Shown: in pieces, positions 1 through 64,000 of the stretch
Layout of the letters: each line of letters opens with the position of its first letter
Numbering within the stretch: position 1 is the stretch's first letter
From: Candidatus Bathyarchaeota archaeon
GTDB lineage: Archaea > Thermoproteota > Bathyarchaeia > 40CM-2-53-6
Direction of reading: 5' to 3'
Length of the DNA: 64,000 nucleotides
Assembly (NCBI GenBank): GCA_963726255.1
Contig: CAVSBL010000002.1
Span: 1,312,001-1,376,000 of the forward strand
Notes under the pieces: generated by a model
What the model was told of the DNA's origin: nothing
What the model saw: the letters and a program-made list of their open reading frames with translations, nothing else
Databases searched by the model: none
Program-made: the position numbers and the translations under genes

Positions 1-495
1 GTGGCCCAACTCGCGCTCTCCCGAGAAGAAGGCATAATCACTCAGCTGAAGGGCCGGTTCCCTGACGTTATCAAGGAAGGCAAGGTTGACCGAGCACGCC
101 GGGTAACAATCACCTTTGACAAAGACCACATCCAAGAACTTGCGAAATTCATGCGTGACGAAGCTGGATTCGACCACGTCAAAGGCATCGCAGGCATAGA
201 CTACCCAACACACAAGAAAATAGAAGTCTTATACTTCACGGCCTCGTTCTCGAAGCCGGACATTCAAGACCTTGTCGTCATTCTGAAAACGGAGGTGCCT
301 CGCGATAACCCATCGATCGCCTCTGTCGTCTCGATTTGGGAAAGCGCACATTTCCACGAGCGTGAGGCATTTGAAATGTTCGGGGTGAAGTTCGAGGGAC
401 ACCCAGACCTGAGAAAACTGCTCACATTGGATAATTGGGATGGGCCGCCGCCGATGTTGAAGGACATCAAATTCCCGGAGATGGGCCAGCGATGA
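1..495 (+). CDS. nuoC: NADH-quinone oxidoreductase (complex I-like) subunit C
   Basis: NuoC signature WESAHFHEREAFEMFGVKFEGHPDLRKLL; directly upstream of nuoD. Confidence 0.9.
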   Translation: MAQLALSREEGIITQLKGRFPDVIKEGKVDRARRVTITFDKDHIQELAKFMRDEAGFDHVKGIAGIDYPTHKKIEVLYFTASFSKPDIQDLVVILKTEVPRDNPSIASVVSIWESAHFHEREAFEMFGVKFEGHPDLRKLLTLDNWDGPPPMLKDIKFPEMGQR

Positions 496-1640
496 CAACA
501 ACCCTTTCCCAAGCAAAGCCCCCTCCCCCGCCCATTACTATCACTAAGACTGGGGAACCGTCGACTCTAGATGTGTCCGTGGGGCCGCAGCACCCAGGGT
601 CCGGCCATTTCCGCATGCTCATCCGGGTTGACGGGGACTACATCAAGAGCGTAGACGTCGACATAGGATATGTCCACCGAGGCTGCGAGAAAATCGCCGA
701 GTACCGAAACTACGTGAGCAACATCCCACACCTTGAGCGGCCATGCATCATAGACGCCATCCACCTAAACTGGGGCTACGTGCTCCCCGTTGAAGAACTC
801 CAAGGAGTCGAAGTCCCACCCCGCGGCCAATACATTTCAACCATCGCGGCCGAAATGAACCGCATAATGAGCCACCTGTATTGGTTGGCAATCAACGCCG
901 GAGTATTCTCTGGACACACAACAATTTTCATGTGGGCTTTCGGCGACCGAGACCTCTTCATAGAACTCGCAGAAATGCTGACAGGTGCACGCCTCACCTA
1001 CTCATTCCTCCCACCGGGCGGCCCACGGCGTGATTTGCCCTCAGGTTTCGCAGATAAACTCACAAAGTTGCTCGACTACTTTGAGAAGAGGCTTGTCGAG
1101 TACGACCGCATATTCTTCAGCAACCCACTCGTCATCGCACGCGCGAAAGGAATTGGCGTCCTCACACGGGAAGTAGCAATAAAGTTAGGCGTAGCAGGGC
1201 CTGTGCTGCGAGGCTCAGGCATTAAGTATGATGTTCGAAAAGTTGAACCGTACGGCGCATACGCCGACCTGGATTTTGAGATTCCAACCTACGAAGAAGG
1301 AGACTCCTACGCTAGGTTCATGGTCAGATTTGAAGAGATGAAGCAGAGCGTCAGGATTCTAAGGCAAGCGCTCGAGAAAATCCCGAAGGGGCCTATCGCA
1401 CGCAAAGCCCCGCTTGTCGCACCGGAAGGTGAAGCAACGGGCCGCGTTGAATCATCCCGCGGAGAATACGCGGTTATGGTGATGGGTGACAACAGCGACA
1501 AACCCTACCGAGTCAAAATCATGAACGCCTCGTTCCGAAACTTAGTCGCCCTACCTTACCTTATCCGCGACGTGCACGTTGCGGACATGCCAATCATCTA
1601 TGGCAGCTTGGATTACTGGCCGGTCGAGGCGGACAGGTAA
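492..1640 (+). CDS. nuoD: Complex I-like subunit D
   Basis: GPQHP, GYVHRGCEK, GPVLRGSG, ESSRGE and C-terminal EADR motifs; ATG at 492 overlaps the nuoC stop (ATGA). Confidence 0.9.
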   Translation: MTTTLSQAKPPPPPITITKTGEPSTLDVSVGPQHPGSGHFRMLIRVDGDYIKSVDVDIGYVHRGCEKIAEYRNYVSNIPHLERPCIIDAIHLNWGYVLPVEELQGVEVPPRGQYISTIAAEMNRIMSHLYWLAINAGVFSGHTTIFMWAFGDRDLFIELAEMLTGARLTYSFLPPGGPRRDLPSGFADKLTKLLDYFEKRLVEYDRIFFSNPLVIARAKGIGVLTREVAIKLGVAGPVLRGSGIKYDVRKVEPYGAYADLDFEIPTYEEGDSYARFMVRFEEMKQSVRILRQALEKIPKGPIARKAPLVAPEGEATGRVESSRGEYAVMVMGDNSDKPYRVKIMNASFRNLVALPYLIRDVHVADMPIIYGSLDYWPVEADR

Positions 1641-1655
1641 CTGGAGCGACTGAAG

Positions 1656-2138
1656 ATGAGCATGGTATTCGGGGCAATGTATGAAGGAATCAAACACATC
1701 TTCAAGCGAACATTCACCATGAAATACCCCTACCAGAAGATCCTCCTTCCGAAAGGGTTCAGGGGACGACACCAGCTCTACATGGACAAATGCACCGGTT
1801 GCGGAATCTGCGCGTGGATCTGCCCCGAAAGATGCATCAGCATGGTCCCAGTAACCGACCAAAAGGAATATCCGCAAAACCCCGAAAAACGATTCCCACA
1901 ATACTGGTACGCCCGTTGCTGTTTTTGCCATTTTTGCACAGATTACTGTCCGACGGGGGCGCTAGATTACACGCCTGATTACGAGTTGGCTGAGTATGAT
2001 CGTGAGTTGCTTCTCTGGAGTCCGGAACGACTCTCGAGGCCAGCAACTAATATCGGAACCTACCAGTCTGTTTTCCACGGCGACAAGGGCAGCATGGGTG
2101 TCACCTACGAGCCCGTCAGCAAGCAGAAAGCGCAGTGA
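1656..2138 (+). CDS. nuoI: Complex I-like 2x[4Fe-4S] subunit I
   Basis: TMKYP, FRGRH, CTGCGICAWICP and CCFCHFCTDYCP. Confidence 0.9.
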   Translation: MSMVFGAMYEGIKHIFKRTFTMKYPYQKILLPKGFRGRHQLYMDKCTGCGICAWICPERCISMVPVTDQKEYPQNPEKRFPQYWYARCCFCHFCTDYCPTGALDYTPDYELAEYDRELLLWSPERLSRPATNIGTYQSVFHGDKGSMGVTYEPVSKQKAQ

Positions 2139-2294
2139 CTGCGCACTAAAATTGAAATTCCAGTTCGCACTTCTACAGTTAGAGAACATTGCCAGACGTC
2201 ACTGACCAAATTCAGCGTAAGTTCGAAAAGAGGACTAAGGCACGCAAGCGTACGCGCGGCCCGTACAGGAAATCGTCTCCGCTTCCATTCTGAC

Positions 2295-2314
2295 TTTTTA
2301 TAACGTACGTCATA
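2295..2314 (+). promoter_or_regulatory. TATA-like box (TTTATAA) overlapping a pseudo-palindromic motif upstream of sufC
   Basis: TTTTTATAACGTACGTCATA; a near-identical motif recurs upstream of sufB at 3173-3192. Confidence 0.4.
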
Positions 2315-2366
2315 CTTAATAGCTACAGCTAAGTTCTACCGCACAAAACTTCCGATGTGACGCATA

Positions 2367-3164
2367 ATGCCAACTACGCTCGAAATCAAAGACCTCCACG
2401 TCAGCATTGCAGGCAAGCAGATCCTGAAAGGAGTCAACTTGAAGGTAACGCAAGGCGAGGTCCACGCGGTCATGGGCCCGAACGGGTCCGGCAAGAGCAC
2501 CTTAGCGAACACGCTCATGGGCCACCCAAAATACAAGGTGGACAGCGGCGACATTCTAGTCAACGGGGAAAGTATCGTCAGCCTAACCCCCGACGCCCGT
2601 GCGAAGAAAGGCCTCTTCTTAGCCTTCCAGTACCCGCTTGAAATCTCAGGCGTCCCACTCGCGCAGTTCCTCCGCTCCGCCTACAGAGCGATGAAAGGAG
2701 ATGCGCAGAAAACGCCTGACGCGAAAGGTGTCGGCGGCGAGATGATCTCCGCCCTCGCCTTCAAGAAAAAACTTGAAGAGAAGTTGAAGGAGGTTGACAT
2801 GGACCCCTCCTTCGCGAAACGTTACTTGAACGAAGGATTCTCCGGCGGCGAGAAGAAGCGGGCTGAGGTCCTGCAGATGGCAATCCTGCAACCCGCAATT
2901 GCGATTATGGATGAAACTGATTCAGGGTTGGATATTGATGCGGTTCGGAAGGTGGCTGAGGTTGTTGCCCACATGGCCGGGCCGGAGATGGGCGTGCTTC
3001 TAATAACGCATTACCAGCGGATTCTGGACTACATAAAACCCCAATTCGTCCATGTGATGGTGAACGGCCGCATATTCCGCTCCGGAGGACCGGAATTAGC
3101 CAAAATGCTGGAAGAAAGGGGTTACTCGTGGGTGGAACAAGAGGCTGCAGCTACTGCTTCTTGA
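2367..3164 (+). CDS. sufC: Fe-S cluster assembly ATPase SufC
   Basis: GPNGSGKST, LNEGFSGGEKKR, DETDSGLDID, ITHYQRIL. Confidence 0.97.
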   Translation: MPTTLEIKDLHVSIAGKQILKGVNLKVTQGEVHAVMGPNGSGKSTLANTLMGHPKYKVDSGDILVNGESIVSLTPDARAKKGLFLAFQYPLEISGVPLAQFLRSAYRAMKGDAQKTPDAKGVGGEMISALAFKKKLEEKLKEVDMDPSFAKRYLNEGFSGGEKKRAEVLQMAILQPAIAIMDETDSGLDIDAVRKVAEVVAHMAGPEMGVLLITHYQRILDYIKPQFVHVMVNGRIFRSGGPELAKMLEERGYSWVEQEAAATAS

Positions 3165-3172
3165 AAGGAACG

Positions 3173-3192
3173 CTTATTACGTATGTCATAAG
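3173..3192 (+). promoter_or_regulatory. Imperfect palindrome upstream of sufB (putative operator)
   Basis: CTTATTAC-GTAT-GTCATAAG, 7/8 inverted match. Confidence 0.35.
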
Positions 3193-3210
3193 AGAGGTTG
3201 TTGATTCGCT

Positions 3211-4614
3211 TTGGCAACTAAGCAGACCCTAGATATTGACTATACCAAGTACAATTTCAGAGACTCCACTGAGGATTACGAGTACAAGTTTCCGAAGGGC
3301 CTAACGCGAGAGGTTGTCGAGAAGATCTCTGGCATAAAGAAGGAACCTGACTGGATGCGCCAGTTCAGGCTGCGGGCTTACGACCATTTCGTCAAGAGAC
3401 CGTTGCCCATGTGGGGCGGCGACCTGACCACCCTCAAATTCGATGACATGTTATACTACGCCAGCCCAACAGAGAAGAAGAGCCGCTCATGGGAAGATGT
3501 CCCGTCGTACATTAAGGACACATTCGATAAGCTGGGCATACCTGAAGCTGAGAGAAAATTCCTCGGCGGCGTGGGCGCCCAGTACGAATCCGAAGTCGTA
3601 TACCACAGCCTCAGAGAAGACCTAGCGAAGAAAGGCATCATTTTCACAGACACCGACACCGCGCTGCGGGAGTACCCTGAAATCTTCAAGAAATATTTCG
3701 GGACGGTAGTCCCACCTGAAGATAACAAGTTCGCAGCACTGAATAGCGCGGTTTGGAGCGGTGGAAGTTTCATCTACGTGCCCCCAGGCGTCAACGTCGA
3801 AGTGCCACTCCAGGCATACTTCAGAATTAACACGCAAAACATGGGACAATTCGAACGAACACTGATCATAGCTGATGAGAACAGCCGGGTGCACTACATA
3901 GAAGGCTGTACAGCCCCAATCTACTCAACGGACTCACTTCACTCAGCCGTGGTCGAAATTATAGCGCGACCAGGCGCGTACGTACGTTACACTACGATCC
4001 AGAATTGGTCGAATGACGTTTACAACCTAGTTACGAAGCGAGCGTACGCATATGCTAACGCAACTGTTGAATGGGTTGACGGAAACCTTGGCAGCAAACT
4101 CACAATGAAGTACCCGTCCATCTACTTGCTCGGCCCAGGAGCGAAAGGCGAAATTCTCTCAGTCGCTTTCGCAGGTAAGGGCCAGCACCAAGACGCGGGC
4201 GGCAAAGTTGTACACCTCGCCCCACACACTACTTCCAGAATCACTTCCAAGTCCGTTTCCAAAGATGGCGGGAGAACAACTTACCGAGGCCTACTACACG
4301 TCGCTAAGGGAGCTAAGGGGGTCAAGTCGACCGTACGATGCGACGCACTACTACTCGACGAATACTCAAGGACCGACACTTATCCATACAACGAGATCAA
4401 CGAAGACGACGCGACGACATCCCACGAGGCAACGGTTGGCAAGATCGGAGACGACCAGCTCTTCTACTTGATGTCCCGGGGCCTCTCCGAGCAAGAAGCA
4501 CTTAGCATGATCGTCATGGGCTTCATGGAACCATTCACCAAGGAACTGCCGATGGAATATGCGATCGAATTGAACAGGCTCATCCAAATGGAAATGGCCG
4601 GCTCCGTCGGCTAG
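3211..4614 (+). CDS. sufB: Fe-S cluster assembly scaffold SufB
   Basis: [48 protein letters not shown]. Confidence 0.97.
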
Positions 4615-4676
4615 ACACCTCTTTTTTACCCACGTAACCCGTACCGGTACCCGTAACCTGAGAAGGTGTTCCAGCA

Positions 4677-6095
4677 ATGTCGGAGTTGACATTAACAAAC
4701 GCAAGCGAACAACACATCCGCTCCTTGGCGGAATCAAGGCAGGAACCCGAGTGGTTACGGGAATTTCGCATCAAATCACTCAACCTGTTTCGCAAGCTCC
4801 CAGCTGAGCTTTCGGACTTGTACACGAAGTATGTGGACCTAGCTGGCGTCGACTTCGAATCCGTCAGCTTAGCCACGTCAGAGCCGTCCAAGTCACAAAT
4901 TGAGAACGTAATGGGCAACCTGAAGTCTGACAGAGCTATCACAATATTCCAAATAGAATCGAAAACATTCCCAGCCGACCTTCCCGAGGCTCTCCGAAAG
5001 GAAGGCGTAGTCTTCACGGATATTGGTACTGCGATTCGCAGCGAACCAGAACTCTTCCGCCGCTATTTCTTGGAGAAAGTAATCCTCCCTGAGGATGATA
5101 AGTTCGCGGCATTGAACAATGCGCTCTTCACTTCAGGATTCTATTTGCATGTCCCGAAGGGCATTGAAGTAACCGTGCCATTCAGAGTTGTAACCATCCT
5201 CGATTCTGAGGGGCAGGGGGTTTTCGCCCAGAACCTTGTAATGGCGGATAATCGGAGTAAGTTTACAATGCTCGAAGAGTTGTATTCGACTCGCTCAACA
5301 GGCCAGTCGAAGAAGTCCACGTACAGTGGGCTCTCTGAAGTCTACTTGCACGAAGGCGCAGAGGTCACCTACGGAAGCATAAACAACCTATCCCAAAATG
5401 TGAACATATTCTCGAACAAGAAATCAATTGGGGAACGGGATAGCAAGATCGTTTGGTCCACAGGATTGCTCGGAGGCGCATATACGAGGTCCCGCTTAGA
5501 GAGCTTGATGAAGGGATCCGGCGCATCCTCAGAGAATGTGGAAGTTGTGTTCGGTGCCGGGACGCAACGTTTCGACACGGTCTCAAACATAACCCATAGC
5601 GGGCCAAATACTAGCGGCCACGCAATTTCAAAAGGTGTTGTCAAGGATAAGGCAAAGGCGATCTTCAAGGGCATGATCCGAATCGAGGAGAACGCTAAGA
5701 ACTCGCGGGCTTACCTGGCAGAACACGCGATGATACTCAGCAAAGATGCCCTAGCCGACGCCATACCCGGCCTCGAGATCGAAACGAACGATGTGAAGGC
5801 CACGCATTCGGCGTCGGTTGCGCAAATCGATGAGGAAGAAATCTTCTACCTCAGGTCCAGGGGCCTATCCGAAGACGAAGCTAAGAAGCTAATCATAGTT
5901 GGATTCTTCGAACCACTCGTAGAACGAATCCCAGTCCCTGAGGTAGCGAAGCGAATTAGGCGAATCATCGACTTGAAATGGTCAGGCATCTACGACTTCG
6001 CCTCCAGCTTGACAGTCCCGGCGTTCGATGACGAATACTACGAAGAAGGACAGAAGACCCGCGACATATTCGAAGGACACTACAAATATCGGTAA
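4677..6095 (+). CDS. sufD: Fe-S cluster assembly protein SufD (SufB paralogue)
   Basis: PGLEIETNDVKATHSASVAQIDEEEIFYLRSRG; follows sufB. Confidence 0.93.
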   Translation: MSELTLTNASEQHIRSLAESRQEPEWLREFRIKSLNLFRKLPAELSDLYTKYVDLAGVDFESVSLATSEPSKSQIENVMGNLKSDRAITIFQIESKTFPADLPEALRKEGVVFTDIGTAIRSEPELFRRYFLEKVILPEDDKFAALNNALFTSGFYLHVPKGIEVTVPFRVVTILDSEGQGVFAQNLVMADNRSKFTMLEELYSTRSTGQSKKSTYSGLSEVYLHEGAEVTYGSINNLSQNVNIFSNKKSIGERDSKIVWSTGLLGGAYTRSRLESLMKGSGASSENVEVVFGAGTQRFDTVSNITHSGPNTSGHAISKGVVKDKAKAIFKGMIRIEENAKNSRAYLAEHAMILSKDALADAIPGLEIETNDVKATHSASVAQIDEEEIFYLRSRGLSEDEAKKLIIVGFFEPLVERIPVPEVAKRIRRIIDLKWSGIYDFASSLTVPAFDDEYYEEGQKTRDIFEGHYKYR

Positions 6096-6233
6096 TCGTG
6101 TAGTTGACCGGCATTTTCTGGTCGTGGTGAGTCTGCTGGTCGCGACCTTCGGTGGCCTCAGCTTCAATTTGTGAAAGAGTTAAATTTGAACTTGAAAGGT
6201 TGGAAGGTTGGTTGAGCTAGAAGAACGTATGCA

Positions 6234-7466
6234 ATGAAATATGTTGCGCTCTCTCTAACCGTTGCGCTGCTCCTAATGGGCAGTGCAGTTGCTCCCATGC
6301 TGTTGATTCCCGTCTCGCAAGCCCAACCGACCACGCTCCTCTCAGTTAACTTCACAGGAAGCTCGCTCCCCCAAGGTTGGTTCCTTCAAGGCTCAGCCAA
6401 ATTCATTGGTGGTTTGAATTCTTCATCAGGTTTCGGAGGAATCCAACTTGTCAACAATGACAGCCAGGCGGGGGCGGTCGTATATGGCAGCCCGTTCACG
6501 ACGCAGAATGTTGTCGTAGAATTCAGTGGCATGTATGAACCCGGCTCACCCTCCCTGCCCGAAGCAGATGACATAGGCCTAGGGTTTTACTCTGATGGCC
6601 CATCAGCCAATGTTGGCCCAGGAAATCCAGCCCCGGTTAACGGCTATTACGCGTCGTATGAGTTTTCAAATTTGCTTGGCTATACTAGCCAGTATTACTT
6701 GCCAAGTCTAATGTATAACGCTCACTCCTTGGCTTCCAACGGATCACGGTTTTTCCTTGGAGGGAGGTTGCCTTCAAGTGGTCGAAACTACTTATTCACG
6801 GCGACGATAGTGACCCCAACCTCAGTCTCCATGAACGCGCTAACCAGAACGGACAGCCCTTGGAGCCGGGAAACTTCGATAAGCCTCGATTGTCTTCGCA
6901 ACATGGTAACATACAACAATGCTACGGGGATTGACGGCTCTCATTCCACGCTTTATGTCGGCGGAGCAACATTTTCTGGTTTGTTCAGGAACCCCTGGTC
7001 CTATGAGTACGTGTACTGGTTGCGTATACTGAGTTACTCAACTACGCCTGCCACGAGCGCCGGTAGTTGCACCACGAGCAGTAGCACCTCGTCCTCACTT
7101 TCTTCGGCTGCCATTCAACCATCGACTACCCAGTCCGTCGCTCAGACCATAACCTCAACTCAACCGCCGCTTACCCAAACAGAGGCTGTTACCCCATCCT
7201 CTACTCAAACTGTGAATCAGACACAGACCACGCCACCGCCCGTGCTCAGCTCGGGGGGCGCCAGTAGCGTGCTCTTGTACGCGGTCATCGGGGCGGTGAT
7301 AGTAGCGGCCGTCGTGTTGGTTGGGGTCTTCCTGGTGCTGCGGAGGAGGGACCTCGGGGGACCTGCGAAGCCTACATCTGGCGCGCCCAAGCTTTGCAAC
7401 TCGTGTGGTAACCCACTCTCAGGGCCTGAACGGTTCTGCGATAGATGCGGTGCACAACAGGTTTAG
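6234..7466 (+). CDS. Secreted lectin-like protein with S/T/P linker, TM helix and cytoplasmic zinc ribbon
   Basis: Signal peptide; beta-rich domain; Ser/Thr-rich stalk; TM followed by RRR; CNSCG...FCDRCG. Confidence 0.7.
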   Translation: MKYVALSLTVALLLMGSAVAPMLLIPVSQAQPTTLLSVNFTGSSLPQGWFLQGSAKFIGGLNSSSGFGGIQLVNNDSQAGAVVYGSPFTTQNVVVEFSGMYEPGSPSLPEADDIGLGFYSDGPSANVGPGNPAPVNGYYASYEFSNLLGYTSQYYLPSLMYNAHSLASNGSRFFLGGRLPSSGRNYLFTATIVTPTSVSMNALTRTDSPWSRETSISLDCLRNMVTYNNATGIDGSHSTLYVGGATFSGLFRNPWSYEYVYWLRILSYSTTPATSAGSCTTSSSTSSSLSSAAIQPSTTQSVAQTITSTQPPLTQTEAVTPSSTQTVNQTQTTPPPVLSSGGASSVLLYAVIGAVIVAAVVLVGVFLVLRRRDLGGPAKPTSGAPKLCNSCGNPLSGPERFCDRCGAQQV

Positions 7467-7564
7467 TTGCCCGACTTCACAGCGCTAATCAAACGCTCAA
7501 CAATAATGGAGAACAAAGTTGCCAGAAAAATCAAAAATAAAAGAAAGGGTGATTTTGCACGGTT

Positions 7565-8185
7565 CTACTGCAGCATTGCGGTCAGGGTGACTGTGGCGGT
7601 TATGGGGACGCAGAGCGTCGCGGTGACGATGACCTGCCCGTTGATAGATGAAGCTGCGTTTGCTATTGGTTGCATGCTGAACGCATTTGAGGTCCCCGCC
7701 GAAGCCGCGATGGCCAAGTTACCTGCAGGATCTGTTAATTCTGCTGGGTTTGTGCACGTGGAGAAGTCGAAGGCACCGTATAATTGTCCTGCCTTAATGA
7801 TCGTGCCACTGCAAGTTGGCCCACTCAACCCTGCGAGGGTAACCCCAGCGGCAACGATGTCTTGGCTCTGCGGCGGCCTAAGGACAATCTGCAGCTGCTC
7901 AAGGTAGATGGGCCCAACCGTACTGTTGAGGTCGACATACAATGTGCGCCCAGTATTGAGTGCGGTAGTTTGGATTCGCACTACTCCATATTGGCTGAGT
8001 GGCTGAATTCCGCTTGAATTAGGCGTGATTGTTACTGTCGTAGTCACTGTCGTTGTCTCAGTCGTAGTAGACGGAACTTGTTGAGCATGATTGAAAGCTG
8101 AAACGGACTGTAAGGCGGCAATTGCAACGAGAAGCAGTAACAAAGCTACAGCCAGACTGGGCTTTTTCTGCCAGAACTTATTCAA
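7565..8185 (-). CDS. Hypothetical secreted protein
   Basis: Signal peptide, Thr-rich segment, beta-rich Cys-containing domain. Confidence 0.6.
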   Translation of the reverse strand: MNKFWQKKPSLAVALLLLLVAIAALQSVSAFNHAQQVPSTTTETTTVTTTVTITPNSSGIQPLSQYGVVRIQTTALNTGRTLYVDLNSTVGPIYLEQLQIVLRPPQSQDIVAAGVTLAGLSGPTCSGTIIKAGQLYGAFDFSTCTNPAELTDPAGNLAIAASAGTSNAFSMQPIANAASSINGQVIVTATLCVPITATVTLTAMLQ

Positions 8186-8345
8186 AGAACTCTCACTCCA
8201 TACACTACCGGATCATGTGTACCGTGTGAGTAAAAAACCTAGGTCAGTTCTAACCTTGGAGGCGACAAAGCAGGCGCTAACGCCAGTATCAGAGAACGAA
8301 TCGGTCAAGGTTAGAATACTCGAGTGAATTTGACTCGTCGTTTTA

Positions 8346-8377
8346 GTGCGTGGGGGTCACCTGGTGCGCACACACAC
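8346..8377 (+). repeat. Copy of the dispersed GTGTGTGGGTCAGCTGGTGCGCACACAC palindrome
   Basis: gtgcgtgggggtcacctggtgcgcacacacac, intergenic. Confidence 0.8.
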
Positions 8378-8416
8378 AAAAAGAGAAGGAAAAAAATCGT
8401 TGGAGCGTAGCTTTCG

Positions 8417-8692
8417 TTACCTGTAAGATTCTGCGTCCACCTTCGCCATCGGATACACTCCGTCTACTGGAAGCCCAGGGACTTTAGCGAGAACTTTGCG
8501 GATTGATTCAGCGTCTTTCGCGTCCCACTCGCAAAGTATCTTGGTCGCCTTTCCTTGCTCGTTCAGCTGTATCGTACCACCAATCCAATAGGCGTCCAAG
8601 GTGACATTGGCTTTGGCCATCTTGGCGAACACTCCAGCGTCCGCAATGGTTGCAGGTGACGGCAGCGTATGAGCCACTAGGAACTTTCCCAT
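8417..8692 (-). CDS. Small ferredoxin-like-fold protein (DUF4242-like)
   Basis: KFLVAH...KILCEWDAKDAESIRKVL pattern; strong GAGGAGGTG RBS. Confidence 0.6.
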   Translation of the reverse strand: MGKFLVAHTLPSPATIADAGVFAKMAKANVTLDAYWIGGTIQLNEQGKATKILCEWDAKDAESIRKVLAKVPGLPVDGVYPMAKVDAESYR

Positions 8693-8879
8693 CTCATTTC
8701 ACCTCCTCATGTCATAATCGATTAACTCAGCCAGAAGCAATAGTCACCCTGCAACGTAAAGACTTGACATAACATACGGAATTCTAGGCAGAACGCATGT
8801 CGGTTCGGATGGTGGGGGTGTCTCCTTTTTTGGAGCAAACTATGTTACTTTCCGTCTTCACGTGTGGGCTGCGGGGGGT

Positions 8880-8904
8880 ATTTATTCCTGAATTGGGAAT
8901 AAAT
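8880..8904. promoter_or_regulatory. Perfect 9-bp inverted repeat, putative operator of the wHTH/NTase pair
   Basis: ATTTATTCC-TGAATTG-GGAATAAAT immediately upstream of 8917. Confidence 0.55.
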
Positions 8905-8916
8905 TGGGTGGGGTGA

Positions 8917-9336
8917 TTGGTGGTGCGGATCGAGCTGGCTGCACGGGTTCTCTCGTGTTGCTTGGAGGCGGAGTTGTCTGTGTCGGAGCTGGTGGGGAAG
9001 ATGGGTGGAAGCCACGATAGAACTATGGCGCTTATCAAGGAACTGAAGGCGTGTAGCCTCCTGATGGCCGATACCCGAAGAAAACAAGGGCTGGGTCGAC
9101 CAAGACAGTACCTTCGTGCAACGCCAATTGGTAAACAGTTCGTGAAGGAATACAACCGCCTCAGCGGCCTGCCCCTTCGAAGCAATGAGAACGATGTCAA
9201 GAAGGCCCTACACCAGGCGGAACTGACAAGAAGGCTAGTTGAGAGCGGCATACCGCCGTATGCAAGATTCCAAGAGGTGAACGAACTTGCCCGGAACATC
9301 GCGAGCACTGCGAAAATTAAGCACGGCGCTCGATAA
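8917..9336 (+). CDS. Winged-helix protein (putative antitoxin/regulator)
   Basis: LSVSELV...GRPRQYLRATPIGK wHTH pattern; overlaps the NTase gene. Confidence 0.7.
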   Translation: MVVRIELAARVLSCCLEAELSVSELVGKMGGSHDRTMALIKELKACSLLMADTRRKQGLGRPRQYLRATPIGKQFVKEYNRLSGLPLRSNENDVKKALHQAELTRRLVESGIPPYARFQEVNELARNIASTAKIKHGAR

Positions 9337-9847
9337 CCTCTCCATACCGCACATGCTCATCGGAGGATTCGCCCTAGCAGCGTATGGGCAAATTCGAGCC
9401 ACCCAGGATGTGGATTTGGCTATCGCAGCGAATTACGAGAAGAGCGTTGAACTTCAAGGCAGCCTACGAAAATTGGGTTACCAGCTGGCCCCGGAGCCCC
9501 ACCCTGAGGCACCGCTCTTCTTTCTGACGGACCTTAAGGAAATGTTGGAAGTCGAAATGTGGACGAAACCTGACGGCGTTGTTTTCGATAGGGAAACTCT
9601 ACGCCGGCGTGTGAAAGTGCACCCCTTCGCCGACAGTTTCGAAATGTTCGCAATTGGCCCTGAAGACTTCATTGTAAACAAACTTGCCAGAAAAGACCGG
9701 GGGGTCCAAGATGAGCAGGACGCCGTCTCAGTTCTGGCAATGCAAAAAGGCAAACTCGACTATTCCTACCTTAGGAAGAGAGCGAAGCAAGCAAACGTAA
9801 TCGACCTGCTAGAGACATTAATGCAGACATCAAACACTTACCCATAA
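9287..9847 (+). CDS. Nucleotidyltransferase (DUF6036/AbiEii-like putative toxin)
   Basis: LIGGFALAAYG-IRATQDVDL, PEDFIVNKL...QDEQDA. Confidence 0.8.
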   Translation: MPGTSRALRKLSTALDNLSIPHMLIGGFALAAYGQIRATQDVDLAIAANYEKSVELQGSLRKLGYQLAPEPHPEAPLFFLTDLKEMLEVEMWTKPDGVVFDRETLRRRVKVHPFADSFEMFAIGPEDFIVNKLARKDRGVQDEQDAVSVLAMQKGKLDYSYLRKRAKQANVIDLLETLMQTSNTYP

Positions 9848-10124
9848 TCAACGACTCAACTCACGCCCTATGCGGCCGGGAAACGGGGCTTCGGTGGCAG
9901 TGTGAGCCTTGAGTTGTGGATGGTTTGATTATTCGTTCAGTGCGGGTTTTGGGTGCTGGTTTAGCGTAGACCAGGGGCTGTCGGCTGTGAGTCGCGACTT
10001 TGTCGCGGAGACGGGGTGATTTCGTGGTGACCCGGATGAGCCGCGACGAGCGAATTAATAGGGATGGCTCAGGGTCTCAAGGATGTCACCGAAACGTCAT
10101 GGTTTCGGCCGATATGAACTAGAC

Positions 10125-10502
10125 ATGGGAAGAACAAAATGGAAAACTCATCCGAGCACGCCCACCCGCCGCGTCAGAATATTCCCTTACCTAACGGACT
10201 CGGAGGCAGACGAGTTAGAGCGAGCCGCGCGAGAGAGTGGAGCATGCTCACGGGGCTTAGTGATCACCGAAGCCGTGAAGACCGGCCTCCTAGGCCCCAG
10301 AGTCAAACTTAGCCGGGAGAGAAGGCATAGAAAAATCGGCGTCTGGATCCCACGCCGGACCGCCGCCGAGCTCAAGCAACTCGCCCACGAACACAACCTA
10401 ACACTCACACGCCTCCTGAGACACTTCCTACTCCAATACTTAGCAGAAGCCCCGTGGAGAAACAACCACGACCCGAAGACACAGGAGGCCGCGGCCCCAT
10501 GA
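10125..10502 (+). CDS. Tandem ribbon-helix-helix DNA-binding protein
   Basis: Two RHH-like units (RVRIFPYLTDSEADELERAARE; KIGVWIPRRTAAELKQLAHE); start could be 10083. Confidence 0.6.
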   Translation: MGRTKWKTHPSTPTRRVRIFPYLTDSEADELERAARESGACSRGLVITEAVKTGLLGPRVKLSRERRHRKIGVWIPRRTAAELKQLAHEHNLTLTRLLRHFLLQYLAEAPWRNNHDPKTQEAAAP

Positions 10503-10906
10503 AAATAAAACTCGTTGGAGGCCCACCGGCGAAGGTAGAGAAGCAGGAGCTACTCACCAAGAAAGACGTCCCCGAGTACGAACGAACTAAGAACGCGTTA
10601 GTCAAAGTGCTGGAGAAGGCGGGAGGATACGAACCGGCCATAGACGACATACTCATCGACCAGATCGCCCGAAGCGCAATACAAGCGAAAAACCTGGAAG
10701 TATTCCTCGACTCGAAGCGGTCAACGGTTGACACGTACTCGGTCGTGGCCGACAGCAAATTGAAACTGATGAAGATCATCGAGAACCTAACCCGAGAACT
10801 AGCGCTCAGCCGCCGCGACAGACTAGGCAAGCAAACCCAATCCGACATCATGGAGCAAATCAGCGTAGCCATAGGGGAGGAGGCCCCGAAGCATGGAGAA
10901 CAGTGA
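10499..10906 (+). CDS. Putative terminase small subunit
   Basis: Helical protein with DDILIDQIAR and ELALSRRDRL (P27-type TerS-like); translationally coupled between RHH and TerL. Confidence 0.6.
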   Translation: MKIKLVGGPPAKVEKQELLTKKDVPEYERTKNALVKVLEKAGGYEPAIDDILIDQIARSAIQAKNLEVFLDSKRSTVDTYSVVADSKLKLMKIIENLTRELALSRRDRLGKQTQSDIMEQISVAIGEEAPKHGEQ

Positions 10907-12224
10907 ACGCCTCAAACGGTACGCGCAACTCTACCACAAGACCCTACAGGATCCCGTTGAGTTCGCGAGAACATTCCTACACTTCCAACCCTACCCATAC
11001 CAGGAGAAATTCCTACGTGACAATTCCACGCTTACTGCCGCCTGCTGCGGCCGACAGGTTGGAAAAACAACCCTAGCCGCGATCGTAGCCCTACACTTCG
11101 CCCTCGCAAAGAACCATGTGCGAATTCTAATCGTCAGCGCAGGCTTACGGCAGAGCATAATACTCTTCGACAAAATCCTCGATGACACGGAAACCGCTAT
11201 CCCCGCGAAAGCCCTTTTGACTTACAGGACAAGAACGAAAGTTCGGTTCAGTAACGGATCAGAGATCGTAGCCTTACCCTGCGGAAGGGAAGGGTCGACC
11301 CTACGGGGCCAAACGGCGGATATGGCCATTCTGGACGAGGCAAATTTCATTCCCAGAATTGTCATTGACTCTGTGGTTAGGCCGTGGATGATTACGCGGC
11401 CAGGGGCCAGGCTGATCATGATTTCCACGCCGTGGACGAGGGACCACCCATTCTATGAAGCCCTTAGCAAGCCTGAGCTGGGATTCAAAACCTACAACTG
11501 GCCGAGCGCCATGAACCCGACGGTTACCAAAGAAAAGTTGGAGCTGGAGAGGAGAACCATCGGTGATTTTGCTTTCAACCGTGAATACAACGCCGTATTC
11601 ATGGACGACCAATTCAGCTTCCTGCCCAGCGAGTTGGTGTTAAGCTGCACGGACGGCAGATATGCGCTAAACAACGATCCACTCCAAGCCGAAAAGTACC
11701 GGGGGCAATTCCTGATTGGCATAGATTTCGGGAAGCACGCCGACCATTCCGCAATCGCCATCCTAGAGAAGGTTGGCGATAACCTTCGCCTCGTCTACCT
11801 CATTGAACTGCCGCTGGAGACCCCCTACACCGCGGTAATAGGCACTGTGAGGCGGCTGCACGAGGCGTACGCCTTTGCGGCGGGCTGCCTCGACAAGACG
11901 GGAGTGGGTGAAGGACCCTACGAAGAGATCAAACAATTCATGCGAATTGAAGGCGTCACCCTAACCGCGCAAATAAAGGAAGACATCATGGGCAAACTGA
12001 AACTCACCTTAGAGCAGGGCAGACTCACCCTCCCAAGGGACAACACACAACTCCTAGTCCAGATGACCGAGCAACAATGCGAAACCACCAAGTCCGGGAC
12101 GTTGAAGTTCAACCACCCAGCCGGCACGCATGACGATCAATTGTGGAGCCTCGCACTGGCCATCTACGCATCAACACAACAGCAGACCCGACCGAACTTC
12201 AAGCCAATCACTCGATACTTCTGA
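10893..12224 (+). CDS. Terminase large subunit (ATPase plus RNase H-like nuclease)
   Basis: PYQ motif, Walker A GRQVGKTT, Walker B ILDEA, ISTP, nuclease IGIDFG/DHSA/LDKTG/HDD. Confidence 0.92.
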   Translation: MENSERLKRYAQLYHKTLQDPVEFARTFLHFQPYPYQEKFLRDNSTLTAACCGRQVGKTTLAAIVALHFALAKNHVRILIVSAGLRQSIILFDKILDDTETAIPAKALLTYRTRTKVRFSNGSEIVALPCGREGSTLRGQTADMAILDEANFIPRIVIDSVVRPWMITRPGARLIMISTPWTRDHPFYEALSKPELGFKTYNWPSAMNPTVTKEKLELERRTIGDFAFNREYNAVFMDDQFSFLPSELVLSCTDGRYALNNDPLQAEKYRGQFLIGIDFGKHADHSAIAILEKVGDNLRLVYLIELPLETPYTAVIGTVRRLHEAYAFAAGCLDKTGVGEGPYEEIKQFMRIEGVTLTAQIKEDIMGKLKLTLEQGRLTLPRDNTQLLVQMTEQQCETTKSGTLKFNHPAGTHDDQLWSLALAIYASTQQQTRPNFKPITRYF

Positions 12225-12267
12225 CACCAGCCCAAAAGAACCCGTCGTCACCGCTCACTGAATCTCA

Positions 12268-12558
12268 TTAGTCTTTGTAGATTCCTCGCCTGTGTCCAGC
12301 CGCATGCAGTACGACGGTATGGCTCGCTTCGTTTACAGTGTAGATGATTCTGAAGTCACCTACTCGCAAAGAGTAGAATCCATCCAATTGCCCACGAAGA
12401 TTCTTCCCGACGCGTGGATTGTCTGTTAATAATTCAACAGCCTGAAGTATGCGCTGAATGGTGATTTTGTCCAGTTTGCGCAGAGCTTTCAAGAAGCCTG
12501 GGGTCGATAAAATACTATAGCCTGCCTTCCTTTCGGAGTTCCCTTTTGAGTTGCTCAA
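12268..12558 (-). CDS. relE: RelE/ParE family toxin
   Basis: FLKALRKLD...LRGQLDGFYSLRVGDFRIIY...GHRRGIY. Confidence 0.9.
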   Translation of the reverse strand: MSNSKGNSERKAGYSILSTPGFLKALRKLDKITIQRILQAVELLTDNPRVGKNLRGQLDGFYSLRVGDFRIIYTVNEASHTVVLHAAGHRRGIYKD

Positions 12559-12721
12559 TTGTGTAGAACCTGCCCATTTTCACATCTCTCTGTGACTCTC
12601 TGATGGACTTCATCAACGCCTTATCCCGCAGAACTTCCTCCGTCTCCAATAGTTCGTCGAGGAGATGCCTCGTTTCTAGAAGTAACTTCCTGTCCTGTGT
12701 CGAAAGCAAAGATTTCGCCAA
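12515..12721 (-). CDS. Cognate antitoxin (RelB/Phd C-terminal-like)
   Basis: LLETEEVLRDKALMKSIRESQRDVKMGR; overlaps and precedes the toxin. Confidence 0.8.
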   Translation of the reverse strand: MAKSLLSTQDRKLLLETRHLLDELLETEEVLRDKALMKSIRESQRDVKMGRFYTIEQLKRELRKEGRL

Positions 12722-13035
12722 GCCTTCGTGACCTCACGGCAGTTTGTCAGTATCCCATTATTTAAGGGCAAGTAGCTATGAACCTCAAACGTAGCAAAAC
12801 TAAGTCTTGCGCAATCGGGCCTCGATGTTTCTGACATCAGCCGAGAACCTACGGAGACCACGGAACCCCGCTCTCAAGGCGAATACGACCATATCCAGCT
12901 TCCTTCAGCCCAACGCGATGAAGCGCGCGACCTAGCTCTATGGAGATTTAACTGGCGGGCTTGCTTTCTGTGCGGGTTCGACCGGAAGTGTTAAGCTGAG
13001 CTATGCCACTGCTATAAATCGCATAGGCGTTACTT

Positions 13036-13806
13036 ATGGCTAGGGCCCTCGACGCAGACAGGGCAACAAGACTTCCGCGCATAGTCCGGGAGTTAGGGCG
13101 GGGGGCTTCGTTCGGGAATATACTGATGGAGGCTGCGCGCGAGGGTGTTCTGAGAAGGCATGAAACGTTGCGGCGTTACCTTGACCTCCTAGTAATGGGC
13201 GGGGTCCTAAGTGTACGGTTACGTGACGTTGGTTCCGTTAAGCGACAGCAGCTCTACACCGTCAAATCCATCCGGCCCAAGATTACTGTTGGCCTAGCGG
13301 TACTCGGAAGGCACGGCTTGAATTGGGATGTCCCGGAGAACGAGATGCGGCGCATTTCCACTGACTTCGAGGGCCTCGCCCGTGCCGTGGCCTTCGATCA
13401 TACCTTAATGGGATCACTGGAAGATTCACTCGTTCATGAATTATGCAGGGATGCGAAGAAAAATACGGGCGCAGTCTCTTTCGTTGTGGCGATGCTAGCA
13501 ACTCGAACGGTGGACCTGCCATACATACTGAAACGCGCCGACGAATTGCATGCGGGCGTTGCCATGCGACGAATATTCATTCGAATACTGAAGACCACGT
13601 CATCCATCGAGACGGAGGTAGGTGCTTCTATTTTTTTCGCGGTGCGGAACCGTTTCCTGAATATCGCAAGACAGTACTCCCGGTCCGGTTTTTGGAAGCT
13701 TGTACAGTCGAAGGGAGTTGGCCAGTTAGGCCTCGGCATCGTTGAAGGCGTGAATGATTATGATATTGTCCTGTCCGCCGGCAAACAACTCGGGGTGACG
13801 GGTTGA
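13036..13806 (+). CDS. N-terminal wHTH protein (AbiEi-like putative antitoxin)
   Basis: HETLRRYLDLLVMGGVLSV wHTH; stop codon abuts the NTase gene. Confidence 0.55.
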   Translation: MARALDADRATRLPRIVRELGRGASFGNILMEAAREGVLRRHETLRRYLDLLVMGGVLSVRLRDVGSVKRQQLYTVKSIRPKITVGLAVLGRHGLNWDVPENEMRRISTDFEGLARAVAFDHTLMGSLEDSLVHELCRDAKKNTGAVSFVVAMLATRTVDLPYILKRADELHAGVAMRRIFIRILKTTSSIETEVGASIFFAVRNRFLNIARQYSRSGFWKLVQSKGVGQLGLGIVEGVNDYDIVLSAGKQLGVTG

Positions 13807-14532
13807 ATGAACAGGCCGAAGGAGATTCGAGCCGCCCCAAGAGAATGGATGGCAATTCTTCGTTATGCGTACCCATTCCTGCGAGAGCAACAATCCGTTG
13901 GCGACCTGCTCCTTTTTGGTTCCCAAGTGCTATCTTTCCACATGAAGAACCCACTGCGAAGCAAGGACCTCAACTTTCTTTCCTCCCAGGTCGGTTTGCG
14001 CCAAATGGATACCTTGGCGGAAAGGCTTTCGACTCTAGAAAATGTGCAGTATAAGGCGACTTCAGTTCAGACGAAGACATTCGACGGAAGAAAGATGACG
14101 ACTTACGCAATAGAATTGAGGATCAATAGGAAGCCGTTTTTCGTTGAGTTGTTCGACAGCGTTCTGGATGGGCGACCCCTCTCCGTCCTTCAACCTTTTG
14201 TCGAGCTGAAAGAGCGATGGGGTTTGGAAGTTTGGTTGCCGAACCGTGAAGCCACACTCGCCCTCCGCCTCGCTTTCAGACCCCCCGAGGGAATATCACG
14301 CCTCAACGCCCTGCGCCTAAACGGCTTCATCAAGGAGAACCATCGAAGACTCGATTTCCCACAGGTACGGTCGATTCTAACAGAATGGGGAATAGTGAAC
14401 TGGGTCGAGAGAAACCTAACAGAACTCTACCAACGAAATAGGATAAGGATTCAAGACGACCGGAAAATAATCCCTGAGATTGAACAGAAGCTTAAACACT
14501 CAGGTAAGAGCACAAAACCCAGACCGAAATAG
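13807..14532 (+). CDS. Divergent nucleotidyltransferase-fold protein (AbiEii-like)
   Basis: LLFGSQ...RSKDLNF, VELFD, LPNREATLALRL. Confidence 0.6.
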   Translation: MNRPKEIRAAPREWMAILRYAYPFLREQQSVGDLLLFGSQVLSFHMKNPLRSKDLNFLSSQVGLRQMDTLAERLSTLENVQYKATSVQTKTFDGRKMTTYAIELRINRKPFFVELFDSVLDGRPLSVLQPFVELKERWGLEVWLPNREATLALRLAFRPPEGISRLNALRLNGFIKENHRRLDFPQVRSILTEWGIVNWVERNLTELYQRNRIRIQDDRKIIPEIEQKLKHSGKSTKPRPK

Positions 14533-14814
14533 GCGGATGCCGTTCTAGTTCATAGGATTAATCTAATTCCCTACGCCGTTCTACTCGCGGCGAATTCCGA
14601 TAAATTATAACTCTAAAAGTTCAGCACACTTCCAATCATAATTTCAAACCGGCGAACAATCCGCCTTCAAACTAGAACGAAAGAAAATTCTAAATCGAGA
14701 ATGTCAGTGAGCATTGAAAACAAGATTGGCCGAAGTGTTGTGATAACCTCATAGTCAGATCCACGAATAACATTATCAAAGCAGTCCGGGGGTCCATCGT
14801 TCATCGTCACTGAG

Positions 14815-15861
14815 CTAGGACTTGCTTTTGATCTGGTCGACAATTTTCTCAGCAACATTCACCGTGTATTCAATGTCATTTTTCTCTATTCCGCGATGAG
14901 TAACCATCCTTACTCGACCAGCATCAACCGCATCGGCCTTTATTCCATATTCGTGCATCCTTGCAACCCATCCTTCAGCGTCCAGCCCTAATCCGCTAAT
15001 ATCGTAGATGACAATGTTCGTCTGCACCCGTGAAGGGTTTATCGAGACCCCTAGTCTCGCGAGGCCGGTAGCCAGAGTTTTCGCATTAACATGATCATCT
15101 CCTAGACGATCTACCATTTTTTCCAGTGCAATTATTCCACAAGCGGCGATTATTCCCGCTTGCCTCATTCCGCCACCAAGCATTTTTCGGTATTTTCTGG
15201 CGCGATCGATGAAATCATGGTCGCCCACAACCATGGATCCAATTGGTGCACTCAAGCCTTTCGAGAGGCAAAACATCAAGGTATCTACATATTGCGTGAA
15301 TTCACGCGGGTCCAAGCTTTGGGCAACTGCGGCGTTGAATATCCTAGCGCCGTCCATGTGAACGCTCAATCCCTGACTCTTCGCGAAATCGTATACTGCT
15401 TTAGTCTGAGAAGGTGTCCACATCGCTCCTCCAGCACGGTTATGAGTATTTTCGATGCATACCAAGCTGGTTGGTGGAAAGTGAATGTCTTTTGGCCTCA
15501 GGGCTGCTTCTATGTCTTCTGGCGTCATAACTCCCATGTTGCCTTTGACGAGGCGAGGCACTAGGCCTCCTAGGATTGAGAATGCGCCTAACTCATAGTA
15601 GTATATGTGGGCTTCGCGCTCCAGTATCACCTCGTCACCACGTTTCGTTTGGCTCATTAAGCTTACTAGGTTCGCCTGGGTTCCGCTCGTCGTCAGTAGG
15701 GCGGCCTCTTTGCCCATCTTCTCAGCAGCAAGTTCCTCTAGGCGGTTGACCGTAGGATCTTCCCTGTAGACGTCGTCACCTAACTTTGCAGTCCTGATCG
15801 CATCAAGCATCTCTTCAGTCGGGAGTGTGACGGTGTCGCTTCTGAGATCAATCACGCGCAT
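14815..15861 (-). CDS. ltaE: Low-specificity L-threonine aldolase
   Basis: DLRSDTVT, GDDVY, SGTQAN, ENTHN, HMDGARIFNA, CLSKGL, GGGMRQ. Confidence 0.95.
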   Translation of the reverse strand: MRVIDLRSDTVTLPTEEMLDAIRTAKLGDDVYREDPTVNRLEELAAEKMGKEAALLTTSGTQANLVSLMSQTKRGDEVILEREAHIYYYELGAFSILGGLVPRLVKGNMGVMTPEDIEAALRPKDIHFPPTSLVCIENTHNRAGGAMWTPSQTKAVYDFAKSQGLSVHMDGARIFNAAVAQSLDPREFTQYVDTLMFCLSKGLSAPIGSMVVGDHDFIDRARKYRKMLGGGMRQAGIIAACGIIALEKMVDRLGDDHVNAKTLATGLARLGVSINPSRVQTNIVIYDISGLGLDAEGWVARMHEYGIKADAVDAGRVRMVTHRGIEKNDIEYTVNVAEKIVDQIKSKS

Positions 15862-15879
15862 GCCGATCCACCTGTTTCT

Positions 15880-16887
15880 CTAAGACCTGATGATATTGTA
15901 AGTCTCTTGCGGGAAAAAGCAGGCCACTGAATGACCTTCCCGTATCTTTTCCAGGTCAGGGTGCTTCGCAGTGCAGAGAGGTTGAGCGAATGGACATCTC
16001 GGGCTGAATCTGCATCCAGAAGGCGGATTGATTGCACTCGAAATTTCACCTTTCGCTATTAGTCCTTGAGAAACGTTGTCTGGGTCAGGCACAGGTACCG
16101 CTGAGAGAAGACAGATCGTGTAGGGATGCAATGGTTTCGTGTATAGTTCTTCTCTTGAAGCGATTTCGACGATTTCTCCCATGTACATTATTGCGATTGT
16201 ATCCGATATTTCCTTCGCAACCGCGAGATCGTGAGTGATGAAGAGGTATGTGAGGTCGAATTCCTCTTTCAGTTTAGTCATCAACTCCAGAATTGACGAC
16301 CTGAGAGACACGTCTATCATTGAGACAGGTTCGTCCGCAACAACAAGATCTGGATGCAGTATGATTGCTCGGGCTATAGCTACCCTCTGTCGCTGCCCTC
16401 CGCTCATGTTCCTGGGATACAGGTCGAAGAAATCACTAGGAGGCGTGAGACCAACCTTTTCCAGCATCTGAAGTCCCAATTGTCTTCTCTCAGAAGCGTT
16501 CGATATTCCATGGATCCGTAGCGGGTCTGAGACGGCGTCGCCGATTCTTTGGCGCGGGTCAAGCGAAGCATAGGGATCTTGGAAGATCATCTGCATCCGT
16601 CTTCGGAATATTCGTAGTGCCTCCCGTTTCATGGTAGTCACGTCTGTTCCACCCAGAAACACATGCCCCTCGGTTGGCTCGACAAGTCGGAGAATTGTCT
16701 TCCCAGTGGTTGTCTTTCCGCAGCCACTCTCGCCAGCCAGAGTCATCACTCGCCCTTTTTCTATGGTGAAAGAGACGTCGTCTACTGCACGAACGTAATC
16801 CCTTGCTCTCGAAACCAACCTCTGCAGTGCGCCCTTCTGGACGGGGAAGTATTTTTTGAGGCCGACTATTCTTACAAACGCGTCCAA
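15880..16887 (-). CDS. oppF: Oligopeptide ABC transporter ATPase
   Basis: GESGCGKT, SGGQRQR, HPYT, GCRFSPRCP. Confidence 0.92.
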   Translation of the reverse strand: MDAFVRIVGLKKYFPVQKGALQRLVSRARDYVRAVDDVSFTIEKGRVMTLAGESGCGKTTTGKTILRLVEPTEGHVFLGGTDVTTMKREALRIFRRRMQMIFQDPYASLDPRQRIGDAVSDPLRIHGISNASERRQLGLQMLEKVGLTPPSDFFDLYPRNMSGGQRQRVAIARAIILHPDLVVADEPVSMIDVSLRSSILELMTKLKEEFDLTYLFITHDLAVAKEISDTIAIMYMGEIVEIASREELYTKPLHPYTICLLSAVPVPDPDNVSQGLIAKGEISSAINPPSGCRFSPRCPFAQPLCTAKHPDLEKIREGHSVACFFPQETYNIIRS

Positions 16888-16896
16888 GTTTGATCA

Positions 16897-17859
16897 CTAA
16901 GTGTACAAGAAACACCGTACCGTCCGCCCATCGCTTCGCTTTGTAAGCACTGGAACGTCCCTTCTGCAGATTTCCTTGGCAAAGGCGCATCTAGGATGAA
17001 ATCTACAGCCTTGCGGAGGATTGGTCATGTCTGGACTTGTTCCTTCGATGAAACTGGACTTGCCAGATACGAGTCGTATGTTTGGTGTGGACTTCAACAA
17101 ACCCTGTGTGTAGGGATGAAGTGGATCCGTCGCGATCTGCCTTCTATTACCATGTTCAACAAGTTGCCCTGCGTACATGATTGCAACATTATCACACCTT
17201 TCGATCACAGCAGCCAAGTCGTGGGTGATGAGTATTAGAGTCAAACCATACTTCGTCCGGAGATCTGACAACAAATCCAAGACACGCGCTTGCACAATGA
17301 CATCTAACGCCGTGGTTGGTTCATCCGCGATAATCACGCGTGAGTTGACGCAAATTGCCAAGGCTATCATCACCCTCTGCCTCATGCCGCCACTGAACTG
17401 ATGCGGAAAATCCTGGAAGCGTTCAGAACCTATGCCGACGAGGTCAAGAGTTCTCTTCGCTCGCGTAATTGCTTCACCTCTTGTTATGTGCTCATGCCAG
17501 CGGACGGTTTCGACAATTTGGTCTCCGATCTTCATGAGCGGGTCAAGCGACATCATTGGATCTTGGAAAACCATACTCAGTTCGCGTCCTCTAAGCCGAC
17601 GCATCTGAGCATCTGAGAGTCTCAAAGTATCAATGCCGTCGAAGAGGATGGAGCCCTCTACAATGCGACCGGGTGAGGGTACGAGTCTAAGAATGGAAAG
17701 TCCGAGCGTGGATTTTCCAGATCCTGACTCACCAACGAGACCCAGAAACTCACTTTTGCTTACCGAAAGTGTCACGTCGTCAACAGCCTTCACGATTCCT
17801 CTAGAAATCGGATAGTAAGTCTTCAGACCTTTAATTGCGAGAATGTCCTGGGAGTTCAC
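16897..17859 (-). CDS. oppD: Oligopeptide ABC transporter ATPase
   Basis: GESGSGKS, FSGGMRQR, DEPTTALD. Confidence 0.92.
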   Translation of the reverse strand: MNSQDILAIKGLKTYYPISRGIVKAVDDVTLSVSKSEFLGLVGESGSGKSTLGLSILRLVPSPGRIVEGSILFDGIDTLRLSDAQMRRLRGRELSMVFQDPMMSLDPLMKIGDQIVETVRWHEHITRGEAITRAKRTLDLVGIGSERFQDFPHQFSGGMRQRVMIALAICVNSRVIIADEPTTALDVIVQARVLDLLSDLRTKYGLTLILITHDLAAVIERCDNVAIMYAGQLVEHGNRRQIATDPLHPYTQGLLKSTPNIRLVSGKSSFIEGTSPDMTNPPQGCRFHPRCAFAKEICRRDVPVLTKRSDGRTVRCFLYT

Positions 17860-17866
17860 TTGGCTG

Positions 17867-18712
17867 CTATCCGTGGCTGGTCATCTCGTTGAGTCCATCT
17901 CCCAGAAGGCTGAACCCTATGGCGAGCAGAAGTATCATCAAGCCGGGGAACGTTATGAGCCACCAAGATCCTGACGGAAGAAACGATTGGCCCGCTCGAA
18001 GATCGTATCCCCAGTCCGGTGTGGGCGCGGTTACGCTGAGGCCGAAGAAGCTGAGACCAGCTTCTGTCAGTATGGCGTCAGCCACATTGAGGGAAAAGAC
18101 AACGATGAGGGTTGGAAGAACGTTGGGCAATATGTGACTGAACAGAATGGTACGAGTCTTAGCCCCGATTGATCGAACTGCTTCGATATACCGTTGTTCC
18201 TTTATTGAAAGCGTGTGCCCTCTTATCATTCTGAAGTAAGTTGGAATGTAGACGATCGCTATAGCTACGGCTACGTTGGCTATTCCTGGGCCGAGAACGG
18301 CCGCCATTGCTATCGCGATTATTAGACCAGGGAAAACGTAGATACTGTCCATAACGACGCTAAGTGATCGGTCAACGCCTCCTCCGAGATACCCTGAGAG
18401 AAGGCCAAGCGGCATTCCACAGATCATCGACAGGAATGTCGATAAGAGAACCACGATTAGAATGGTCCTTCCACCATACAGGATTCTGCTATAGAGATCG
18501 TAACCGAGGGTGTTAGTGCCCATCGGATGAGCTATAGACGGAGGAACCATTGATAATCCGACTGGTTGAGTCGGACTATATTTCGTAAGCAAGGGCGCGA
18601 ATATTGATAAAAAGACGATGAATCCGACAATTGCGGAGCCAGCGATAACCAGTCCTCTTCCCTGACCTTTCGGTAATATGGTTGTCAGCCACCTTGAGAA
18701 CTCTAAAGTCAC
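17867..18712 (-). CDS. oppC: Oligopeptide ABC permease
   Basis: HPMGT..G.DLYSRILYG, EAA-loop, EAGLSFFGL, PDWG. Confidence 0.92.
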   Translation of the reverse strand: MTLEFSRWLTTILPKGQGRGLVIAGSAIVGFIVFLSIFAPLLTKYSPTQPVGLSMVPPSIAHPMGTNTLGYDLYSRILYGGRTILIVVLLSTFLSMICGMPLGLLSGYLGGGVDRSLSVVMDSIYVFPGLIIAIAMAAVLGPGIANVAVAIAIVYIPTYFRMIRGHTLSIKEQRYIEAVRSIGAKTRTILFSHILPNVLPTLIVVFSLNVADAILTEAGLSFFGLSVTAPTPDWGYDLRAGQSFLPSGSWWLITFPGLMILLLAIGFSLLGDGLNEMTSHG

Positions 18713-18722
18713 ACTAGTTCAC

Positions 18723-19763
18723 CTAGAATCTAATCCGAGGATCTATGAGTGCGTAGACGACGTCTACAATCAAGCTCACAATGGATATCATAATCGCGAA
18801 GATTACTACGGTTCCTTGAAGGCTGTTGTAATCTCGGTAGGTAATTCGGTCAATTAGGAAACTCCCTATGCCAGGCCAACTGAACGTTGTCTCAGTCAGC
18901 ACTGCTCCCGTCAAGAGCATAGCAAACTCAAGCCCCATCATGGTTAGGATGGGGATGAAGGCATTCTTCAACGCATGTTTCATTACAACTCTCTCTGGAA
19001 GCCCTCTTGCCCTTATTGCAGTAATGAAGTCCTGTGAGAGCACTTCAAGCACTGAGTTCCTCGAAAGCCTACAGAAAACGCCCGAGAGCATAATTCCAAG
19101 AATAAGTGAAGGAAGAATTAGGTGACGAACAGCACTGTACAATCCCACCCAGTTTCCGGTCAGAACACTGTCCAAAACGTACAGACCGGTGATTCGCTGA
19201 ATGTCAATACCTGGGTCGATTCTTCCTGCAACCGGGAGCAAGTGTAGGTTAACAGCGAACAACATTTGCGTGAGCATTCCTATCCATGGAATGAAGAGAG
19301 CATAAGCCACAATACCGTAAATACGCAGGGCGTGATCGACGACTGTTCCTCGCTTCAACGCAGAGAGTACCCCCGCGCAAAGGCCAATGACTATGCTAAT
19401 GATGAATCCCCATATGGTCAGTTCCAGTGTTGCAGGCAGATACAGCTCAACTTCAACCATGACAGGCTGTCTGCCCCAAATGAGAGAGTTACCAAGGTCT
19501 CCTCGGAACACTCCTACTACATAGTTCAGGAACTGTATGTAGAGCGGAATCGGATTGCCGTTCGCATCAACTAGGCCTAACGCATGACGTAACTCTAAGA
19601 TAGTTTTTTCCGGGGCATACATACCCGCTATCGAGCGAACTGGATCCCCCGGCATAACATGAGTGATTAGGAAAACAAGGGTAAGCAGTACCAAGATTGT
19701 AGGAATAGTGAGGATGAGGCGCATCAACAGAAAGGATCTGAGTGAGCCCAAGCGCCATGGCAT
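18723..19763 (-). CDS. oppB: Oligopeptide ABC permease
   Basis: PGDP, GDLG, RARGL, HALKNA, ETTFSWPGIG, DPRIRF. Confidence 0.92.
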   Translation of the reverse strand: MPWRLGSLRSFLLMRLILTIPTILVLLTLVFLITHVMPGDPVRSIAGMYAPEKTILELRHALGLVDANGNPIPLYIQFLNYVVGVFRGDLGNSLIWGRQPVMVEVELYLPATLELTIWGFIISIVIGLCAGVLSALKRGTVVDHALRIYGIVAYALFIPWIGMLTQMLFAVNLHLLPVAGRIDPGIDIQRITGLYVLDSVLTGNWVGLYSAVRHLILPSLILGIMLSGVFCRLSRNSVLEVLSQDFITAIRARGLPERVVMKHALKNAFIPILTMMGLEFAMLLTGAVLTETTFSWPGIGSFLIDRITYRDYNSLQGTVVIFAIMISIVSLIVDVVYALIDPRIRF

Positions 19764-19791
19764 TCCAAGAAAAAGGATGGGCTGGCTGACC

Positions 19792-21420
19792 CTACGTGGG
19801 TTTGATGTAGATCAGCCAGTAGCGAAGAACCATCACAGGATCCAGAACGAGACCGCTGACATTTGGTTTTGACACTATTTGGATTCCGCCTTGGTAAAGT
19901 GGAATTATCGCCGCGTCTTGAGACCAAAGGGCTTGAGATTGGGCGTACAAGGCGGTTCTCTCTTGAACGCTTTGGGCCATGCTCGCATTGGCGACAAGGC
20001 TCGAAACGACAGGGTCTTTGTAAGCATGTCCGATCCATCCCACATCGATCCAAGAACTTTGGTAGTCATCCGGGTCGAAGTAGTCGGGGAACCATCCGTA
20101 CAAGGAAGCTGGATAGAGGCCCGCCTTTGTCTGGTCGAGGTATGTTGCCCATTCCGCTGACTTCAAGTTGACCGATATCATGCCGGTCGCTTCCAGACTG
20201 TTCTTTAATTGCAGTGCAACATCTGCCTCAGTGTCTCCGTAATGGGTTGGCGTATACCACAAGTCGAATGTGAGTTTGTTTGCCTCGCTATAACCTGCTT
20301 GTGTCAGAAGATTCTTCGCCATGACAAGATTGTTTTCTCCATAATCCTTCAAGAAGGCATCTGTATGACCCCACATACCCATGGGAATCATGCTGTAGAG
20401 CGGATGAACTGTCCCATAGAATATTTTGTTACTTATTGCATTCCTGTCTGCGGCGGCGGCTATTGCCTGCCTTACGAGATGGTTGTTGAACGGGGGAATG
20501 TTCTCGTTAAGGATTATGTAGCGAATGTAGGCCCCTGGGACGTCTTGAACTTGAAGCGTTGGATTTGAACGAAGGTTGTTGATGTCTGACGGGTTAAGGG
20601 TTCTCCAAGCGACGTCGATTTCCCCAGATTGAATAGCCAGTGCCAGAGCAGATGCCGTCGAGTAGAATTTGATTATGATTCTGCTTATCTTTGGTGCGCC
20701 GTCAAAGTAGTACGGATTCGCATCTAGGACGAGCTGTACATCTCTCTGCCATGTCGTAATGTGGTACTCACCCAGACCACCTGCTGTTTGGTCACTGTCA
20801 ATCTTGCTAGGATTGTAAGACGGATGCACTGTGAAGTATTCAGAGCATGCAACAACAGCCGGAAAGTACGAAGCAGGTGCCAGAAGAGTGAACTTCACTG
20901 TCTCATTGTCCAAAGCTTGAACGTCTTTGACATAGTCGGTGACAAGGTAAGCTGCGTCAGCGCCGATCGTCATGACTCTCTTGATGGACCAAACGACATC
21001 ATTCGCGTTAGCCAAAGTTCCATCAGCGAAGCGGAGGTTAGGCTTGAGCTTGAAGATGTATACGGTGCCATCATTCTCAACTGTGTAGGAACTGGCGATG
21101 CCTGGTTCAAGGTCAGTTGTTCCTGGGATATACTTGAGGAGCCCCTCCATCGTGTTGGTTAACACTTCTTGTGTGAAGACTCCCCAAACGTTTGCAGGGT
21201 CCAGATCTGTCACCTTATCAGTCACCCCGATTACTAATTGGTTGGTAGTCAAGGCTCCAGTGTTAGTGGAAGACTGCGTTACGCCACCAGACGGAGCGGT
21301 ACTCATACCCGCGAAGTAGCCCCCAGCCATCCCGACGAGGAGCATTATGATTAGTGCAGTTGCGAAGAGTATACGACTAGGTCCTGTGTTTTGTTTTTCT
21401 TTAGACAAAATCTCCACCAT
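19792..21420 (-). CDS. oppA: Oligopeptide ABC substrate-binding protein (family 5), N-terminally anchored
   Basis: LDPA, RFADG, VRQAI, WFPDYFDPD; N-terminal TM helix. Confidence 0.9.
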   Translation of the reverse strand: MVEILSKEKQNTGPSRILFATALIIMLLVGMAGGYFAGMSTAPSGGVTQSSTNTGALTTNQLVIGVTDKVTDLDPANVWGVFTQEVLTNTMEGLLKYIPGTTDLEPGIASSYTVENDGTVYIFKLKPNLRFADGTLANANDVVWSIKRVMTIGADAAYLVTDYVKDVQALDNETVKFTLLAPASYFPAVVACSEYFTVHPSYNPSKIDSDQTAGGLGEYHITTWQRDVQLVLDANPYYFDGAPKISRIIIKFYSTASALALAIQSGEIDVAWRTLNPSDINNLRSNPTLQVQDVPGAYIRYIILNENIPPFNNHLVRQAIAAAADRNAISNKIFYGTVHPLYSMIPMGMWGHTDAFLKDYGENNLVMAKNLLTQAGYSEANKLTFDLWYTPTHYGDTEADVALQLKNSLEATGMISVNLKSAEWATYLDQTKAGLYPASLYGWFPDYFDPDDYQSSWIDVGWIGHAYKDPVVSSLVANASMAQSVQERTALYAQSQALWSQDAAIIPLYQGGIQIVSKPNVSGLVLDPVMVLRYWLIYIKPT

Positions 21421-21461
21421 TTTCTCGGCTTACGACCGGTGTTGGAATAGATAAGACAACT

Positions 21462-21478
21462 CAATATATTGTATATTG
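21462..21478. promoter_or_regulatory. Inverted repeat/TATA region upstream of oppA
   Basis: CAATATA-TTG-TATATTG. Confidence 0.4.
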
Positions 21479-21518
21479 CATACCGTACGGATAATTGTCC
21501 GCGAGTTTGTCCGTGAGT

Positions 21519-22766
21519 TCAAGCCTTGATGTTATTCTTGTAGATCCGCCCATCCTTCATAATGAGTGCGATATTCCGCTCATAATCTTGGAATATTCTG
21601 ATGTCCTTTAGAGGATTTCCATCCAACACAATGATGTCTGCTATTTTCCCTTTCTCAAGCGTTCCGATTTTGTCATTAAGCTTCAGAAGCTCCGCATTGG
21701 TCTTCGTAGTTGCCTTCAGTGTCTCCGTGGTCGTCATAACTGTTGCCTTCAGTTCCAGTTCTCTTGCCATTCGCTTCCGACTATCGTATAGCAGATCAGA
21801 CCCGGAACCAATCTTAACACCCACTTTATGCGCAATCCGCACAGCGTCCAGACTCTTGTCACGGGCAACCTTGACCATTCGAATTGTCTCTTGTGAGAAT
21901 CCGAGTCTGTCTCGTGCATTGTAAATCTCGTCATAAGTCACCACCGTGGGGACCAAGAATGTGCCGTGATCTTTCATCAGGATGGCACTTTCTTCATCGA
22001 GCAGGTTGCCGTGTTCGATAGATCTTACTTCTGCCTCAACGCAGTTCCTTATGCTCGCCGGAGGGTAAGCGTGTGCCATAACGTATTTTCCTCTCGCACC
22101 GGCTTCAGAGGTTGCAGCTCTCAACTCGTCGACTGTGAATTCGGGAGTTACAAGATCGCCACCCCCGGCAGGCGAGGAAGGTATGACCGCTCCGCTCGCC
22201 ATCACTTTTATCTGATCAACGCCTCTTCGCAATTGCTCCCGGGCCGCTGTTCGTACGCCGTCAACACCATCGCACACTACGGTTCTTAATCCTACGGCAC
22301 CTTGTTCTGGCACGAAGTCCTCCGTTGGTCTTCGCGGATCTCCACTCCCACCTGTTTGAGATAGTGCGTTTCCACTCACAAGGAGCCGCGGTCCTTTCAT
22401 GTAGCCCTCCTCAACCGCAACTCTGAAGCCCCAGTCTGCCCCGTACGCATCTCTAACCGTGGTAAATCCCTGCATGAGCATATCTTCCAAGTTTTTCGCA
22501 GCTATGCAAACGAATTTCGCGGTTGGATACTTATTCATCTGCAGTGATTCCTCGACGATGCACGCATGCGCGTGAGCATCGATGAGGCCGGGCATGATGG
22601 TCCTTCCACCTAGGTCGATGACAGTTCCTTCTATAGGGGTCTGTTTGTCTGTAACCTTGATTATCTCTCTCCCTTCCACAAGAACCGTTGCGTTTTCTTG
22701 AGGTTCTTGTCCTGTACAATCTATCAGAAGACCATCTTGCAAGATAATTCTGTTCAATGAATCCAC
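21519..22766 (-). CDS. Metal-dependent amidohydrolase (Xaa-Pro dipeptidase-like)
   Basis: PGLIDAHAH, IKVMASG, MAHA, SIEHG, GSD, GKIAD. Confidence 0.9.
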   Translation of the reverse strand: MDSLNRIILQDGLLIDCTGQEPQENATVLVEGREIIKVTDKQTPIEGTVIDLGGRTIMPGLIDAHAHACIVEESLQMNKYPTAKFVCIAAKNLEDMLMQGFTTVRDAYGADWGFRVAVEEGYMKGPRLLVSGNALSQTGGSGDPRRPTEDFVPEQGAVGLRTVVCDGVDGVRTAAREQLRRGVDQIKVMASGAVIPSSPAGGGDLVTPEFTVDELRAATSEAGARGKYVMAHAYPPASIRNCVEAEVRSIEHGNLLDEESAILMKDHGTFLVPTVVTYDEIYNARDRLGFSQETIRMVKVARDKSLDAVRIAHKVGVKIGSGSDLLYDSRKRMARELELKATVMTTTETLKATTKTNAELLKLNDKIGTLEKGKIADIIVLDGNPLKDIRIFQDYERNIALIMKDGRIYKNNIKA

Positions 22767-22909
22767 GATTTCTTGCCAAAAGATGGGTGGCGGTATAAGC
22801 CGTCGGTATATAGAATCCGATGCGTAAACTAGGTCAATACCCGGCCTCTATGAGAGGCATCACTTGGTTGTGGTCTAACCTATCGAATCAAATGTGAGGC
22901 GTTTCGTAT

Positions 22910-23898
22910 TCATGAGTAATTCCAGATGGATGCTGCTTTTGTCGAGCCGAGGAATACAGTCTCGTCACCTGAGTTTACTACAGGATTGTGGATCAAAGCG
23001 AGGACAACGCCTTCCGTTGGAGACCGCACCGTTTCGATTTTCTCGCCTTGAAGGTTCATCACTTCCCCAACGACATCTCCCGCGAGACGATATCTCCCGG
23101 TGCCACATGCACATGAAAGAGGCCTCCCTGGCTAACCCTCAAAGGAGCAAAGTAAGCTACGGTTTTTTGCCCCGCTTTTTTCAGCGCCCTTCCCTTAACA
23201 ATTCGCAGATGCCGCATCACATTTAGCACCCCATCACACATGACCGATACTTCTTCCGGCATGAGTTTGTCGCCAGAACCAAACTCTGCAAGAGCGGACG
23301 GAATTCCGGTTTCGGGGCCGATCCTCCAAGAAGACCCTTTTGGCATGGGGCCGTCTCTTGAGGTGTGCCAAATATACTCAAAGCCTAAAGCTTTGGCCAT
23401 TTGTTCTGATCGGGCATCAATCCGTCGGTTGCCAGTCTCAAAGAAACCTGCAAAGCCTATCTCTGATTCATGTATATCTCCACCGTGCAAGTCCAAATAG
23501 TAGTCGGATTTTGAAATGAACTCCCTAAAAACTGTGTACGAAATCAGGCGAGAAATAGTTCCATTGGATTTTCCTGGAAAGCTTCCTTGAATGTTCACGC
23601 CGTCTATGGGCGAAACATAAGTTCTCGCTTCGAAGCCCGGGACGTTGACTGTCGGGACTACGATAAGTGTCCCCCTCACATCATCCGGCTTGACTTTGTT
23701 CGAAAGCCTGATTGCTGCATCTATCCCGACATATTCGGTTCCGTGGACGCCGGCCGTGATGCATATGGTAGGTCCGTCACGCGAGCCTCTGATTACGGTG
23801 AAAGGCAATTTCACATGGGTCGCGGCTCGATTGCCGACGCTCAGGAAGTTTGAGTATCTACCTCCGGGCTTGATATCTACCCCTGCAATCCTAGTCAT
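22910..23898 (-). pseudogene. Succinylglutamate desuccinylase/aspartoacylase (M14) family gene, frameshifted near 23080
   Basis: AGVHGTE and LDLHGG motifs; the family-typical C-terminus GDVVGEV...VRSPTEGVV...PVVNSGD continues in another frame to 22910. Confidence 0.75.
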
Positions 23899-24033
23899 AG
23901 ATTGGCCGTCTCGTTCAGTGTATTTAGCACTTCGGGTTTGAAAACTTGGTTGAAAGAATCAATACCTTTCAGCACTTTCTTTCCATGAGGCACTCTATCA
24001 AACCCAATTGCCTTTCGGAGTGGAAAGTGACGG

Positions 24034-25399
24034 CTATTGGGCGAAGTGCTTGACAGTGTCATCAAGAGCACGCAGGAATGTCTCGACTTCGTGAAGAGCA
24101 TTAAAGTGTACTAGGCTGGCGCGAATACCTACAGATTTCCCGTAGGTTTGGAGCGTTCTCGAGTAGAAGCCCCCGCAATTCTCAGCTAGGACGGCTACTG
24201 AATGCTTATCCCAGAGATACTGAGCCACCTGAAATGGGTCAGCGCCCGCAATGTTGAACGTAAAGGTCGGCACGCGTAAATGTGTGTTGGAAGGATTTCT
24301 CACACCGTAAACCTCAACACCTCTCATCGCCTGCATTCCTGGTACAGCGTTTGTTCCGCCCAGCATCGCATTCGAGAGAGTCTGCTCATATTGCTCAATC
24401 CATGAGAGTGCTGCCTTAAGGACGCGTTTTCTTCCAGCATAATCACCGATTCTTGTCTCTGACCTCGGACTCCACTTGGGAACCTAGCCAGTTCAAATAA
24501 TCCATGACGGCAGTAATCGAGGAGAATAGCGCTTGATCTCGCGTCCCCATCTCCCACTTTCCGGGTGGTTTATCGGGTGCGGGTTTCACCTTATATGGTG
24601 TCAGAGTTTCCAGTAACTCTCTCCGACCGTATGCAAAACTTCCGCGCCGACTGAACAGCTTGTATGCGGAGAAGACGGCGAAGTCACAACCAAGTTTCAC
24701 GACATCAACTGGAATATGCGGAACCATATGGACTGCGTCGAGAACAGCATAAGCCCCTGCTTCTTTTGCAAGTTTGAAGATTCTGGCGGCGGGTGTCTTG
24801 GAGCCCAATACATTGGAAACACCGGCGACAGAAACAACTCGCGTATCCTTATCGATGAGGCTCATCAGGTGAGAGATATCTAGTTGACCGTCGTTTGGAT
24901 TGAATTTTGCAAACCTTACTTCCTTGACCACGCCACGTTGTTCGAGCTCAAGCCATGGGCTAACATTGGCATAATGCTCATACTCCGTGAGAACTATGTT
25001 CTCCGTTCCCGACATCTCTTTCGAAAGTGCATAGCTGAGGTTGAAGAAAATGCTCGTAGCCGACTCACCCGAAATGACGCAATCCTCGGACGGCGCGTTC
25101 AGAAAATCCCTTACCGCCTTCCGACCACCCAGGATCATTTCCTCGTTCATTTTCGACTCCCAGAACGGTCCATCGACGTTCGCGGAGTAGTCCAGTCGAG
25201 CCCTTGCCTCCGCTTCAACCACGCGCTGTAGCACTAGAGAACCTGCGGCATTCTCGAAGAATATTCTTCGTCTTCCATTCGCGTCAGCATCTACTCTAGG
25301 GAATTCCTTACGGATTGCTTCGTGCAGTTCACTCAGCTTTTGACCAGTGGAACGCGCTGTTGGAACTTCCTTCTGCGCCATCCTCGCTAACCCGCGCAC
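24034..25399 (-). pseudogene. Class V aminotransferase/cysteine desulfurase-like gene, frameshifted near 24450
   Basis: EHYANVSPW, DAVH, SAYK and EMGT in ORF1; PTFTF and IRASLVHFN in ORF2; the linking frame reads IGDYAGRKRVLKAALSWIEQYEQTLSNAML. Confidence 0.8.
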
Positions 25400-25683
25400 G
25401 GAGTTCCAACATATGCGCTATATCGTTTATGTAAGTACTCAATCAACCCGTAAGGACTCTTCGAACCGGTGCACGAGTTTTCGGTCCTCATGAAGTCAAG
25501 ATAGGAGTGTATGACGTAAGTTCCGAGTAGTTGGCGCATGCGAAGCCAAGCGCATTGCTTCCATACGCGCCTTCGCGTTTCTAGCTGCCTCCTCACTCTC
25601 GCAGAGCTTCACTCTTTGCTGGCCTTCAACGGTTGTTTCGTTGGACCAGGCGGTTCCCCGCTTGGTAGTGTTAGGGCAGTGGC

Positions 25684-26208
25684 TTAGCGCTGCGCAGCTT
25701 TTTCCGCCAACCCATCCGCGTCTACCCCTAACTCCTTGAGGAGGGCATCGACGTAGGCGTCGTCCTGGTGTTTCAGAATCATGAGTTCCGTTCGCATCAA
25801 GCCGTTTGCGACCCGTAGGGCCAGCAACCTTGCCTCCGCATCTTTGGCAGCGGCCTCGGTCTTGCTGTACTCGACCGCAGCTTGAACGGACTTCCATGTA
25901 AGGTCCTCGAGATCACTCCGTTTCTCCGTCCCAGGAAGCTGGGGGTCCTTCTCAGCCTTCATGGGAACCTTGGTCGGGACTTGCCTGGCCAGTTGGACAC
26001 GGGTAATGAACTCCTTCGTCAGGGTGACGAGGGTCTGAAGGTGACTGTCACCCAGTGAATGGGTGGAGGTCACCCCCTGCAAGTGTTCGCGTATTGCCAA
26101 TCGCACATACTCCGCAAGCGGTATATTCGCCCGCCTGGCCAAGAGACGTAGGGCAAGTTCCTCTTTCCTAGACACTCTGAAGGTTAGTTTTGGGTTTCCT
26201 TTCGACAT
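25684..26208 (-). CDS. Ribbon-helix-helix protein with helical C-terminus
   Basis: KLTFRVSRKEELALRLLARRANIPLAEYVRLAIREHL. Confidence 0.7.
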   Translation of the reverse strand: MSKGNPKLTFRVSRKEELALRLLARRANIPLAEYVRLAIREHLQGVTSTHSLGDSHLQTLVTLTKEFITRVQLARQVPTKVPMKAEKDPQLPGTEKRSDLEDLTWKSVQAAVEYSKTEAAAKDAEARLLALRVANGLMRTELMILKHQDDAYVDALLKELGVDADGLAEKAAQR

Positions 26209-26254
26209 GGTTATTCAGCCACTCGAGAATACGAATAACGAGGGTTACCTTCGA

Positions 26255-26296
26255 TTGGCACCGTTTGGCACCACCCCTCGACGGGTGGATCCACCC
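26255..26296. promoter_or_regulatory. Direct repeats plus a 14-bp perfect palindrome upstream of the RHH gene
   Basis: TTGGCACC at 26255 and 26265; GGGTGGATCCACCC at 26283-26296. Confidence 0.45.
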
Positions 26297-26897
26297 TCTT
26301 AATTGTGAACGGCAGTAGCAACGCTACAGGTTAGAGCATGTAATAGGGAAACCAATCCCGTGAGGGCGGCAGAAACAAGCATTCGGCAAGGCTTCGGGTA
26401 TTTACATGGTTGTGCGGAAACGCAAGTGCACTTCTGCCAGAAAACGGGGCTTTTGCGCTAGACCGTTTAACCCCCAATAGAACACTAACAATACCACAAA
26501 AACCAGGGATCGTCTCACAGCCTCGTGTCTTGGCTTTGGGGTCTACCAGGACGATATCTACGTCGTGACCTTTCTTGAGTTTTGGATCTCTTGTATCGAG
26601 GCCTCGTAGACGCTTGCCTCTGTAGTTTGTTTAGAACGCGCTTCAATCGCATTGGATCCAATTGACTCTGATGTTGCCATAGTGATGCTTTCGGATGGTA
26701 TCTCGGCCTCCTGGGTACTTTACCAGCGGGGCCCTTGTAACGATATAGTTGGAATGAATGGTACCTCAGAACTACCTGGATCGGTTCCCACTCGCTCAAA
26801 GATACTAAGGCCTTTAGAAACGCGTAGTAACTTACCATCCACTCTTGATGGAAACGATTCCTGGCTAGACCTAATCCAGAACGCAAGCGAAAAGTAG

Positions 26898-27677
26898 GTG
26901 GATGGGTATAGCTCAGATAACAGCGCCCGCCAAGTTTCAGTTTCAGCCGAAGTGGTGTATGATGGTTGGTGCAATCAAATGCGTAGAGAACTAAGCTTTC
27001 TGCGCTTTGCGATGTTGTGGTTCGTTTGTGTCGGGTTAGGTATGCTGGTTGTTCCAGACATATACGCCGCATACTCGCACTATGTGTTCATCATGTTTGA
27101 CCCAGTTCTGACGGTTTTGTATAATTTTGCCACTCAACCAACGCTCGCTCTAAGCGGCTTGGTTTTGATGAGTTTTCCAACGTTCGGGTTCTTGTTTAGT
27201 TGTTGGGTTCTGCATACTTCAAGATTGCCAGCCGACTTGAAGTTGCAGGAGATGCAAGCAGTTCTTTCAGGGATGGGGTTCGGACTATTCTTCATAACAT
27301 ATGCTTTTGGTCTGACGCTTGCAGGCTATAACAGAACCGCTGTACTTCTGTGTGCTACTGTTGGATTGGTGGTTCTGCTTGGGGTATACAGATGGAAAAG
27401 AGACAAAGCACTTAAACAGCTAAGAAATCTGAAGGGGCAAAATTTCCCAATTCACCAAACGACTTTTGACAGCCTACCAAACAGGGGGCGCTCAACAAAT
27501 GAAAAACAAGATCAACCCTACGTGACAGAGGCGACGTTCACCCATTCAAGAAATGGACAACGAGTAGACCATGACTTTCCGGCCACACAGATAACGACAA
27601 GGTCATCGTTGTTGAAATCACGACACAAAAAGACTGGGACCACATTATGCAAGAGTTTCCTGAGAAGCAGCGAATAA
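26898..27677 (+). CDS. Hypothetical multi-pass membrane protein (start uncertain)
   Basis: About 4 hydrophobic segments. Confidence 0.5.
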   Translation: MDGYSSDNSARQVSVSAEVVYDGWCNQMRRELSFLRFAMLWFVCVGLGMLVVPDIYAAYSHYVFIMFDPVLTVLYNFATQPTLALSGLVLMSFPTFGFLFSCWVLHTSRLPADLKLQEMQAVLSGMGFGLFFITYAFGLTLAGYNRTAVLLCATVGLVVLLGVYRWKRDKALKQLRNLKGQNFPIHQTTFDSLPNRGRSTNEKQDQPYVTEATFTHSRNGQRVDHDFPATQITTRSSLLKSRHKKTGTTLCKSFLRSSE

Positions 27678-27740
27678 AGGAAAGTGTGCCGTATCTATCT
27701 TGACACATTCGAAAGAAGTTCAGCAGCTGGTTGAAATCTG

Positions 27741-28286
27741 GTGAGTCCGTATCAAAGATTTTGGGTCTGGTTAATTGTCCTAACCACACTTGCACCAGTT
27801 ATACCGTTTGTATTCCCAAACCAATTAGCCCTTACTTCTCGCGCGGATGTCTTCCGGACTCTTGCCGATATAGGTGCGGCTTTGATCGGCTTCGTTGGCG
27901 TAATCGGCGTGTTCGGTCTTGAGGCGCTTCGTTCGAGCTTGCATGAAATCAGTGCTGAGATGAATGATTTGGAAAGATATCTCAATGAGAAAGGGGCGTT
28001 GGAATCAGCTGTACATGAGTTAGACAAATTTCGAGACAAGCTAAAGGGGCTGGAGGCGGAAAAGGCACGCGTTTGCGACAGACAGCAATCGGCGCCTCGC
28101 CTGATACTCGTAACCCTCTATTTCTTCTTGATACAAATCGTCTCCTCTTTGCTAGGACTAGGTGACGTAACGATTGTTGGGGATTGGAGACTTCCTTTGG
28201 CATTCTCCTTCTTCGGTCTTTTCACGGGAGTTTATCTAGTGTACATATTTGTCAGTGCGATTGCTCGGATTACTTCCGTGGTTTGA
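27741..28286 (+). CDS. Hypothetical 4TM protein with central coiled coil
   Basis: 2 TM + heptad-rich segment + 2 TM. Confidence 0.6.
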   Translation: MSPYQRFWVWLIVLTTLAPVIPFVFPNQLALTSRADVFRTLADIGAALIGFVGVIGVFGLEALRSSLHEISAEMNDLERYLNEKGALESAVHELDKFRDKLKGLEAEKARVCDRQQSAPRLILVTLYFFLIQIVSSLLGLGDVTIVGDWRLPLAFSFFGLFTGVYLVYIFVSAIARITSVV

Positions 28287-28681
28287 GCAATTCGACGGTT
28301 TTCGACTGCCTTATACCTCGTACTAGTCTGTTTTCGGACTCTTCAAGATTCCGTGGTTGCTTGCTTGAACTTGATTCGCTCGAATACTGCCGGCGTGGCA
28401 GCGTAATGGAAGCTAAAGCAAGTTTCTCCTGCCGATGCTGCCATCAGGTCTGGGTTAAGATCGGCAAGGAACTCGTCCGGGCGATATCTCTCACAGACCT
28501 TGAACCTTGATTAGACCAGAAGACATGCAGTCGGATAGAGATTGCGGGTACTGCCATAATCGCGGCGGCGAATGGGTTCAAGTAACTATCCTACGCATAC
28601 GCACATTCATCTTCAAACCCTGCCCACACTGCCGAAAACCAACGGAACGAAAACCTTAACCTAACTGCCTGCGGAAAGAAA

Positions 28682-28706
28682 TGTGTGTGCGTGATTGATA
28701 CACACA
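28682..28706 (-). repeat. Degenerate copy of the dispersed palindrome
   Basis: Minus strand tgtgtgtatcaatcacgcacacaca, just upstream of the 28729 gene. Confidence 0.5.
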
Positions 28707-28728
28707 TAAGACCGCCGGGAGTCAACTT

Positions 28729-30192
28729 ATGACAGTCAATTACAAGGACTGGGAAACTATTGACAGACATAATCTATCCATTGCGGGGTCCCCCCTTTTC
28801 GATGAAGCAAGTAAAGGTGAGAGGATCAATCCATTAGATCTCTATCCGGAATTCGATATTCAAAAGGAGGAAACGTACACTCAGTGGTTCCCCACTAAAC
28901 TTGCAGAAATATCTCCTGCAAACAATCTTGCCAATCTCGCTCTGCACTATAACAAGGTCATTATTCCGATATTTGGGTACAAGAGTCGAAATGATTTTGA
29001 AGATATTTATGGTATGTCCGTGGAAAATCTTTCGGAGATCTTTGAACGGCGACCGGAGAAATTCTTGCCTGCGGTAACTCAGCATCCATTAGAGTACGAA
29101 GCGTACGGTTATTGTGACAAACTCTTTAATGTAATCCACAAAGTTCGTGGAACTTACCCTCCATTTCTAATTCGAGGTTCGTTCTTTCAAAGAGACTTGA
29201 CTCTCCAGGTCGCGGCCCGTCGTGAAGGGATTATCCAAACTGCTGGTTGGACTGAACTTCTTCTAAGTAAATTTCCTGAGTTAGACGTTGACCAGATACG
29301 AGATATCGAGATTAAACGAATTGCTGACTCCGCACAAATGTACTCAGTAGCAAGAGACCAGAAGTTCGAACTAGCAGATCTAGAGCGAGCCATGGCATCT
29401 ACTGTCTTCGAGTTACGGTCTTTTGGATACGGCACTCTCACGGGGTTCCTGATAGACAAATTTCATAAGGAGTATTCGAACCTTGATCTCCTCTATCACC
29501 TTTTGATCGATTATAGAAAATACCTAATTGACCCGCTTACACAGCAATTGGGTGGCTTTGGCAACTATACTATTGCAGACTTGGAACGCATGGCATTCCT
29601 CAGGGTACTCCCACTTGTCAGTAAGGACTTGAGGAGGTTGGACCAGATCAACTATTCGTTGTTTCTCAACTCCCCTGGCGCTAGAAGCCCTGTTTCTCTC
29701 GGAAGTCACAAAATGGCCGTTTTCCTAAGAGGAGGAGAGGATGTTAACACCTTAAATGACCTTGTAGATTTTGCGGAACGACACAAGAAAGAAACAAGAA
29801 TTATGTCGGAATACCGTCAACTAATCGCTGAAGGAAAGCTTCCTGCTGCTGCTGACGCTTTTAGAAGAGCAGGAGAAGTCTACACACAGATCGGAGAGGA
29901 AGTGAAGCAGCTGGAGAAGGCCCAGAGGAGAGCAAAGTTCGCAACGTATGCCATTAGTGGTGGGGCCACGGTACTCAGCGACGCGGCTCTATACTACAGT
30001 GAAGGGATTCCGCCCGAATGGAAGCTAGTAATAGCCATGTTCAAGGATATTCTGAACTTTCTAGGAATCAAGAACATAGATCCGAAACGAATCGTGGATT
30101 TGATGTATGATGCCAAAGGGTGGCCATGGTACCAGCGTGGTGTACCCTACTTGTTTTGGCGAGGCCCATCTTCGAACCCTGATTATGTTTAG
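28729..30192 (+). CDS. Hypothetical protein (487 aa)
   Basis: Long ORF; coiled coil and amphipathic helices near the C-terminus. Confidence 0.75.
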   Translation: MTVNYKDWETIDRHNLSIAGSPLFDEASKGERINPLDLYPEFDIQKEETYTQWFPTKLAEISPANNLANLALHYNKVIIPIFGYKSRNDFEDIYGMSVENLSEIFERRPEKFLPAVTQHPLEYEAYGYCDKLFNVIHKVRGTYPPFLIRGSFFQRDLTLQVAARREGIIQTAGWTELLLSKFPELDVDQIRDIEIKRIADSAQMYSVARDQKFELADLERAMASTVFELRSFGYGTLTGFLIDKFHKEYSNLDLLYHLLIDYRKYLIDPLTQQLGGFGNYTIADLERMAFLRVLPLVSKDLRRLDQINYSLFLNSPGARSPVSLGSHKMAVFLRGGEDVNTLNDLVDFAERHKKETRIMSEYRQLIAEGKLPAAADAFRRAGEVYTQIGEEVKQLEKAQRRAKFATYAISGGATVLSDAALYYSEGIPPEWKLVIAMFKDILNFLGIKNIDPKRIVDLMYDAKGWPWYQRGVPYLFWRGPSSNPDYV

Positions 30193-30224
30193 TGTGTGGG
30201 GATGCTGGTGCGCACCACCACCAC
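30192..30224 (+). repeat. Copy of the dispersed palindrome overlapping the upstream stop codon
   Basis: gtgtgtggggatgctggtgcgcaccaccaccac. Confidence 0.7.
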
Positions 30225-30470
30225 AAGAAACTGCCGGAACTTACGGTTCAATTTCTGTTGCCCGCACCATTACATCCACCACCACCCACTTTTCAAACGA
30301 CGACCGTTCAACTCTCGATGCGTCAGCTTATCGAAGATTTCAGGAATATGACAAATTGCGCACGCTTGCCTACTAGTTCGTTGGACGTGTTTCTCGAATT
30401 ATTTCGCATTGCCAAATAGTACCATAGCGATAACTACGTGTGTTGTGAGATAAACTTCAGGTCACGAAAC

Positions 30471-31367
30471 ATGAACGATAAGCCCCACATCCACTTTGTC
30501 GACACTACAAGACAGATCGAAGAGCTGTGGAATTGGCTCGGCTACCTGACTTCGCCGGAGAATACAAGAAATCTTCTGCGAAAGAAAATCAGACAAAACA
30601 GCTTCGGAATTGATCATTCCATGCTTGCGCAAAAGAAAAGGGAGGCAAACCAGAAGAGTTCAGGATTCTCTATTGTGCAAGAGGATGTTCTTGAAGAGAA
30701 TGCTCGAAACATTGCAAAATACGTAGCTCAGGCGAGGGAGCTTTTTCAAGTAGCCAGAAGTGTCTCGGAACTAGCCTCTCCTATTCTGTACTATTACGGA
30801 ATGCTGTCCTTGGCAGAGGCTTTGATTTTGTCAATGTATCACTTCAATGATTCTGAGAAGAGTGCTAAAGGATTCTATACGCATGGTCTTAGTATCGATC
30901 GAAATACATACAATAATGTGATTGTCAAACCATACGGAACCTTTCCCCGACTTCATGACTGCTATTCAACGGAGCCAGGGCTGTATCTGGACAAAAGTAG
31001 TTTTTCTCTCAAAGAATTACTGTCGGTCAATCCTGATCTGAGATACCAATATACATTGATATATGGTGAAAAATCCAACATCCAACCCGCTGACGGCCAC
31101 ATTGACGTGGATCTTGAGAAATATGGGATACTACCGGTTAGAGGAATCAAATTGTATCCAATAGATTCAATTTTGATGACCATGTTCATTCTAAGTAGTA
31201 AAGCGAGATACAGGCCCTATGACTGGATTGAAGAAATAACAGTCAAAAAGGAGAGCTTCGTACTTCGGAGTTTCTTGACTCACGCTGAGAGGCGCTATCC
31301 AAACTTAGTTCTCAATAAGATATGGAATGAAGTATTTCTTTTCGGTACCGCCGGGAGATGGGCATAG
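30471..31367 (+). CDS. YaaC-like protein
   Basis: YVAQARELF...SPILYYYGMLSLAEA, HGL, LSSKARYRP.W. Confidence 0.75.
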   Translation: MNDKPHIHFVDTTRQIEELWNWLGYLTSPENTRNLLRKKIRQNSFGIDHSMLAQKKREANQKSSGFSIVQEDVLEENARNIAKYVAQARELFQVARSVSELASPILYYYGMLSLAEALILSMYHFNDSEKSAKGFYTHGLSIDRNTYNNVIVKPYGTFPRLHDCYSTEPGLYLDKSSFSLKELLSVNPDLRYQYTLIYGEKSNIQPADGHIDVDLEKYGILPVRGIKLYPIDSILMTMFILSSKARYRPYDWIEEITVKKESFVLRSFLTHAERRYPNLVLNKIWNEVFLFGTAGRWA

Positions 31368-31477
31368 CGGAGCAACATGCGCAGATTATTTTTTCTCGTA
31401 CGAGCATCGTGATTTTCTCACGCACACACCAATTTTGAGATCACATCACTGAAAATGAAAAGAATGAAACCTCTTGT

Positions 31478-32194
31478 TCATTGGTTGCTTATTACTTTGA
31501 GCTTGATGTCTACTTCTGCTGGTTCTTGGTTCTCGTTCTCGATAATTATGTGCCAGTCGTGCGTCTTGGGAACTGGAAAATCGAATGAAAACCGAGTTAT
31601 TTTCTCGCTGCCTTCTAAATAGTCAAATTCGTGCTCATCTTCGAACAGATTTAGGTTCTGAGTATCAACCAAAAACACGTTGATAGCAGTATCCGAGCTA
31701 ATTCTTCCCCGTAGAATCGACCCTTCGTTCAGCCTGTAAGAAAATGTTTCGTAATCGTCAACAATTTTCCGCACACTCACTAGCTCCTCTTCAGTCAGCG
31801 GTTCTCTTCTCTCCGGCTCTAATTTTTCGGCGATGTAACTAGCAACTTTTTCGCATCCCTGTTTCACATTATTCCTGTCAAACTGCATCCGCTCAATGTC
31901 GCCAAGCATGAATCCGATTCTTGTGTCCTTCTCAACAAAGGGGATAACCGGTATACTTGCTCTTCTTGCATAGCCAACTTCTTGGTTGACTGACGCCGAA
32001 GGATTGCCTCGTGTCACTATTGCTATTAGCGCGTCGGAGTTTTCGATAGCAATTTGTATCTTTTCGAAGAGAGGCTTTCCTAGCTGCGGATCATGCTCAG
32101 CTGTATAGACTTTGATGCCCCTCATCTGAAGACAGGTTTTCATTAGGTTCATGATTTCCCTATCATCAAATGCGTAACTGATGAAAACCTGCAC
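31478..32194 (-). CDS. TIR domain protein with C-terminal beta-sandwich (DUF1883/GOLD-like)
   Basis: VFISY, IENSDALIAIVT, VNQEVGYA, VIPF; C-terminal INVFLVD...FPVPKTHDWHIIIEN. Confidence 0.8.
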   Translation of the reverse strand: MQVFISYAFDDREIMNLMKTCLQMRGIKVYTAEHDPQLGKPLFEKIQIAIENSDALIAIVTRGNPSASVNQEVGYARRASIPVIPFVEKDTRIGFMLGDIERMQFDRNNVKQGCEKVASYIAEKLEPERREPLTEEELVSVRKIVDDYETFSYRLNEGSILRGRISSDTAINVFLVDTQNLNLFEDEHEFDYLEGSEKITRFSFDFPVPKTHDWHIIIENENQEPAEVDIKLKVISNQ

Positions 32195-32287
32195 GAGCGA
32201 TTCGCCTGCCGCACTTCCTCTTGAAAAAGGAGGTATCCTTCCAAAATAATAAAGCCGCAGTTGACTTAACGCATACTGCGAGGACGA

Positions 32288-32893
32288 GTGTTGGGACTAT
32301 TCATCGTCTTTGGTGTCAATGTTGGTAACTTGGGTCGCGTTTTCGGACGAAAGGAAGCTATGGATAAGTGGGTTGGTGAAATGAATAAGAAACTTACTAG
32401 TCATCCATCGTCAACCAGGATCATTGACTGGTATGGACATACGGGCAACTTTGTAATCGAGTCTTCCGGAACTGATAGTTTGGAACTCGCCAACGAGCTG
32501 ACATCGGTGCTTGAGACAACTTGCGCAGCGCTAACCTATGATGAGGCAGTCGCCTTTGTATCCGCTGCAGAGAAAGCTGCCTCCCCAGCGCCCCTGGGAG
32601 GAAAACGGTGGACGAACGGAATCGCTTTTGCGGTAAAAGGCCCACCTTGCCAATCCGTTCCGAAACCAACCAGCCATGCGACATTCTTCCAGATCAGTGA
32701 ACGCGCTGTGGGAGCATGGAAGGAAGACCAGCTGACACAAAATGGAACCTTGGACAGAGAGAAACGCGGGGGCGGTTGGGGAGCGGTGTCAGATGATGTC
32801 TCAAGGGCGGTTGGCGGAGTTTGGACTGCGCGTAGCCTGCGAACCGTAATAGGTACGCTTGAAAAGGCACGACAACACACCGGGCAGCGATGA
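32288..32893 (+). CDS. DUF1697-like protein
   Basis: GVNVG, YGHTGNFV and TARSLRTV resemble DUF1697 motifs. Confidence 0.55.
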   Translation: MLGLFIVFGVNVGNLGRVFGRKEAMDKWVGEMNKKLTSHPSSTRIIDWYGHTGNFVIESSGTDSLELANELTSVLETTCAALTYDEAVAFVSAAEKAASPAPLGGKRWTNGIAFAVKGPPCQSVPKPTSHATFFQISERAVGAWKEDQLTQNGTLDREKRGGGWGAVSDDVSRAVGGVWTARSLRTVIGTLEKARQHTGQR

Positions 32894-32896
32894 CCA

Positions 32897-33475
32897 ATGC
32901 TACAGGGCGCTTGGACCGCGCAAGCTGCTCGCAAGCTATCAGCGATGTTCGATTCTCTGGGCTTCGATGTCCTTTGCGCTCATCAGGACAGGAGAGTTAG
33001 GAAAGATGAGAACTCTCAAGTCAGGCTGGGACAGATCATTTCCTGGATTGGTTCAGAATTCAAGCCCGCTTCCAGGCTAGCGTTTCCAGATATTGCAATT
33101 GTCCATCAAGCCTCAAACAAAGTCATCCTTTTGGCTGAAGTTGAGGAAAGCAAAGCTTCACCCAAGGTTGTGATTGCAGACCTATTTGCCACTTTACTTG
33201 GTGACCACATCACATTCGGGCGTGACCACAAAGAAGAACTGAAAATCGGTCCTTGGATGACCTTCAGCGTTTTTGCTAAGTCAATTGGGCGTGGGTCAGG
33301 AGAACAACAGCTTCAATCGTTAGCGGGGAGGTTTAATGAGGTAAGAAAATGCTTCCTTACTCCAAATGCTTCCGTAGGGCAAATCATCATTGAAACATAT
33401 CGAAGCGAAAAAGAGCTCGAAGATAAGTTGATAGCTCAGACCGAGAGCGCAATGGAAGAATTCAGAAGGACATAA
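32897..33475 (+). CDS. Putative PD-(D/E)XK-fold protein
   Basis: FPDIAIV...LLAEVEES. Confidence 0.5.
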   Translation: MLQGAWTAQAARKLSAMFDSLGFDVLCAHQDRRVRKDENSQVRLGQIISWIGSEFKPASRLAFPDIAIVHQASNKVILLAEVEESKASPKVVIADLFATLLGDHITFGRDHKEELKIGPWMTFSVFAKSIGRGSGEQQLQSLAGRFNEVRKCFLTPNASVGQIIIETYRSEKELEDKLIAQTESAMEEFRRT

Positions 33476-33512
33476 ACGCTTCTGGGTGGAAGGTCAACTA
33501 GCGTGTGGCTAC

Positions 33513-34019
33513 TCACTTGCGTTGTGCGTGACCGCGTTTGGTCCAAGCTGTCCGAATTTTCTTTCGGCCGTCTTTTGTCAGCAACGTCTCAGCCATTAGA
33601 AAGGCAACGAGGATGACTATTATTGGGAGAAGAAAGAACGCTGCTGCCAAGATTAGTAACATGATTCCCAACAGGTATGCGGCACGACCGAGGCCATACG
33701 CAAACTCAAAGACTGCCCTGAGCGGGCGGCTATACCATCTGTCCGCGGGCACCATTTGATCCGCGAGCGCAACCGCGACGAGGATGACGTAGGCAGCCCA
33801 CACGTACATTATTTGGTCCGAGTTGATCGTGATGGCAGGAAATTTCACATTTAGAATCGACGATGGTGTATGCCCTAGTAGGATAGGGCCTTGAGGTGTT
33901 GCAATTTGGCGAAGGTAATAAAGAATCGCGATTGCTCCCACGGCGAACACACCACGAATCCTCTCGCGACTCAGTTGCTCTTTGCTCAACACCTGCAGCG
34001 TATGTCGCTTCCTGGACAA
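33513..34019 (-). CDS. Hypothetical membrane protein
   Basis: 3-4 hydrophobic helices. Confidence 0.55.
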   Translation of the reverse strand: MSRKRHTLQVLSKEQLSRERIRGVFAVGAIAILYYLRQIATPQGPILLGHTPSSILNVKFPAITINSDQIMYVWAAYVILVAVALADQMVPADRWYSRPLRAVFEFAYGLGRAAYLLGIMLLILAAAFFLLPIIVILVAFLMAETLLTKDGRKKIRTAWTKRGHAQRK

Positions 34020-34514
34020 GAGTGGTCCCTCTTGAAAGGGAGCCGAGATGAGAAATATAACGTATTTTCAACGAGCCTGATTTCTTGAAAGTCTTACCGG
34101 GTTTCCCCTGAAAGCTACAGTGGCATTGTTGTTGTTCGATCGTGCTCGGCGTTGTCATGTTAGTTCAAGGTCTCAATGCGTCTAGCATGATTATCGAATT
34201 AGGGTGACAGAGAAATATGCCGCTTGCACTTGGAATCCAAGTTGGAGTGCGTTGTTTGTTTTGGTTATTTCCGATACCTGCTCATCAGGATCAAGATGGG
34301 TGAGTCTTTGTCCCGCAGCCAGCAAATCCAATAAGCACATAGGCGGAAATGCAATCGAGCGCTTCGATTTGAGACAAGAATCAACCAAACTGCGAGAAAG
34401 TCGAAGTGGACTTGCTAGGAACAAGGATCAGAGTTTTTGGATCGACAAGCTAATTTCAAAATATCCTCTTCCAGGCGGTAATCGCAATGTTTCGGTAAGA
34501 GTGGCGAATCTGTT

Positions 34515-35105
34515 GTGTTCAGTTTCCATACTTGGATTCCGTTTGAAATATCGCCTTTCCTTGCACTGGCTGCGATATTCGGAGTACCGGCAACCATAGA
34601 GATCCTTCTCCGTCGAGTGCTTGACAAGAGGATTCGTGGCCCGCGTAAACGAAGCCTTGTCTCTCTCGGTCTAGCGCTTTTCGCCTTCTTCCTGATGTTC
34701 TCTTGGTACCTGTCGTTCTGCGGGAATTGCGCGTGGGCAATGGGTTTCCTCAAGATCGGACTTTTCGCAGCCGTTATCCCCACGGCCATGCTTGGCTTTG
34801 CAGTTTACGCTTTGAGGGAGATATGGCTGAAGATCAGAGATTACAGATTTGCACGATATGTCCGGGTGATGTTTATGTTGTCCATTTGTTTGGTCCTTTC
34901 ATCGATTTCATCACGATTCCTTCCCTTGATGTTTCTGGCTCTGATTTGGGGGATTGGGCTGCTTGTTGGCACGTTCGGAAAACCTGAGCAGCCAGAGATG
35001 GCAGCGATTGACGTGATTTCTTGGGGTCTGGGTGTTGCATCCTTTATCGTGTTCTTTTTCGATTGGATACTTGTGGTCGTAGTGCTGGAGTACTTATTTT
35101 TCTAA
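34515..35105 (+). CDS. Hypothetical multi-pass membrane protein
   Basis: About 6 hydrophobic helices. Confidence 0.55.
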   Translation: MFSFHTWIPFEISPFLALAAIFGVPATIEILLRRVLDKRIRGPRKRSLVSLGLALFAFFLMFSWYLSFCGNCAWAMGFLKIGLFAAVIPTAMLGFAVYALREIWLKIRDYRFARYVRVMFMLSICLVLSSISSRFLPLMFLALIWGIGLLVGTFGKPEQPEMAAIDVISWGLGVASFIVFFFDWILVVVVLEYLFF

Positions 35106-35281
35106 AATTCGGATGTCAAACACTGCTAGCTGTTCGTCGGTTGGCACTTAGAAAATAGTCCCTGGACTCTTGAGTGTGCAATGTCCCACCATAACGTGGG
35201 AACATATCGCAATGGCCCCAGGAACAACCCGTTATGGTACCTTCAACGGCGCGCCCCGAACTAAGAATTGTGAGTGTCCAA

Positions 35282-36565
35282 TTAGCACGTGGATACGTCC
35301 GGGTCGAATAAGGAATCACAACCTGAGAATGATCTTATGTCTATGAAGTTTATGTCTCTGCAATAATCCAAAGTCGCATCGATTTCTTGATTTGAGCTGA
35401 ATGGGCCTAGCTGCGCGTCAATTTGGTTGAGTTCTTTTTCTTCACGTGCTGTAATGGCTCCACGGGCAAACAGTTGTACAAAGTTTCTGGCACCAAAAGA
35501 ACGCAAATAGCGGATTGCAGTTTTTTCATCAACATAACCCGCTCCAACTTCATGCGGTTTTCCATCCATCTGGACCGCCATCGCCTGAAGCATCATCTTG
35601 ACGGTCTCTGGCGCGGTTGAAATAGCACAGGGTATGTTTCTGCTCCTCAGAAATTCGTCAAGCGCGATGAGTTTGCCACCTACTTCAGGCAAAATGCGGA
35701 CTCGCCCCCCTGCTAGGCGCTTAGGTACTTTAGTCTCATCGACTCCGGTGTCTACAATTGCGATGCAATACTCATCTCCAACGGTAATGGCTTGAGAATT
35801 CTTGTCCATGAATGACCGAAGAGTTTCAATAAATTCGATGCATACCAAGGCAAGGAAGGAGACCCGTGGAGCAGCGAAGCTTGTCCAAGATCCTGGAGGT
35901 GGCATTGGGCCATCTCCGACCTCCGGGCCCTCACCTATTGCAACGACGGTAGGAATGTGTAGCCCATCAGCGGGGTCTCCGCGTGATGAGGTGTTAGCGA
36001 GGGTTGTCTGATTTATGGCTGCTCCAACTCCAATGACCCAAGGTGCAGCAGACCACGGATTCAAGGTTGCATTTTGTGGGCCCCAGTTTCCCGCAGCAAC
36101 AACTACGGTTATGCCTTGCTCGAACGCCCGTTTTGTCGCAAGATTAACTGGGTCATTTGGAACGAAAGGTTTTGCATTGAAAGGCGGGTAAGGACCATGT
36201 CCGATATTCATCACTCGAATGTTGTACTTTGCTCTGTTCTGAATTCCCCAGCCTATTCCTTTGACTGCTGGACGGTATTTCCTAAACCCAACATACAGGA
36301 CTCCAGGATGTGTGGCGATTGTTTCAAGCGCAGTAACAGGCACTTCAGCAAAGTACGTGTCTATGAATGTCAGATGTTCGATCACAGTGGCTCCAACCTG
36401 TTCTAGGAGCGCAAGTACTTGTTGGGTCTGTTGTGGAGCCAATGAAATTAGAACCCTCACTCGAAGTCCGGAAACGGACAAAGTTGCAAAAATCTCGGGG
36501 TCAATTTTGCTCCGAGCTAGTTCAGGTGCGCTCGAATTAAGCAACGATTTCATCACGGCGATCAA
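35282..36565 (-). CDS. Subtilisin-like (S8) protease with rearranged catalytic motifs
   Basis: I9-like prodomain, VVVAAGN, VIGVGA, SSRG, TSFAAP, GAGYVD; the IVDTG motif lies after the catalytic Ser. Confidence 0.8.
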   Translation of the reverse strand: MIAVMKSLLNSSAPELARSKIDPEIFATLSVSGLRVRVLISLAPQQTQQVLALLEQVGATVIEHLTFIDTYFAEVPVTALETIATHPGVLYVGFRKYRPAVKGIGWGIQNRAKYNIRVMNIGHGPYPPFNAKPFVPNDPVNLATKRAFEQGITVVVAAGNWGPQNATLNPWSAAPWVIGVGAAINQTTLANTSSRGDPADGLHIPTVVAIGEGPEVGDGPMPPPGSWTSFAAPRVSFLALVCIEFIETLRSFMDKNSQAITVGDEYCIAIVDTGVDETKVPKRLAGGRVRILPEVGGKLIALDEFLRSRNIPCAISTAPETVKMMLQAMAVQMDGKPHEVGAGYVDEKTAIRYLRSFGARNFVQLFARGAITAREEKELNQIDAQLGPFSSNQEIDATLDYCRDINFIDIRSFSGCDSLFDPDVSTC

Positions 36566-36569
36566 TCGA

Positions 36570-36806
36570 TTAGAAAAGCTTGTTTTTCGGGCTTGTTGCG
36601 TTGTGACTTCTTACGTTCTTCTTCAATGTATTTTTCAGCCTATCAACACCTTCTGGGCCTGCTCTTTTTGCAAACCACAGCCAGTTCCTCAGCCATCTCC
36701 CCTCGTCATCGGTCAGTCCTTTTCTCATCATATATGCAAAGTCACGGAGCACCACGAAAAACTTGCCTTCAATGATGGCTTTTCCAGCAGGTTCAAGGTC
36801 GAGCAA
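36570..36806 (-). CDS. Small hypothetical protein directly upstream of the subtilase
   Basis: Ends 4 nt before the protease start; start uncertain. Confidence 0.4.
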   Translation of the reverse strand: MLDLEPAGKAIIEGKFFVVLRDFAYMMRKGLTDDEGRWLRNWLWFAKRAGPEGVDRLKNTLKKNVRSHNATSPKNKLF

Positions 36807-36895
36807 GCGTCTAATCTTCTTAATTGAAATGCTCGTCCACGCCTCTTCGAAAATGTTCTCAATTCGGGGACCGTGGCTATTAGCTACGTGACTGC

Positions 36896-37798
36896 TTACT
36901 TCCCCGGCTTGCCTTTGGAAGGAGCTTTCTTGCTCTTTTTTCTTCTATGGAGGTATATATCAACAACTACAGCAGTTGTACCAATTGCGCTGATTATACC
37001 GGCGATGGATCCTAGTTTGGCCCACAGATCACTCTGAGCAGCGACTTCAACGATTATGCTCGTGGCACCCATGGCGGATACAGTAGAAGTGACAAGTTGC
37101 TGGTTTGCAGTTATTCCCCCGGTCGCTTGACTGACCCGTTCGGATATTCCCGAAACATCTACGTAATCATAACGTATAGTGGATACCCAGCCGGAAAAAA
37201 GGTATAGTGACGCAAGTTCTCCCGATGGATCAACCTCGAGGTAGGTATTCATCACTTTCCCTGCGGAGTAGAGAAGCAAGGTGTTACCCTTCTTTTCTAT
37301 GATTAAGCTGACCGGGACATTTTCCTGGGGAGCGTAGCCACCGAATCTGAGGACTTTTACTCCGTCCCGATAGAGCACGAATTCAGGGTAGAACCCGTCC
37401 CCGCCCCAGATGTACTGATGCAGCGTTGTATTCACTCCGATTTGGATTGAACCGTACTCGCGCCCTACCCAATACCCTTGCGCACCTGCCTTCCAGTCGT
37501 AAATGGAAGTTGGAAATCCGCTGCGCAATACGGTCACTCCTCTGGAGCCGTCGTTGTCCATTTGTATACCATTTCCAGGGAAGCTAATCAGATCACTAGA
37601 GCCCAAGATCGACCAGCCAGCATTTTGAAAGCCGGCGAGGCTTGTGTACCTGAATTCGTCAGCCCACTCAAAGTGAGTTTGTTGAGGAGTAAATCCAGAG
37701 ACAGCGGTGCCTGGAAATAATACCATCAAAAAGAGCATGCTGAGAGCGAAGAATACGCGACTGATTGTCATCAAGGACAACTTAACTGACGTGCTCAT
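36896..37798 (-). CDS. Surface protein with concanavalin/LamG-like domain and C-terminal TM
   Basis: Signal peptide; WADEF.Y.SL; YDYVDV; TM followed by RRKK; paralogue of 38809-39726. Confidence 0.7.
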   Translation of the reverse strand: MSTSVKLSLMTISRVFFALSMLFLMVLFPGTAVSGFTPQQTHFEWADEFRYTSLAGFQNAGWSILGSSDLISFPGNGIQMDNDGSRGVTVLRSGFPTSIYDWKAGAQGYWVGREYGSIQIGVNTTLHQYIWGGDGFYPEFVLYRDGVKVLRFGGYAPQENVPVSLIIEKKGNTLLLYSAGKVMNTYLEVDPSGELASLYLFSGWVSTIRYDYVDVSGISERVSQATGGITANQQLVTSTVSAMGATSIIVEVAAQSDLWAKLGSIAGIISAIGTTAVVVDIYLHRRKKSKKAPSKGKPGK

Positions 37799-38082
37799 TC
37801 CCTTCGCATTCTACAGGTGAATGATTGACCTTTAACTTGAGGTTCTCAACCCATTCGACGGTAAATTGGAATCTTCCCATGAATTAAGCATCTGTTATAT
37901 TCATTTAAATCAAATTACTGAATCCCCTCGCGTCGCTTTTCTTGTCTACGGTTTTCTAGCAAGATCTGGACGAAAACTTCAGAGGCTTGTCATCGTCACC
38001 GGAGCTCAGTGGATAATACTGTACTTACTAGTGATATGTTTGCAAACATTCGTCGTCTAGTTGAGATTATTAACCTATTCAA

Positions 38083-38111
38083 TGTGTGAGTGCACCATTA
38101 AACCCACACAC
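38083..38111 (-). repeat. Copy of the dispersed palindrome (TAATGG core variant)
   Basis: Minus strand gtgtgtgggtttaatggtgcactcacaca, 23/29 match to consensus; downstream of AbiV. Confidence 0.75.
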
Positions 38112-38125
38112 GAAAACTCTGAACA

Positions 38126-38629
38126 TCAGATTCTCGCACGAATCGAGAACGTTCGTGCCTCTACGTCGTCGAGGAATGTGTCTAAGTGTTCTTTTGCGAA
38201 CAGTGCTCCAAACTTCCAATCTCCTTCTCTAAAATCGACGAAGGTGCAGTCCATTCGCAATTCTTTCGTAGCTTCAACCTCTGGAGCACCCAGGATGAAT
38301 GGCAGTTTTGCACGACCATATACTGATGATTGCAAAAGAACTGAGTCTCCAACAAGGCGCCTAGCTTCATCCATTTTCATCTTATGTGCCTGGCTTCCCC
38401 GAAACAATTGCAGATCTACAGCCGGTTGACTTTTCTCCAGAGTCTGACAGAGCAGGCTCGCCTTTCCCAGTTCTTCTGCAGCATACATTGCCAGCAAAGT
38501 AGCGTGTTCTACGCTGCTGTCATTCAGAAGCAACCTAGCGTCTCGTACGTATCGAGACACATTATCCAAAATCATTTGAATTCCCTCCAACATCGTCTCC
38601 TTCGAGATGAATTGTTTCTTCAAGTGCAA
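38126..38629 (-). CDS. abiV: AbiV-family abortive infection protein (HEPN fold)
   Basis: NV.RYV.DARLL, LAMYAAEELGKA, HKMK, LRMDCTFVD. Confidence 0.8.
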   Translation of the reverse strand: MHLKKQFISKETMLEGIQMILDNVSRYVRDARLLLNDSSVEHATLLAMYAAEELGKASLLCQTLEKSQPAVDLQLFRGSQAHKMKMDEARRLVGDSVLLQSSVYGRAKLPFILGAPEVEATKELRMDCTFVDFREGDWKFGALFAKEHLDTFLDDVEARTFSIRARI

Positions 38630-38690
38630 TCACATCGACTTAGTGGCATTTTGTCGATGATGGCGTGTAGCTGCAAAAAACCTCGACTTG

Positions 38691-38720
38691 GTGTGTGCTG
38701 GTGTAATGGCGCGCAGACGC
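38691..38720 (+). repeat. Degenerate copy of the dispersed palindrome (TAATGG core)
   Basis: gtgtgtgctggtgtaatggcgcgcagacgc, upstream of AbiV. Confidence 0.5.
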
Positions 38721-38752
38721 AAGGAAATCAGCGAAATAGTCTGAATTTCTAA

Positions 38753-38776
38753 CGCTCGCACAATTGATACCACACA
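38753..38776 (-). repeat. Degenerate copy of the dispersed palindrome
   Basis: Minus strand tgtgtggtatcaattgtgcgagcg (compare the 47467 copy ending gtgcgagc); downstream of the 38809 gene. Confidence 0.5.
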
Positions 38777-38808
38777 AAACAAGCATGCTTCGCCATGGGC
38801 ACCGAACA

Positions 38809-39726
38809 CTAGGCCGTTGTTTTCTTCTTTCTGAAGAACTGGAGGTAAATGGAGAGGATACCCAAAGATATCGCGGCTATTGTTCCGACTATTGTTGCTA
38901 TAGATGCGTACGTGCTCAACTGGTCATTCTCTCGAATAGTCAAGTATTGGGTATATACGCTCGTAAAGCCGTTGGATGAGACTGCGCCGGTCGTAGCGGT
39001 AATAGAAGCACTGGATTGCGCTGCACTGGTGTACGTTGTCGGAAAAGGCGAAGGATTAGAGCTCACGACGATATTGTCAAACTCGGTCACGGTTGGCCAC
39101 CATGGTCCAAGGCCGAAACCGGTCAATATGACATTATGTGTTTCAATAGCAGTCGTGACCAAATTGTCGTTGTAGTAGAAGCGAAGCTGATTTGAAACTC
39201 TTTCAACAGCCAATGTAACCCATGTGCCAAATGCCTGAGGAGTATAACCCGGTACTGTTGCCGTGTTCATGCCTACCCCAGACGGTTCATACTTTATGAA
39301 GCTAAATGACTCCCGACCGGGATATCCATCCGCTCCCCAGTGGTAGAAATAACCAGGATTTGCATACCCGGGGACAACTCCATCAACATACACGTCCAGC
39401 TGTATACTGAAATAACCCGACAAGACTGTAAGCCTAGCCTCGACCTTCCAATCTGAGACCACATTGAGGTTCGTATATGTCACGTAACCGTTTACGGCGC
39501 CTGTATTTTTCAAGGTTAGAAGCCCTCCTGCGATCGATACCAACTCCGGGTGTCGTTGTATCACGTATCCAGCCCCCTGCAAATCCGAGAGTGATGAGTA
39601 GTTGAAGTCATCAGAGAATACTTGGGTTCCATTTTGCCTGACGGTCATCTCTGTACCTGAGAAGTAAGTTGGGAGCACCAGAATTGTTAGAAGTAGGAAG
39701 ACTCGACCAGCTGAACCCAATTTCAC
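38809..39726 (-). CDS. Surface protein with concanavalin/LamG-like domain and C-terminal TM
   Basis: FSDDFNYSSL, WVTLAVER...FYYND, EFDNIVV; TM followed by RKKK. Confidence 0.7.
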   Translation of the reverse strand: MKLGSAGRVFLLLTILVLPTYFSGTEMTVRQNGTQVFSDDFNYSSLSDLQGAGYVIQRHPELVSIAGGLLTLKNTGAVNGYVTYTNLNVVSDWKVEARLTVLSGYFSIQLDVYVDGVVPGYANPGYFYHWGADGYPGRESFSFIKYEPSGVGMNTATVPGYTPQAFGTWVTLAVERVSNQLRFYYNDNLVTTAIETHNVILTGFGLGPWWPTVTEFDNIVVSSNPSPFPTTYTSAAQSSASITATTGAVSSNGFTSVYTQYLTIRENDQLSTYASIATIVGTIAAISLGILSIYLQFFRKKKTTA

Positions 39727-39956
39727 CGCCCTACAAGCAGTTCGCTAAGCATATTAAAACTGGGTAACCCGATAAATATGCGATAATAGCGATTGGGGGA
39801 GGGCAAAGGCTAGCGGACGACTATGCGATCGCCGTAAGGCCAGTGCATGTCAGATTAGTGACGCAAGCGATTCCAGCGCTAAGAGAACTCTCAGTCAAAG
39901 TTCTCTTGGTAAATGATAACGACATCCAACCTTTGGACTAAGCGACAGGTGTTTAT

Positions 39957-40874
39957 TTGACTTCGAATCTGGACAAAGCTTTCTCATATTCAGTGAAAGA
40001 ACTCAGACTCGGCACGATGAAGAAGTCGCTAGGAGAACTTTATGACGATGTAGTGAGAAGTCATGACGCAATTCATGAATTTCTCCTCCTCGCTCCTTCA
40101 ATGTACCCACGAGGAAATTCAAACCATCCGTCTTGGCATGGAAAATCTGCGTTTCTTACATATCATTGGGATACATTCGATTTAGCTCACAGTTCCTACT
40201 ACGAGTCACTTCTGGCAAACTACAGTGCGGGCTTCATCCTACTGAGAGCGACACTTGAACTTCTTATCAGGGGTGTCTTTTTCGAGTGCTTAGCGCATAA
40301 GAGGTTCAGAGAGCAATCCGCAATACTGGATAAAGACAGGAGCGGCAGGAGACTCAAACAATTCCTCAACGACCTTCTTGCCCGCCGACCGAGTATTGAA
40401 CGAGACCTCGAGACTATTTCAGTTGCGATCCATGACAAGACATCGAGGATCATGGATGAACAGAAGTTCAGACCATCAAACTCAATCATGTTGAGGCAGC
40501 TTGCAAAATGGGGAATACTCGAAGGAATCGAAGCACCTGTTACGACAGTCTCGCACATCTATCGTAAATTATCCGGAGACGTTCACGCCCATCCGAACAG
40601 AACAGGTGTCGGCAGGATTCTCATTTACCGACCCCGTGACCTCTTCGAACCCAAGAAGGTGCTGCGGAGAGTTCTCGCTGAGTACCTCAGGGACTTAAGG
40701 AAAGTTACCGACATTGGAATCGTTATGACGATGAACCTGCTGAAGGAGAATCTTGAACAATTCCCACAGACTCAAGATCGGCTTCGATCAGCATTCCAGC
40801 AAAGGTTCAGAGACTTAGGGCTGAAATATGCATCAGGAAGGCTCTCAAATCTACTCCACGTCAACCATCGTTGA
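39957..40874 (+). CDS. DUF5677/HEPN-like helical protein
   Basis: ILLRATLE and IYRKLSGDVH motifs. Confidence 0.55.
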   Translation: MTSNLDKAFSYSVKELRLGTMKKSLGELYDDVVRSHDAIHEFLLLAPSMYPRGNSNHPSWHGKSAFLTYHWDTFDLAHSSYYESLLANYSAGFILLRATLELLIRGVFFECLAHKRFREQSAILDKDRSGRRLKQFLNDLLARRPSIERDLETISVAIHDKTSRIMDEQKFRPSNSIMLRQLAKWGILEGIEAPVTTVSHIYRKLSGDVHAHPNRTGVGRILIYRPRDLFEPKKVLRRVLAEYLRDLRKVTDIGIVMTMNLLKENLEQFPQTQDRLRSAFQQRFRDLGLKYASGRLSNLLHVNHR

Positions 40875-40903
40875 ATCGCCCTCCGGATGGATATGCGAGA
40901 AAA

Positions 40904-41836
40904 CTACTGTAATTCCACGTCGTCGCCGGTCAGTACCTGCCCCGCTTGAATGCTGCGCTTCGCCTTGAGGTGTGTCGTCCCAAACTCCAAAGCTAGGTCA
41001 ATAAACCTCTGACGCTTCCTCACAGGAGCTGCCCCTTTGGGATAGGCTCTGAGAAACTCAATCAGCGATGCCTGGACGACGGATTCAAACCAGCCTATGG
41101 ACGGGGCTAGCTCTTCTTTTCCATCTTGGAAGTGCTTAACCCATACAAGCCTATGCTTGTCAGCCAGCAAAGATGCGCTCGGGACGTCCTTCCCTCCATG
41201 GGCATACTGCGAACGAAATTCGCGTATCTTTGAAAGGAGACCGTCAACGGGCATTTGAGCGATACCGGTTCCCAGAAGTCCGCTCGGGCAGTAACGCTTG
41301 ATGAAATTGACGAAACTTTCTCTGAAGCTCTCTCCTGGTGTGACAATACTTCCCAAGCATTCTATGCATGAAACAAGGAGGAAATTCGCAAGTGACGGTC
41401 TATCATCGATGACCTGAACCGCCAGTTGATACAAGTCACAGGATCGCAGGTAAGTGTGGAACAGCTTCTCGTCAAACGTGCAAAGGGTCTCGAATAAATC
41501 ACCGAGTTCTCGTGGGGGCTCGACTGTGGTGATGAATTGAGAGTAGACACTCTTGGAATCAACTGATATGCCATTAATCTCTTCAGCCTTGACGGCAAAA
41601 CGTGACTTTAACAGAACCGACAGCCAAGACAGTATGAGCTTTCCCTCCTGGATTGGGTTTGACGCAGTCTGACCTTGAATCCATTCATCTTTGAATTCGA
41701 GAACTACCTCCTTCCCATCCGAATTCGGGACCGTGGTGACTCGATATGGGTCAAACTCTATTGATACAGATTCTGGGAAATTTCTAGAAGACTGGAACCG
41801 TATGGATACGTCTAATGAGGACTCTATTGGAGCCAT
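40904..41836 (-). CDS. HEPN domain protein (Apea-like)
   Basis: LVSCIECL and RxxxxH motif RSQYAH. Confidence 0.65.
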   Translation of the reverse strand: MAPIESSLDVSIRFQSSRNFPESVSIEFDPYRVTTVPNSDGKEVVLEFKDEWIQGQTASNPIQEGKLILSWLSVLLKSRFAVKAEEINGISVDSKSVYSQFITTVEPPRELGDLFETLCTFDEKLFHTYLRSCDLYQLAVQVIDDRPSLANFLLVSCIECLGSIVTPGESFRESFVNFIKRYCPSGLLGTGIAQMPVDGLLSKIREFRSQYAHGGKDVPSASLLADKHRLVWVKHFQDGKEELAPSIGWFESVVQASLIEFLRAYPKGAAPVRKRQRFIDLALEFGTTHLKAKRSIQAGQVLTGDDVELQ

Positions 41837-41946
41837 TCTGGATCGGTCATTGTATGCGAATTCAGAGATTTTATCATGACTTCAGTCAGTTAGACGCAGG
41901 ACGCCTTACTTCGATTGTACTCTTGAGCCACGTGACCAAGAAGTAT

Positions 41947-43053
41947 TCACGACTTTCGATTCCATATGATGTTCCTCATCCGCTCGAACGGATCATGATA
42001 GTAGAGTACTCCGTCCGGAACTGGCGTGCCTTGCATCCTCATGTACCGCTTGCTCGTTTCTGACCGGATCAAGTCGTAACTTATCGGCTCGTTATAGATG
42101 AACCAGAAGTCCTTGCTGTGATCCTCGAGTTTCTTTGCCTGCTCCAGGTAGACTTTCAGGTCAGCAGATATCGTCTCCGTGAAGAAACCTGCCACGAGTA
42201 TGATCAGCATCGCCTCGAAATGGGCGAGATAGTGAAGCAATAGCTCCTCATGAATCTGGTTCCTCCGATCGCTAACCTCAGCCGAGTAGGTCATGGACTG
42301 GATATCTAACACTCCTCTCCGAGTAGGATGAGTGAAAGAACTGAGAAAGTTGTAGTGCACCCAGAACCTATCGAGTTGTTCCTTTGTCAGCAGGTTGTTC
42401 AAGAGCAGGTTGTCGGCAATCTTTTCGACGTATAGATATTGGCTGTATAGATGCTTGTGACGCTCAACAACTTTTTCGAACTCGCGTCCAGGCTTATAGA
42501 GAGTTGGCAGTTCGGCTAGAAACTTCACATCGGGGTCGTACTCATCGAATACAAAATAATACATCGGAATAGGTTCGCCCTTTTTCTCAACGTCCTTTCG
42601 CTCATACAAGCCCTCAGTTTCGATTGTAACGTGAATAACGTCATCTTTGTGTCCTTTGTTAATCGCTTTGATTATCGGGTCTAGCTTTCCGGACTTTCCG
42701 TCCAACACCCACTTCTCACATGTCTTATCTCGAGCCTCTCTGGTGTTCGACGAAGTTTCCGGGATGATGTTGTAGTCTCTTGTTTCTCTGTATCGCTTGC
42801 CCTTGATCATCAGTAAGAGCACAAAGTAGTATTCGAACACGCTCCTGAGAAGAATGTAACAGTCTTTGTATTTGGCAGCCTTCAAGTTTTGAACAATTGT
42901 ACGTATCGAATCAAATTCGGAATAGAAGACCCGAATGTAAGTTGTCCAACTTGAAGACCAACCCTGAGTTATTGACTTGCCTACGTCGAGTTCTAGATTG
43001 GTCACTAGTTCTGCAGTTTCTTCTATCAATTCAAAGCCTGGTAGCGTCGACAT
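41947..43053 (-). CDS. DUF5677/HEPN-like protein
   Basis: YILLRSVFE and HYNFLSSFTHPT motifs. Confidence 0.55.
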   Translation of the reverse strand: MSTLPGFELIEETAELVTNLELDVGKSITQGWSSSWTTYIRVFYSEFDSIRTIVQNLKAAKYKDCYILLRSVFEYYFVLLLMIKGKRYRETRDYNIIPETSSNTREARDKTCEKWVLDGKSGKLDPIIKAINKGHKDDVIHVTIETEGLYERKDVEKKGEPIPMYYFVFDEYDPDVKFLAELPTLYKPGREFEKVVERHKHLYSQYLYVEKIADNLLLNNLLTKEQLDRFWVHYNFLSSFTHPTRRGVLDIQSMTYSAEVSDRRNQIHEELLLHYLAHFEAMLIILVAGFFTETISADLKVYLEQAKKLEDHSKDFWFIYNEPISYDLIRSETSKRYMRMQGTPVPDGVLYYHDPFERMRNIIWNRKS

Positions 43054-43141
43054 GCAAACTCTCAGCTAGTACCAATCTTGCACGTTGGGCATCTGTCACT
43101 TTCTTGCATTTGTTTTGCCTCGAAGGGAGATAACAAGTTCG

Positions 43142-43768
43142 CTAATGCCTTTCAGTGGAGGGTTGGTGCTCCCAATTCCTGTTTCTAGGGTTTGAGAATG
43201 AATAGACAATCGTGAAGTCATCCGCGTTCCTAAGGGCTCGTACGTCTTGTTCTAGGTTCCTTGCCTTGTCGAATATCACGACATAGCCACCAAACTCTCT
43301 CTGGACATACCGGCGGATTTTCCGGAACTTCTCAATGTCTTTGCCTATTCTGTTGAGGAATGCTGCATCGGATTCTCTGTTGGATCGCCTCAGCTTTAGT
43401 TCAATGATTGTGAAGAATCCGTCAAATCCATATTGCTTAGAAGGCAATTCGAGGCCAGAGGCTGTCGTGATCAAAGTAGACGCATCTATGAGCACGATAT
43501 CCGACCTGTACCTCATTTTGGTCTCCCTATGGCCGTACCATCGCACTTCAGAATGCAGCTCTATGGAACGACTGTCATCGTGAGTTGCTCTAATGACAGA
43601 GAAACGACTTCCTAACAATTTAGAAAACAAATGGCTTCGGACATCTTCCTCCGTTAGGAAGACATCTGGAAATTCGTTGAATTTGGCTTTCAATTCATTG
43701 ATTGAGTTTTGGATCAATTGTCCTGAAGTTTCAGCTGGCGTTCGTGCTGCAGAAGTACCTTGCTCCAT
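43142..43768 (-). CDS. PD-(D/E)XK nuclease-like protein
   Basis: TEEDVR, HSEV, RSDIVLID, IIELKL, DIEK. Confidence 0.65.
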   Translation of the reverse strand: MEQGTSAARTPAETSGQLIQNSINELKAKFNEFPDVFLTEEDVRSHLFSKLLGSRFSVIRATHDDSRSIELHSEVRWYGHRETKMRYRSDIVLIDASTLITTASGLELPSKQYGFDGFFTIIELKLRRSNRESDAAFLNRIGKDIEKFRKIRRYVQREFGGYVVIFDKARNLEQDVRALRNADDFTIVYSFSNPRNRNWEHQPSTERH

Positions 43769-43988
43769 AACGTGATAATGCTGTCACGTGCTTATCAAAG
43801 AATGCCAAAATGGATATCCAGATTGTTCCAGTGGAAAAATCATTCGTAGGTTTCTCTTGCATGAAGCAAGCCTGCCGCCTCTGCAGGTGAACAGGAAAGC
43901 TAACGACCTCAGAAAACAAACGCATTTCTGAGCATATCGGTCTATCTGAGGCACCAACTTCAGTCAATTATGACTGAATCTGCGACAT

Positions 43989-44756
43989 TTACCGTTCCCG
44001 ATCGTAGTCAGATAGACTTCGGTTAGTGAGTAAGAAGTCGACTTGATTGGTTGAGGCCGCTAATACTTCTTTGGCCTTAGAAAGTAGGAAACGGCATTCA
44101 TCCGAGAAGTGTCCAACATAGACAACAATGTCACGCTTTTCTCGCCAAGTGCGCTTCACAAAGTCGCAAGTTATGAGCCAATTCAAATCACGATCCCAGA
44201 GTTTCTCTCGATAATCAAGAAGAAGGTCAATCAACACCAGCGTGTTTCCTCGTTGCTGGTCTTGTTCCTCTATCTCCATGATGCTTGCGATGAGATTCTC
44301 CAGCCCACTGGAACCAAATTCGACTGCGCAATTCGCCAGCGCCTCTAGCAAATCCCATGTCTCAATAGTGTCCATGGCTTCATAATTCAAGAGCAATCGA
44401 CCAAGTGAAGTTATGCCATAAAGTTTCTTTTCTTTCCCAGATGCCCTCCAGGGCGTTGCCCTGACGACCCTTACAGCTCCTTTGTGGCGCAAAGACTTGA
44501 GTGCGCGAGTGACCTGAGTTCTGTGCAGTTTGCAGACCTTAGCCAACGCATACTCGTGTAGAGGTTCAGGTTCTTCGCCTTCATTTTCTCCGTACAATTT
44601 GCGGAGGATAATCGGCTCAGCGAAATTCTGGTACGGGGCGGGTTTACGCTCGGGAACGTAAGTCCACGAGCGCAAAGGGTCATCAGTCATGATGCGGATC
44701 AATTGTCGAATGCTATCCTCTACGATGCGGCGATCTGTGCCGCTGGGGTATTCCAT
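43989..44756 (-). CDS. Winged-helix DNA-binding protein
   Basis: LHEYALAK...RTQVTRALKSL..KGAV...YGITSLG; ATG at 44756 (MEYPSG) preferred over 44882. Confidence 0.65.
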   Translation of the reverse strand: MEYPSGTDRRIVEDSIRQLIRIMTDDPLRSWTYVPERKPAPYQNFAEPIILRKLYGENEGEEPEPLHEYALAKVCKLHRTQVTRALKSLRHKGAVRVVRATPWRASGKEKKLYGITSLGRLLLNYEAMDTIETWDLLEALANCAVEFGSSGLENLIASIMEIEEQDQQRGNTLVLIDLLLDYREKLWDRDLNWLITCDFVKRTWREKRDIVVYVGHFSDECRFLLSKAKEVLAASTNQVDFLLTNRSLSDYDRER

Positions 44757-44863
44757 ATGACACACTCGAGCCTGGAGAAAAGCCGTGTCATTTGTCATAT
44801 AAGGGTGAAAGGGTGGATTCGATATATGACACGCTGCAGATGCCGGCGCAATGGTGTCATATG
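44754..44863. repeat. Array of ATATGACAC/GTGTCATAT half-sites with 31-bp periodicity
   Basis: Sites start at 44754, 44785, 44792, 44823 and 44854. Confidence 0.7.
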
Positions 44864-44908
44864 GCATAAAACCATGTAACACCTATCATTAGACCAAGGT
44901 CTACGTCT

Positions 44909-45325
44909 GTGATCCAAGAGATCATTGAAACAATAGTCTTCACAATTTCAAACCCAGTTGCCTTGGTCTTGCTCATCGGATTACTGGCGATATCCTTCAA
45001 GTGGAGAGCGAAGGAGCCCAAGATCCTCCTTTTCGGTCTGACCTTGGCTTCAGGACTTTCGTTATGGGTGACCCAGCAACTCTCTGCGGGAACATTGAAT
45101 CCAGCTTGGGCGATCGAGTATTACAAGCTTAGCTTCGGGTGGGCAAATGCGAAAATGGTCAATTTCCTGGGAATCCGACTTCTTGACCTAGCCGGGTTCT
45201 TCGCTGTCGTCGCTCAACTAGTAAAGGATCGGAGAACAGGATTCTTCGGTTTCGTCATGTTTCTTTCAATTCTTTGTGGCATAGTTTGGTTGGCTGCGTT
45301 CTCAGGATACCTATCAATTCGCTAG
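44909..45325 (+). CDS. Hypothetical 4TM membrane protein
   Basis: Hydrophobic segments. Confidence 0.6.
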   Translation: MIQEIIETIVFTISNPVALVLLIGLLAISFKWRAKEPKILLFGLTLASGLSLWVTQQLSAGTLNPAWAIEYYKLSFGWANAKMVNFLGIRLLDLAGFFAVVAQLVKDRRTGFFGFVMFLSILCGIVWLAAFSGYLSIR

Positions 45326-45356
45326 CAAGTTTCGGTGTGCATGAATGGAAGGGTCT

Positions 45357-45384
45357 TGTGGTCAACTGGTGCGCGCACACACAC
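45357..45384 (+). repeat. Copy of the dispersed palindrome
   Basis: tgtggtcaactggtgcgcgcacacacac. Confidence 0.8.
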
Positions 45385-45443
45385 AAAACCACTACGACGT
45401 ACGAACGAGCCGAATCCTTGGCGAATGCCTGACTGGTTTTCCA

Positions 45444-46055
45444 CTAGTGCCCCTTAAAATCATAAACTTCAAGATCGGAGTCGAATGCATACCATTTTTT
45501 TTGGAGGGATGGATCGGTGCTGAGGTCCTGTAGGTATTTCTCAACACCTCGTCTTAGATCCTCTATCAGAGAAAGCAAGTTCAGTTGTAGTACCTGCTTT
45601 CTCCCAGAGCCGGGCACCTGCCAGCTGAAATGCTCCTCTCTAGGCAATTGGTCTGTAGACCAATGCAATAACCACCCGTACTCTGTCCCAGTCTTTGTCC
45701 CTGCTAGCCACCGCGGTTCGCTAGTATGCATTAGTTTGTGTCGCCACACCTGAACTGCCAATTCTGATTCCAGTCTACCGAGACCTAGGTACTTCACCAT
45801 GAACTCGATCATGCGAGGAGTCTGGTTAGAATCGTTTCCTTTCCAGTAGCTCGAGAACAGGTCGACATAGGCAAAACACGTCATCATATAGGCGTATAGT
45901 GTGCGAGAGAAATGTTTGGGGTGGCGCTTCCAGTTGCGCTTTACAATACGTGTGTAGAATAGTCTTGCTTCATACTCAAGATCGTAGATCATCACACGTA
46001 AAACTTTCTTCGCCTTGAAGTATTTCCAATTCCTTCTCATGTGCCGCCCACTCAA
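45444..46055 (-). CDS. HEPN-like protein
   Basis: MTCFAYVDLFS, FMVKYL and RxxxxH motif RHKLMH. Confidence 0.6.
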   Translation of the reverse strand: MSGRHMRRNWKYFKAKKVLRVMIYDLEYEARLFYTRIVKRNWKRHPKHFSRTLYAYMMTCFAYVDLFSSYWKGNDSNQTPRMIEFMVKYLGLGRLESELAVQVWRHKLMHTSEPRWLAGTKTGTEYGWLLHWSTDQLPREEHFSWQVPGSGRKQVLQLNLLSLIEDLRRGVEKYLQDLSTDPSLQKKWYAFDSDLEVYDFKGH

Positions 46056-46091
46056 CTGGTAGCAGCTAGACCGGATGCTGGTCTAAAAGGA

Positions 46092-46121
46092 GGGGGTGGG
46101 TCAGCTGGTGCGCACACACAC
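46092..46121 (+). repeat. Copy of the dispersed palindrome
   Basis: gggggtgggtcagctggtgcgcacacacac. Confidence 0.85.
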
Positions 46122-46259
46122 TGAAAACTACGGAAACATGTCGGCTTCCTTCTCACATTGGTCAAGCGCCCTAGGACCGATGAGTTAACCCTCTAAGACG
46201 GATATCTAATTCTGGCATGAAATAGATACTATAAGCAACCTTTCTATCAAAGGAGGAAC

Positions 46260-46931
46260 ATGCGGTATTCACGTGGATTCAGAAATCTGTTGCGTTTAGC
46301 GCGTACAAAGCGCGCGATAATTGTGATTTCACTCGTCTTGGCCATTATTGAGACAAGCGCTCTGATAACAGTTTTTGATACAGAACCACAGTCCTTTGAT
46401 GCTCCCCCGCAGTTCACATTTTCTGATAAGGTAATCTATGTTTCACCAATAAGGATCGGTACGAATGGTCCGAGTTATTTTCATTCCGTTGCAAGAGTGA
46501 ACGCCTGCTTTTCCTCACCTTATGCCGCTGCTTTCAAAACCTTCGAAGTCGACATGTCACTCGACAATGCAACCTGGACCAGAGTGCCGCTGCTTGGCCC
46601 TCAATCAGACTGTCACATAGAATCTTCAACTCTAGGACTCGTTGATTTGAGTAAATTGACTGTTGTAATTTACGTTAGATACTACATTCCACCACAAACC
46701 GTGCAACTACCAACTGGCGTTACAAAAGAAGTCTTTCTGAAGAGCGTGAATGGAACGATAATGATTCACAGAGAAGCTTCTCCGAAGGATCAAGTCGCAA
46801 CATTTCTAGTGTGCGTGGCTCTGTTGGGCTTGAATTTGGCAGTAGCTAACCATATTTCTCCGTCGAGAGGAAAAACAGGAACCGACCTGAACGACGGCTC
46901 TCCGGGGTACATCAAGATTAGTTGTCTTTGA
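46260..46931 (+). CDS. Hypothetical protein, 2 TM helices flanking a beta-rich extracellular domain
   Basis: N- and C-terminal hydrophobic helices; AGGAGG RBS. Confidence 0.65.
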   Translation: MRYSRGFRNLLRLARTKRAIIVISLVLAIIETSALITVFDTEPQSFDAPPQFTFSDKVIYVSPIRIGTNGPSYFHSVARVNACFSSPYAAAFKTFEVDMSLDNATWTRVPLLGPQSDCHIESSTLGLVDLSKLTVVIYVRYYIPPQTVQLPTGVTKEVFLKSVNGTIMIHREASPKDQVATFLVCVALLGLNLAVANHISPSRGKTGTDLNDGSPGYIKISCL

Positions 46932-46960
46932 GCGTCAGAGGAGGTGACCGTCGTTCGTAT

Positions 46961-46990
46961 GTGTGTAGGTCAGCTGGTGCGCACACACAC
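46961..46990 (+). repeat. Copy of the dispersed palindrome
   Basis: gtgtgtaggtcagctggtgcgcacacacac. Confidence 0.85.
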
Positions 46991-47059
46991 TCAACAAAGC
47001 GCCCCCAATGACTTTAAGACCCATTCGATCGGAGAGGAGATAACCGCAGGTGCATTAGT

Positions 47060-47461
47060 TTGGATTTTCGTTTCGTCTACACCGGTATACGAGTGAAGAA
47101 TATGGAGGAATCTCTGAAGTTCTACACCGAGGTGCTAGGTATGGTAATCGCGGAGCCTCTTGAAAGCATGGGACCAACAAAGGGCAGCGCCGTCACACTC
47201 AAGAGTCGGGAATCGGAACAAATCTTAGAACTCAACCACTACGAAGACGATAGTCCATTCTGTTCAACATACGTAAACGGCGAAGAGCTTGACCACATAG
47301 CATTCGACGTCCACGACCTGACGGCCACAGTTGAAGAACTCAAACGAAAATCTGTTGAAGTATTGGTGGAACCGGGAGCGATCGGGGGAGTGATCGGATG
47401 GAAAGAAGCCTACGTCAAAGACCCAAACGGCATATGGATAGAACTCCTAGAACGAAAGTAG
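47060..47461 (+). CDS. VOC/glyoxalase family protein
   Basis: IRVKNMEESLKFY, LELNH, DHIAF, KDPNGIWIEL. Confidence 0.88.
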   Translation: MDFRFVYTGIRVKNMEESLKFYTEVLGMVIAEPLESMGPTKGSAVTLKSRESEQILELNHYEDDSPFCSTYVNGEELDHIAFDVHDLTATVEELKRKSVEVLVEPGAIGGVIGWKEAYVKDPNGIWIELLERK

Positions 47462-47466
47462 TCTAA

Positions 47467-47492
47467 GTGTGTGTGGGTCAGCTGGTGCGAGC
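47467..47492 (+). repeat. Copy of the dispersed palindrome (right arm degenerate)
   Basis: gtgtgtgtgggtcagctggtgcgagc. Confidence 0.8.
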
Positions 47493-47676
47493 AAGCAAAC
47501 CTGAACCGTTAGCCCCATTTCGAAACTGAGTTTCCGAAAACGCTTTCAGTTTCTATGACATATTGTGATTCTTAGCGGTGTTGTAAATGTCCGATGACGA
47601 AGCAAAGAGCTCCACAGATTTAGGAGCTAGTACGGCTTCGGTTCGGGAGTGCGATAAAATGAACGAGGACTGCTTC

Positions 47677-47700
47677 GTGGGTTCGAATTCCACCCACCGT
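47677..47700 (+). other. tRNA T-arm-like fragment (possible att remnant)
   Basis: GTGGG-TTCGAAT-TCCAC-CCACCGT; no full cloverleaf. Confidence 0.35.
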
Positions 47701-47738
47701 AAAAACGACGGACCCTCCCGTAGTAGGGGGCCGGTGAA

Positions 47739-47786
47739 GTAGAAGATAACCGAACGGTACTGCGCTCCTACATCAGCCCCGTGCTG
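47739..47786 (-). pseudogene. msrA fragment
   Basis: Encodes [15 protein letters not shown], versus [15 protein letters not shown] in the intact msrA. Confidence 0.6.
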
Positions 47787-47922
47787 AGCGGCTAAGAATC
47801 CCTTCGAACTTTTCCGACTCGCGAAGAACTCGACCAAATTGATCAACTATCGTCTTCCAACATCTGCCGCAAGTCCTCGCTCCGAACTTCATATGCCGAG
47901 TGATATCATGAATTGTTGGAGG

Positions 47923-49137
47923 CTAATGCGGTATCTCTTCAGGTGGTTTGACGTTCCGAAAGCTCGCGTAGATCATAAAGTCGTAAGCTAACTTCAACAG
48001 ACCCGCAGCCACCAACGGCGCGCCTAACCAGGTTACTTGCATTGCGTAGCCTGCGATCGTGGGGCTGATTGATGATGCCACAGTTCGTGTGCTGCTCGTT
48101 AATCCGGCTGTCGCGGTTCTGTCCGACTCATCAACTATTGCCATTACGTATGATTGCCTCGCCGGAACATCCATTTGGGAAAGGGACTGGCGGCATAAGA
48201 GGAGGGACACGGCACTCAGTGGGGTGGGTGCGAAGGCAACCGCAACCAAGAATACGTTTGAGGGAATGTGACTGAACACCATAGTTCGCAGCAGCCCTAT
48301 CTTCCTCGCAATCCTCTCTGCTAGCAGAAAGGACAGCGCGGTCACAATCTGGGTTGCAAAGAATATTTCACCGAGAGTAGATAGGTCGAGGGCGAAGCGG
48401 GTATAGAAGTAGTAGGATAGAATGCTCTGTCCAATGAAACCGCCGCCGAAAGCATCAACACTGAACAGGGCTGACAGCTTGAAGACTATGGGTCTGGCTT
48501 TCGGAGAGAGGGCAGTATGCTTCTTGTTTTCTTTCGCATGCTCCATTTCCACCTTTTCGGACAATGACGAGTAGAGTAGAGCACCGAGAAGCCCCGACGC
48601 CATGTAGGCTAAGAAGAGAGGCCGGTAACCAAAGTACTGTGGTATGCCAGCAATCAGAGCGCCTAGGGACGATGCTCCATACCCAACCAAGTTGTATATG
48701 CTGAACGCGAGCGTGCGCCTGTTAGAGTTGCATGTCCTGGGCAGGATGGCTTGCTCAAGTGAGAGGAACGGGCCGACTTCGCCTGCACCCACCGTCATGT
48801 TGCCAACTATTCCTGCAAACACGGGAGCCCACCAAGCGTTCGACAGGAACAGCGCCGATCCCGCCGCGAAATCAGTTAGGGCGAAGAAGATCAACGTGCG
48901 CCTCCTTCCGATTCGATCCGCAATGAAACTAACAATGAACGTGTAAAACGCGCTGCTAAGAACGGTAAATGTCAACACTATGCCTATTGCGAATGCGCTG
49001 AAGCCAAGCTGGGCCAAATAGACTCCAAAGAGTACGCCAAGAAATCCGTAGGGCACAGTGCGAACTGTCTTCTCCAGGAAAACTGTCTTGCCGTCCCTAT
49101 CGATCCAATCTCCAAGGCCTTTGATCAACGCGGCCAC
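47923..49137 (-). CDS. MFS transporter
   Basis: ADRIGRRR motif A; about 12 TM; SQMDVPARQSY. Confidence 0.9.
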   Translation of the reverse strand: MAALIKGLGDWIDRDGKTVFLEKTVRTVPYGFLGVLFGVYLAQLGFSAFAIGIVLTFTVLSSAFYTFIVSFIADRIGRRRTLIFFALTDFAAGSALFLSNAWWAPVFAGIVGNMTVGAGEVGPFLSLEQAILPRTCNSNRRTLAFSIYNLVGYGASSLGALIAGIPQYFGYRPLFLAYMASGLLGALLYSSLSEKVEMEHAKENKKHTALSPKARPIVFKLSALFSVDAFGGGFIGQSILSYYFYTRFALDLSTLGEIFFATQIVTALSFLLAERIARKIGLLRTMVFSHIPSNVFLVAVAFAPTPLSAVSLLLCRQSLSQMDVPARQSYVMAIVDESDRTATAGLTSSTRTVASSISPTIAGYAMQVTWLGAPLVAAGLLKLAYDFMIYASFRNVKPPEEIPH

Positions 49138-49352
49138 TTCTTACCTACCTGCCTGAAATATCTCCACAGCACAAGTCTAGTTCGCGTAAGCTTGAGGCTC
49201 GCTTCGGAGAATCGTATCTCGAATACAAGAAAGTTACTCCGCCATGGTTTGGTAGGAAGACCAAAACGAGGTTGAATGAAGGAGAAACGCTGATGCAAAA
49301 GTAACGTAAGGAACAAGAACGAATCCATCAGCGAAGACAGCCCAAGAACAAG

Positions 49353-49913
49353 TTAAGTTGCTTTTGTCAGCTTCTCGCGGTAGTGTTCCCGGAACTTCCT
49401 AACTTTGGGCGCAATAACGACTTGGCAGTATTGTTGACCCGGGTTGTTCTCGAAATATCGTTGGTGGTAGTCCTCAGCCCTGTAGAAGGCCTTCAACGGT
49501 TCAACTTGCGTAACAATCGGCGCGTCCCAAATACCGGCCTTTGTGACTTCCTTGATCACTTGTTCAGCAACTGCCCTCTGTTCGCTATCATGGTAGAAGA
49601 TTACGGAACGGTACTGAGTGCCCACGTCAGCCCCTTGCCGGTTTAGAGTCGTAGGGTCATGTACGGTGAAGAAGATCTCAAGGATCTCCTTGTATGAGAT
49701 TATCTCAGGTTCGAAGGTAATTTGCACTACTTCGGCGTGCCCCGTTTTCCCTGTGCAAACCTGTTGGTAGGTTGGGTTTGATACAGTGCCTCCGGAGTAT
49801 CCGGACTCCACCTTCACTACGCCCTTCAATTCTGTGAAAACTGCTTCCGTGCACCAGAAACAGCCTCCCCCGAGAGTAGCCACTTCAAGACTCATGTTAC
49901 CATTTTGGGGCAA
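49353..49913 (-). CDS. msrA: Peptide methionine sulfoxide reductase A
   Basis: GCFWC, GHAEVV, HDPT, QYRS, AEDYHQ. Confidence 0.97.
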
Positions 49914-49990
49914 TCTTGGCCTATAAACAAATCATCGGCCAAGCGAAGGACATCCTAAATAATTCTGAGATGGCATGAAATCAGTTTCGG

Positions 49991-50455
49991 GTGCAGATGG
50001 ACTTGTATCGGTGGAAACATTTCGAAGTTTCTAACTCTACTCTGGCGGCCTTCGGAGCTGAGCGGCTGAAGAACCAAGTTGCATATCTGGCAACTGTAGG
50101 TGAAAATGGACGGCCACGAGTACATCCAGTAGGGCCCATCATTGGAGAGGGATTTTTGTTTGTATATATGGAGCCAACGTCACCCAAAGCGCACGACCTC
50201 AAGCAAAATGGATTATACGCGTTACATCCGTCCGTCAGTGATGTAAATGGAAGTAATGGTGAATTCATGATACGCGGACAAGCGACACTGATTGACGATC
50301 CTGAAATTCGCGCCATAGCCTCGAACCTAAGAAGACCTAAAACAAGCTACATTCTGTTCGAACTAGGCGTTGACGAAGCAATCGCCACGATCTACGTGAA
50401 CAACAAGCCATCAAGAACGAGATGGAAAAGAAATGACCAACCGTCCCTCGCCTAG
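49991..50455 (+). CDS. Pyridoxamine 5'-phosphate oxidase-like split-barrel protein
   Basis: YLATV...GRPRVHPV, SPKAHDL, IRGQA. Confidence 0.8.
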   Translation: MQMDLYRWKHFEVSNSTLAAFGAERLKNQVAYLATVGENGRPRVHPVGPIIGEGFLFVYMEPTSPKAHDLKQNGLYALHPSVSDVNGSNGEFMIRGQATLIDDPEIRAIASNLRRPKTSYILFELGVDEAIATIYVNNKPSRTRWKRNDQPSLA

Positions 50456-50594
50456 GCACTTCGTGAGTGTGGGTTGTAGATTGGTTTGCTCTCGGTGAAG
50501 AATGTGTGACATTAGAGGCTTGAAGCGTCGCTAGCGCCTCAGCGTAACTTGTAATGTCATTCGTCCTGTACAGAGTCTAGCTGCTTCTGCAGCA

Positions 50595-50780
50595 TTAATT
50601 GACGTCAAGCACCGTTTGGAGTGATTTCTCTACTGTTACTCGAATTTCTGTTTCAGCCGGAACCGCTGGCTCGATTGTCTGTTTTTCAACCTTTACAGAA
50701 TTCCGCTTTCCGCAGAACGCACAGCTGATTTCGCCCAGCCAGACTTTCCTCCCTTTCTTATCATTTTCTGACACAACCAT
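50595..50780 (-). CDS. Small CxxC protein
   Basis: CAFCGK; GGAGAGGTG upstream of ATG. Confidence 0.5.
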   Translation of the reverse strand: MVVSENDKKGRKVWLGEISCAFCGKRNSVKVEKQTIEPAVPAETEIRVTVEKSLQTVLDVN

Positions 50781-51492
50781 CACCTCTCCAGATAATTGCG
50801 GGAATTCTCTAATCCATTTCTGCCCTTCCTTACGCGAGCGATGATAACAATAATGAATGGCAATAATGAAAAGTCCCTTATCCTGCGCATGTAATTTTGA
50901 CAGAAAGCCACAACTACAACCAAATCGAGTTTGGAATGCTGCAAAACTGACTATTCTCGGCGTTCAAGGTTCCAGTTCATCTGGAAATAACAAAAGTAAC
51001 CCCGCTCCTGCATCCTGGACTGATTTTCTATACAAGCGTTATTTCGTCTCGTAATCACTAACCTCATGCGTATAGAAATGCAGAAACCGTCGGGATCTCA
51101 AAAAAGGAGATTGATTGAGGAAACGCGGGCGCGTTTAGCATATATCATCGTTCGCAAACGTGAATAGCTCCTTGCTGTGTCGGCACACCATCCAACTCGC
51201 ACAGGAGAGAACCACAATAACGGTTGTTGTACGGTTTTTGGTGGGATTGCTTCCCTGCCCAAGATTCCGTTAATCGAGGACTTGACTACGGGTTCCTCAA
51301 ATCGAGAAACAGCCGGCGCGCAGAGTTGCAACTTCTTGACTCATGCTTCCAAGCTATTGTGAATTGGACGTATAAACAAAAACCATTGAACGGTTCTGTT
51401 AGGTTCTTGGGTGTTGGTTTGACTGTTAAGTATCGGGTGATGATGCTTTTCTAGATTCCATGTTTGTGCCACCATGATGAGTGTTGAGGATG

Positions 51493-52458
51493 TCATTCAA
51501 GCCTTAGCGTGGTATGGAGTTTTCTGGACAGGTTCTCGAGGTCTTGGACGACGTAGAAGAAAGCCATCCACGACCACTTACCCCACCGACGGATCCCTTC
51601 CCGTTTCACGACCTCAACCGCTTCCCTGCTGTTCTCAGGCTCCTTTCCGTAGAACAATTTTCCAAACACGGTTGCTGACCAGACATCGATTGGGAAACCT
51701 CCCGGGCGGTTAATCATGTCGGCAGAATAGTCGCCTATTCCCGGCAGTTCCATCAACACTCGTCTTGCTTCTTCTCGTGTGAGCGCTTTCAGTTCAGCAA
51801 GTGTCGGTCCGGAGTTCCTTGACATCATCTTTGCCAGCTTCACTAAGCGTTTGGCGCGGTAACCTACCTTGCAAGTTTTCGCCAGCTGCTCAGCTGTGAG
51901 TCTACTGATGCGCATGAACGTTGGCCAGATCCGGATGCGCCTTCCGTCGAACTCGGCCGTCTGACCGTACTTTGTTATTACACAGTTCATCATTTGGTTA
52001 CCTCGCTTGATGCCGGTCATCTGCAGCAGAATTGCGAGGGTTGCCCGCGCGAACAGTGAACTTGAAAACGTGTCGTGCATTCCATATAGGTCCGTAATTA
52101 CGTGCCTCAGTATGGGGTCGTTACTTGCAAGCGTGTAGAATGGAGCTAGGTCTTCATTCACCCCTAATAGGTCATTCAACCCCTCCTTCACATTCTCTCT
52201 CATAGCCGCAATCGCGTGCCTCTTGGTGAATACGTCTGCTCTCAGGAGTGGGTGATCGGTATTCCCAAGCGATCGAAGTTTAACGCCTACCAGTTCGTCG
52301 TTAAGGTGTAGGGCTGACCATAGCGTCTCATTCTCGTACACTTCGAAGGGAGTGAAGAGAGACCAGCCTGATGGTTTCTCCACCGTGAGCTTGAAACAGT
52401 AAGGGCTGACAGGCTTAACCTGATACGAGAACCGATGGGGTAACTTCATCTGCGCCAC
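51493..52458 (-). CDS. HhH-GPD DNA glycosylase (AlkA/Ogg-like)
   Basis: GYRAK, LPGIGDYSA, FPIDVW. Confidence 0.85.
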   Translation of the reverse strand: MAQMKLPHRFSYQVKPVSPYCFKLTVEKPSGWSLFTPFEVYENETLWSALHLNDELVGVKLRSLGNTDHPLLRADVFTKRHAIAAMRENVKEGLNDLLGVNEDLAPFYTLASNDPILRHVITDLYGMHDTFSSSLFARATLAILLQMTGIKRGNQMMNCVITKYGQTAEFDGRRIRIWPTFMRISRLTAEQLAKTCKVGYRAKRLVKLAKMMSRNSGPTLAELKALTREEARRVLMELPGIGDYSADMINRPGGFPIDVWSATVFGKLFYGKEPENSREAVEVVKREGIRRWGKWSWMAFFYVVQDLENLSRKLHTTLRLE

Positions 52459-52497
52459 GAACCGAAACTAAAGAGGAGACGATTGCTTGGATGGGAG

Positions 52498-52881
52498 TTA
52501 TGTGAATTGCCAGAGCCCGACTACGTTGCCTTCTGTGTCCCTGAAGTATGCTGCGAAACCGAAGTTTCCGACGGGCGTTCTTGGTTGGATGACTTTGCCT
52601 CCGTTCTGCTCGATAGTTGCCGCTGCCTCGTCAATGCTCTCCACGCTAATGTAGATGACGGGGGACTTAACTGAGTCACGCCGCTCCAACAGGCCACCGT
52701 TTATTGCGCCGGGTTCCTTTGGCTTTCCTCGAACTCCGAGCCCATCAGCCTCAACGGTTCCGACTTGTGTGTAATGCATCTCTGGAATCTCGTTCATTTT
52801 CCAACCAAAAACTGTACCGTAGAATCTCCTTGCGCGCGCTAGGTTGTCCGCTGGTATTTCGAAGAATATTACCTTGTCCAA
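52498..52881 (-). CDS. VOC family protein
   Basis: FEIPADN..RARRFY..VFGW, INGG, DTEGNVVGLW. Confidence 0.88.
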   Translation of the reverse strand: MDKVIFFEIPADNLARARRFYGTVFGWKMNEIPEMHYTQVGTVEADGLGVRGKPKEPGAINGGLLERRDSVKSPVIYISVESIDEAAATIEQNGGKVIQPRTPVGNFGFAAYFRDTEGNVVGLWQFT

Positions 52882-52915
52882 ATCCTCACCTCCAACAGTT
52901 TAGTCACACCTGAAC

Positions 52916-53866
52916 CTATGAGGGTTGCTGGTTCGTAGAAACTTGCAGGACAAGTTTCCCACGGTTGTGACCTTGAAGGCCCCGCTCGTATGCCTCGCGG
53001 GTGCGAGAGAGTGGATAGACAGCTTCGACTATGGGACGAACGGTGCCTCCGTCGATTAGCTGAGAGATCTGAGTGAGCTGAGTCCGGTTCGGCTGTACGA
53101 GAAAAGACACTCCACGTACGCCGTACTTAGTCGCTTTCGCTTCAGGAGCGTCACCAGCAACCGTAACCAGAACACCGCCTCTACGCAGAATCCCCCAAGA
53201 ACGTTCCAGCGTCTCACCGCCAACTGTATCGAGAATCATATCCACATCTCGAATCTTGTCCTCGAAACGAACAGCGGTGTAATCCAGAACCTCGTCTGCG
53301 CCTAATTCACGCAAGAAGGCATGCTTGGTTCGAGAAGCAGTTCCGATGACGTGTGCCCCGCGCCAGTGCGCAAATTGAACTGCCCACGTACCCACTCCAC
53401 CCGCTGCGCCGTGGATCAAAACGCGGTCGCCTGCAGACAAGTTTGCATGATCGAACAAAGCCTGTCATGCTGTCAGTCCTGACAATGGTACGGCAGACGC
53501 GTGAACATGGTCGAGGGACCTTGGCTTTGGAGCCAGGTCGGCGGCTCGCGCTGTGACGTATTCGGCCGCTGCCCCGTCTCGCCAGAAATCTAACAGGCCA
53601 AATACGGCATCGCCTACAGATACGTCGGATACACCAGAAGCCACCTCCTCCATCGTGCCTGAGACTTCGAAGCTTGGCACGACAGGCAACCGATCCTTTC
53701 CATCAGAGGTAGTGAAAGTCGAATTCCAAGTGAATTCGGTCGGCGTGATAGCAGCTGCATGAACCCTGATCAGAGCGTCTCCCTTAGCGATTTTCGGAAC
53801 TGGCGCATCTTCGTAAACTAGCTCCTCCGGGCCCCCACGGGAATGGATCCTAACGGCTTTCATCAA
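52916..53866 (-). pseudogene. MDR-family NADP-dependent oxidoreductase interrupted by an in-frame TGA at 53465-53467
   Basis: Reads GLTA*QALFDH where the family has GLTAWQAL; GAAGGVG follows in the same frame. Confidence 0.8.
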
Positions 53867-53928
53867 ACTCTACACCCTTCGCTAAGATAGTGAACAGCGA
53901 TTCTTAATCCCGTCCCTACACCGAAGAG

Positions 53929-53966
53929 GAATTTCGACAAGGTTAAGCACTGCCTTGACGAATTTC
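53929..53966. promoter_or_regulatory. Long inverted repeat in the divergent promoter
   Basis: GAATTTCGACAAGG-N10-CCTTGACGAATTTC, 12/14 match. Confidence 0.55.
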
Positions 53967-53974
53967 AACCAGCC

Positions 53975-54901
53975 ATGCACCGCCTCGACGACCTTGACGT
54001 TAGGATAATGAAAGAACTGGGTAGCCCCAACTCGTTTCAATGGAACGTCAGAGAGACCTATTCGAACATAGCCAGAAGGGTCGGCGTCGATGAAGAGACC
54101 GTCAGGAGGAGACTCAAGCGAGCGGAAGAGCGAGGATCTTTGCCTGGCTGGAGGATGATGGTCAATCCGCACTTGATAGGATGCGAAGCCGCCAGCCTAG
54201 ACCTGGAGGTTGAAGACGAAGAGAAGAAGGATAGCACGATTGCCGAGATCAGGCGGATCGATGGGGTCATAAAGATACTTGACTTCCGAGGAAGAGGACT
54301 GCAGGTGACGCTGTACTCTCAGAACACGGACGCGCAGAGAAGGAAGACGGAGCTCATCGGCTCGATCTGTGGTTCTTCAGAAACAACCGTTTGGGAACTG
54401 GGTTTTCCTCACTCAGACGTTCGGATGATGAGGACTGACTGGAAGATAATGCAGGAGATGCTGGGGGACGCAAGGAAGAGTCTTGAAGATGTCTCGGAAT
54501 CCGTAGGTGTGTCAGTCCGGACAGTCGAAAGACGGTTGACGTCAATGAGGGACGGACGCGCGGTCTATCTGCAGGGTATTCCCAACTTTAGGATGTTCGC
54601 GGGCCTAAGCTGCGTCTTTCTAGTGTTCTGTCCTGATGCAAAGAGAAAGAGTTTGGTCGATGAACTCATGCTCTCCAAGGTGCGCAGAATTGAGCTCGCC
54701 AATACTGGTTCAGCCCAATATTCGACATTCGTAATGATCTTCGACAATCTCTCAGAAGCTGATGACACCACCAAATGGATTAGGGGTCTTGACGGCGTCA
54801 CTAGTGTAAAGATGGGCATAATGAAGGAGCTTATCGTCGTGCAAGATTGGCTCGGAGATGAGATAAGTAAGCGAATAGCAACGGATTCATTTGACGGATA
54901 A
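53975..54901 (+). CDS. Duplicated Lrp/AsnC-family transcriptional regulator
   Basis: LDDLDVRIMKEL...IARRVGVDEETVRRRL, and a second HTH DARKSL..VGVSVRTVERRL. Confidence 0.85.
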   Translation: MHRLDDLDVRIMKELGSPNSFQWNVRETYSNIARRVGVDEETVRRRLKRAEERGSLPGWRMMVNPHLIGCEAASLDLEVEDEEKKDSTIAEIRRIDGVIKILDFRGRGLQVTLYSQNTDAQRRKTELIGSICGSSETTVWELGFPHSDVRMMRTDWKIMQEMLGDARKSLEDVSESVGVSVRTVERRLTSMRDGRAVYLQGIPNFRMFAGLSCVFLVFCPDAKRKSLVDELMLSKVRRIELANTGSAQYSTFVMIFDNLSEADDTTKWIRGLDGVTSVKMGIMKELIVVQDWLGDEISKRIATDSFDG

Positions 54902-55139
54902 CGCTTACGGATTTGAGTTCGAATCTTCTCGTGGCTTTGTTCTCGTGTTTTCGCTGTTTGAATCATGTGATCGCCTGTGGGTCAGTGCAGTGTTTTGCAT
55001 TACTGAAAATTCTCACTGCGATGATATTCACAACTATGAGTCAGCGACAGAAAGGATAATTCGTGCCAGACGCGCTCATATTACGGTGAGATTCTTGCAG
55101 CAGCGGATAATTCCGGACGTCGAAAATCTGGAAACGGCA

Positions 55140-55823
55140 ATGAAGATAGTGAGAGATGTCGAGTTAGCATATCACCGGACGATAGAAGAGAACATCTCCT
55201 ACTGGTGGGCAGTTGAGGAGGACATCATAGAAAGCTACACAAAACTGATGAACCAGACAAACGACGAGAGGGTTAAAGCAACGCTTTCCAAGATCATTCC
55301 CGACTTGAAAAGTCATGTTGAAGTTTTAGAATCGATGAGAGAGAGTTTCAAGAAGATTTTGGCAGACGTCAAGAACCATGGCGAAATGATTCAGGCACTC
55401 TACTTTGAAGAGCCGAAGCAGCCCGTCGGGATGGTCGTTGACGAAGCAAGGTCAAAACAGCAATGCGAGGAGCTTGAAAGGGTGTGGGTAACCCTCAATG
55501 AAGCCGCGGCCGAATTGGGAAAACAAATCACTACTCTTCCACCCGACATCGGAGTATCATTGAGAGGGATACGGGCACTCATCAACCTCTGCAAGTCACA
55601 CCCGAAGCTGGATCAATTGACCCCGGGCGAGCTTGATGCATACGAAGGATTCTGCGTAACCTGCTGCGGAGCCGACGTCGTTGCTCGCATTAAATGTGAG
55701 TTACGAAATGCCCAGGACATGATAATCCTCAAGGCAATGAACGAGCTTGGAAGCGACTACGCTGTAAGGCTGCAACAAAAAACCCTCAAGTCGTGGGAGG
55801 CAGGGAAGATCCTCGAAGTCTGA
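55140..55823 (+). CDS. Ferritin-like helices fused to a DUF2096-like domain (start uncertain)
   Basis: EEDIIESY...KSH helical pair; WVTLNE...; CVTCC. Confidence 0.5.
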   Translation: MKIVRDVELAYHRTIEENISYWWAVEEDIIESYTKLMNQTNDERVKATLSKIIPDLKSHVEVLESMRESFKKILADVKNHGEMIQALYFEEPKQPVGMVVDEARSKQQCEELERVWVTLNEAAAELGKQITTLPPDIGVSLRGIRALINLCKSHPKLDQLTPGELDAYEGFCVTCCGADVVARIKCELRNAQDMIILKAMNELGSDYAVRLQQKTLKSWEAGKILEV

Positions 55824-56039
55824 TACGGGAGTTCTTACGTCTTGAGGCCGCGAGAGAAAATGATGAAATCATTGGAAGCGACAAAACCGCTTACAGCTTG
55901 AACATGATCGGGCGCCTCAACGACCAGCGGTCTCCGACCGCACACTGTATTTATGTACAATCCAAAATATATAATCGTAAATAGGGTACCAGCATCATCT
56001 ATATACGCGGTTATCAGGCACAGGGCATAAAGGTTCTAT

Positions 56040-57242
56040 TTGCAGCGAACGCGCCCTCGGTCCCAAGCTGCTGCTCTCGAACAACCCGTCTTCGACTCTA
56101 CGGAGAAAACGGCGACGAAGATCGACCCCACGCTGTCGTCAAAACTCCAGAAACTCGGTGCAACACGACTTGTCCGATGCTACAATTGCGGCACGTGCAC
56201 AGCGATCTGCCCTCTCTCGGAAGAAAATGCTGAGTTCCCCCGGACGCTGATAAGATATGCGATAATTGGGGCCGAAGAGAAGCTACTTTCATCCCCCGGG
56301 CTCTGGTTATGTTACTACTGTGGCGAATGCTCCGACAGTTGCCCAAGGGACGCTGACCCCGGCGCCTTCCTCATGGCTGCTCGAAGGTATGCTACCAGGC
56401 AGTACTCTTGGGGAAGGGTGGCCTCTGTTTTCTACGATAACCAGGTTTCGTCAGCAGCAGGAATTGTAGCGCTTACTCTAATTGCTATTTTCGGCTTTCT
56501 GTTGATGATGGGTAACCCGACCTTCAGCTCCCCCAACTTGCAGGCTCTCTTTTCTTTCCAGGTCTTGCATGACGTTGGCCTCGTGCTGGGGGTTCTGGTG
56601 GGTCTAAGCGTGTTAGCGAACGTCGCAATTATGATGCGATGTTTGCATTTCGACGGTCACAGAGAAGTTCCAATTGCCCGTCGACTTGGGATCTGGGTCT
56701 CCAGCCTTGTGAATTCCTTAGTAAGGTCGGCCTTGGCTCAAACCAATTACCTGAAGTGTACAAACAGGAACCGCTACCTAGCCCATATGGCCTTGTTTTG
56801 GGGATTCGTTGGGCTTGCGGTAGCCACGACGGTTGATTTCGTGATTGGCCTCGGCAAGGTTCCGCTTTACCCGGTTCCACCTCAACGAATGTTGGGCATT
56901 CTGAGCGGTATTGCGTTTACAGCCGGCGCAGGATACTATCTCGTGAAGCGCTTTAAGAAAGATGAGCGACACGTAAAGTTGAGTCATTTATCGGACTGGA
57001 CATTTGTTGTCTTAATGCTGCTTGCCGGTGTCTCCGGTCTGCTGCTTACTTTGTCGATGTACGAGGACTCTGGTATAGCTGCAAACTCACTTTATGCAAT
57101 TCATTTGGTGATAGTTTTCGACCTCATCCTTTTGGCGCCATTCACTAAGTTTGCCCACGCAGTCTACAGGCCTCTTGCAATATGGATCAACCAAGCGGAA
57201 ACGAACTTCCTGATGCTCAGAGCAAAGGAAGGTGTCAGGTAG
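56040..57242 (+). CDS. QmoC-like membrane subunit (HdrC-type 2x[4Fe-4S] plus cytochrome b-like TM domain)
   Basis: CYNCGTCTAICP, CYYCGECSDSCPR; TM helices with HMALFWGF, HLV and KFAHAVYRP. Confidence 0.85.
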   Translation: MQRTRPRSQAAALEQPVFDSTEKTATKIDPTLSSKLQKLGATRLVRCYNCGTCTAICPLSEENAEFPRTLIRYAIIGAEEKLLSSPGLWLCYYCGECSDSCPRDADPGAFLMAARRYATRQYSWGRVASVFYDNQVSSAAGIVALTLIAIFGFLLMMGNPTFSSPNLQALFSFQVLHDVGLVLGVLVGLSVLANVAIMMRCLHFDGHREVPIARRLGIWVSSLVNSLVRSALAQTNYLKCTNRNRYLAHMALFWGFVGLAVATTVDFVIGLGKVPLYPVPPQRMLGILSGIAFTAGAGYYLVKRFKKDERHVKLSHLSDWTFVVLMLLAGVSGLLLTLSMYEDSGIAANSLYAIHLVIVFDLILLAPFTKFAHAVYRPLAIWINQAETNFLMLRAKEGVR

Positions 57243-58569
57243 AGTGAAACCCGCTCTTGTTGTGGGTGGCGGCATAGCGGGCATACAAGCAGCCGTCGAC
57301 CTAGCTGAGCAAGGCATCAAGACGTACTTGGTTGAGAAGACGCCAAGCATCGGGGGAAGGATGGCCCAACTTGACAAAACGTTTCCCACTCTGGACTGTG
57401 CATCATGCATACTGACTCCTAAGATGGTCTCCGTCGCCAAGAACGACAACATTGAACTCTTAACCTACGCCGAGGTTCAGGAAATAAAGGGAACCGCAGG
57501 CAACTTCACCGTCAAAGTTCTCAAGAAGCCCAGGTATGTCGAAGTGGAAAAGTGCCTTGGGTGCGGAGAGTGCATTACCAAGTGTCCCATGTCCGTGCCA
57601 GACGAATTCAACCTTGGAATGAAAAATAGGGGAGCAATCTATTGGCCATTCCCACAAGCAGTTCCTCTCATCGCAACTATAGACGCTGAGCACTGCTTTT
57701 ACTTCACGAGAGACAAGAAATGCCGGATTTGCGAGAAAATCTGTCCAACTGAGGCAATCAACTTCAAACAGGAACCAGCAACAGTAGAGCTCAACGTTGC
57801 TTCGATCATAATCACGACTGGGTTCCAGCTGCAAGATCCCACGCAAGTTCCGGCGTACGGCTACGGGAAGTATGCAAACGTGCGCACGTCTCTCGAATTC
57901 GAGAGACTCGTTTCTGCCACGGGACCCACCGCAGGTCAAATTCTTAGGGGCACTGGCCCTGGGCAGAGCGACCCTCGTCACGTTGTTCTTGATAGGTCGC
58001 ATCCCAAGAGCATTGCATTCATCCAATGCGTTTGTTCGAGGGATGTACGGATGAACCCAAACTGTTCCGCATTCTGTTGCACAGCATCAGTGAAACAGGC
58101 AATACTCGCGAAAGAACATCTTCCCACAGTTGATTGCACTGTTTTCTACATGGATCTGAGAGCCTACGGCAAGGGATACCAAGAATTCTACAATAGAGCC
58201 GTAGGAGAGTTTGGGGTCGAATTCGTACGGGCGAGACCGGCCAAAATCGATGAAGTGTCGGAGACCAAGAACCTCGTAGTCACGTACGAAGACACTTACT
58301 CAGGACGCCTTGTGAAGAGGGAGTTCGAAATGGTCGTCCTTGCCCTAGGCGTGAAAATGAACGCCGTGACTGAATTCATAGACCTCCCTCTCGACGAGGA
58401 TGGATATGTCAAACTTTCAGGATCTTGCATGGATCCAGTCTCGACAAACGTGGACGGTATCTTTGCAGCTGGCGTAGCCGCTGGGGCCAAAGACATTCCC
58501 GACTCCGTCACACAAGCAAGTGCCGCCGCGATGCGGGCATCGATCTTAGCTGCGAATGGTGAAGAATGA
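57232..58569 (+). CDS. hdrA: HdrA-family flavoprotein (QmoA-like)
   Basis: GGGIAG, GGRMAQLDKTFPTLDC, CVCSRD, CSAFCC, KDIPDSV. Confidence 0.9.
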   Translation: MSGRVKPALVVGGGIAGIQAAVDLAEQGIKTYLVEKTPSIGGRMAQLDKTFPTLDCASCILTPKMVSVAKNDNIELLTYAEVQEIKGTAGNFTVKVLKKPRYVEVEKCLGCGECITKCPMSVPDEFNLGMKNRGAIYWPFPQAVPLIATIDAEHCFYFTRDKKCRICEKICPTEAINFKQEPATVELNVASIIITTGFQLQDPTQVPAYGYGKYANVRTSLEFERLVSATGPTAGQILRGTGPGQSDPRHVVLDRSHPKSIAFIQCVCSRDVRMNPNCSAFCCTASVKQAILAKEHLPTVDCTVFYMDLRAYGKGYQEFYNRAVGEFGVEFVRARPAKIDEVSETKNLVVTYEDTYSGRLVKREFEMVVLALGVKMNAVTEFIDLPLDEDGYVKLSGSCMDPVSTNVDGIFAAGVAAGAKDIPDSVTQASAAAMRASILAANGEE

Positions 58570-60527
58570 TGAGCCAAGAGCCGAAAGTGGGAGTATACGT
58601 CTGTCACTGCGGAGTAAACATAGCTGGAACAATCAACGTCAAAGAAGTAGTAGAGTATTCCAGAACATTGCCCAACGTCGTCGACGCGAACGAATACATC
58701 TTCATGTGTTCAGCACCCGGGCAGGACCTGATCAAAGAGAGCGTAAAGAGAGGTATCAACCGGATTGTAGTGGCCGCCTGTTCTCCTTCCATGCATGAAC
58801 CAACATTCCGGGCTGCCATGACCGAAGCTGGGCTCAACCCATACCTCCTTGAAATGGTCAATATCAGGGAACACAACGCGTGGGTCCATTCCGATCAGAA
58901 GGTGAAAGCAACAGAAAAGACAAAGGACCTGATCAGGATGGCTGTGGCCAAAGCCCGCCTCTTGGAGCCCCTTGAGGAACTGCATGTCGGAATGCAGCCG
59001 GTCGCATTAATCCTAGGAGGAGGAGCAGCAGGGATCAGAGCCTCCCTCGACCTCGCCGAGAGAGGGTACAAAGTTCAACTCGTCGAAAAACTTCCCACTC
59101 TAGGAGGAAAAACCGCCAGACTAGGCAAGTTCCCAGATTCAGAAACAACTGGAGCCGGTCTCCTAGCACCCCTAATGGACGCCGTGACTCGCGACCAGAA
59201 CATTACATTACATATGAACTCAGAGGTGACAGGCGTTGATGGTTCGATAGGGTACTTCAAAGTCAAGGTGAGAAAGAACCCGAGATTCGTCAACGCAAAA
59301 TGCACGCTCTGCGAAGACTGCGCGCGTGTCTGTCCAGTGGAGGTCCCTAACGAATATGAGTATGGACTTTCCAAGCGAAAGGCCATCTATCTTCCCTTCA
59401 GCGAAGCTCGACCACGGATATTTGCCATAGACCCTGCCGCTTGCACAAAATGCGGTAAATGTCTCGAAGTCTGCCAACCTGGGGCGATCAACCTCGAAGA
59501 GCAGCCGGAAGAGGCTGAATTTGCAGTAGGCGGGATAATCATTGCAACCGGTTACGAACCGTATGAACCGTTAGTAGGAGAATTTGGATACAGGACCTCT
59601 GATAGAGTTCTGACACTTTTCCAATTGGAGAGGCTCCTAGACCCAGCGGGGCCCACTGAGGGCAAACTCCAACTACGAGGGGTTGTTCCGAAAACAATTG
59701 CGTTCGTAATGTGCGTCGGATCCTTGGGGACGACAGAGAACGCCCATGCGTATTGCTCGCGAATGTGCTGCGCGTCTGCCCTGAAGAACATGTTGAGAAT
59801 CAAGAAACAGTACCCTGAGACTGAAGTTTATGCAATATACAAGGACATCAGAACCTACGGAAGGCACGACGAGAAACTGTATGAGCAAGCAGCAGAGCAC
59901 TCCGTCAAGTTCGTTAATTTCGAAAAACCTCCGCTAGTGGGTCAGTCACAAGATTCCCAGAGGATTTTCGTTAAGGTCTATGATCCAACCATCCAGGAAA
60001 ACCTGGTGATCCCTGTTGATGCCGTTGTGCTTGCCGTCGGCATGTCTCCGAACAAGGACATGGACAAGATTCGAGCTCTCATAAAGGTAGGGTGCAGCCC
60101 CGAGGGTTTCCTGAGAGAAGCCCATCCCAAACTTCGCCCAGTGGAAGCTCCAGCAGACGGGATTTTCTTGGCCGGTACCGTCACGAGCCCCAAGAACGTG
60201 TTTGAGAGCGTGATGTCGGGAAGTGCTTCAGCAGCTAAGGCCTCAAGCTTATTCTCCAAAAGAGAAGTTGGGATCGAACCAATCATAGCTAAAGTGAACG
60301 AAGAAATCTGCAGCGGCTGTTCGATCTGCATCGCAATGTGCCCATACGGTGCAATCTCCAGAAAGAAACAGGGTGAGAAAAGAGTAGCTCAAGTCGACAC
60401 GGCTCTTTGCAAAGGATGCGGAGCATGCGTAGCCACCTGTCCGTCGGGGGCCATGCAGCAGGCAGGATTCAAAGATGTTCAAGTCATGGCTCAAATTGCG
60501 GCCATATCAGAAAGGGGGCATAGCTGA
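58566..60527 (+). CDS. hdrA: HdrA-family flavoprotein (QmoB-like)
   Basis: [35 protein letters not shown]; C-terminal 2x[4Fe-4S]. Confidence 0.92.
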
Positions 60528-60528
60528 G

Positions 60529-60954
60529 ATGAGCAACGAGTTCGAACCGAAAATTGTACTGTTTGCATGCAATTGGTGCACTTACGCAGCATTGGACCTT
60601 GCGGGAACTAGCCGAATGAAGTATCCTCCGAATTTCAGAGTCATCAAAGTGATGTGCTCCGGAAGAATAGACCCACAATTCATCGTCGAAGCCTTCAAAC
60701 AAGGAGCAGACGGCGTTCTAGTTGCAGGTTGCCATCTCGGCGATTGCCACTACATCGAGGGTAATTACAAAACGATGAGACGCGTGACGCTGCTGAAGAG
60801 AATGCTAGATCAACTCGGGATAGAGAAAGAAAGGCTCCGGCTGGAATGGATCTCGGCGTCAGAAGCCGTGAAGTTCGTAGAGATCGCCAAAGAGATGGTC
60901 GAACAGATCAAAGCCCTCGGTCCACTGGCACCACGAATCCAGGTGAGCGCATGA
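60529..60954 (+). CDS. mvhD: MvhD [2Fe-2S] subunit
   Basis: [24 protein letters not shown]. Confidence 0.95.
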
Positions 60955-61931
60955 CGGACAAACCAAAGATAGCTCTGTATTGGTGCGCGAGCTGTGGCGG
61001 ATGCGAAGAGGCAACAGTAGACTTAGCCGAGAGAATACTGGACCTCACCAATCTAGTTGACATCGTCTTCTGGCCAGTTGCTCTTGACTTCAAGGAAGAG
61101 GATGTTGAAAAGCTACCGGACGGTGCCATAACTGCAAGCCTGATCAATGGAGGAGTTCGAGTTACCGAACACGACAAGATGGTCAAGCTCCTCAGAAGGA
61201 AATCGAAGTTGGTCGTTGCTTACGGGGCTTGCTCCGCTTGGGGAGGAGTTCCCGGCCTTGCCAATCTGTACAGTAAAGAAGAACTGGTGTCACTCGTCTA
61301 CCGTGACGTTCCCAGTGTTGACAATCCAGGGAAGGTGGTTCCGCAAAACCGGACGGTTCTAGATGGTGCTGAGCTTGAGCTACCTGAAATCTTCCCTCGC
61401 CTAATCCCTATCGACCAAGCAATAGATGTCGATTACTATGTTCCTGGATGTCCACCCACGGCTGATGTAACTTGGAAAGCGGTTGAAACCCTTCTCTCCG
61501 GAAAACTACCACCAAAAGGCTCAGTCATAGGTGCATCCGAAAAATCCCTCTGCGACGAGTGCCCTCTGAACGAAACGAAACCTGAAAAGATCTTAATTCA
61601 AGATTTGAGGCGTCCACACCAAGTAATCCCCGATCCTGAGAAGTGCCTCCTCACACAGGGCCTTCTATGCCTCGGCCCCGCTACGAGGGGCGGATGCACT
61701 GCTCTATGCGTCAAAGCGAGAATGCCTTGCACAGGTTGTTTCGGACCACTCGATGCCGTCAGTGATTACGGGACAAAAGCAGCGTCCTTCCTCGCAAGCA
61801 TCATAGACTTTAACGACGAGGAATCGGTCCAGCGAGTCATTGACGCGCTGCCAGATCCAGTTGGAACCTTCTACAGGTACACCCTAGCATCATCTCGTCT
61901 CGGAGGCCGTATCATGGGGGGCACGCGATGA
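60951..61931 (+). CDS. mvhG: Group 3c [NiFe]-hydrogenase small subunit
   Basis: [37 protein letters not shown]. Confidence 0.93.
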
Positions 61932-63394
61932 CGGAAATAACAATCACGCCAACAACGCGCCTCGAAGGGCATGGTAAAATCGTCGTCTGCTTAGACGATC
62001 ATGGAACCTGCACCAAGGCCTACCTGCAGATACCTGAAATCAGGGGCTTCGAGAAATTCGCCGAAGGTAGACATGCCGAGGATATGCCGCAGATAACCTC
62101 CAGAATTTGTGGGGTCTGCCCAATGGCCCATCACATGGCTTCAACCAAGACATTGGATAGCCTTTACAAGATTGAGCCCACGGAGGCGGCCAAGAAAATA
62201 CGCGAGTTGGTATACAACATCTTCATGCTTGAGGACCATGCCATTCACGTGTACATTCTTGGAGGTCCCGATTTCATAGTCGGTCCAACCGCACCTAGAG
62301 CAGAGAGAAACTTGTTAGGAGTCGTCGCCAAAGTCGGAAAAGAAACTGCGCTCAGAGTCATCGGTATGAGGAAAACGCTGAGAAAGATGAACGAGACGCT
62401 TGCAGGAAGAACAATCAATCCCGTAATTGGACTCCCCGGAGGCGTCTCAAGGCCGATATCCTCCAACGAAGCAGAAGAATTGAAGAAGATTGGAGACGAG
62501 GCAGTCGAATTCGCCCTGTTTACTCTCAAAGTATTCAAGGACATTGTCCTCTCAAAGAAGGAGTACGTCGATGTCATCGTCAGCGAAGCTTACACTCACC
62601 GAACGTACTACATGGGACAAGTTGACGAAAAGAACAGAGTCAACTTCTATGACGGCAAGATCAGGGTCGTCACTCCTAACGGCAAGGAGTTCGCTAAGTT
62701 TCAAGGCCAAGAATACTTGAACCATTTGGCCGAGCACGTAGAGCCATGGACATACGTTAAGTTCCCGTACCTGAAACGAGTTGGATGGAAAGGCTTTGTG
62801 GACGGAGAAGACAGTGGCATAGCAAGCGTGGCCCCCCTCGCGAGGTTGAACGTTGCAGATGGAATGGCAACGCCCCTAGCTCAAGAGGCCTATGAGGAAA
62901 TGTTCAAAGTCCTCGGAGGCAAACCCGTGCACCACACCCTCGCAAATCACTGGGCCAGAGTAGTTGAGATGATTTACGCGGCTGAAAGACTTAGAGAACT
63001 TGCGAATGATCCCGAGATCACCGACACAAAGACACGCAACCTTCCGACTGAGACACCAAGGGTAGGGTTCGGGGTGGTCGAGGCCCCGAGAGGAACACTA
63101 ATTCACCACTACGAAACAGACAATCGAGGAGTAATCAGGAAAGCCAACCTGTTAGTCGCAACGCAACACAACGCGGCAAGGATAGCTCTATCAGTTGACA
63201 AGGCCGCCCGCAATTACATAAGGGAAGGAAGAATAGATGACGGCATGCTGAACATGGTGGAAATAGCCCTCAGGGCATACGACCCATGCCATGCATGCGC
63301 AACCCATACCTACCCAGGATCGATGCCATTCGCCGTCTATCTCTACCGGGAAGATGGAACGCTCATAGAAACTGTTAGACGCAAGATCCCATGA
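61928..63394 (+). CDS. mvhA: Group 3c [NiFe]-hydrogenase large subunit
   Basis: TRLEGH, RICGVCP, EAPRG, RAYDPCHACATH plus a cleavable tail. Confidence 0.95.
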   Translation: MTEITITPTTRLEGHGKIVVCLDDHGTCTKAYLQIPEIRGFEKFAEGRHAEDMPQITSRICGVCPMAHHMASTKTLDSLYKIEPTEAAKKIRELVYNIFMLEDHAIHVYILGGPDFIVGPTAPRAERNLLGVVAKVGKETALRVIGMRKTLRKMNETLAGRTINPVIGLPGGVSRPISSNEAEELKKIGDEAVEFALFTLKVFKDIVLSKKEYVDVIVSEAYTHRTYYMGQVDEKNRVNFYDGKIRVVTPNGKEFAKFQGQEYLNHLAEHVEPWTYVKFPYLKRVGWKGFVDGEDSGIASVAPLARLNVADGMATPLAQEAYEEMFKVLGGKPVHHTLANHWARVVEMIYAAERLRELANDPEITDTKTRNLPTETPRVGFGVVEAPRGTLIHHYETDNRGVIRKANLLVATQHNAARIALSVDKAARNYIREGRIDDGMLNMVEIALRAYDPCHACATHTYPGSMPFAVYLYREDGTLIETVRRKIP

Positions 63395-63855
63395 CTAAAC
63401 CGCTGATCCTTTTTCTAGGCAACAGTATTCTCGCCGATGACAGAATAGGCTTGATCATAGGTGAAATGCTGAAGGAAAAATTAGAGTCCGAAGGAAAGGA
63501 TGTTGAAGTCATTGAGAAGACCGGTTACTCCTTGTTAGATTACCTCGAAGGGAGGGAGAGTGTAATCATAGTAGATAGCGTGATAACTGGAAGACACGGA
63601 ATCGGAGAGATCGTTTCCCTTACACCAGACGATTTTCAACGATTTTCACCCTCCAGTTCCCACTACGCTGGCATACCAGAGTTGCTCAACTTAATGAAAC
63701 AACTAGAGCTTGTTCCTCCTCTAGACTTCAGAGTGATAGGCATCGAAGTTGAAGATCCATATACGGTATCAACGAAGATCTCCAGGAAACTTGAAACAGA
63801 AGTGAACCGGATAGCGGAAGCAATTCATAAGGTCGTATCCGCACCGAAACACTGA
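63391..63855 (+). CDS. Hydrogenase maturation protease
   Basis: LGNSILADDRIG, IIVDS, SSH. Confidence 0.9.
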   Translation: MTKPLILFLGNSILADDRIGLIIGEMLKEKLESEGKDVEVIEKTGYSLLDYLEGRESVIIVDSVITGRHGIGEIVSLTPDDFQRFSPSSSHYAGIPELLNLMKQLELVPPLDFRVIGIEVEDPYTVSTKISRKLETEVNRIAEAIHKVVSAPKH

Positions 63856-64000
63856 CAAATTAGGAATAGCTCGATTTGAATAGCATTATCAGAGGTACCA
63901 GTAGCTCGAAAACTATCCGTCTACCCGTTTAGAGTCTATACCGGACAATACTGTAACATAATTGCACAATTACTGGCCGCCTAGCGCCGTTCAACTGTTT

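Follow-up and report, generated by a model that had tools for sequence, protein, structure and literature searches.

What is the motif of about 28 bp that recurs between the accessory genes of the 64,000-nt stretch of Bathyarchaeota-labelled archaeal DNA analysed here (the window)? A sequence-only reading had suggested that it delimits cassettes of accessory genes and is a site of recombination, and both suggestions agree with the data below, in the second case as a site of integration. At a probability of roughly 0.75, we read the motif as the junction left where casposon-like transposons of a lineage-specific family have inserted; that the copies are junctions at all is likely. With successive insertions into a 14-base target derived from a tRNA end, the archaeon's accessory islands have the look of transposed gene cassettes stacked one on another.

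A 32-nt weight matrix finds 95 copies of the motif in the 2.4-Mb genome at a score of at least 16, and none in the main contig as simulated by a third-order Markov model. At a score of at least 10 there are 129 real matches versus 14 in the simulated control, so that the weak window copy at 38748, taken alone, is uncertain. When up to 3 mismatches are allowed, the 21-nt core has 4 matches in the window, 0.00 being expected from 100 shuffles. The genome copies fall into 27 clusters with a median spacing between junctions of 878 bp, and most of the segments between junctions are short and often hold a single gene. By home-made, crude gene calls, which make up 86% of the contig, 82 of the 95 copies lie outside genes; those of the window are intergenic, as had been stated, and two weak matches within ORFs (33739 and 51890) may be due to chance. 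The nuo, suf, opp and hdr-like genes of the window, whose identities are confirmed by Pfam, are indeed without a copy. Nine of the ten window copies originally listed are recovered at a score of at least 10 (Table 1) and the tenth, at 28682, scores below it, while a good copy at 30254(−), scoring 25.8, had been missed. A terminase-like ORF is also present in the window.

The constant part of the repeat is the 14-mer GGTCnnnTGGTGCG. Information content peaks in TGGTGCG and GGGTC, with variation only in the three middle bases, and is lowest in the arms, which reverses the earlier description of conserved arms around a variable centre; GTGTGTG and CACACAC arms occur together in only 12 of the 95 copies. 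The repeat is not a true palindrome, and instead of the 11-6-11 parse first proposed the data fit an arm/14-mer/arm arrangement. The copies belong to the junction classes x-T-CA (23), GT-T-leader (18), GT-T-x (17) and GT-T-CA (12), the rest having neither arm recognised (16) or other combinations (9).

The target itself resembles the end of a tRNA. The complement of the 14-mer is CGCACCA plus 7 nt, i.e., a tRNA 3′ end with its trailer: in target orientation, CGCA-CCA-nnnnnCC reads as acceptor end, discriminator A, CCA and then a trailer of about 7 nt, and the reverse complement of TGGTGCG with the sequence downstream gives T-loop, acceptor, A and CCA. Genuine tRNA genes in the genome end ..CCCCGCACCA. 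Intact targets have, on their upstream side, a tRNA-like “leader” that includes a T-loop-like GGTTCAAAT; the arrays are not enriched beside bona fide tRNA genes (4/30 vs. 2.1 expected).

Table 1. Junctions and cassettes of the window, with weight-matrix (PWM) scores and grade of match.
Feature	Position	Strand	PWM	Description
Junction	8346..8377	+	36.1 (clear)	Non-element flank, 14-mer 8355-8368 GGTCACCTGGTGCG, (CA)n element end
Cassette	8369..8801	−		91-aa SCO4226-like gene 8417-8692 (minus), Pfam match
Junction	30190..30221	+	30.6 (clear)	GT-type end, 14-mer 30199-30212, (CAC)n-type end
Nested target	30222..30285	−	25.8 (30254-30285)	(CAC)n end, tRNA-like leader with T-loop-like GGTTCAATTTC..TGCC, second 14-mer 30263-30276 (minus), (GTG)n arm
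Junction	38082..38113	−	30.4 (clear)	Degenerate 14-mer 38091-38104
Cassette	38105..38699	−		AbiV/HEPN-type gene 38126-38629 (minus), Pfam PF18728, E=1.3e-14; CACACAC..GTGTGTG ends, two similar flanking 14-mers inverted
Junction	38691..38722	+	25.9 (moderate)	Degenerate 14-mer 38700-38713
Decayed copy	38748..38779	−	11.5 (weak)	tRNA-like tail
Distal junction of four-copy array	45351..45382	+	28.5 (clear)	14-mer 45360-45373 GGTCAACTGGTGCG, one mismatch vs. the next three of the array; (CA)n end
Segment	45374..46098	−		198-aa ORF 45444-46040 (minus), no Pfam family matched; left end CA-type, right end not GT-type
Junction	46090..46121	+	36.5 (clear)	Exact 21-mer match; 14-mer 46099-46112 GGTCAGCTGGTGCG, (CA)n end
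Cassette	46113..46967	+		213-aa ORF 46290-46931; left end CACACAC.., right end GTGTGTA; identical direct 14-mers (pair 1358090/1358959, Hamming distance 0, both ends element-type)
“Palindromic” junction	46959..46990	+	37.5 (clear)	Exact 21-mer; GT end, 14-mer 46968-46981, CA end
Leader-proximal cassette	46982..47475	+		Glyoxalase-family gene 47060-47461, Pfam PF00903, E=4e-18; CACACACAC..GTGTGTGTG ends, identical direct 14-mers either side
Array proximal end	47467..47520	+	38.7 (clear)	GT end, 14-mer 47476-47489, tRNA-like leader (reverse complement of ..GGTTCAGGTTTGCTTGCT-CGCACCA)

Two of the window cassettes recur in unrelated contexts in other genomes, with their arms kept and their 14-mers differing. 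The segment with the 91-aa gene, whose right-hand end appears truncated in this genome, is 82–88% identical in G015 (L023) and G007 (L024), where it lies beside other 14-mer variants, and the homology covers the CACACAC arm and ends at the 14-mer; the junction on its left is kept at the orthologous site in G033 (L022 3945-3976). The glyoxalase cassette has a copy, 78% identical, in G013 (L001 4042-4516), where other 14-mer variants flank it and its orientation with respect to them is reversed; homology stops at the arm/14-mer boundary. In one orthologous array, which has 330 bp here and 2,113 bp with 4 junctions in G015, the cassette content differs, and homology picks up again exactly at the 14-mer plus leader.

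The enzyme tied to the motif in relatives is a Cas1-family casposase and not the tyrosine recombinase that had been expected. Of 23 genomes of the genus, 12 have solo Cas1 genes (PF01867), with up to 11 matches per genome in ORFs of about 400–440 aa, and motif copies are present in 10 of the 11 Cas1 loci fetched, none of which contains a CRISPR-like array. The exception is L030, where no copy of the motif occurs within 18 kb and whose Cas1 is about 40% identical to the others. The Cas1 of L028 matches PDB entry 6opm (E=6.9e-71, residues 9–404), among the matches listed the only chain annotated as a 431-aa Cas1 and presumably the M. mazei casposase of PMC6977970; its best match to a CRISPR Cas1 is at 3e-25.

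Two Cas1 elements are complete, both with identical direct 14-mers outside, inverted simple-repeat ends and a tRNA-like leader alongside: L028 9165-17761 (leader, CGCACCACTATACC, CACACACAC..Cas1..GTGTGTGTG, CGCACCACTATACC) and L036 6601-13735 (leader, CGCACCAGCTGACC, (CCG)n..Cas1..(CGG)n, CGCACCAGCTGACC). The geometry is that of a transposon, with inverted ends and a 14-bp target-site duplication, and the tyrosine-recombinase geometry is not supported. A family-B polymerase is absent from both, which are thus not canonical casposons, and an HNH gene was not found in either.

In this genome, neither a family search nor tblastn with four relatives' proteins (best E=0.38) finds a Cas1, so the enzyme would act in trans, a point on which the sequence-only reading was right. 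Cas1 was likewise not found in the motif-rich G011, G013 and G017, or in G028 with its 18 motif matches. The motif is present in 10/13 and 8/8 sampled genomes of two genera, in 0/22 from two further genera of their family, and almost nowhere else among 301 genomes of the class.

In the casposon-like reading, the arms would be the termini of inserted DNA, one terminus reading CACACAC... and the other ...GTGTGTG, or more rarely (CAC)n or (CCG)n. By analogy with the M. mazei enzyme, which is characterised, a Cas1-family casposase would catalyse insertion at the 14-mer target, joining the element's two 3′ ends to target strands 14 bp apart, and gap repair would then duplicate the 14-mer; the leader is probably required. 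Since every insertion would restore leader plus target, and CA-type ends would bring an internal leader-plus-target-like copy, insertions could stack and nest as target, cassette, target, cassette. At 30222..30285 a target is nested inside an element end. Each junction would consist of an element end, the duplicated target and the next element end, a “palindromic” copy arising where one insert's right end and its neighbour's left end meet at a shared 14-mer. The casposase-less segments here would be non-autonomous cassettes, mobilised in trans by casposases like those of the relatives; on whether the small cassettes are independently mobile, we lean slightly toward yes.

Identical adjacent 14-mers account for 4/52 pairs in this genome versus 1.2% of distant pairs (permutation p=0.0045), and in relatives for 5/23 same-orientation pairs versus 2.5% of different-locus pairs; leader-proximal pairs are identical in 6/19 cases versus 3/37 elsewhere (Fisher p=0.049, with pairs that are not independent). 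Most adjacent 14-mers differ (mean Hamming distance 3.83 vs. 3.96 for distant pairs, p=0.29), and opposite-orientation pairs make up 21/52 here and 20/43 in relatives. Identical 14-mers occur in 3/20 opposite-orientation pairs of relatives, and the Cas1 elements of L026 and L031 have similar but inverted 14-mers on both sides. Opposite-orientation neighbours are not predicted by a simple duplication model, and many inverted or non-identical neighbouring 14-mers, those of the AbiV cassette included, are unaccounted for by the model proposed here.

Such neighbours favour another explanation, in which the junctions are casposon-derived and the short segments are decayed full-length elements, shuffled by homologous recombination between their repeated ends. 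The casposase is gone from this genome, as decay would have it, and both ends are element-type in only 16/52 adjacent segments (240–2198 bp, 0–2 ORFs), the end types agreeing in 15 of these 16. Moreover, modules with an internal 14-mer and both flanks conserved recur across genomes and look like larger pieces moved or inherited. However, single-gene leader-proximal segments (476–837 bp here, 593 bp in G015) combine matched CA/GT ends with perfectly identical direct 14-mers, which is how fresh insertions should look, and one and the same cassette stands beside different 14-mer variants in different genomes. We consider decay with shuffling possible, though unlikely.

Far less can be said for an integron-, Xer/dif- or pdif-like system with a tyrosine recombinase that would act in trans on 11-6-11 palindromes downstream of cassette genes. 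Cassette-like arrays are present, and such enzymes occur in 19/23 genus genomes, but by eye their listed coordinates show no association with the motif, and PF00589 is not matched in a six-frame search of this genome. The palindromic sites are a small minority, conserved in the centre rather than the arms, and the complete elements have direct 14-bp repeats and inverted ends around a Cas1 gene. Nor is there an orientation rule: the flanking gene ends that face copies genome-wide comprise 86 3′ and 78 5′ ends, hence no gene-orientation bias, and the earlier claim that copies follow stop codons in the gene's own orientation does not extend to the genome. It is just as improbable that the copies are att-site remnants (duplicated tRNA 3′ ends, attL/attR) of tRNA-targeting integrative elements or proviruses. 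The tRNA 3′-end-like sequence at 18–22 of the 95 copies and the terminase-like ORF would suit them, yet only 14 bp are shared, the “tRNA” parts have T-stems that do not pair, spacing is typically below 1 kb, an integrase was not found in this genome, and integrase att sites have neither an association with Cas1 nor inverted simple-repeat ends. A host-function element (REP/RAYT-type repeat, bidirectional terminator hairpin or operator for an accessory-gene regulator) would explain dispersed intergenic copies, some able to form a 7–9 bp stem with a 14-nt loop, but is hardly credible where no Y1/RAYT transposase was found, one or both arms are missing in 83/95 copies, no promoter-side or terminator-side bias is seen, the spread is patchy at genus level, and the core operons of the window lack copies.

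The casposon-like arrays share features with several known systems. Like integrons (IntI/attC), they hold mostly single-gene accessory or defence cassettes with a recurring recombination site between them, and the enzyme need not be encoded by the cassettes on which it acts; unlike integrons, their orientation is mixed, the site consists of element ends and a duplicated target of 14 bp rather than a folded attC, and neither a tyrosine recombinase in this genome nor an attI/Pc platform was found. Like CRISPR arrays, they involve a Cas1-family integrase and a leader beside the preferred target, which every insertion duplicates, building up a repeat-insert-repeat array whose freshest (identical) repeats tend to be leader-proximal. 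The repeats, however, are 14 bp long versus 24–47 bp in CRISPR, the inserts, of 0.25–9 kb, bring inverted ends and genes of their own, no CRISPR-like array was found at the Cas1 loci, and nothing points to an RNA-guided function. As in Tn7-type islands, a comparison already drawn for casposons in the available excerpts of PMC4779613, repeated insertion at a specific site gives islands of partly inactivated elements, although transposase chemistry and target are unrelated and there are many dispersed target copies here versus one attTn7.

The closest likeness is to family-2 casposons (the MetMaz elements, 6opm), whose integrase is also of the Cas1 family with a C-terminal extension. The excerpts available of the published accounts (PMC4779613, PMC6977970) describe, for M. 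mazei casposons, 14-bp duplications with a conserved 5′-CGCA that is the last 4 bp of tRNA-Leu. Insertion there is reported to go in either orientation and to require the duplication segment together with 30 bp of the tRNA upstream; elements in tandem arrays have one copy of the duplication in common, and solo TIRs are left behind. So far as those excerpts go, the elements here agree in their 14-bp duplication starting CGCA over a tRNA 3′ end, in the upstream tRNA sequence as leader, and in either-orientation insertion, tandem elements with one common duplication copy, and solo ends. They differ in their host, a Bathyarchaeota-labelled lineage rather than Methanosarcina mazei, in having neither a family-B polymerase nor an HNH gene found in the two complete elements, in very short termini of simple-repeat sequence, (CA)n, (CAC)n or (CCG)n, and in a duplicated segment that includes an encoded CCA. 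Lacking PolB and forming cassettes, they depart from known casposons: where family-2 casposons number one to a few large elements, there are here about 95 junctions per genome, bounding mostly sub-kilobase and often single-gene segments.

The copies that a sequence-only reading had listed in the window are real: a 32-nt weight matrix built on genome hits recovers, at a score of at least 10, nine of its ten positions, 28682 being the exception, and a good copy at 30254(-) had been overlooked. In the whole assembly (2.42 Mb, 51% G+C, five contigs) the matrix finds 95 copies at a score of at least 16, against none in a third-order Markov simulation of the main contig at the same threshold, and the 21-nt core GGTCAGCTGGTGCGCACACAC, allowing up to three mismatches, has four matches in the window where shuffles give an expectation of 0.00. 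The consensus first proposed had the wrong spacing and, as an exact 28-mer with an 8-N centre, has no match. The copies form 27 clusters, with a median neighbour spacing of 878 bp and a second copy within 5 kb for 79 of the 95, and 82 lie outside gene calls (home-made, and covering 86% of the contig). Pfam upholds the observation that none sits in the nuo, suf, opp or hdr operons: nuo, suf, opp-type and hdr/hydrogenase-type genes fall in motif-free parts of the window, and the motif-bearing part holds AbiV/HEPN, TIR-domain, YaaC-like, subtilase, glyoxalase and MFS genes.

The conserved part of the motif is its centre. Column information peaks at TGGTGCG and GGGTC and is least in the GT/CA arms, and TGGTGCG is followed by one of three continuations: CACACAC, sequence resembling GGCAACCAAATTTGAACCGTCGTCG, or unrelated DNA. 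Read on the other strand, the second of these is a tRNA 3' end, with a T-loop-like GGTTCAAAT, an acceptor strand, A and CCA, followed by CTAGACC and CACACAC; bona fide tRNA genes of this genome end in ..CCCCGCACCA. Writing T for the central 14-mer, GT and CA for the two kinds of arm, "leader" for the tRNA-like arm and x for unrelated DNA, the 95 copies divide into x-T-CA (23), GT-T-leader (18), GT-T-x (17), neither arm (16), GT-T-CA (12) and others (9). The palindrome that had been taken for the general form is thus confined to the 12 GT-T-CA copies. The placement of copies behind stop codons, in the orientation of the gene, does not hold genome-wide either, since the gene ends that face them are 86 3' and 78 5' ends. 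A promoter or terminator reading was rejected on the same lack of orientation bias relative to genes.

Recurrent segments show where the units begin and end. In a relative (G013), the glyoxalase segment of the window has different motif copies on either side, to which its orientation is reversed, and the homology runs through ..GTCTAAGTGTGTGTG and ends at the start of the 14-mer. The segment with the 91-aa gene is also found in two other genomes (G015, locus L023, and G007, locus L024) in unrelated contexts; here the homology takes in GCGCACACACACAAA..., and the adjoining 14-mers differ (GGTCACC.. in the window, GGTCTAA.. in G015, GGTAGGC.. in G007). An internal duplicate pair in the studied genome has the same pattern. 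Because the recurrent homology keeps the arms while the 14-mers differ, the 14-mer lies between units, and the mobile or exchangeable unit is CACACAC-gene-GTGTGTG. No gene family dominates among the genes next to the copies (all-versus-all BLAST of 162 neighbouring genes), the nearest to a motif-linked family being KaiC/RecA-like paralogues, assigned by eye, of whose 13 members 7 lie close to a copy.

Coordinates of features in the window (G000:C2:1312001-1376000), on the main contig (C2) of the studied genome (G000) and in loci (L) fetched from other genomes (G)
Feature	Location	Strand	Details
Segment with 91-aa gene	window 8367-8801		
Large terminase subunit ORF	window 10893-12224	+	Terminase_6N, E = 8.8e-14; Terminase_6C, E = 7.9e-7
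YaaC-like gene among junctions	window 30471-31367		defence-type
TIR-domain + DUF1883 gene among junctions	window 31478-32194		defence-type
AbiV/HEPN gene among junctions	window 38126-38629		defence-type
Two adjacent segments	window 46113-46967 and 46982-47475		identical direct 14-mers and CA/GT ends; leader from 47490 onward
Glyoxalase segment	window 47002-47475		78% identical to G013 L001 4042-4516
Site at a tRNA 3' end	G000:C2:198091-198118	-	degenerate partner 2.3 kb off, at 195765
~360-bp module	L023 1836-2197; G000:C2:485563-485924		94% identity
Extra 635 bp in the closest relative	L022 (G033:C109) 4426-5061		small ORFs; 14 nt at window 8801/8814
AIPR abortive-infection gene	L027 9657-11345		inside a relative's Cas1 element
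Complete Cas1 element, 8.6 kb	L028		leader ..GTTCAAATCTGGATGCC, CGCACCACTATACC, CACACACAC...GTGTGTGTG (terminal inverted repeats), CGCACCACTATACC, then CA-end of the next element
Complete Cas1 element, 7.1 kb	L036		leader, CGCACCAGCTGACC, (CCG)n...(CGG)n (terminal inverted repeats), CGCACCAGCTGACC
Polymerase hit with Cas1 fragment 11 kb away	G018:C4 956660-957331, 968191-968889		PF03175, protein-primed type, E = 1.9e-14
Divergent Cas1 locus (L030)	G018:C4:540000-558000		~40% identity to the other Cas1 proteins; 18 kb without a motif copy

Two further features of the window are of note. The terminase ORF, a few kb from the first junction, may be a provirus remnant. The 14 nt at 8801/8814, which correspond to the extra 635 bp of the closest relative, read GGTTCGGATGGTGG and loosely resemble the 14-mer; as an inserted element the 635-bp segment was rejected, having no recognisable ends and no duplication.

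Short inverted ends, a 14-nt spacer and a tRNA end together pointed to casposons. According to published descriptions, family-2 casposons of M. mazei duplicate 14 bp, the initial CGCA of which is formed by the final 4 bp of tRNA-Leu; for integration to be efficient and site-specific, 30 bp of upstream tRNA must accompany the duplicated segment; both orientations are found, tandem elements have one duplication copy in common, and solo TIRs adjoin CGCA (PMC4779613, PMC6977970). At the level of sequence the target described here likewise reads as a tRNA 3' end: the 14-mer begins CGCA-CCA, since this lineage encodes the CCA, and 18–22 of the 95 copies have a T-loop-like leader upstream. Casposon insertion at leader plus 14-mer would account for three junction classes, in that leader-T-CA would be the left junction of an insertion, GT-T-x the right junction, and GT-T-CA the boundary of two stacked elements. 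Within CA-type ends there is a further leader-plus-target-like copy, and such copies would offer nested targets in both orientations. By analogy, we infer that the mechanism would be that of a family-2 casposon.

The enzyme is found in relatives. Cas1 (PF01867) is absent from the studied genome, and tblastn with four of the relatives' Cas1 proteins finds no remnant there, so its copies, being without a casposase, can only be non-autonomous or relict. Within the genus, 12 of 23 genomes have Cas1, with up to 11 hits each and typical ORFs of 400–440 aa, and ten of the eleven Cas1 loci fetched contain motif copies. The Cas1 ORFs of the relatives' elements (404–410 aa) match PF01867 at E ≈ 1e-52, and that of L028 matches PDB 6opm, which we take to be the M. 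mazei casposase, over its whole length including the C-terminal region (E = 6.9e-71, against 3e-25 for the best CRISPR Cas1). Two complete elements could be delimited (L028 and L036), each with terminal inverted repeats; in a third locus, L026, the inverted repeat is 27 nt long and 89% complementary. Neither PF00136 nor PF03175 has a hit on the contigs that hold the two complete elements, and Pfam scans of the element ORFs show none. The single protein-primed-type polymerase hit near a Cas1 fragment in the genomes looked at is on contig C4 of G018, and this pair could represent a different, polymerase-bearing type of casposon. The divergent Cas1 of the same contig (L030) may belong to a second casposase lineage with another target.

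Family-2 casposons are expected to leave a target-site duplication of fixed length, 14–15 bp. Perfect 14-bp direct repeats surround the two complete Cas1 elements and several small cassettes, and the two adjacent window segments ending at 46967 and 47475 are textbook cases of the duplication model. Of the 52 pairs of adjacent 14-mers in the studied genome, 4 are identical, each with both members in the same orientation; for distant pairs the proportion is 1.2% (permutation p = 0.0045). On average, adjacent 14-mers are no closer in sequence than distant ones (mean distance 3.83 vs 3.96, p = 0.29). Among the loci of relatives, identity is seen in 5 of 23 pairs with the same orientation, where pairs from different loci give 2.5%, and also in 3 of 20 pairs with opposite orientation. 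When a pair ends at a leader it is identical in 6 of 19 cases, against 3 of 37 for the rest, a count (p = 0.049) in which pairs are not independent and the leader pattern failed to recognise the window's own leader-proximal pair. Element-type ends occur on both sides of 16 of the 52 adjacent segments (240–2198 bp, 0–2 ORFs), and the end types match in 15. The expectation that gene gain and loss would map to the motif is borne out in part, by one orthologous array, which has a TBP gene on one side and a conserved flank on the other: it measures 330 bp in the studied genome and 2,113 bp in G015, where it has four junctions and where homology resumes at the 14-mer and leader.

Most neighbouring 14-mers, nevertheless, are dissimilar or inverted, with opposite orientation in 21 of the 52 neighbour pairs. 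Inverted, similar 14-mers flank the Cas1 segments of L026 and L031 and the AbiV cassette of the window; possible origins are the flipping of a 14-nt segment between inverted arms, insertion into inverted internal targets of element ends, or attack on a separate target by each element end. Several motif-rich genomes have no Cas1, and across genomes motif number shows no clear correlation with Cas1 presence. Arrays show no enrichment next to bona fide tRNA genes (4 of 30, 2.1 expected). At one site, 198091-198118, TAATACTCC and CACACAGG come after the 3' end of a bona fide tRNA with a paired T stem (..CCCCGCACCA), possibly as the result of an old insertion there.

A MITE-like element, one of the alternatives that the sequence-only reading had offered, fits in part, since MITEs also have terminal inverted repeats, a duplication and no transposase. 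MITEs are, however, short, non-coding and present in many near-identical copies, whereas the segments here differ in the genes that they hold and are not mutual copies; self-BLAST of the genome finds few long multi-copy repeats that bear the motif. A ~360-bp module with an internal 14-mer and leader, in which both flanks are conserved, recurs in many genomes of the genus in several copies each and behaves as a larger repeated unit. The integron analogy fails as to the type of site: attC sites are imperfect palindromes with R/L boxes, lying in one orientation downstream of cassette ORFs, whereas the motif is palindromic in 12 of 95 copies and has neither such an orientation rule nor a bias to 3' gene ends. 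Integrons also rely on the tyrosine recombinase IntI with an adjacent attI and promoter, and the six-frame translation of the studied genome (98.5% complete) has no match to PF00589 at E ≤ 0.01. No Xer-type enzyme is therefore detectable in it, although 19 of 23 genus genomes have 1–12 matches each. The proposed Xer/dif or pdif site is contradicted by the motif itself as well, for those modules have two conserved ~11-bp arms around a variable 6–8-bp spacer and XerC/D-type enzymes, whereas here it is the centre that is conserved, and the arms vary or are missing. REP elements mobilised by TnpA-REP can be set aside, as a search for the HUH Y1 transposase (PF01797, RAYT) found no match in the genome. 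Ends of IS200/IS605 or TnpB elements were rejected on the lack of a Y1 transposase and the distance of the two TnpB genes from any copy.

The motif is patchily distributed. With at most one mismatch it occurs in 17 of 18 genomes sampled from the genus and in 2 of 12 others of the order (reversed-pattern control, 0–1). Among 301 genomes of the class, the exact form is present in 10 of 13 of this genus, 8 of 8 of a sister genus and none of 22 from two other genera of the family, with a handful of single hits elsewhere; a viral contig collection scanned with a 24-nt form gave no hits. ARAGORN finds 7 tRNA genes in the studied genome without introns and 35 when introns are allowed (18 with the Rfam model), so that most are interrupted; this, together with TBP paralogues recognised by eye from their sequences, identifies the organism as an archaeon. 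Contigs C1, C3 and C5 duplicate 10–12 kb stretches of the main contig at 98–99.8% identity, which is probably assembly redundancy and is consistent with the contamination estimate of 9%.

The CRISPR adaptation module is proposed to descend from casposons, and to our knowledge those known so far occur as a few large, polymerase-encoding elements per genome. In this lineage, polymerase-less Cas1 elements have their ends and a 14-bp tRNA-derived target in common with about 100 junctions per genome, most of which border small gene cassettes stacked by a leader. Our literature search (published supplements on TIRs and duplications lay outside it) found no description of casposons in Bathyarchaeota or of non-autonomous or miniature casposons, and the terms "Bathyarchae", "non-autonomous" and "MITE" are absent from passages of a 2023 review. 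Within those sources, junctions in such abundance, cassettes of under 1 kb, termini made of simple repeats, Cas1 elements without a polymerase and this host lineage thus appear to be new. The motif is in any case a simple marker of island boundaries for annotating these genomes. If the cassettes are mobilised in trans, casposases would drive the flux of accessory and defence genes in an abundant group of uncultured archaea, a Cas1 integrase would have produced natural repeat-insert-repeat arrays without CRISPR, and the end, target and leader sequences would be testable substrates for casposase biochemistry.

Finally, the arrays may be set against two known systems. The family-2 casposon as published has a resident family-B polymerase and its casposase inside the element, whereas the L028 and L036 elements have no polymerase and the copies of the studied genome no casposase at all. 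A CRISPR array has regular repeats of 24–47 bp, spacers of 26–72 bp and Cas1-Cas2, and a crude 24-mer test finds no such repeat series in the studied genome or the eleven Cas1 loci. We give a chance of roughly one in three to the reading that the Cas1 casposase acts as a platform for gene capture, in which any DNA with short (CA)n-type ends would be inserted beside a tRNA-like leader with duplication of a 14-bp repeat each time, building leader-polarised arrays of defence and other accessory cassettes that persist after loss of the enzyme; such arrays would be a functional analogue of the integron and, in structure, a living intermediate between casposon and CRISPR array.
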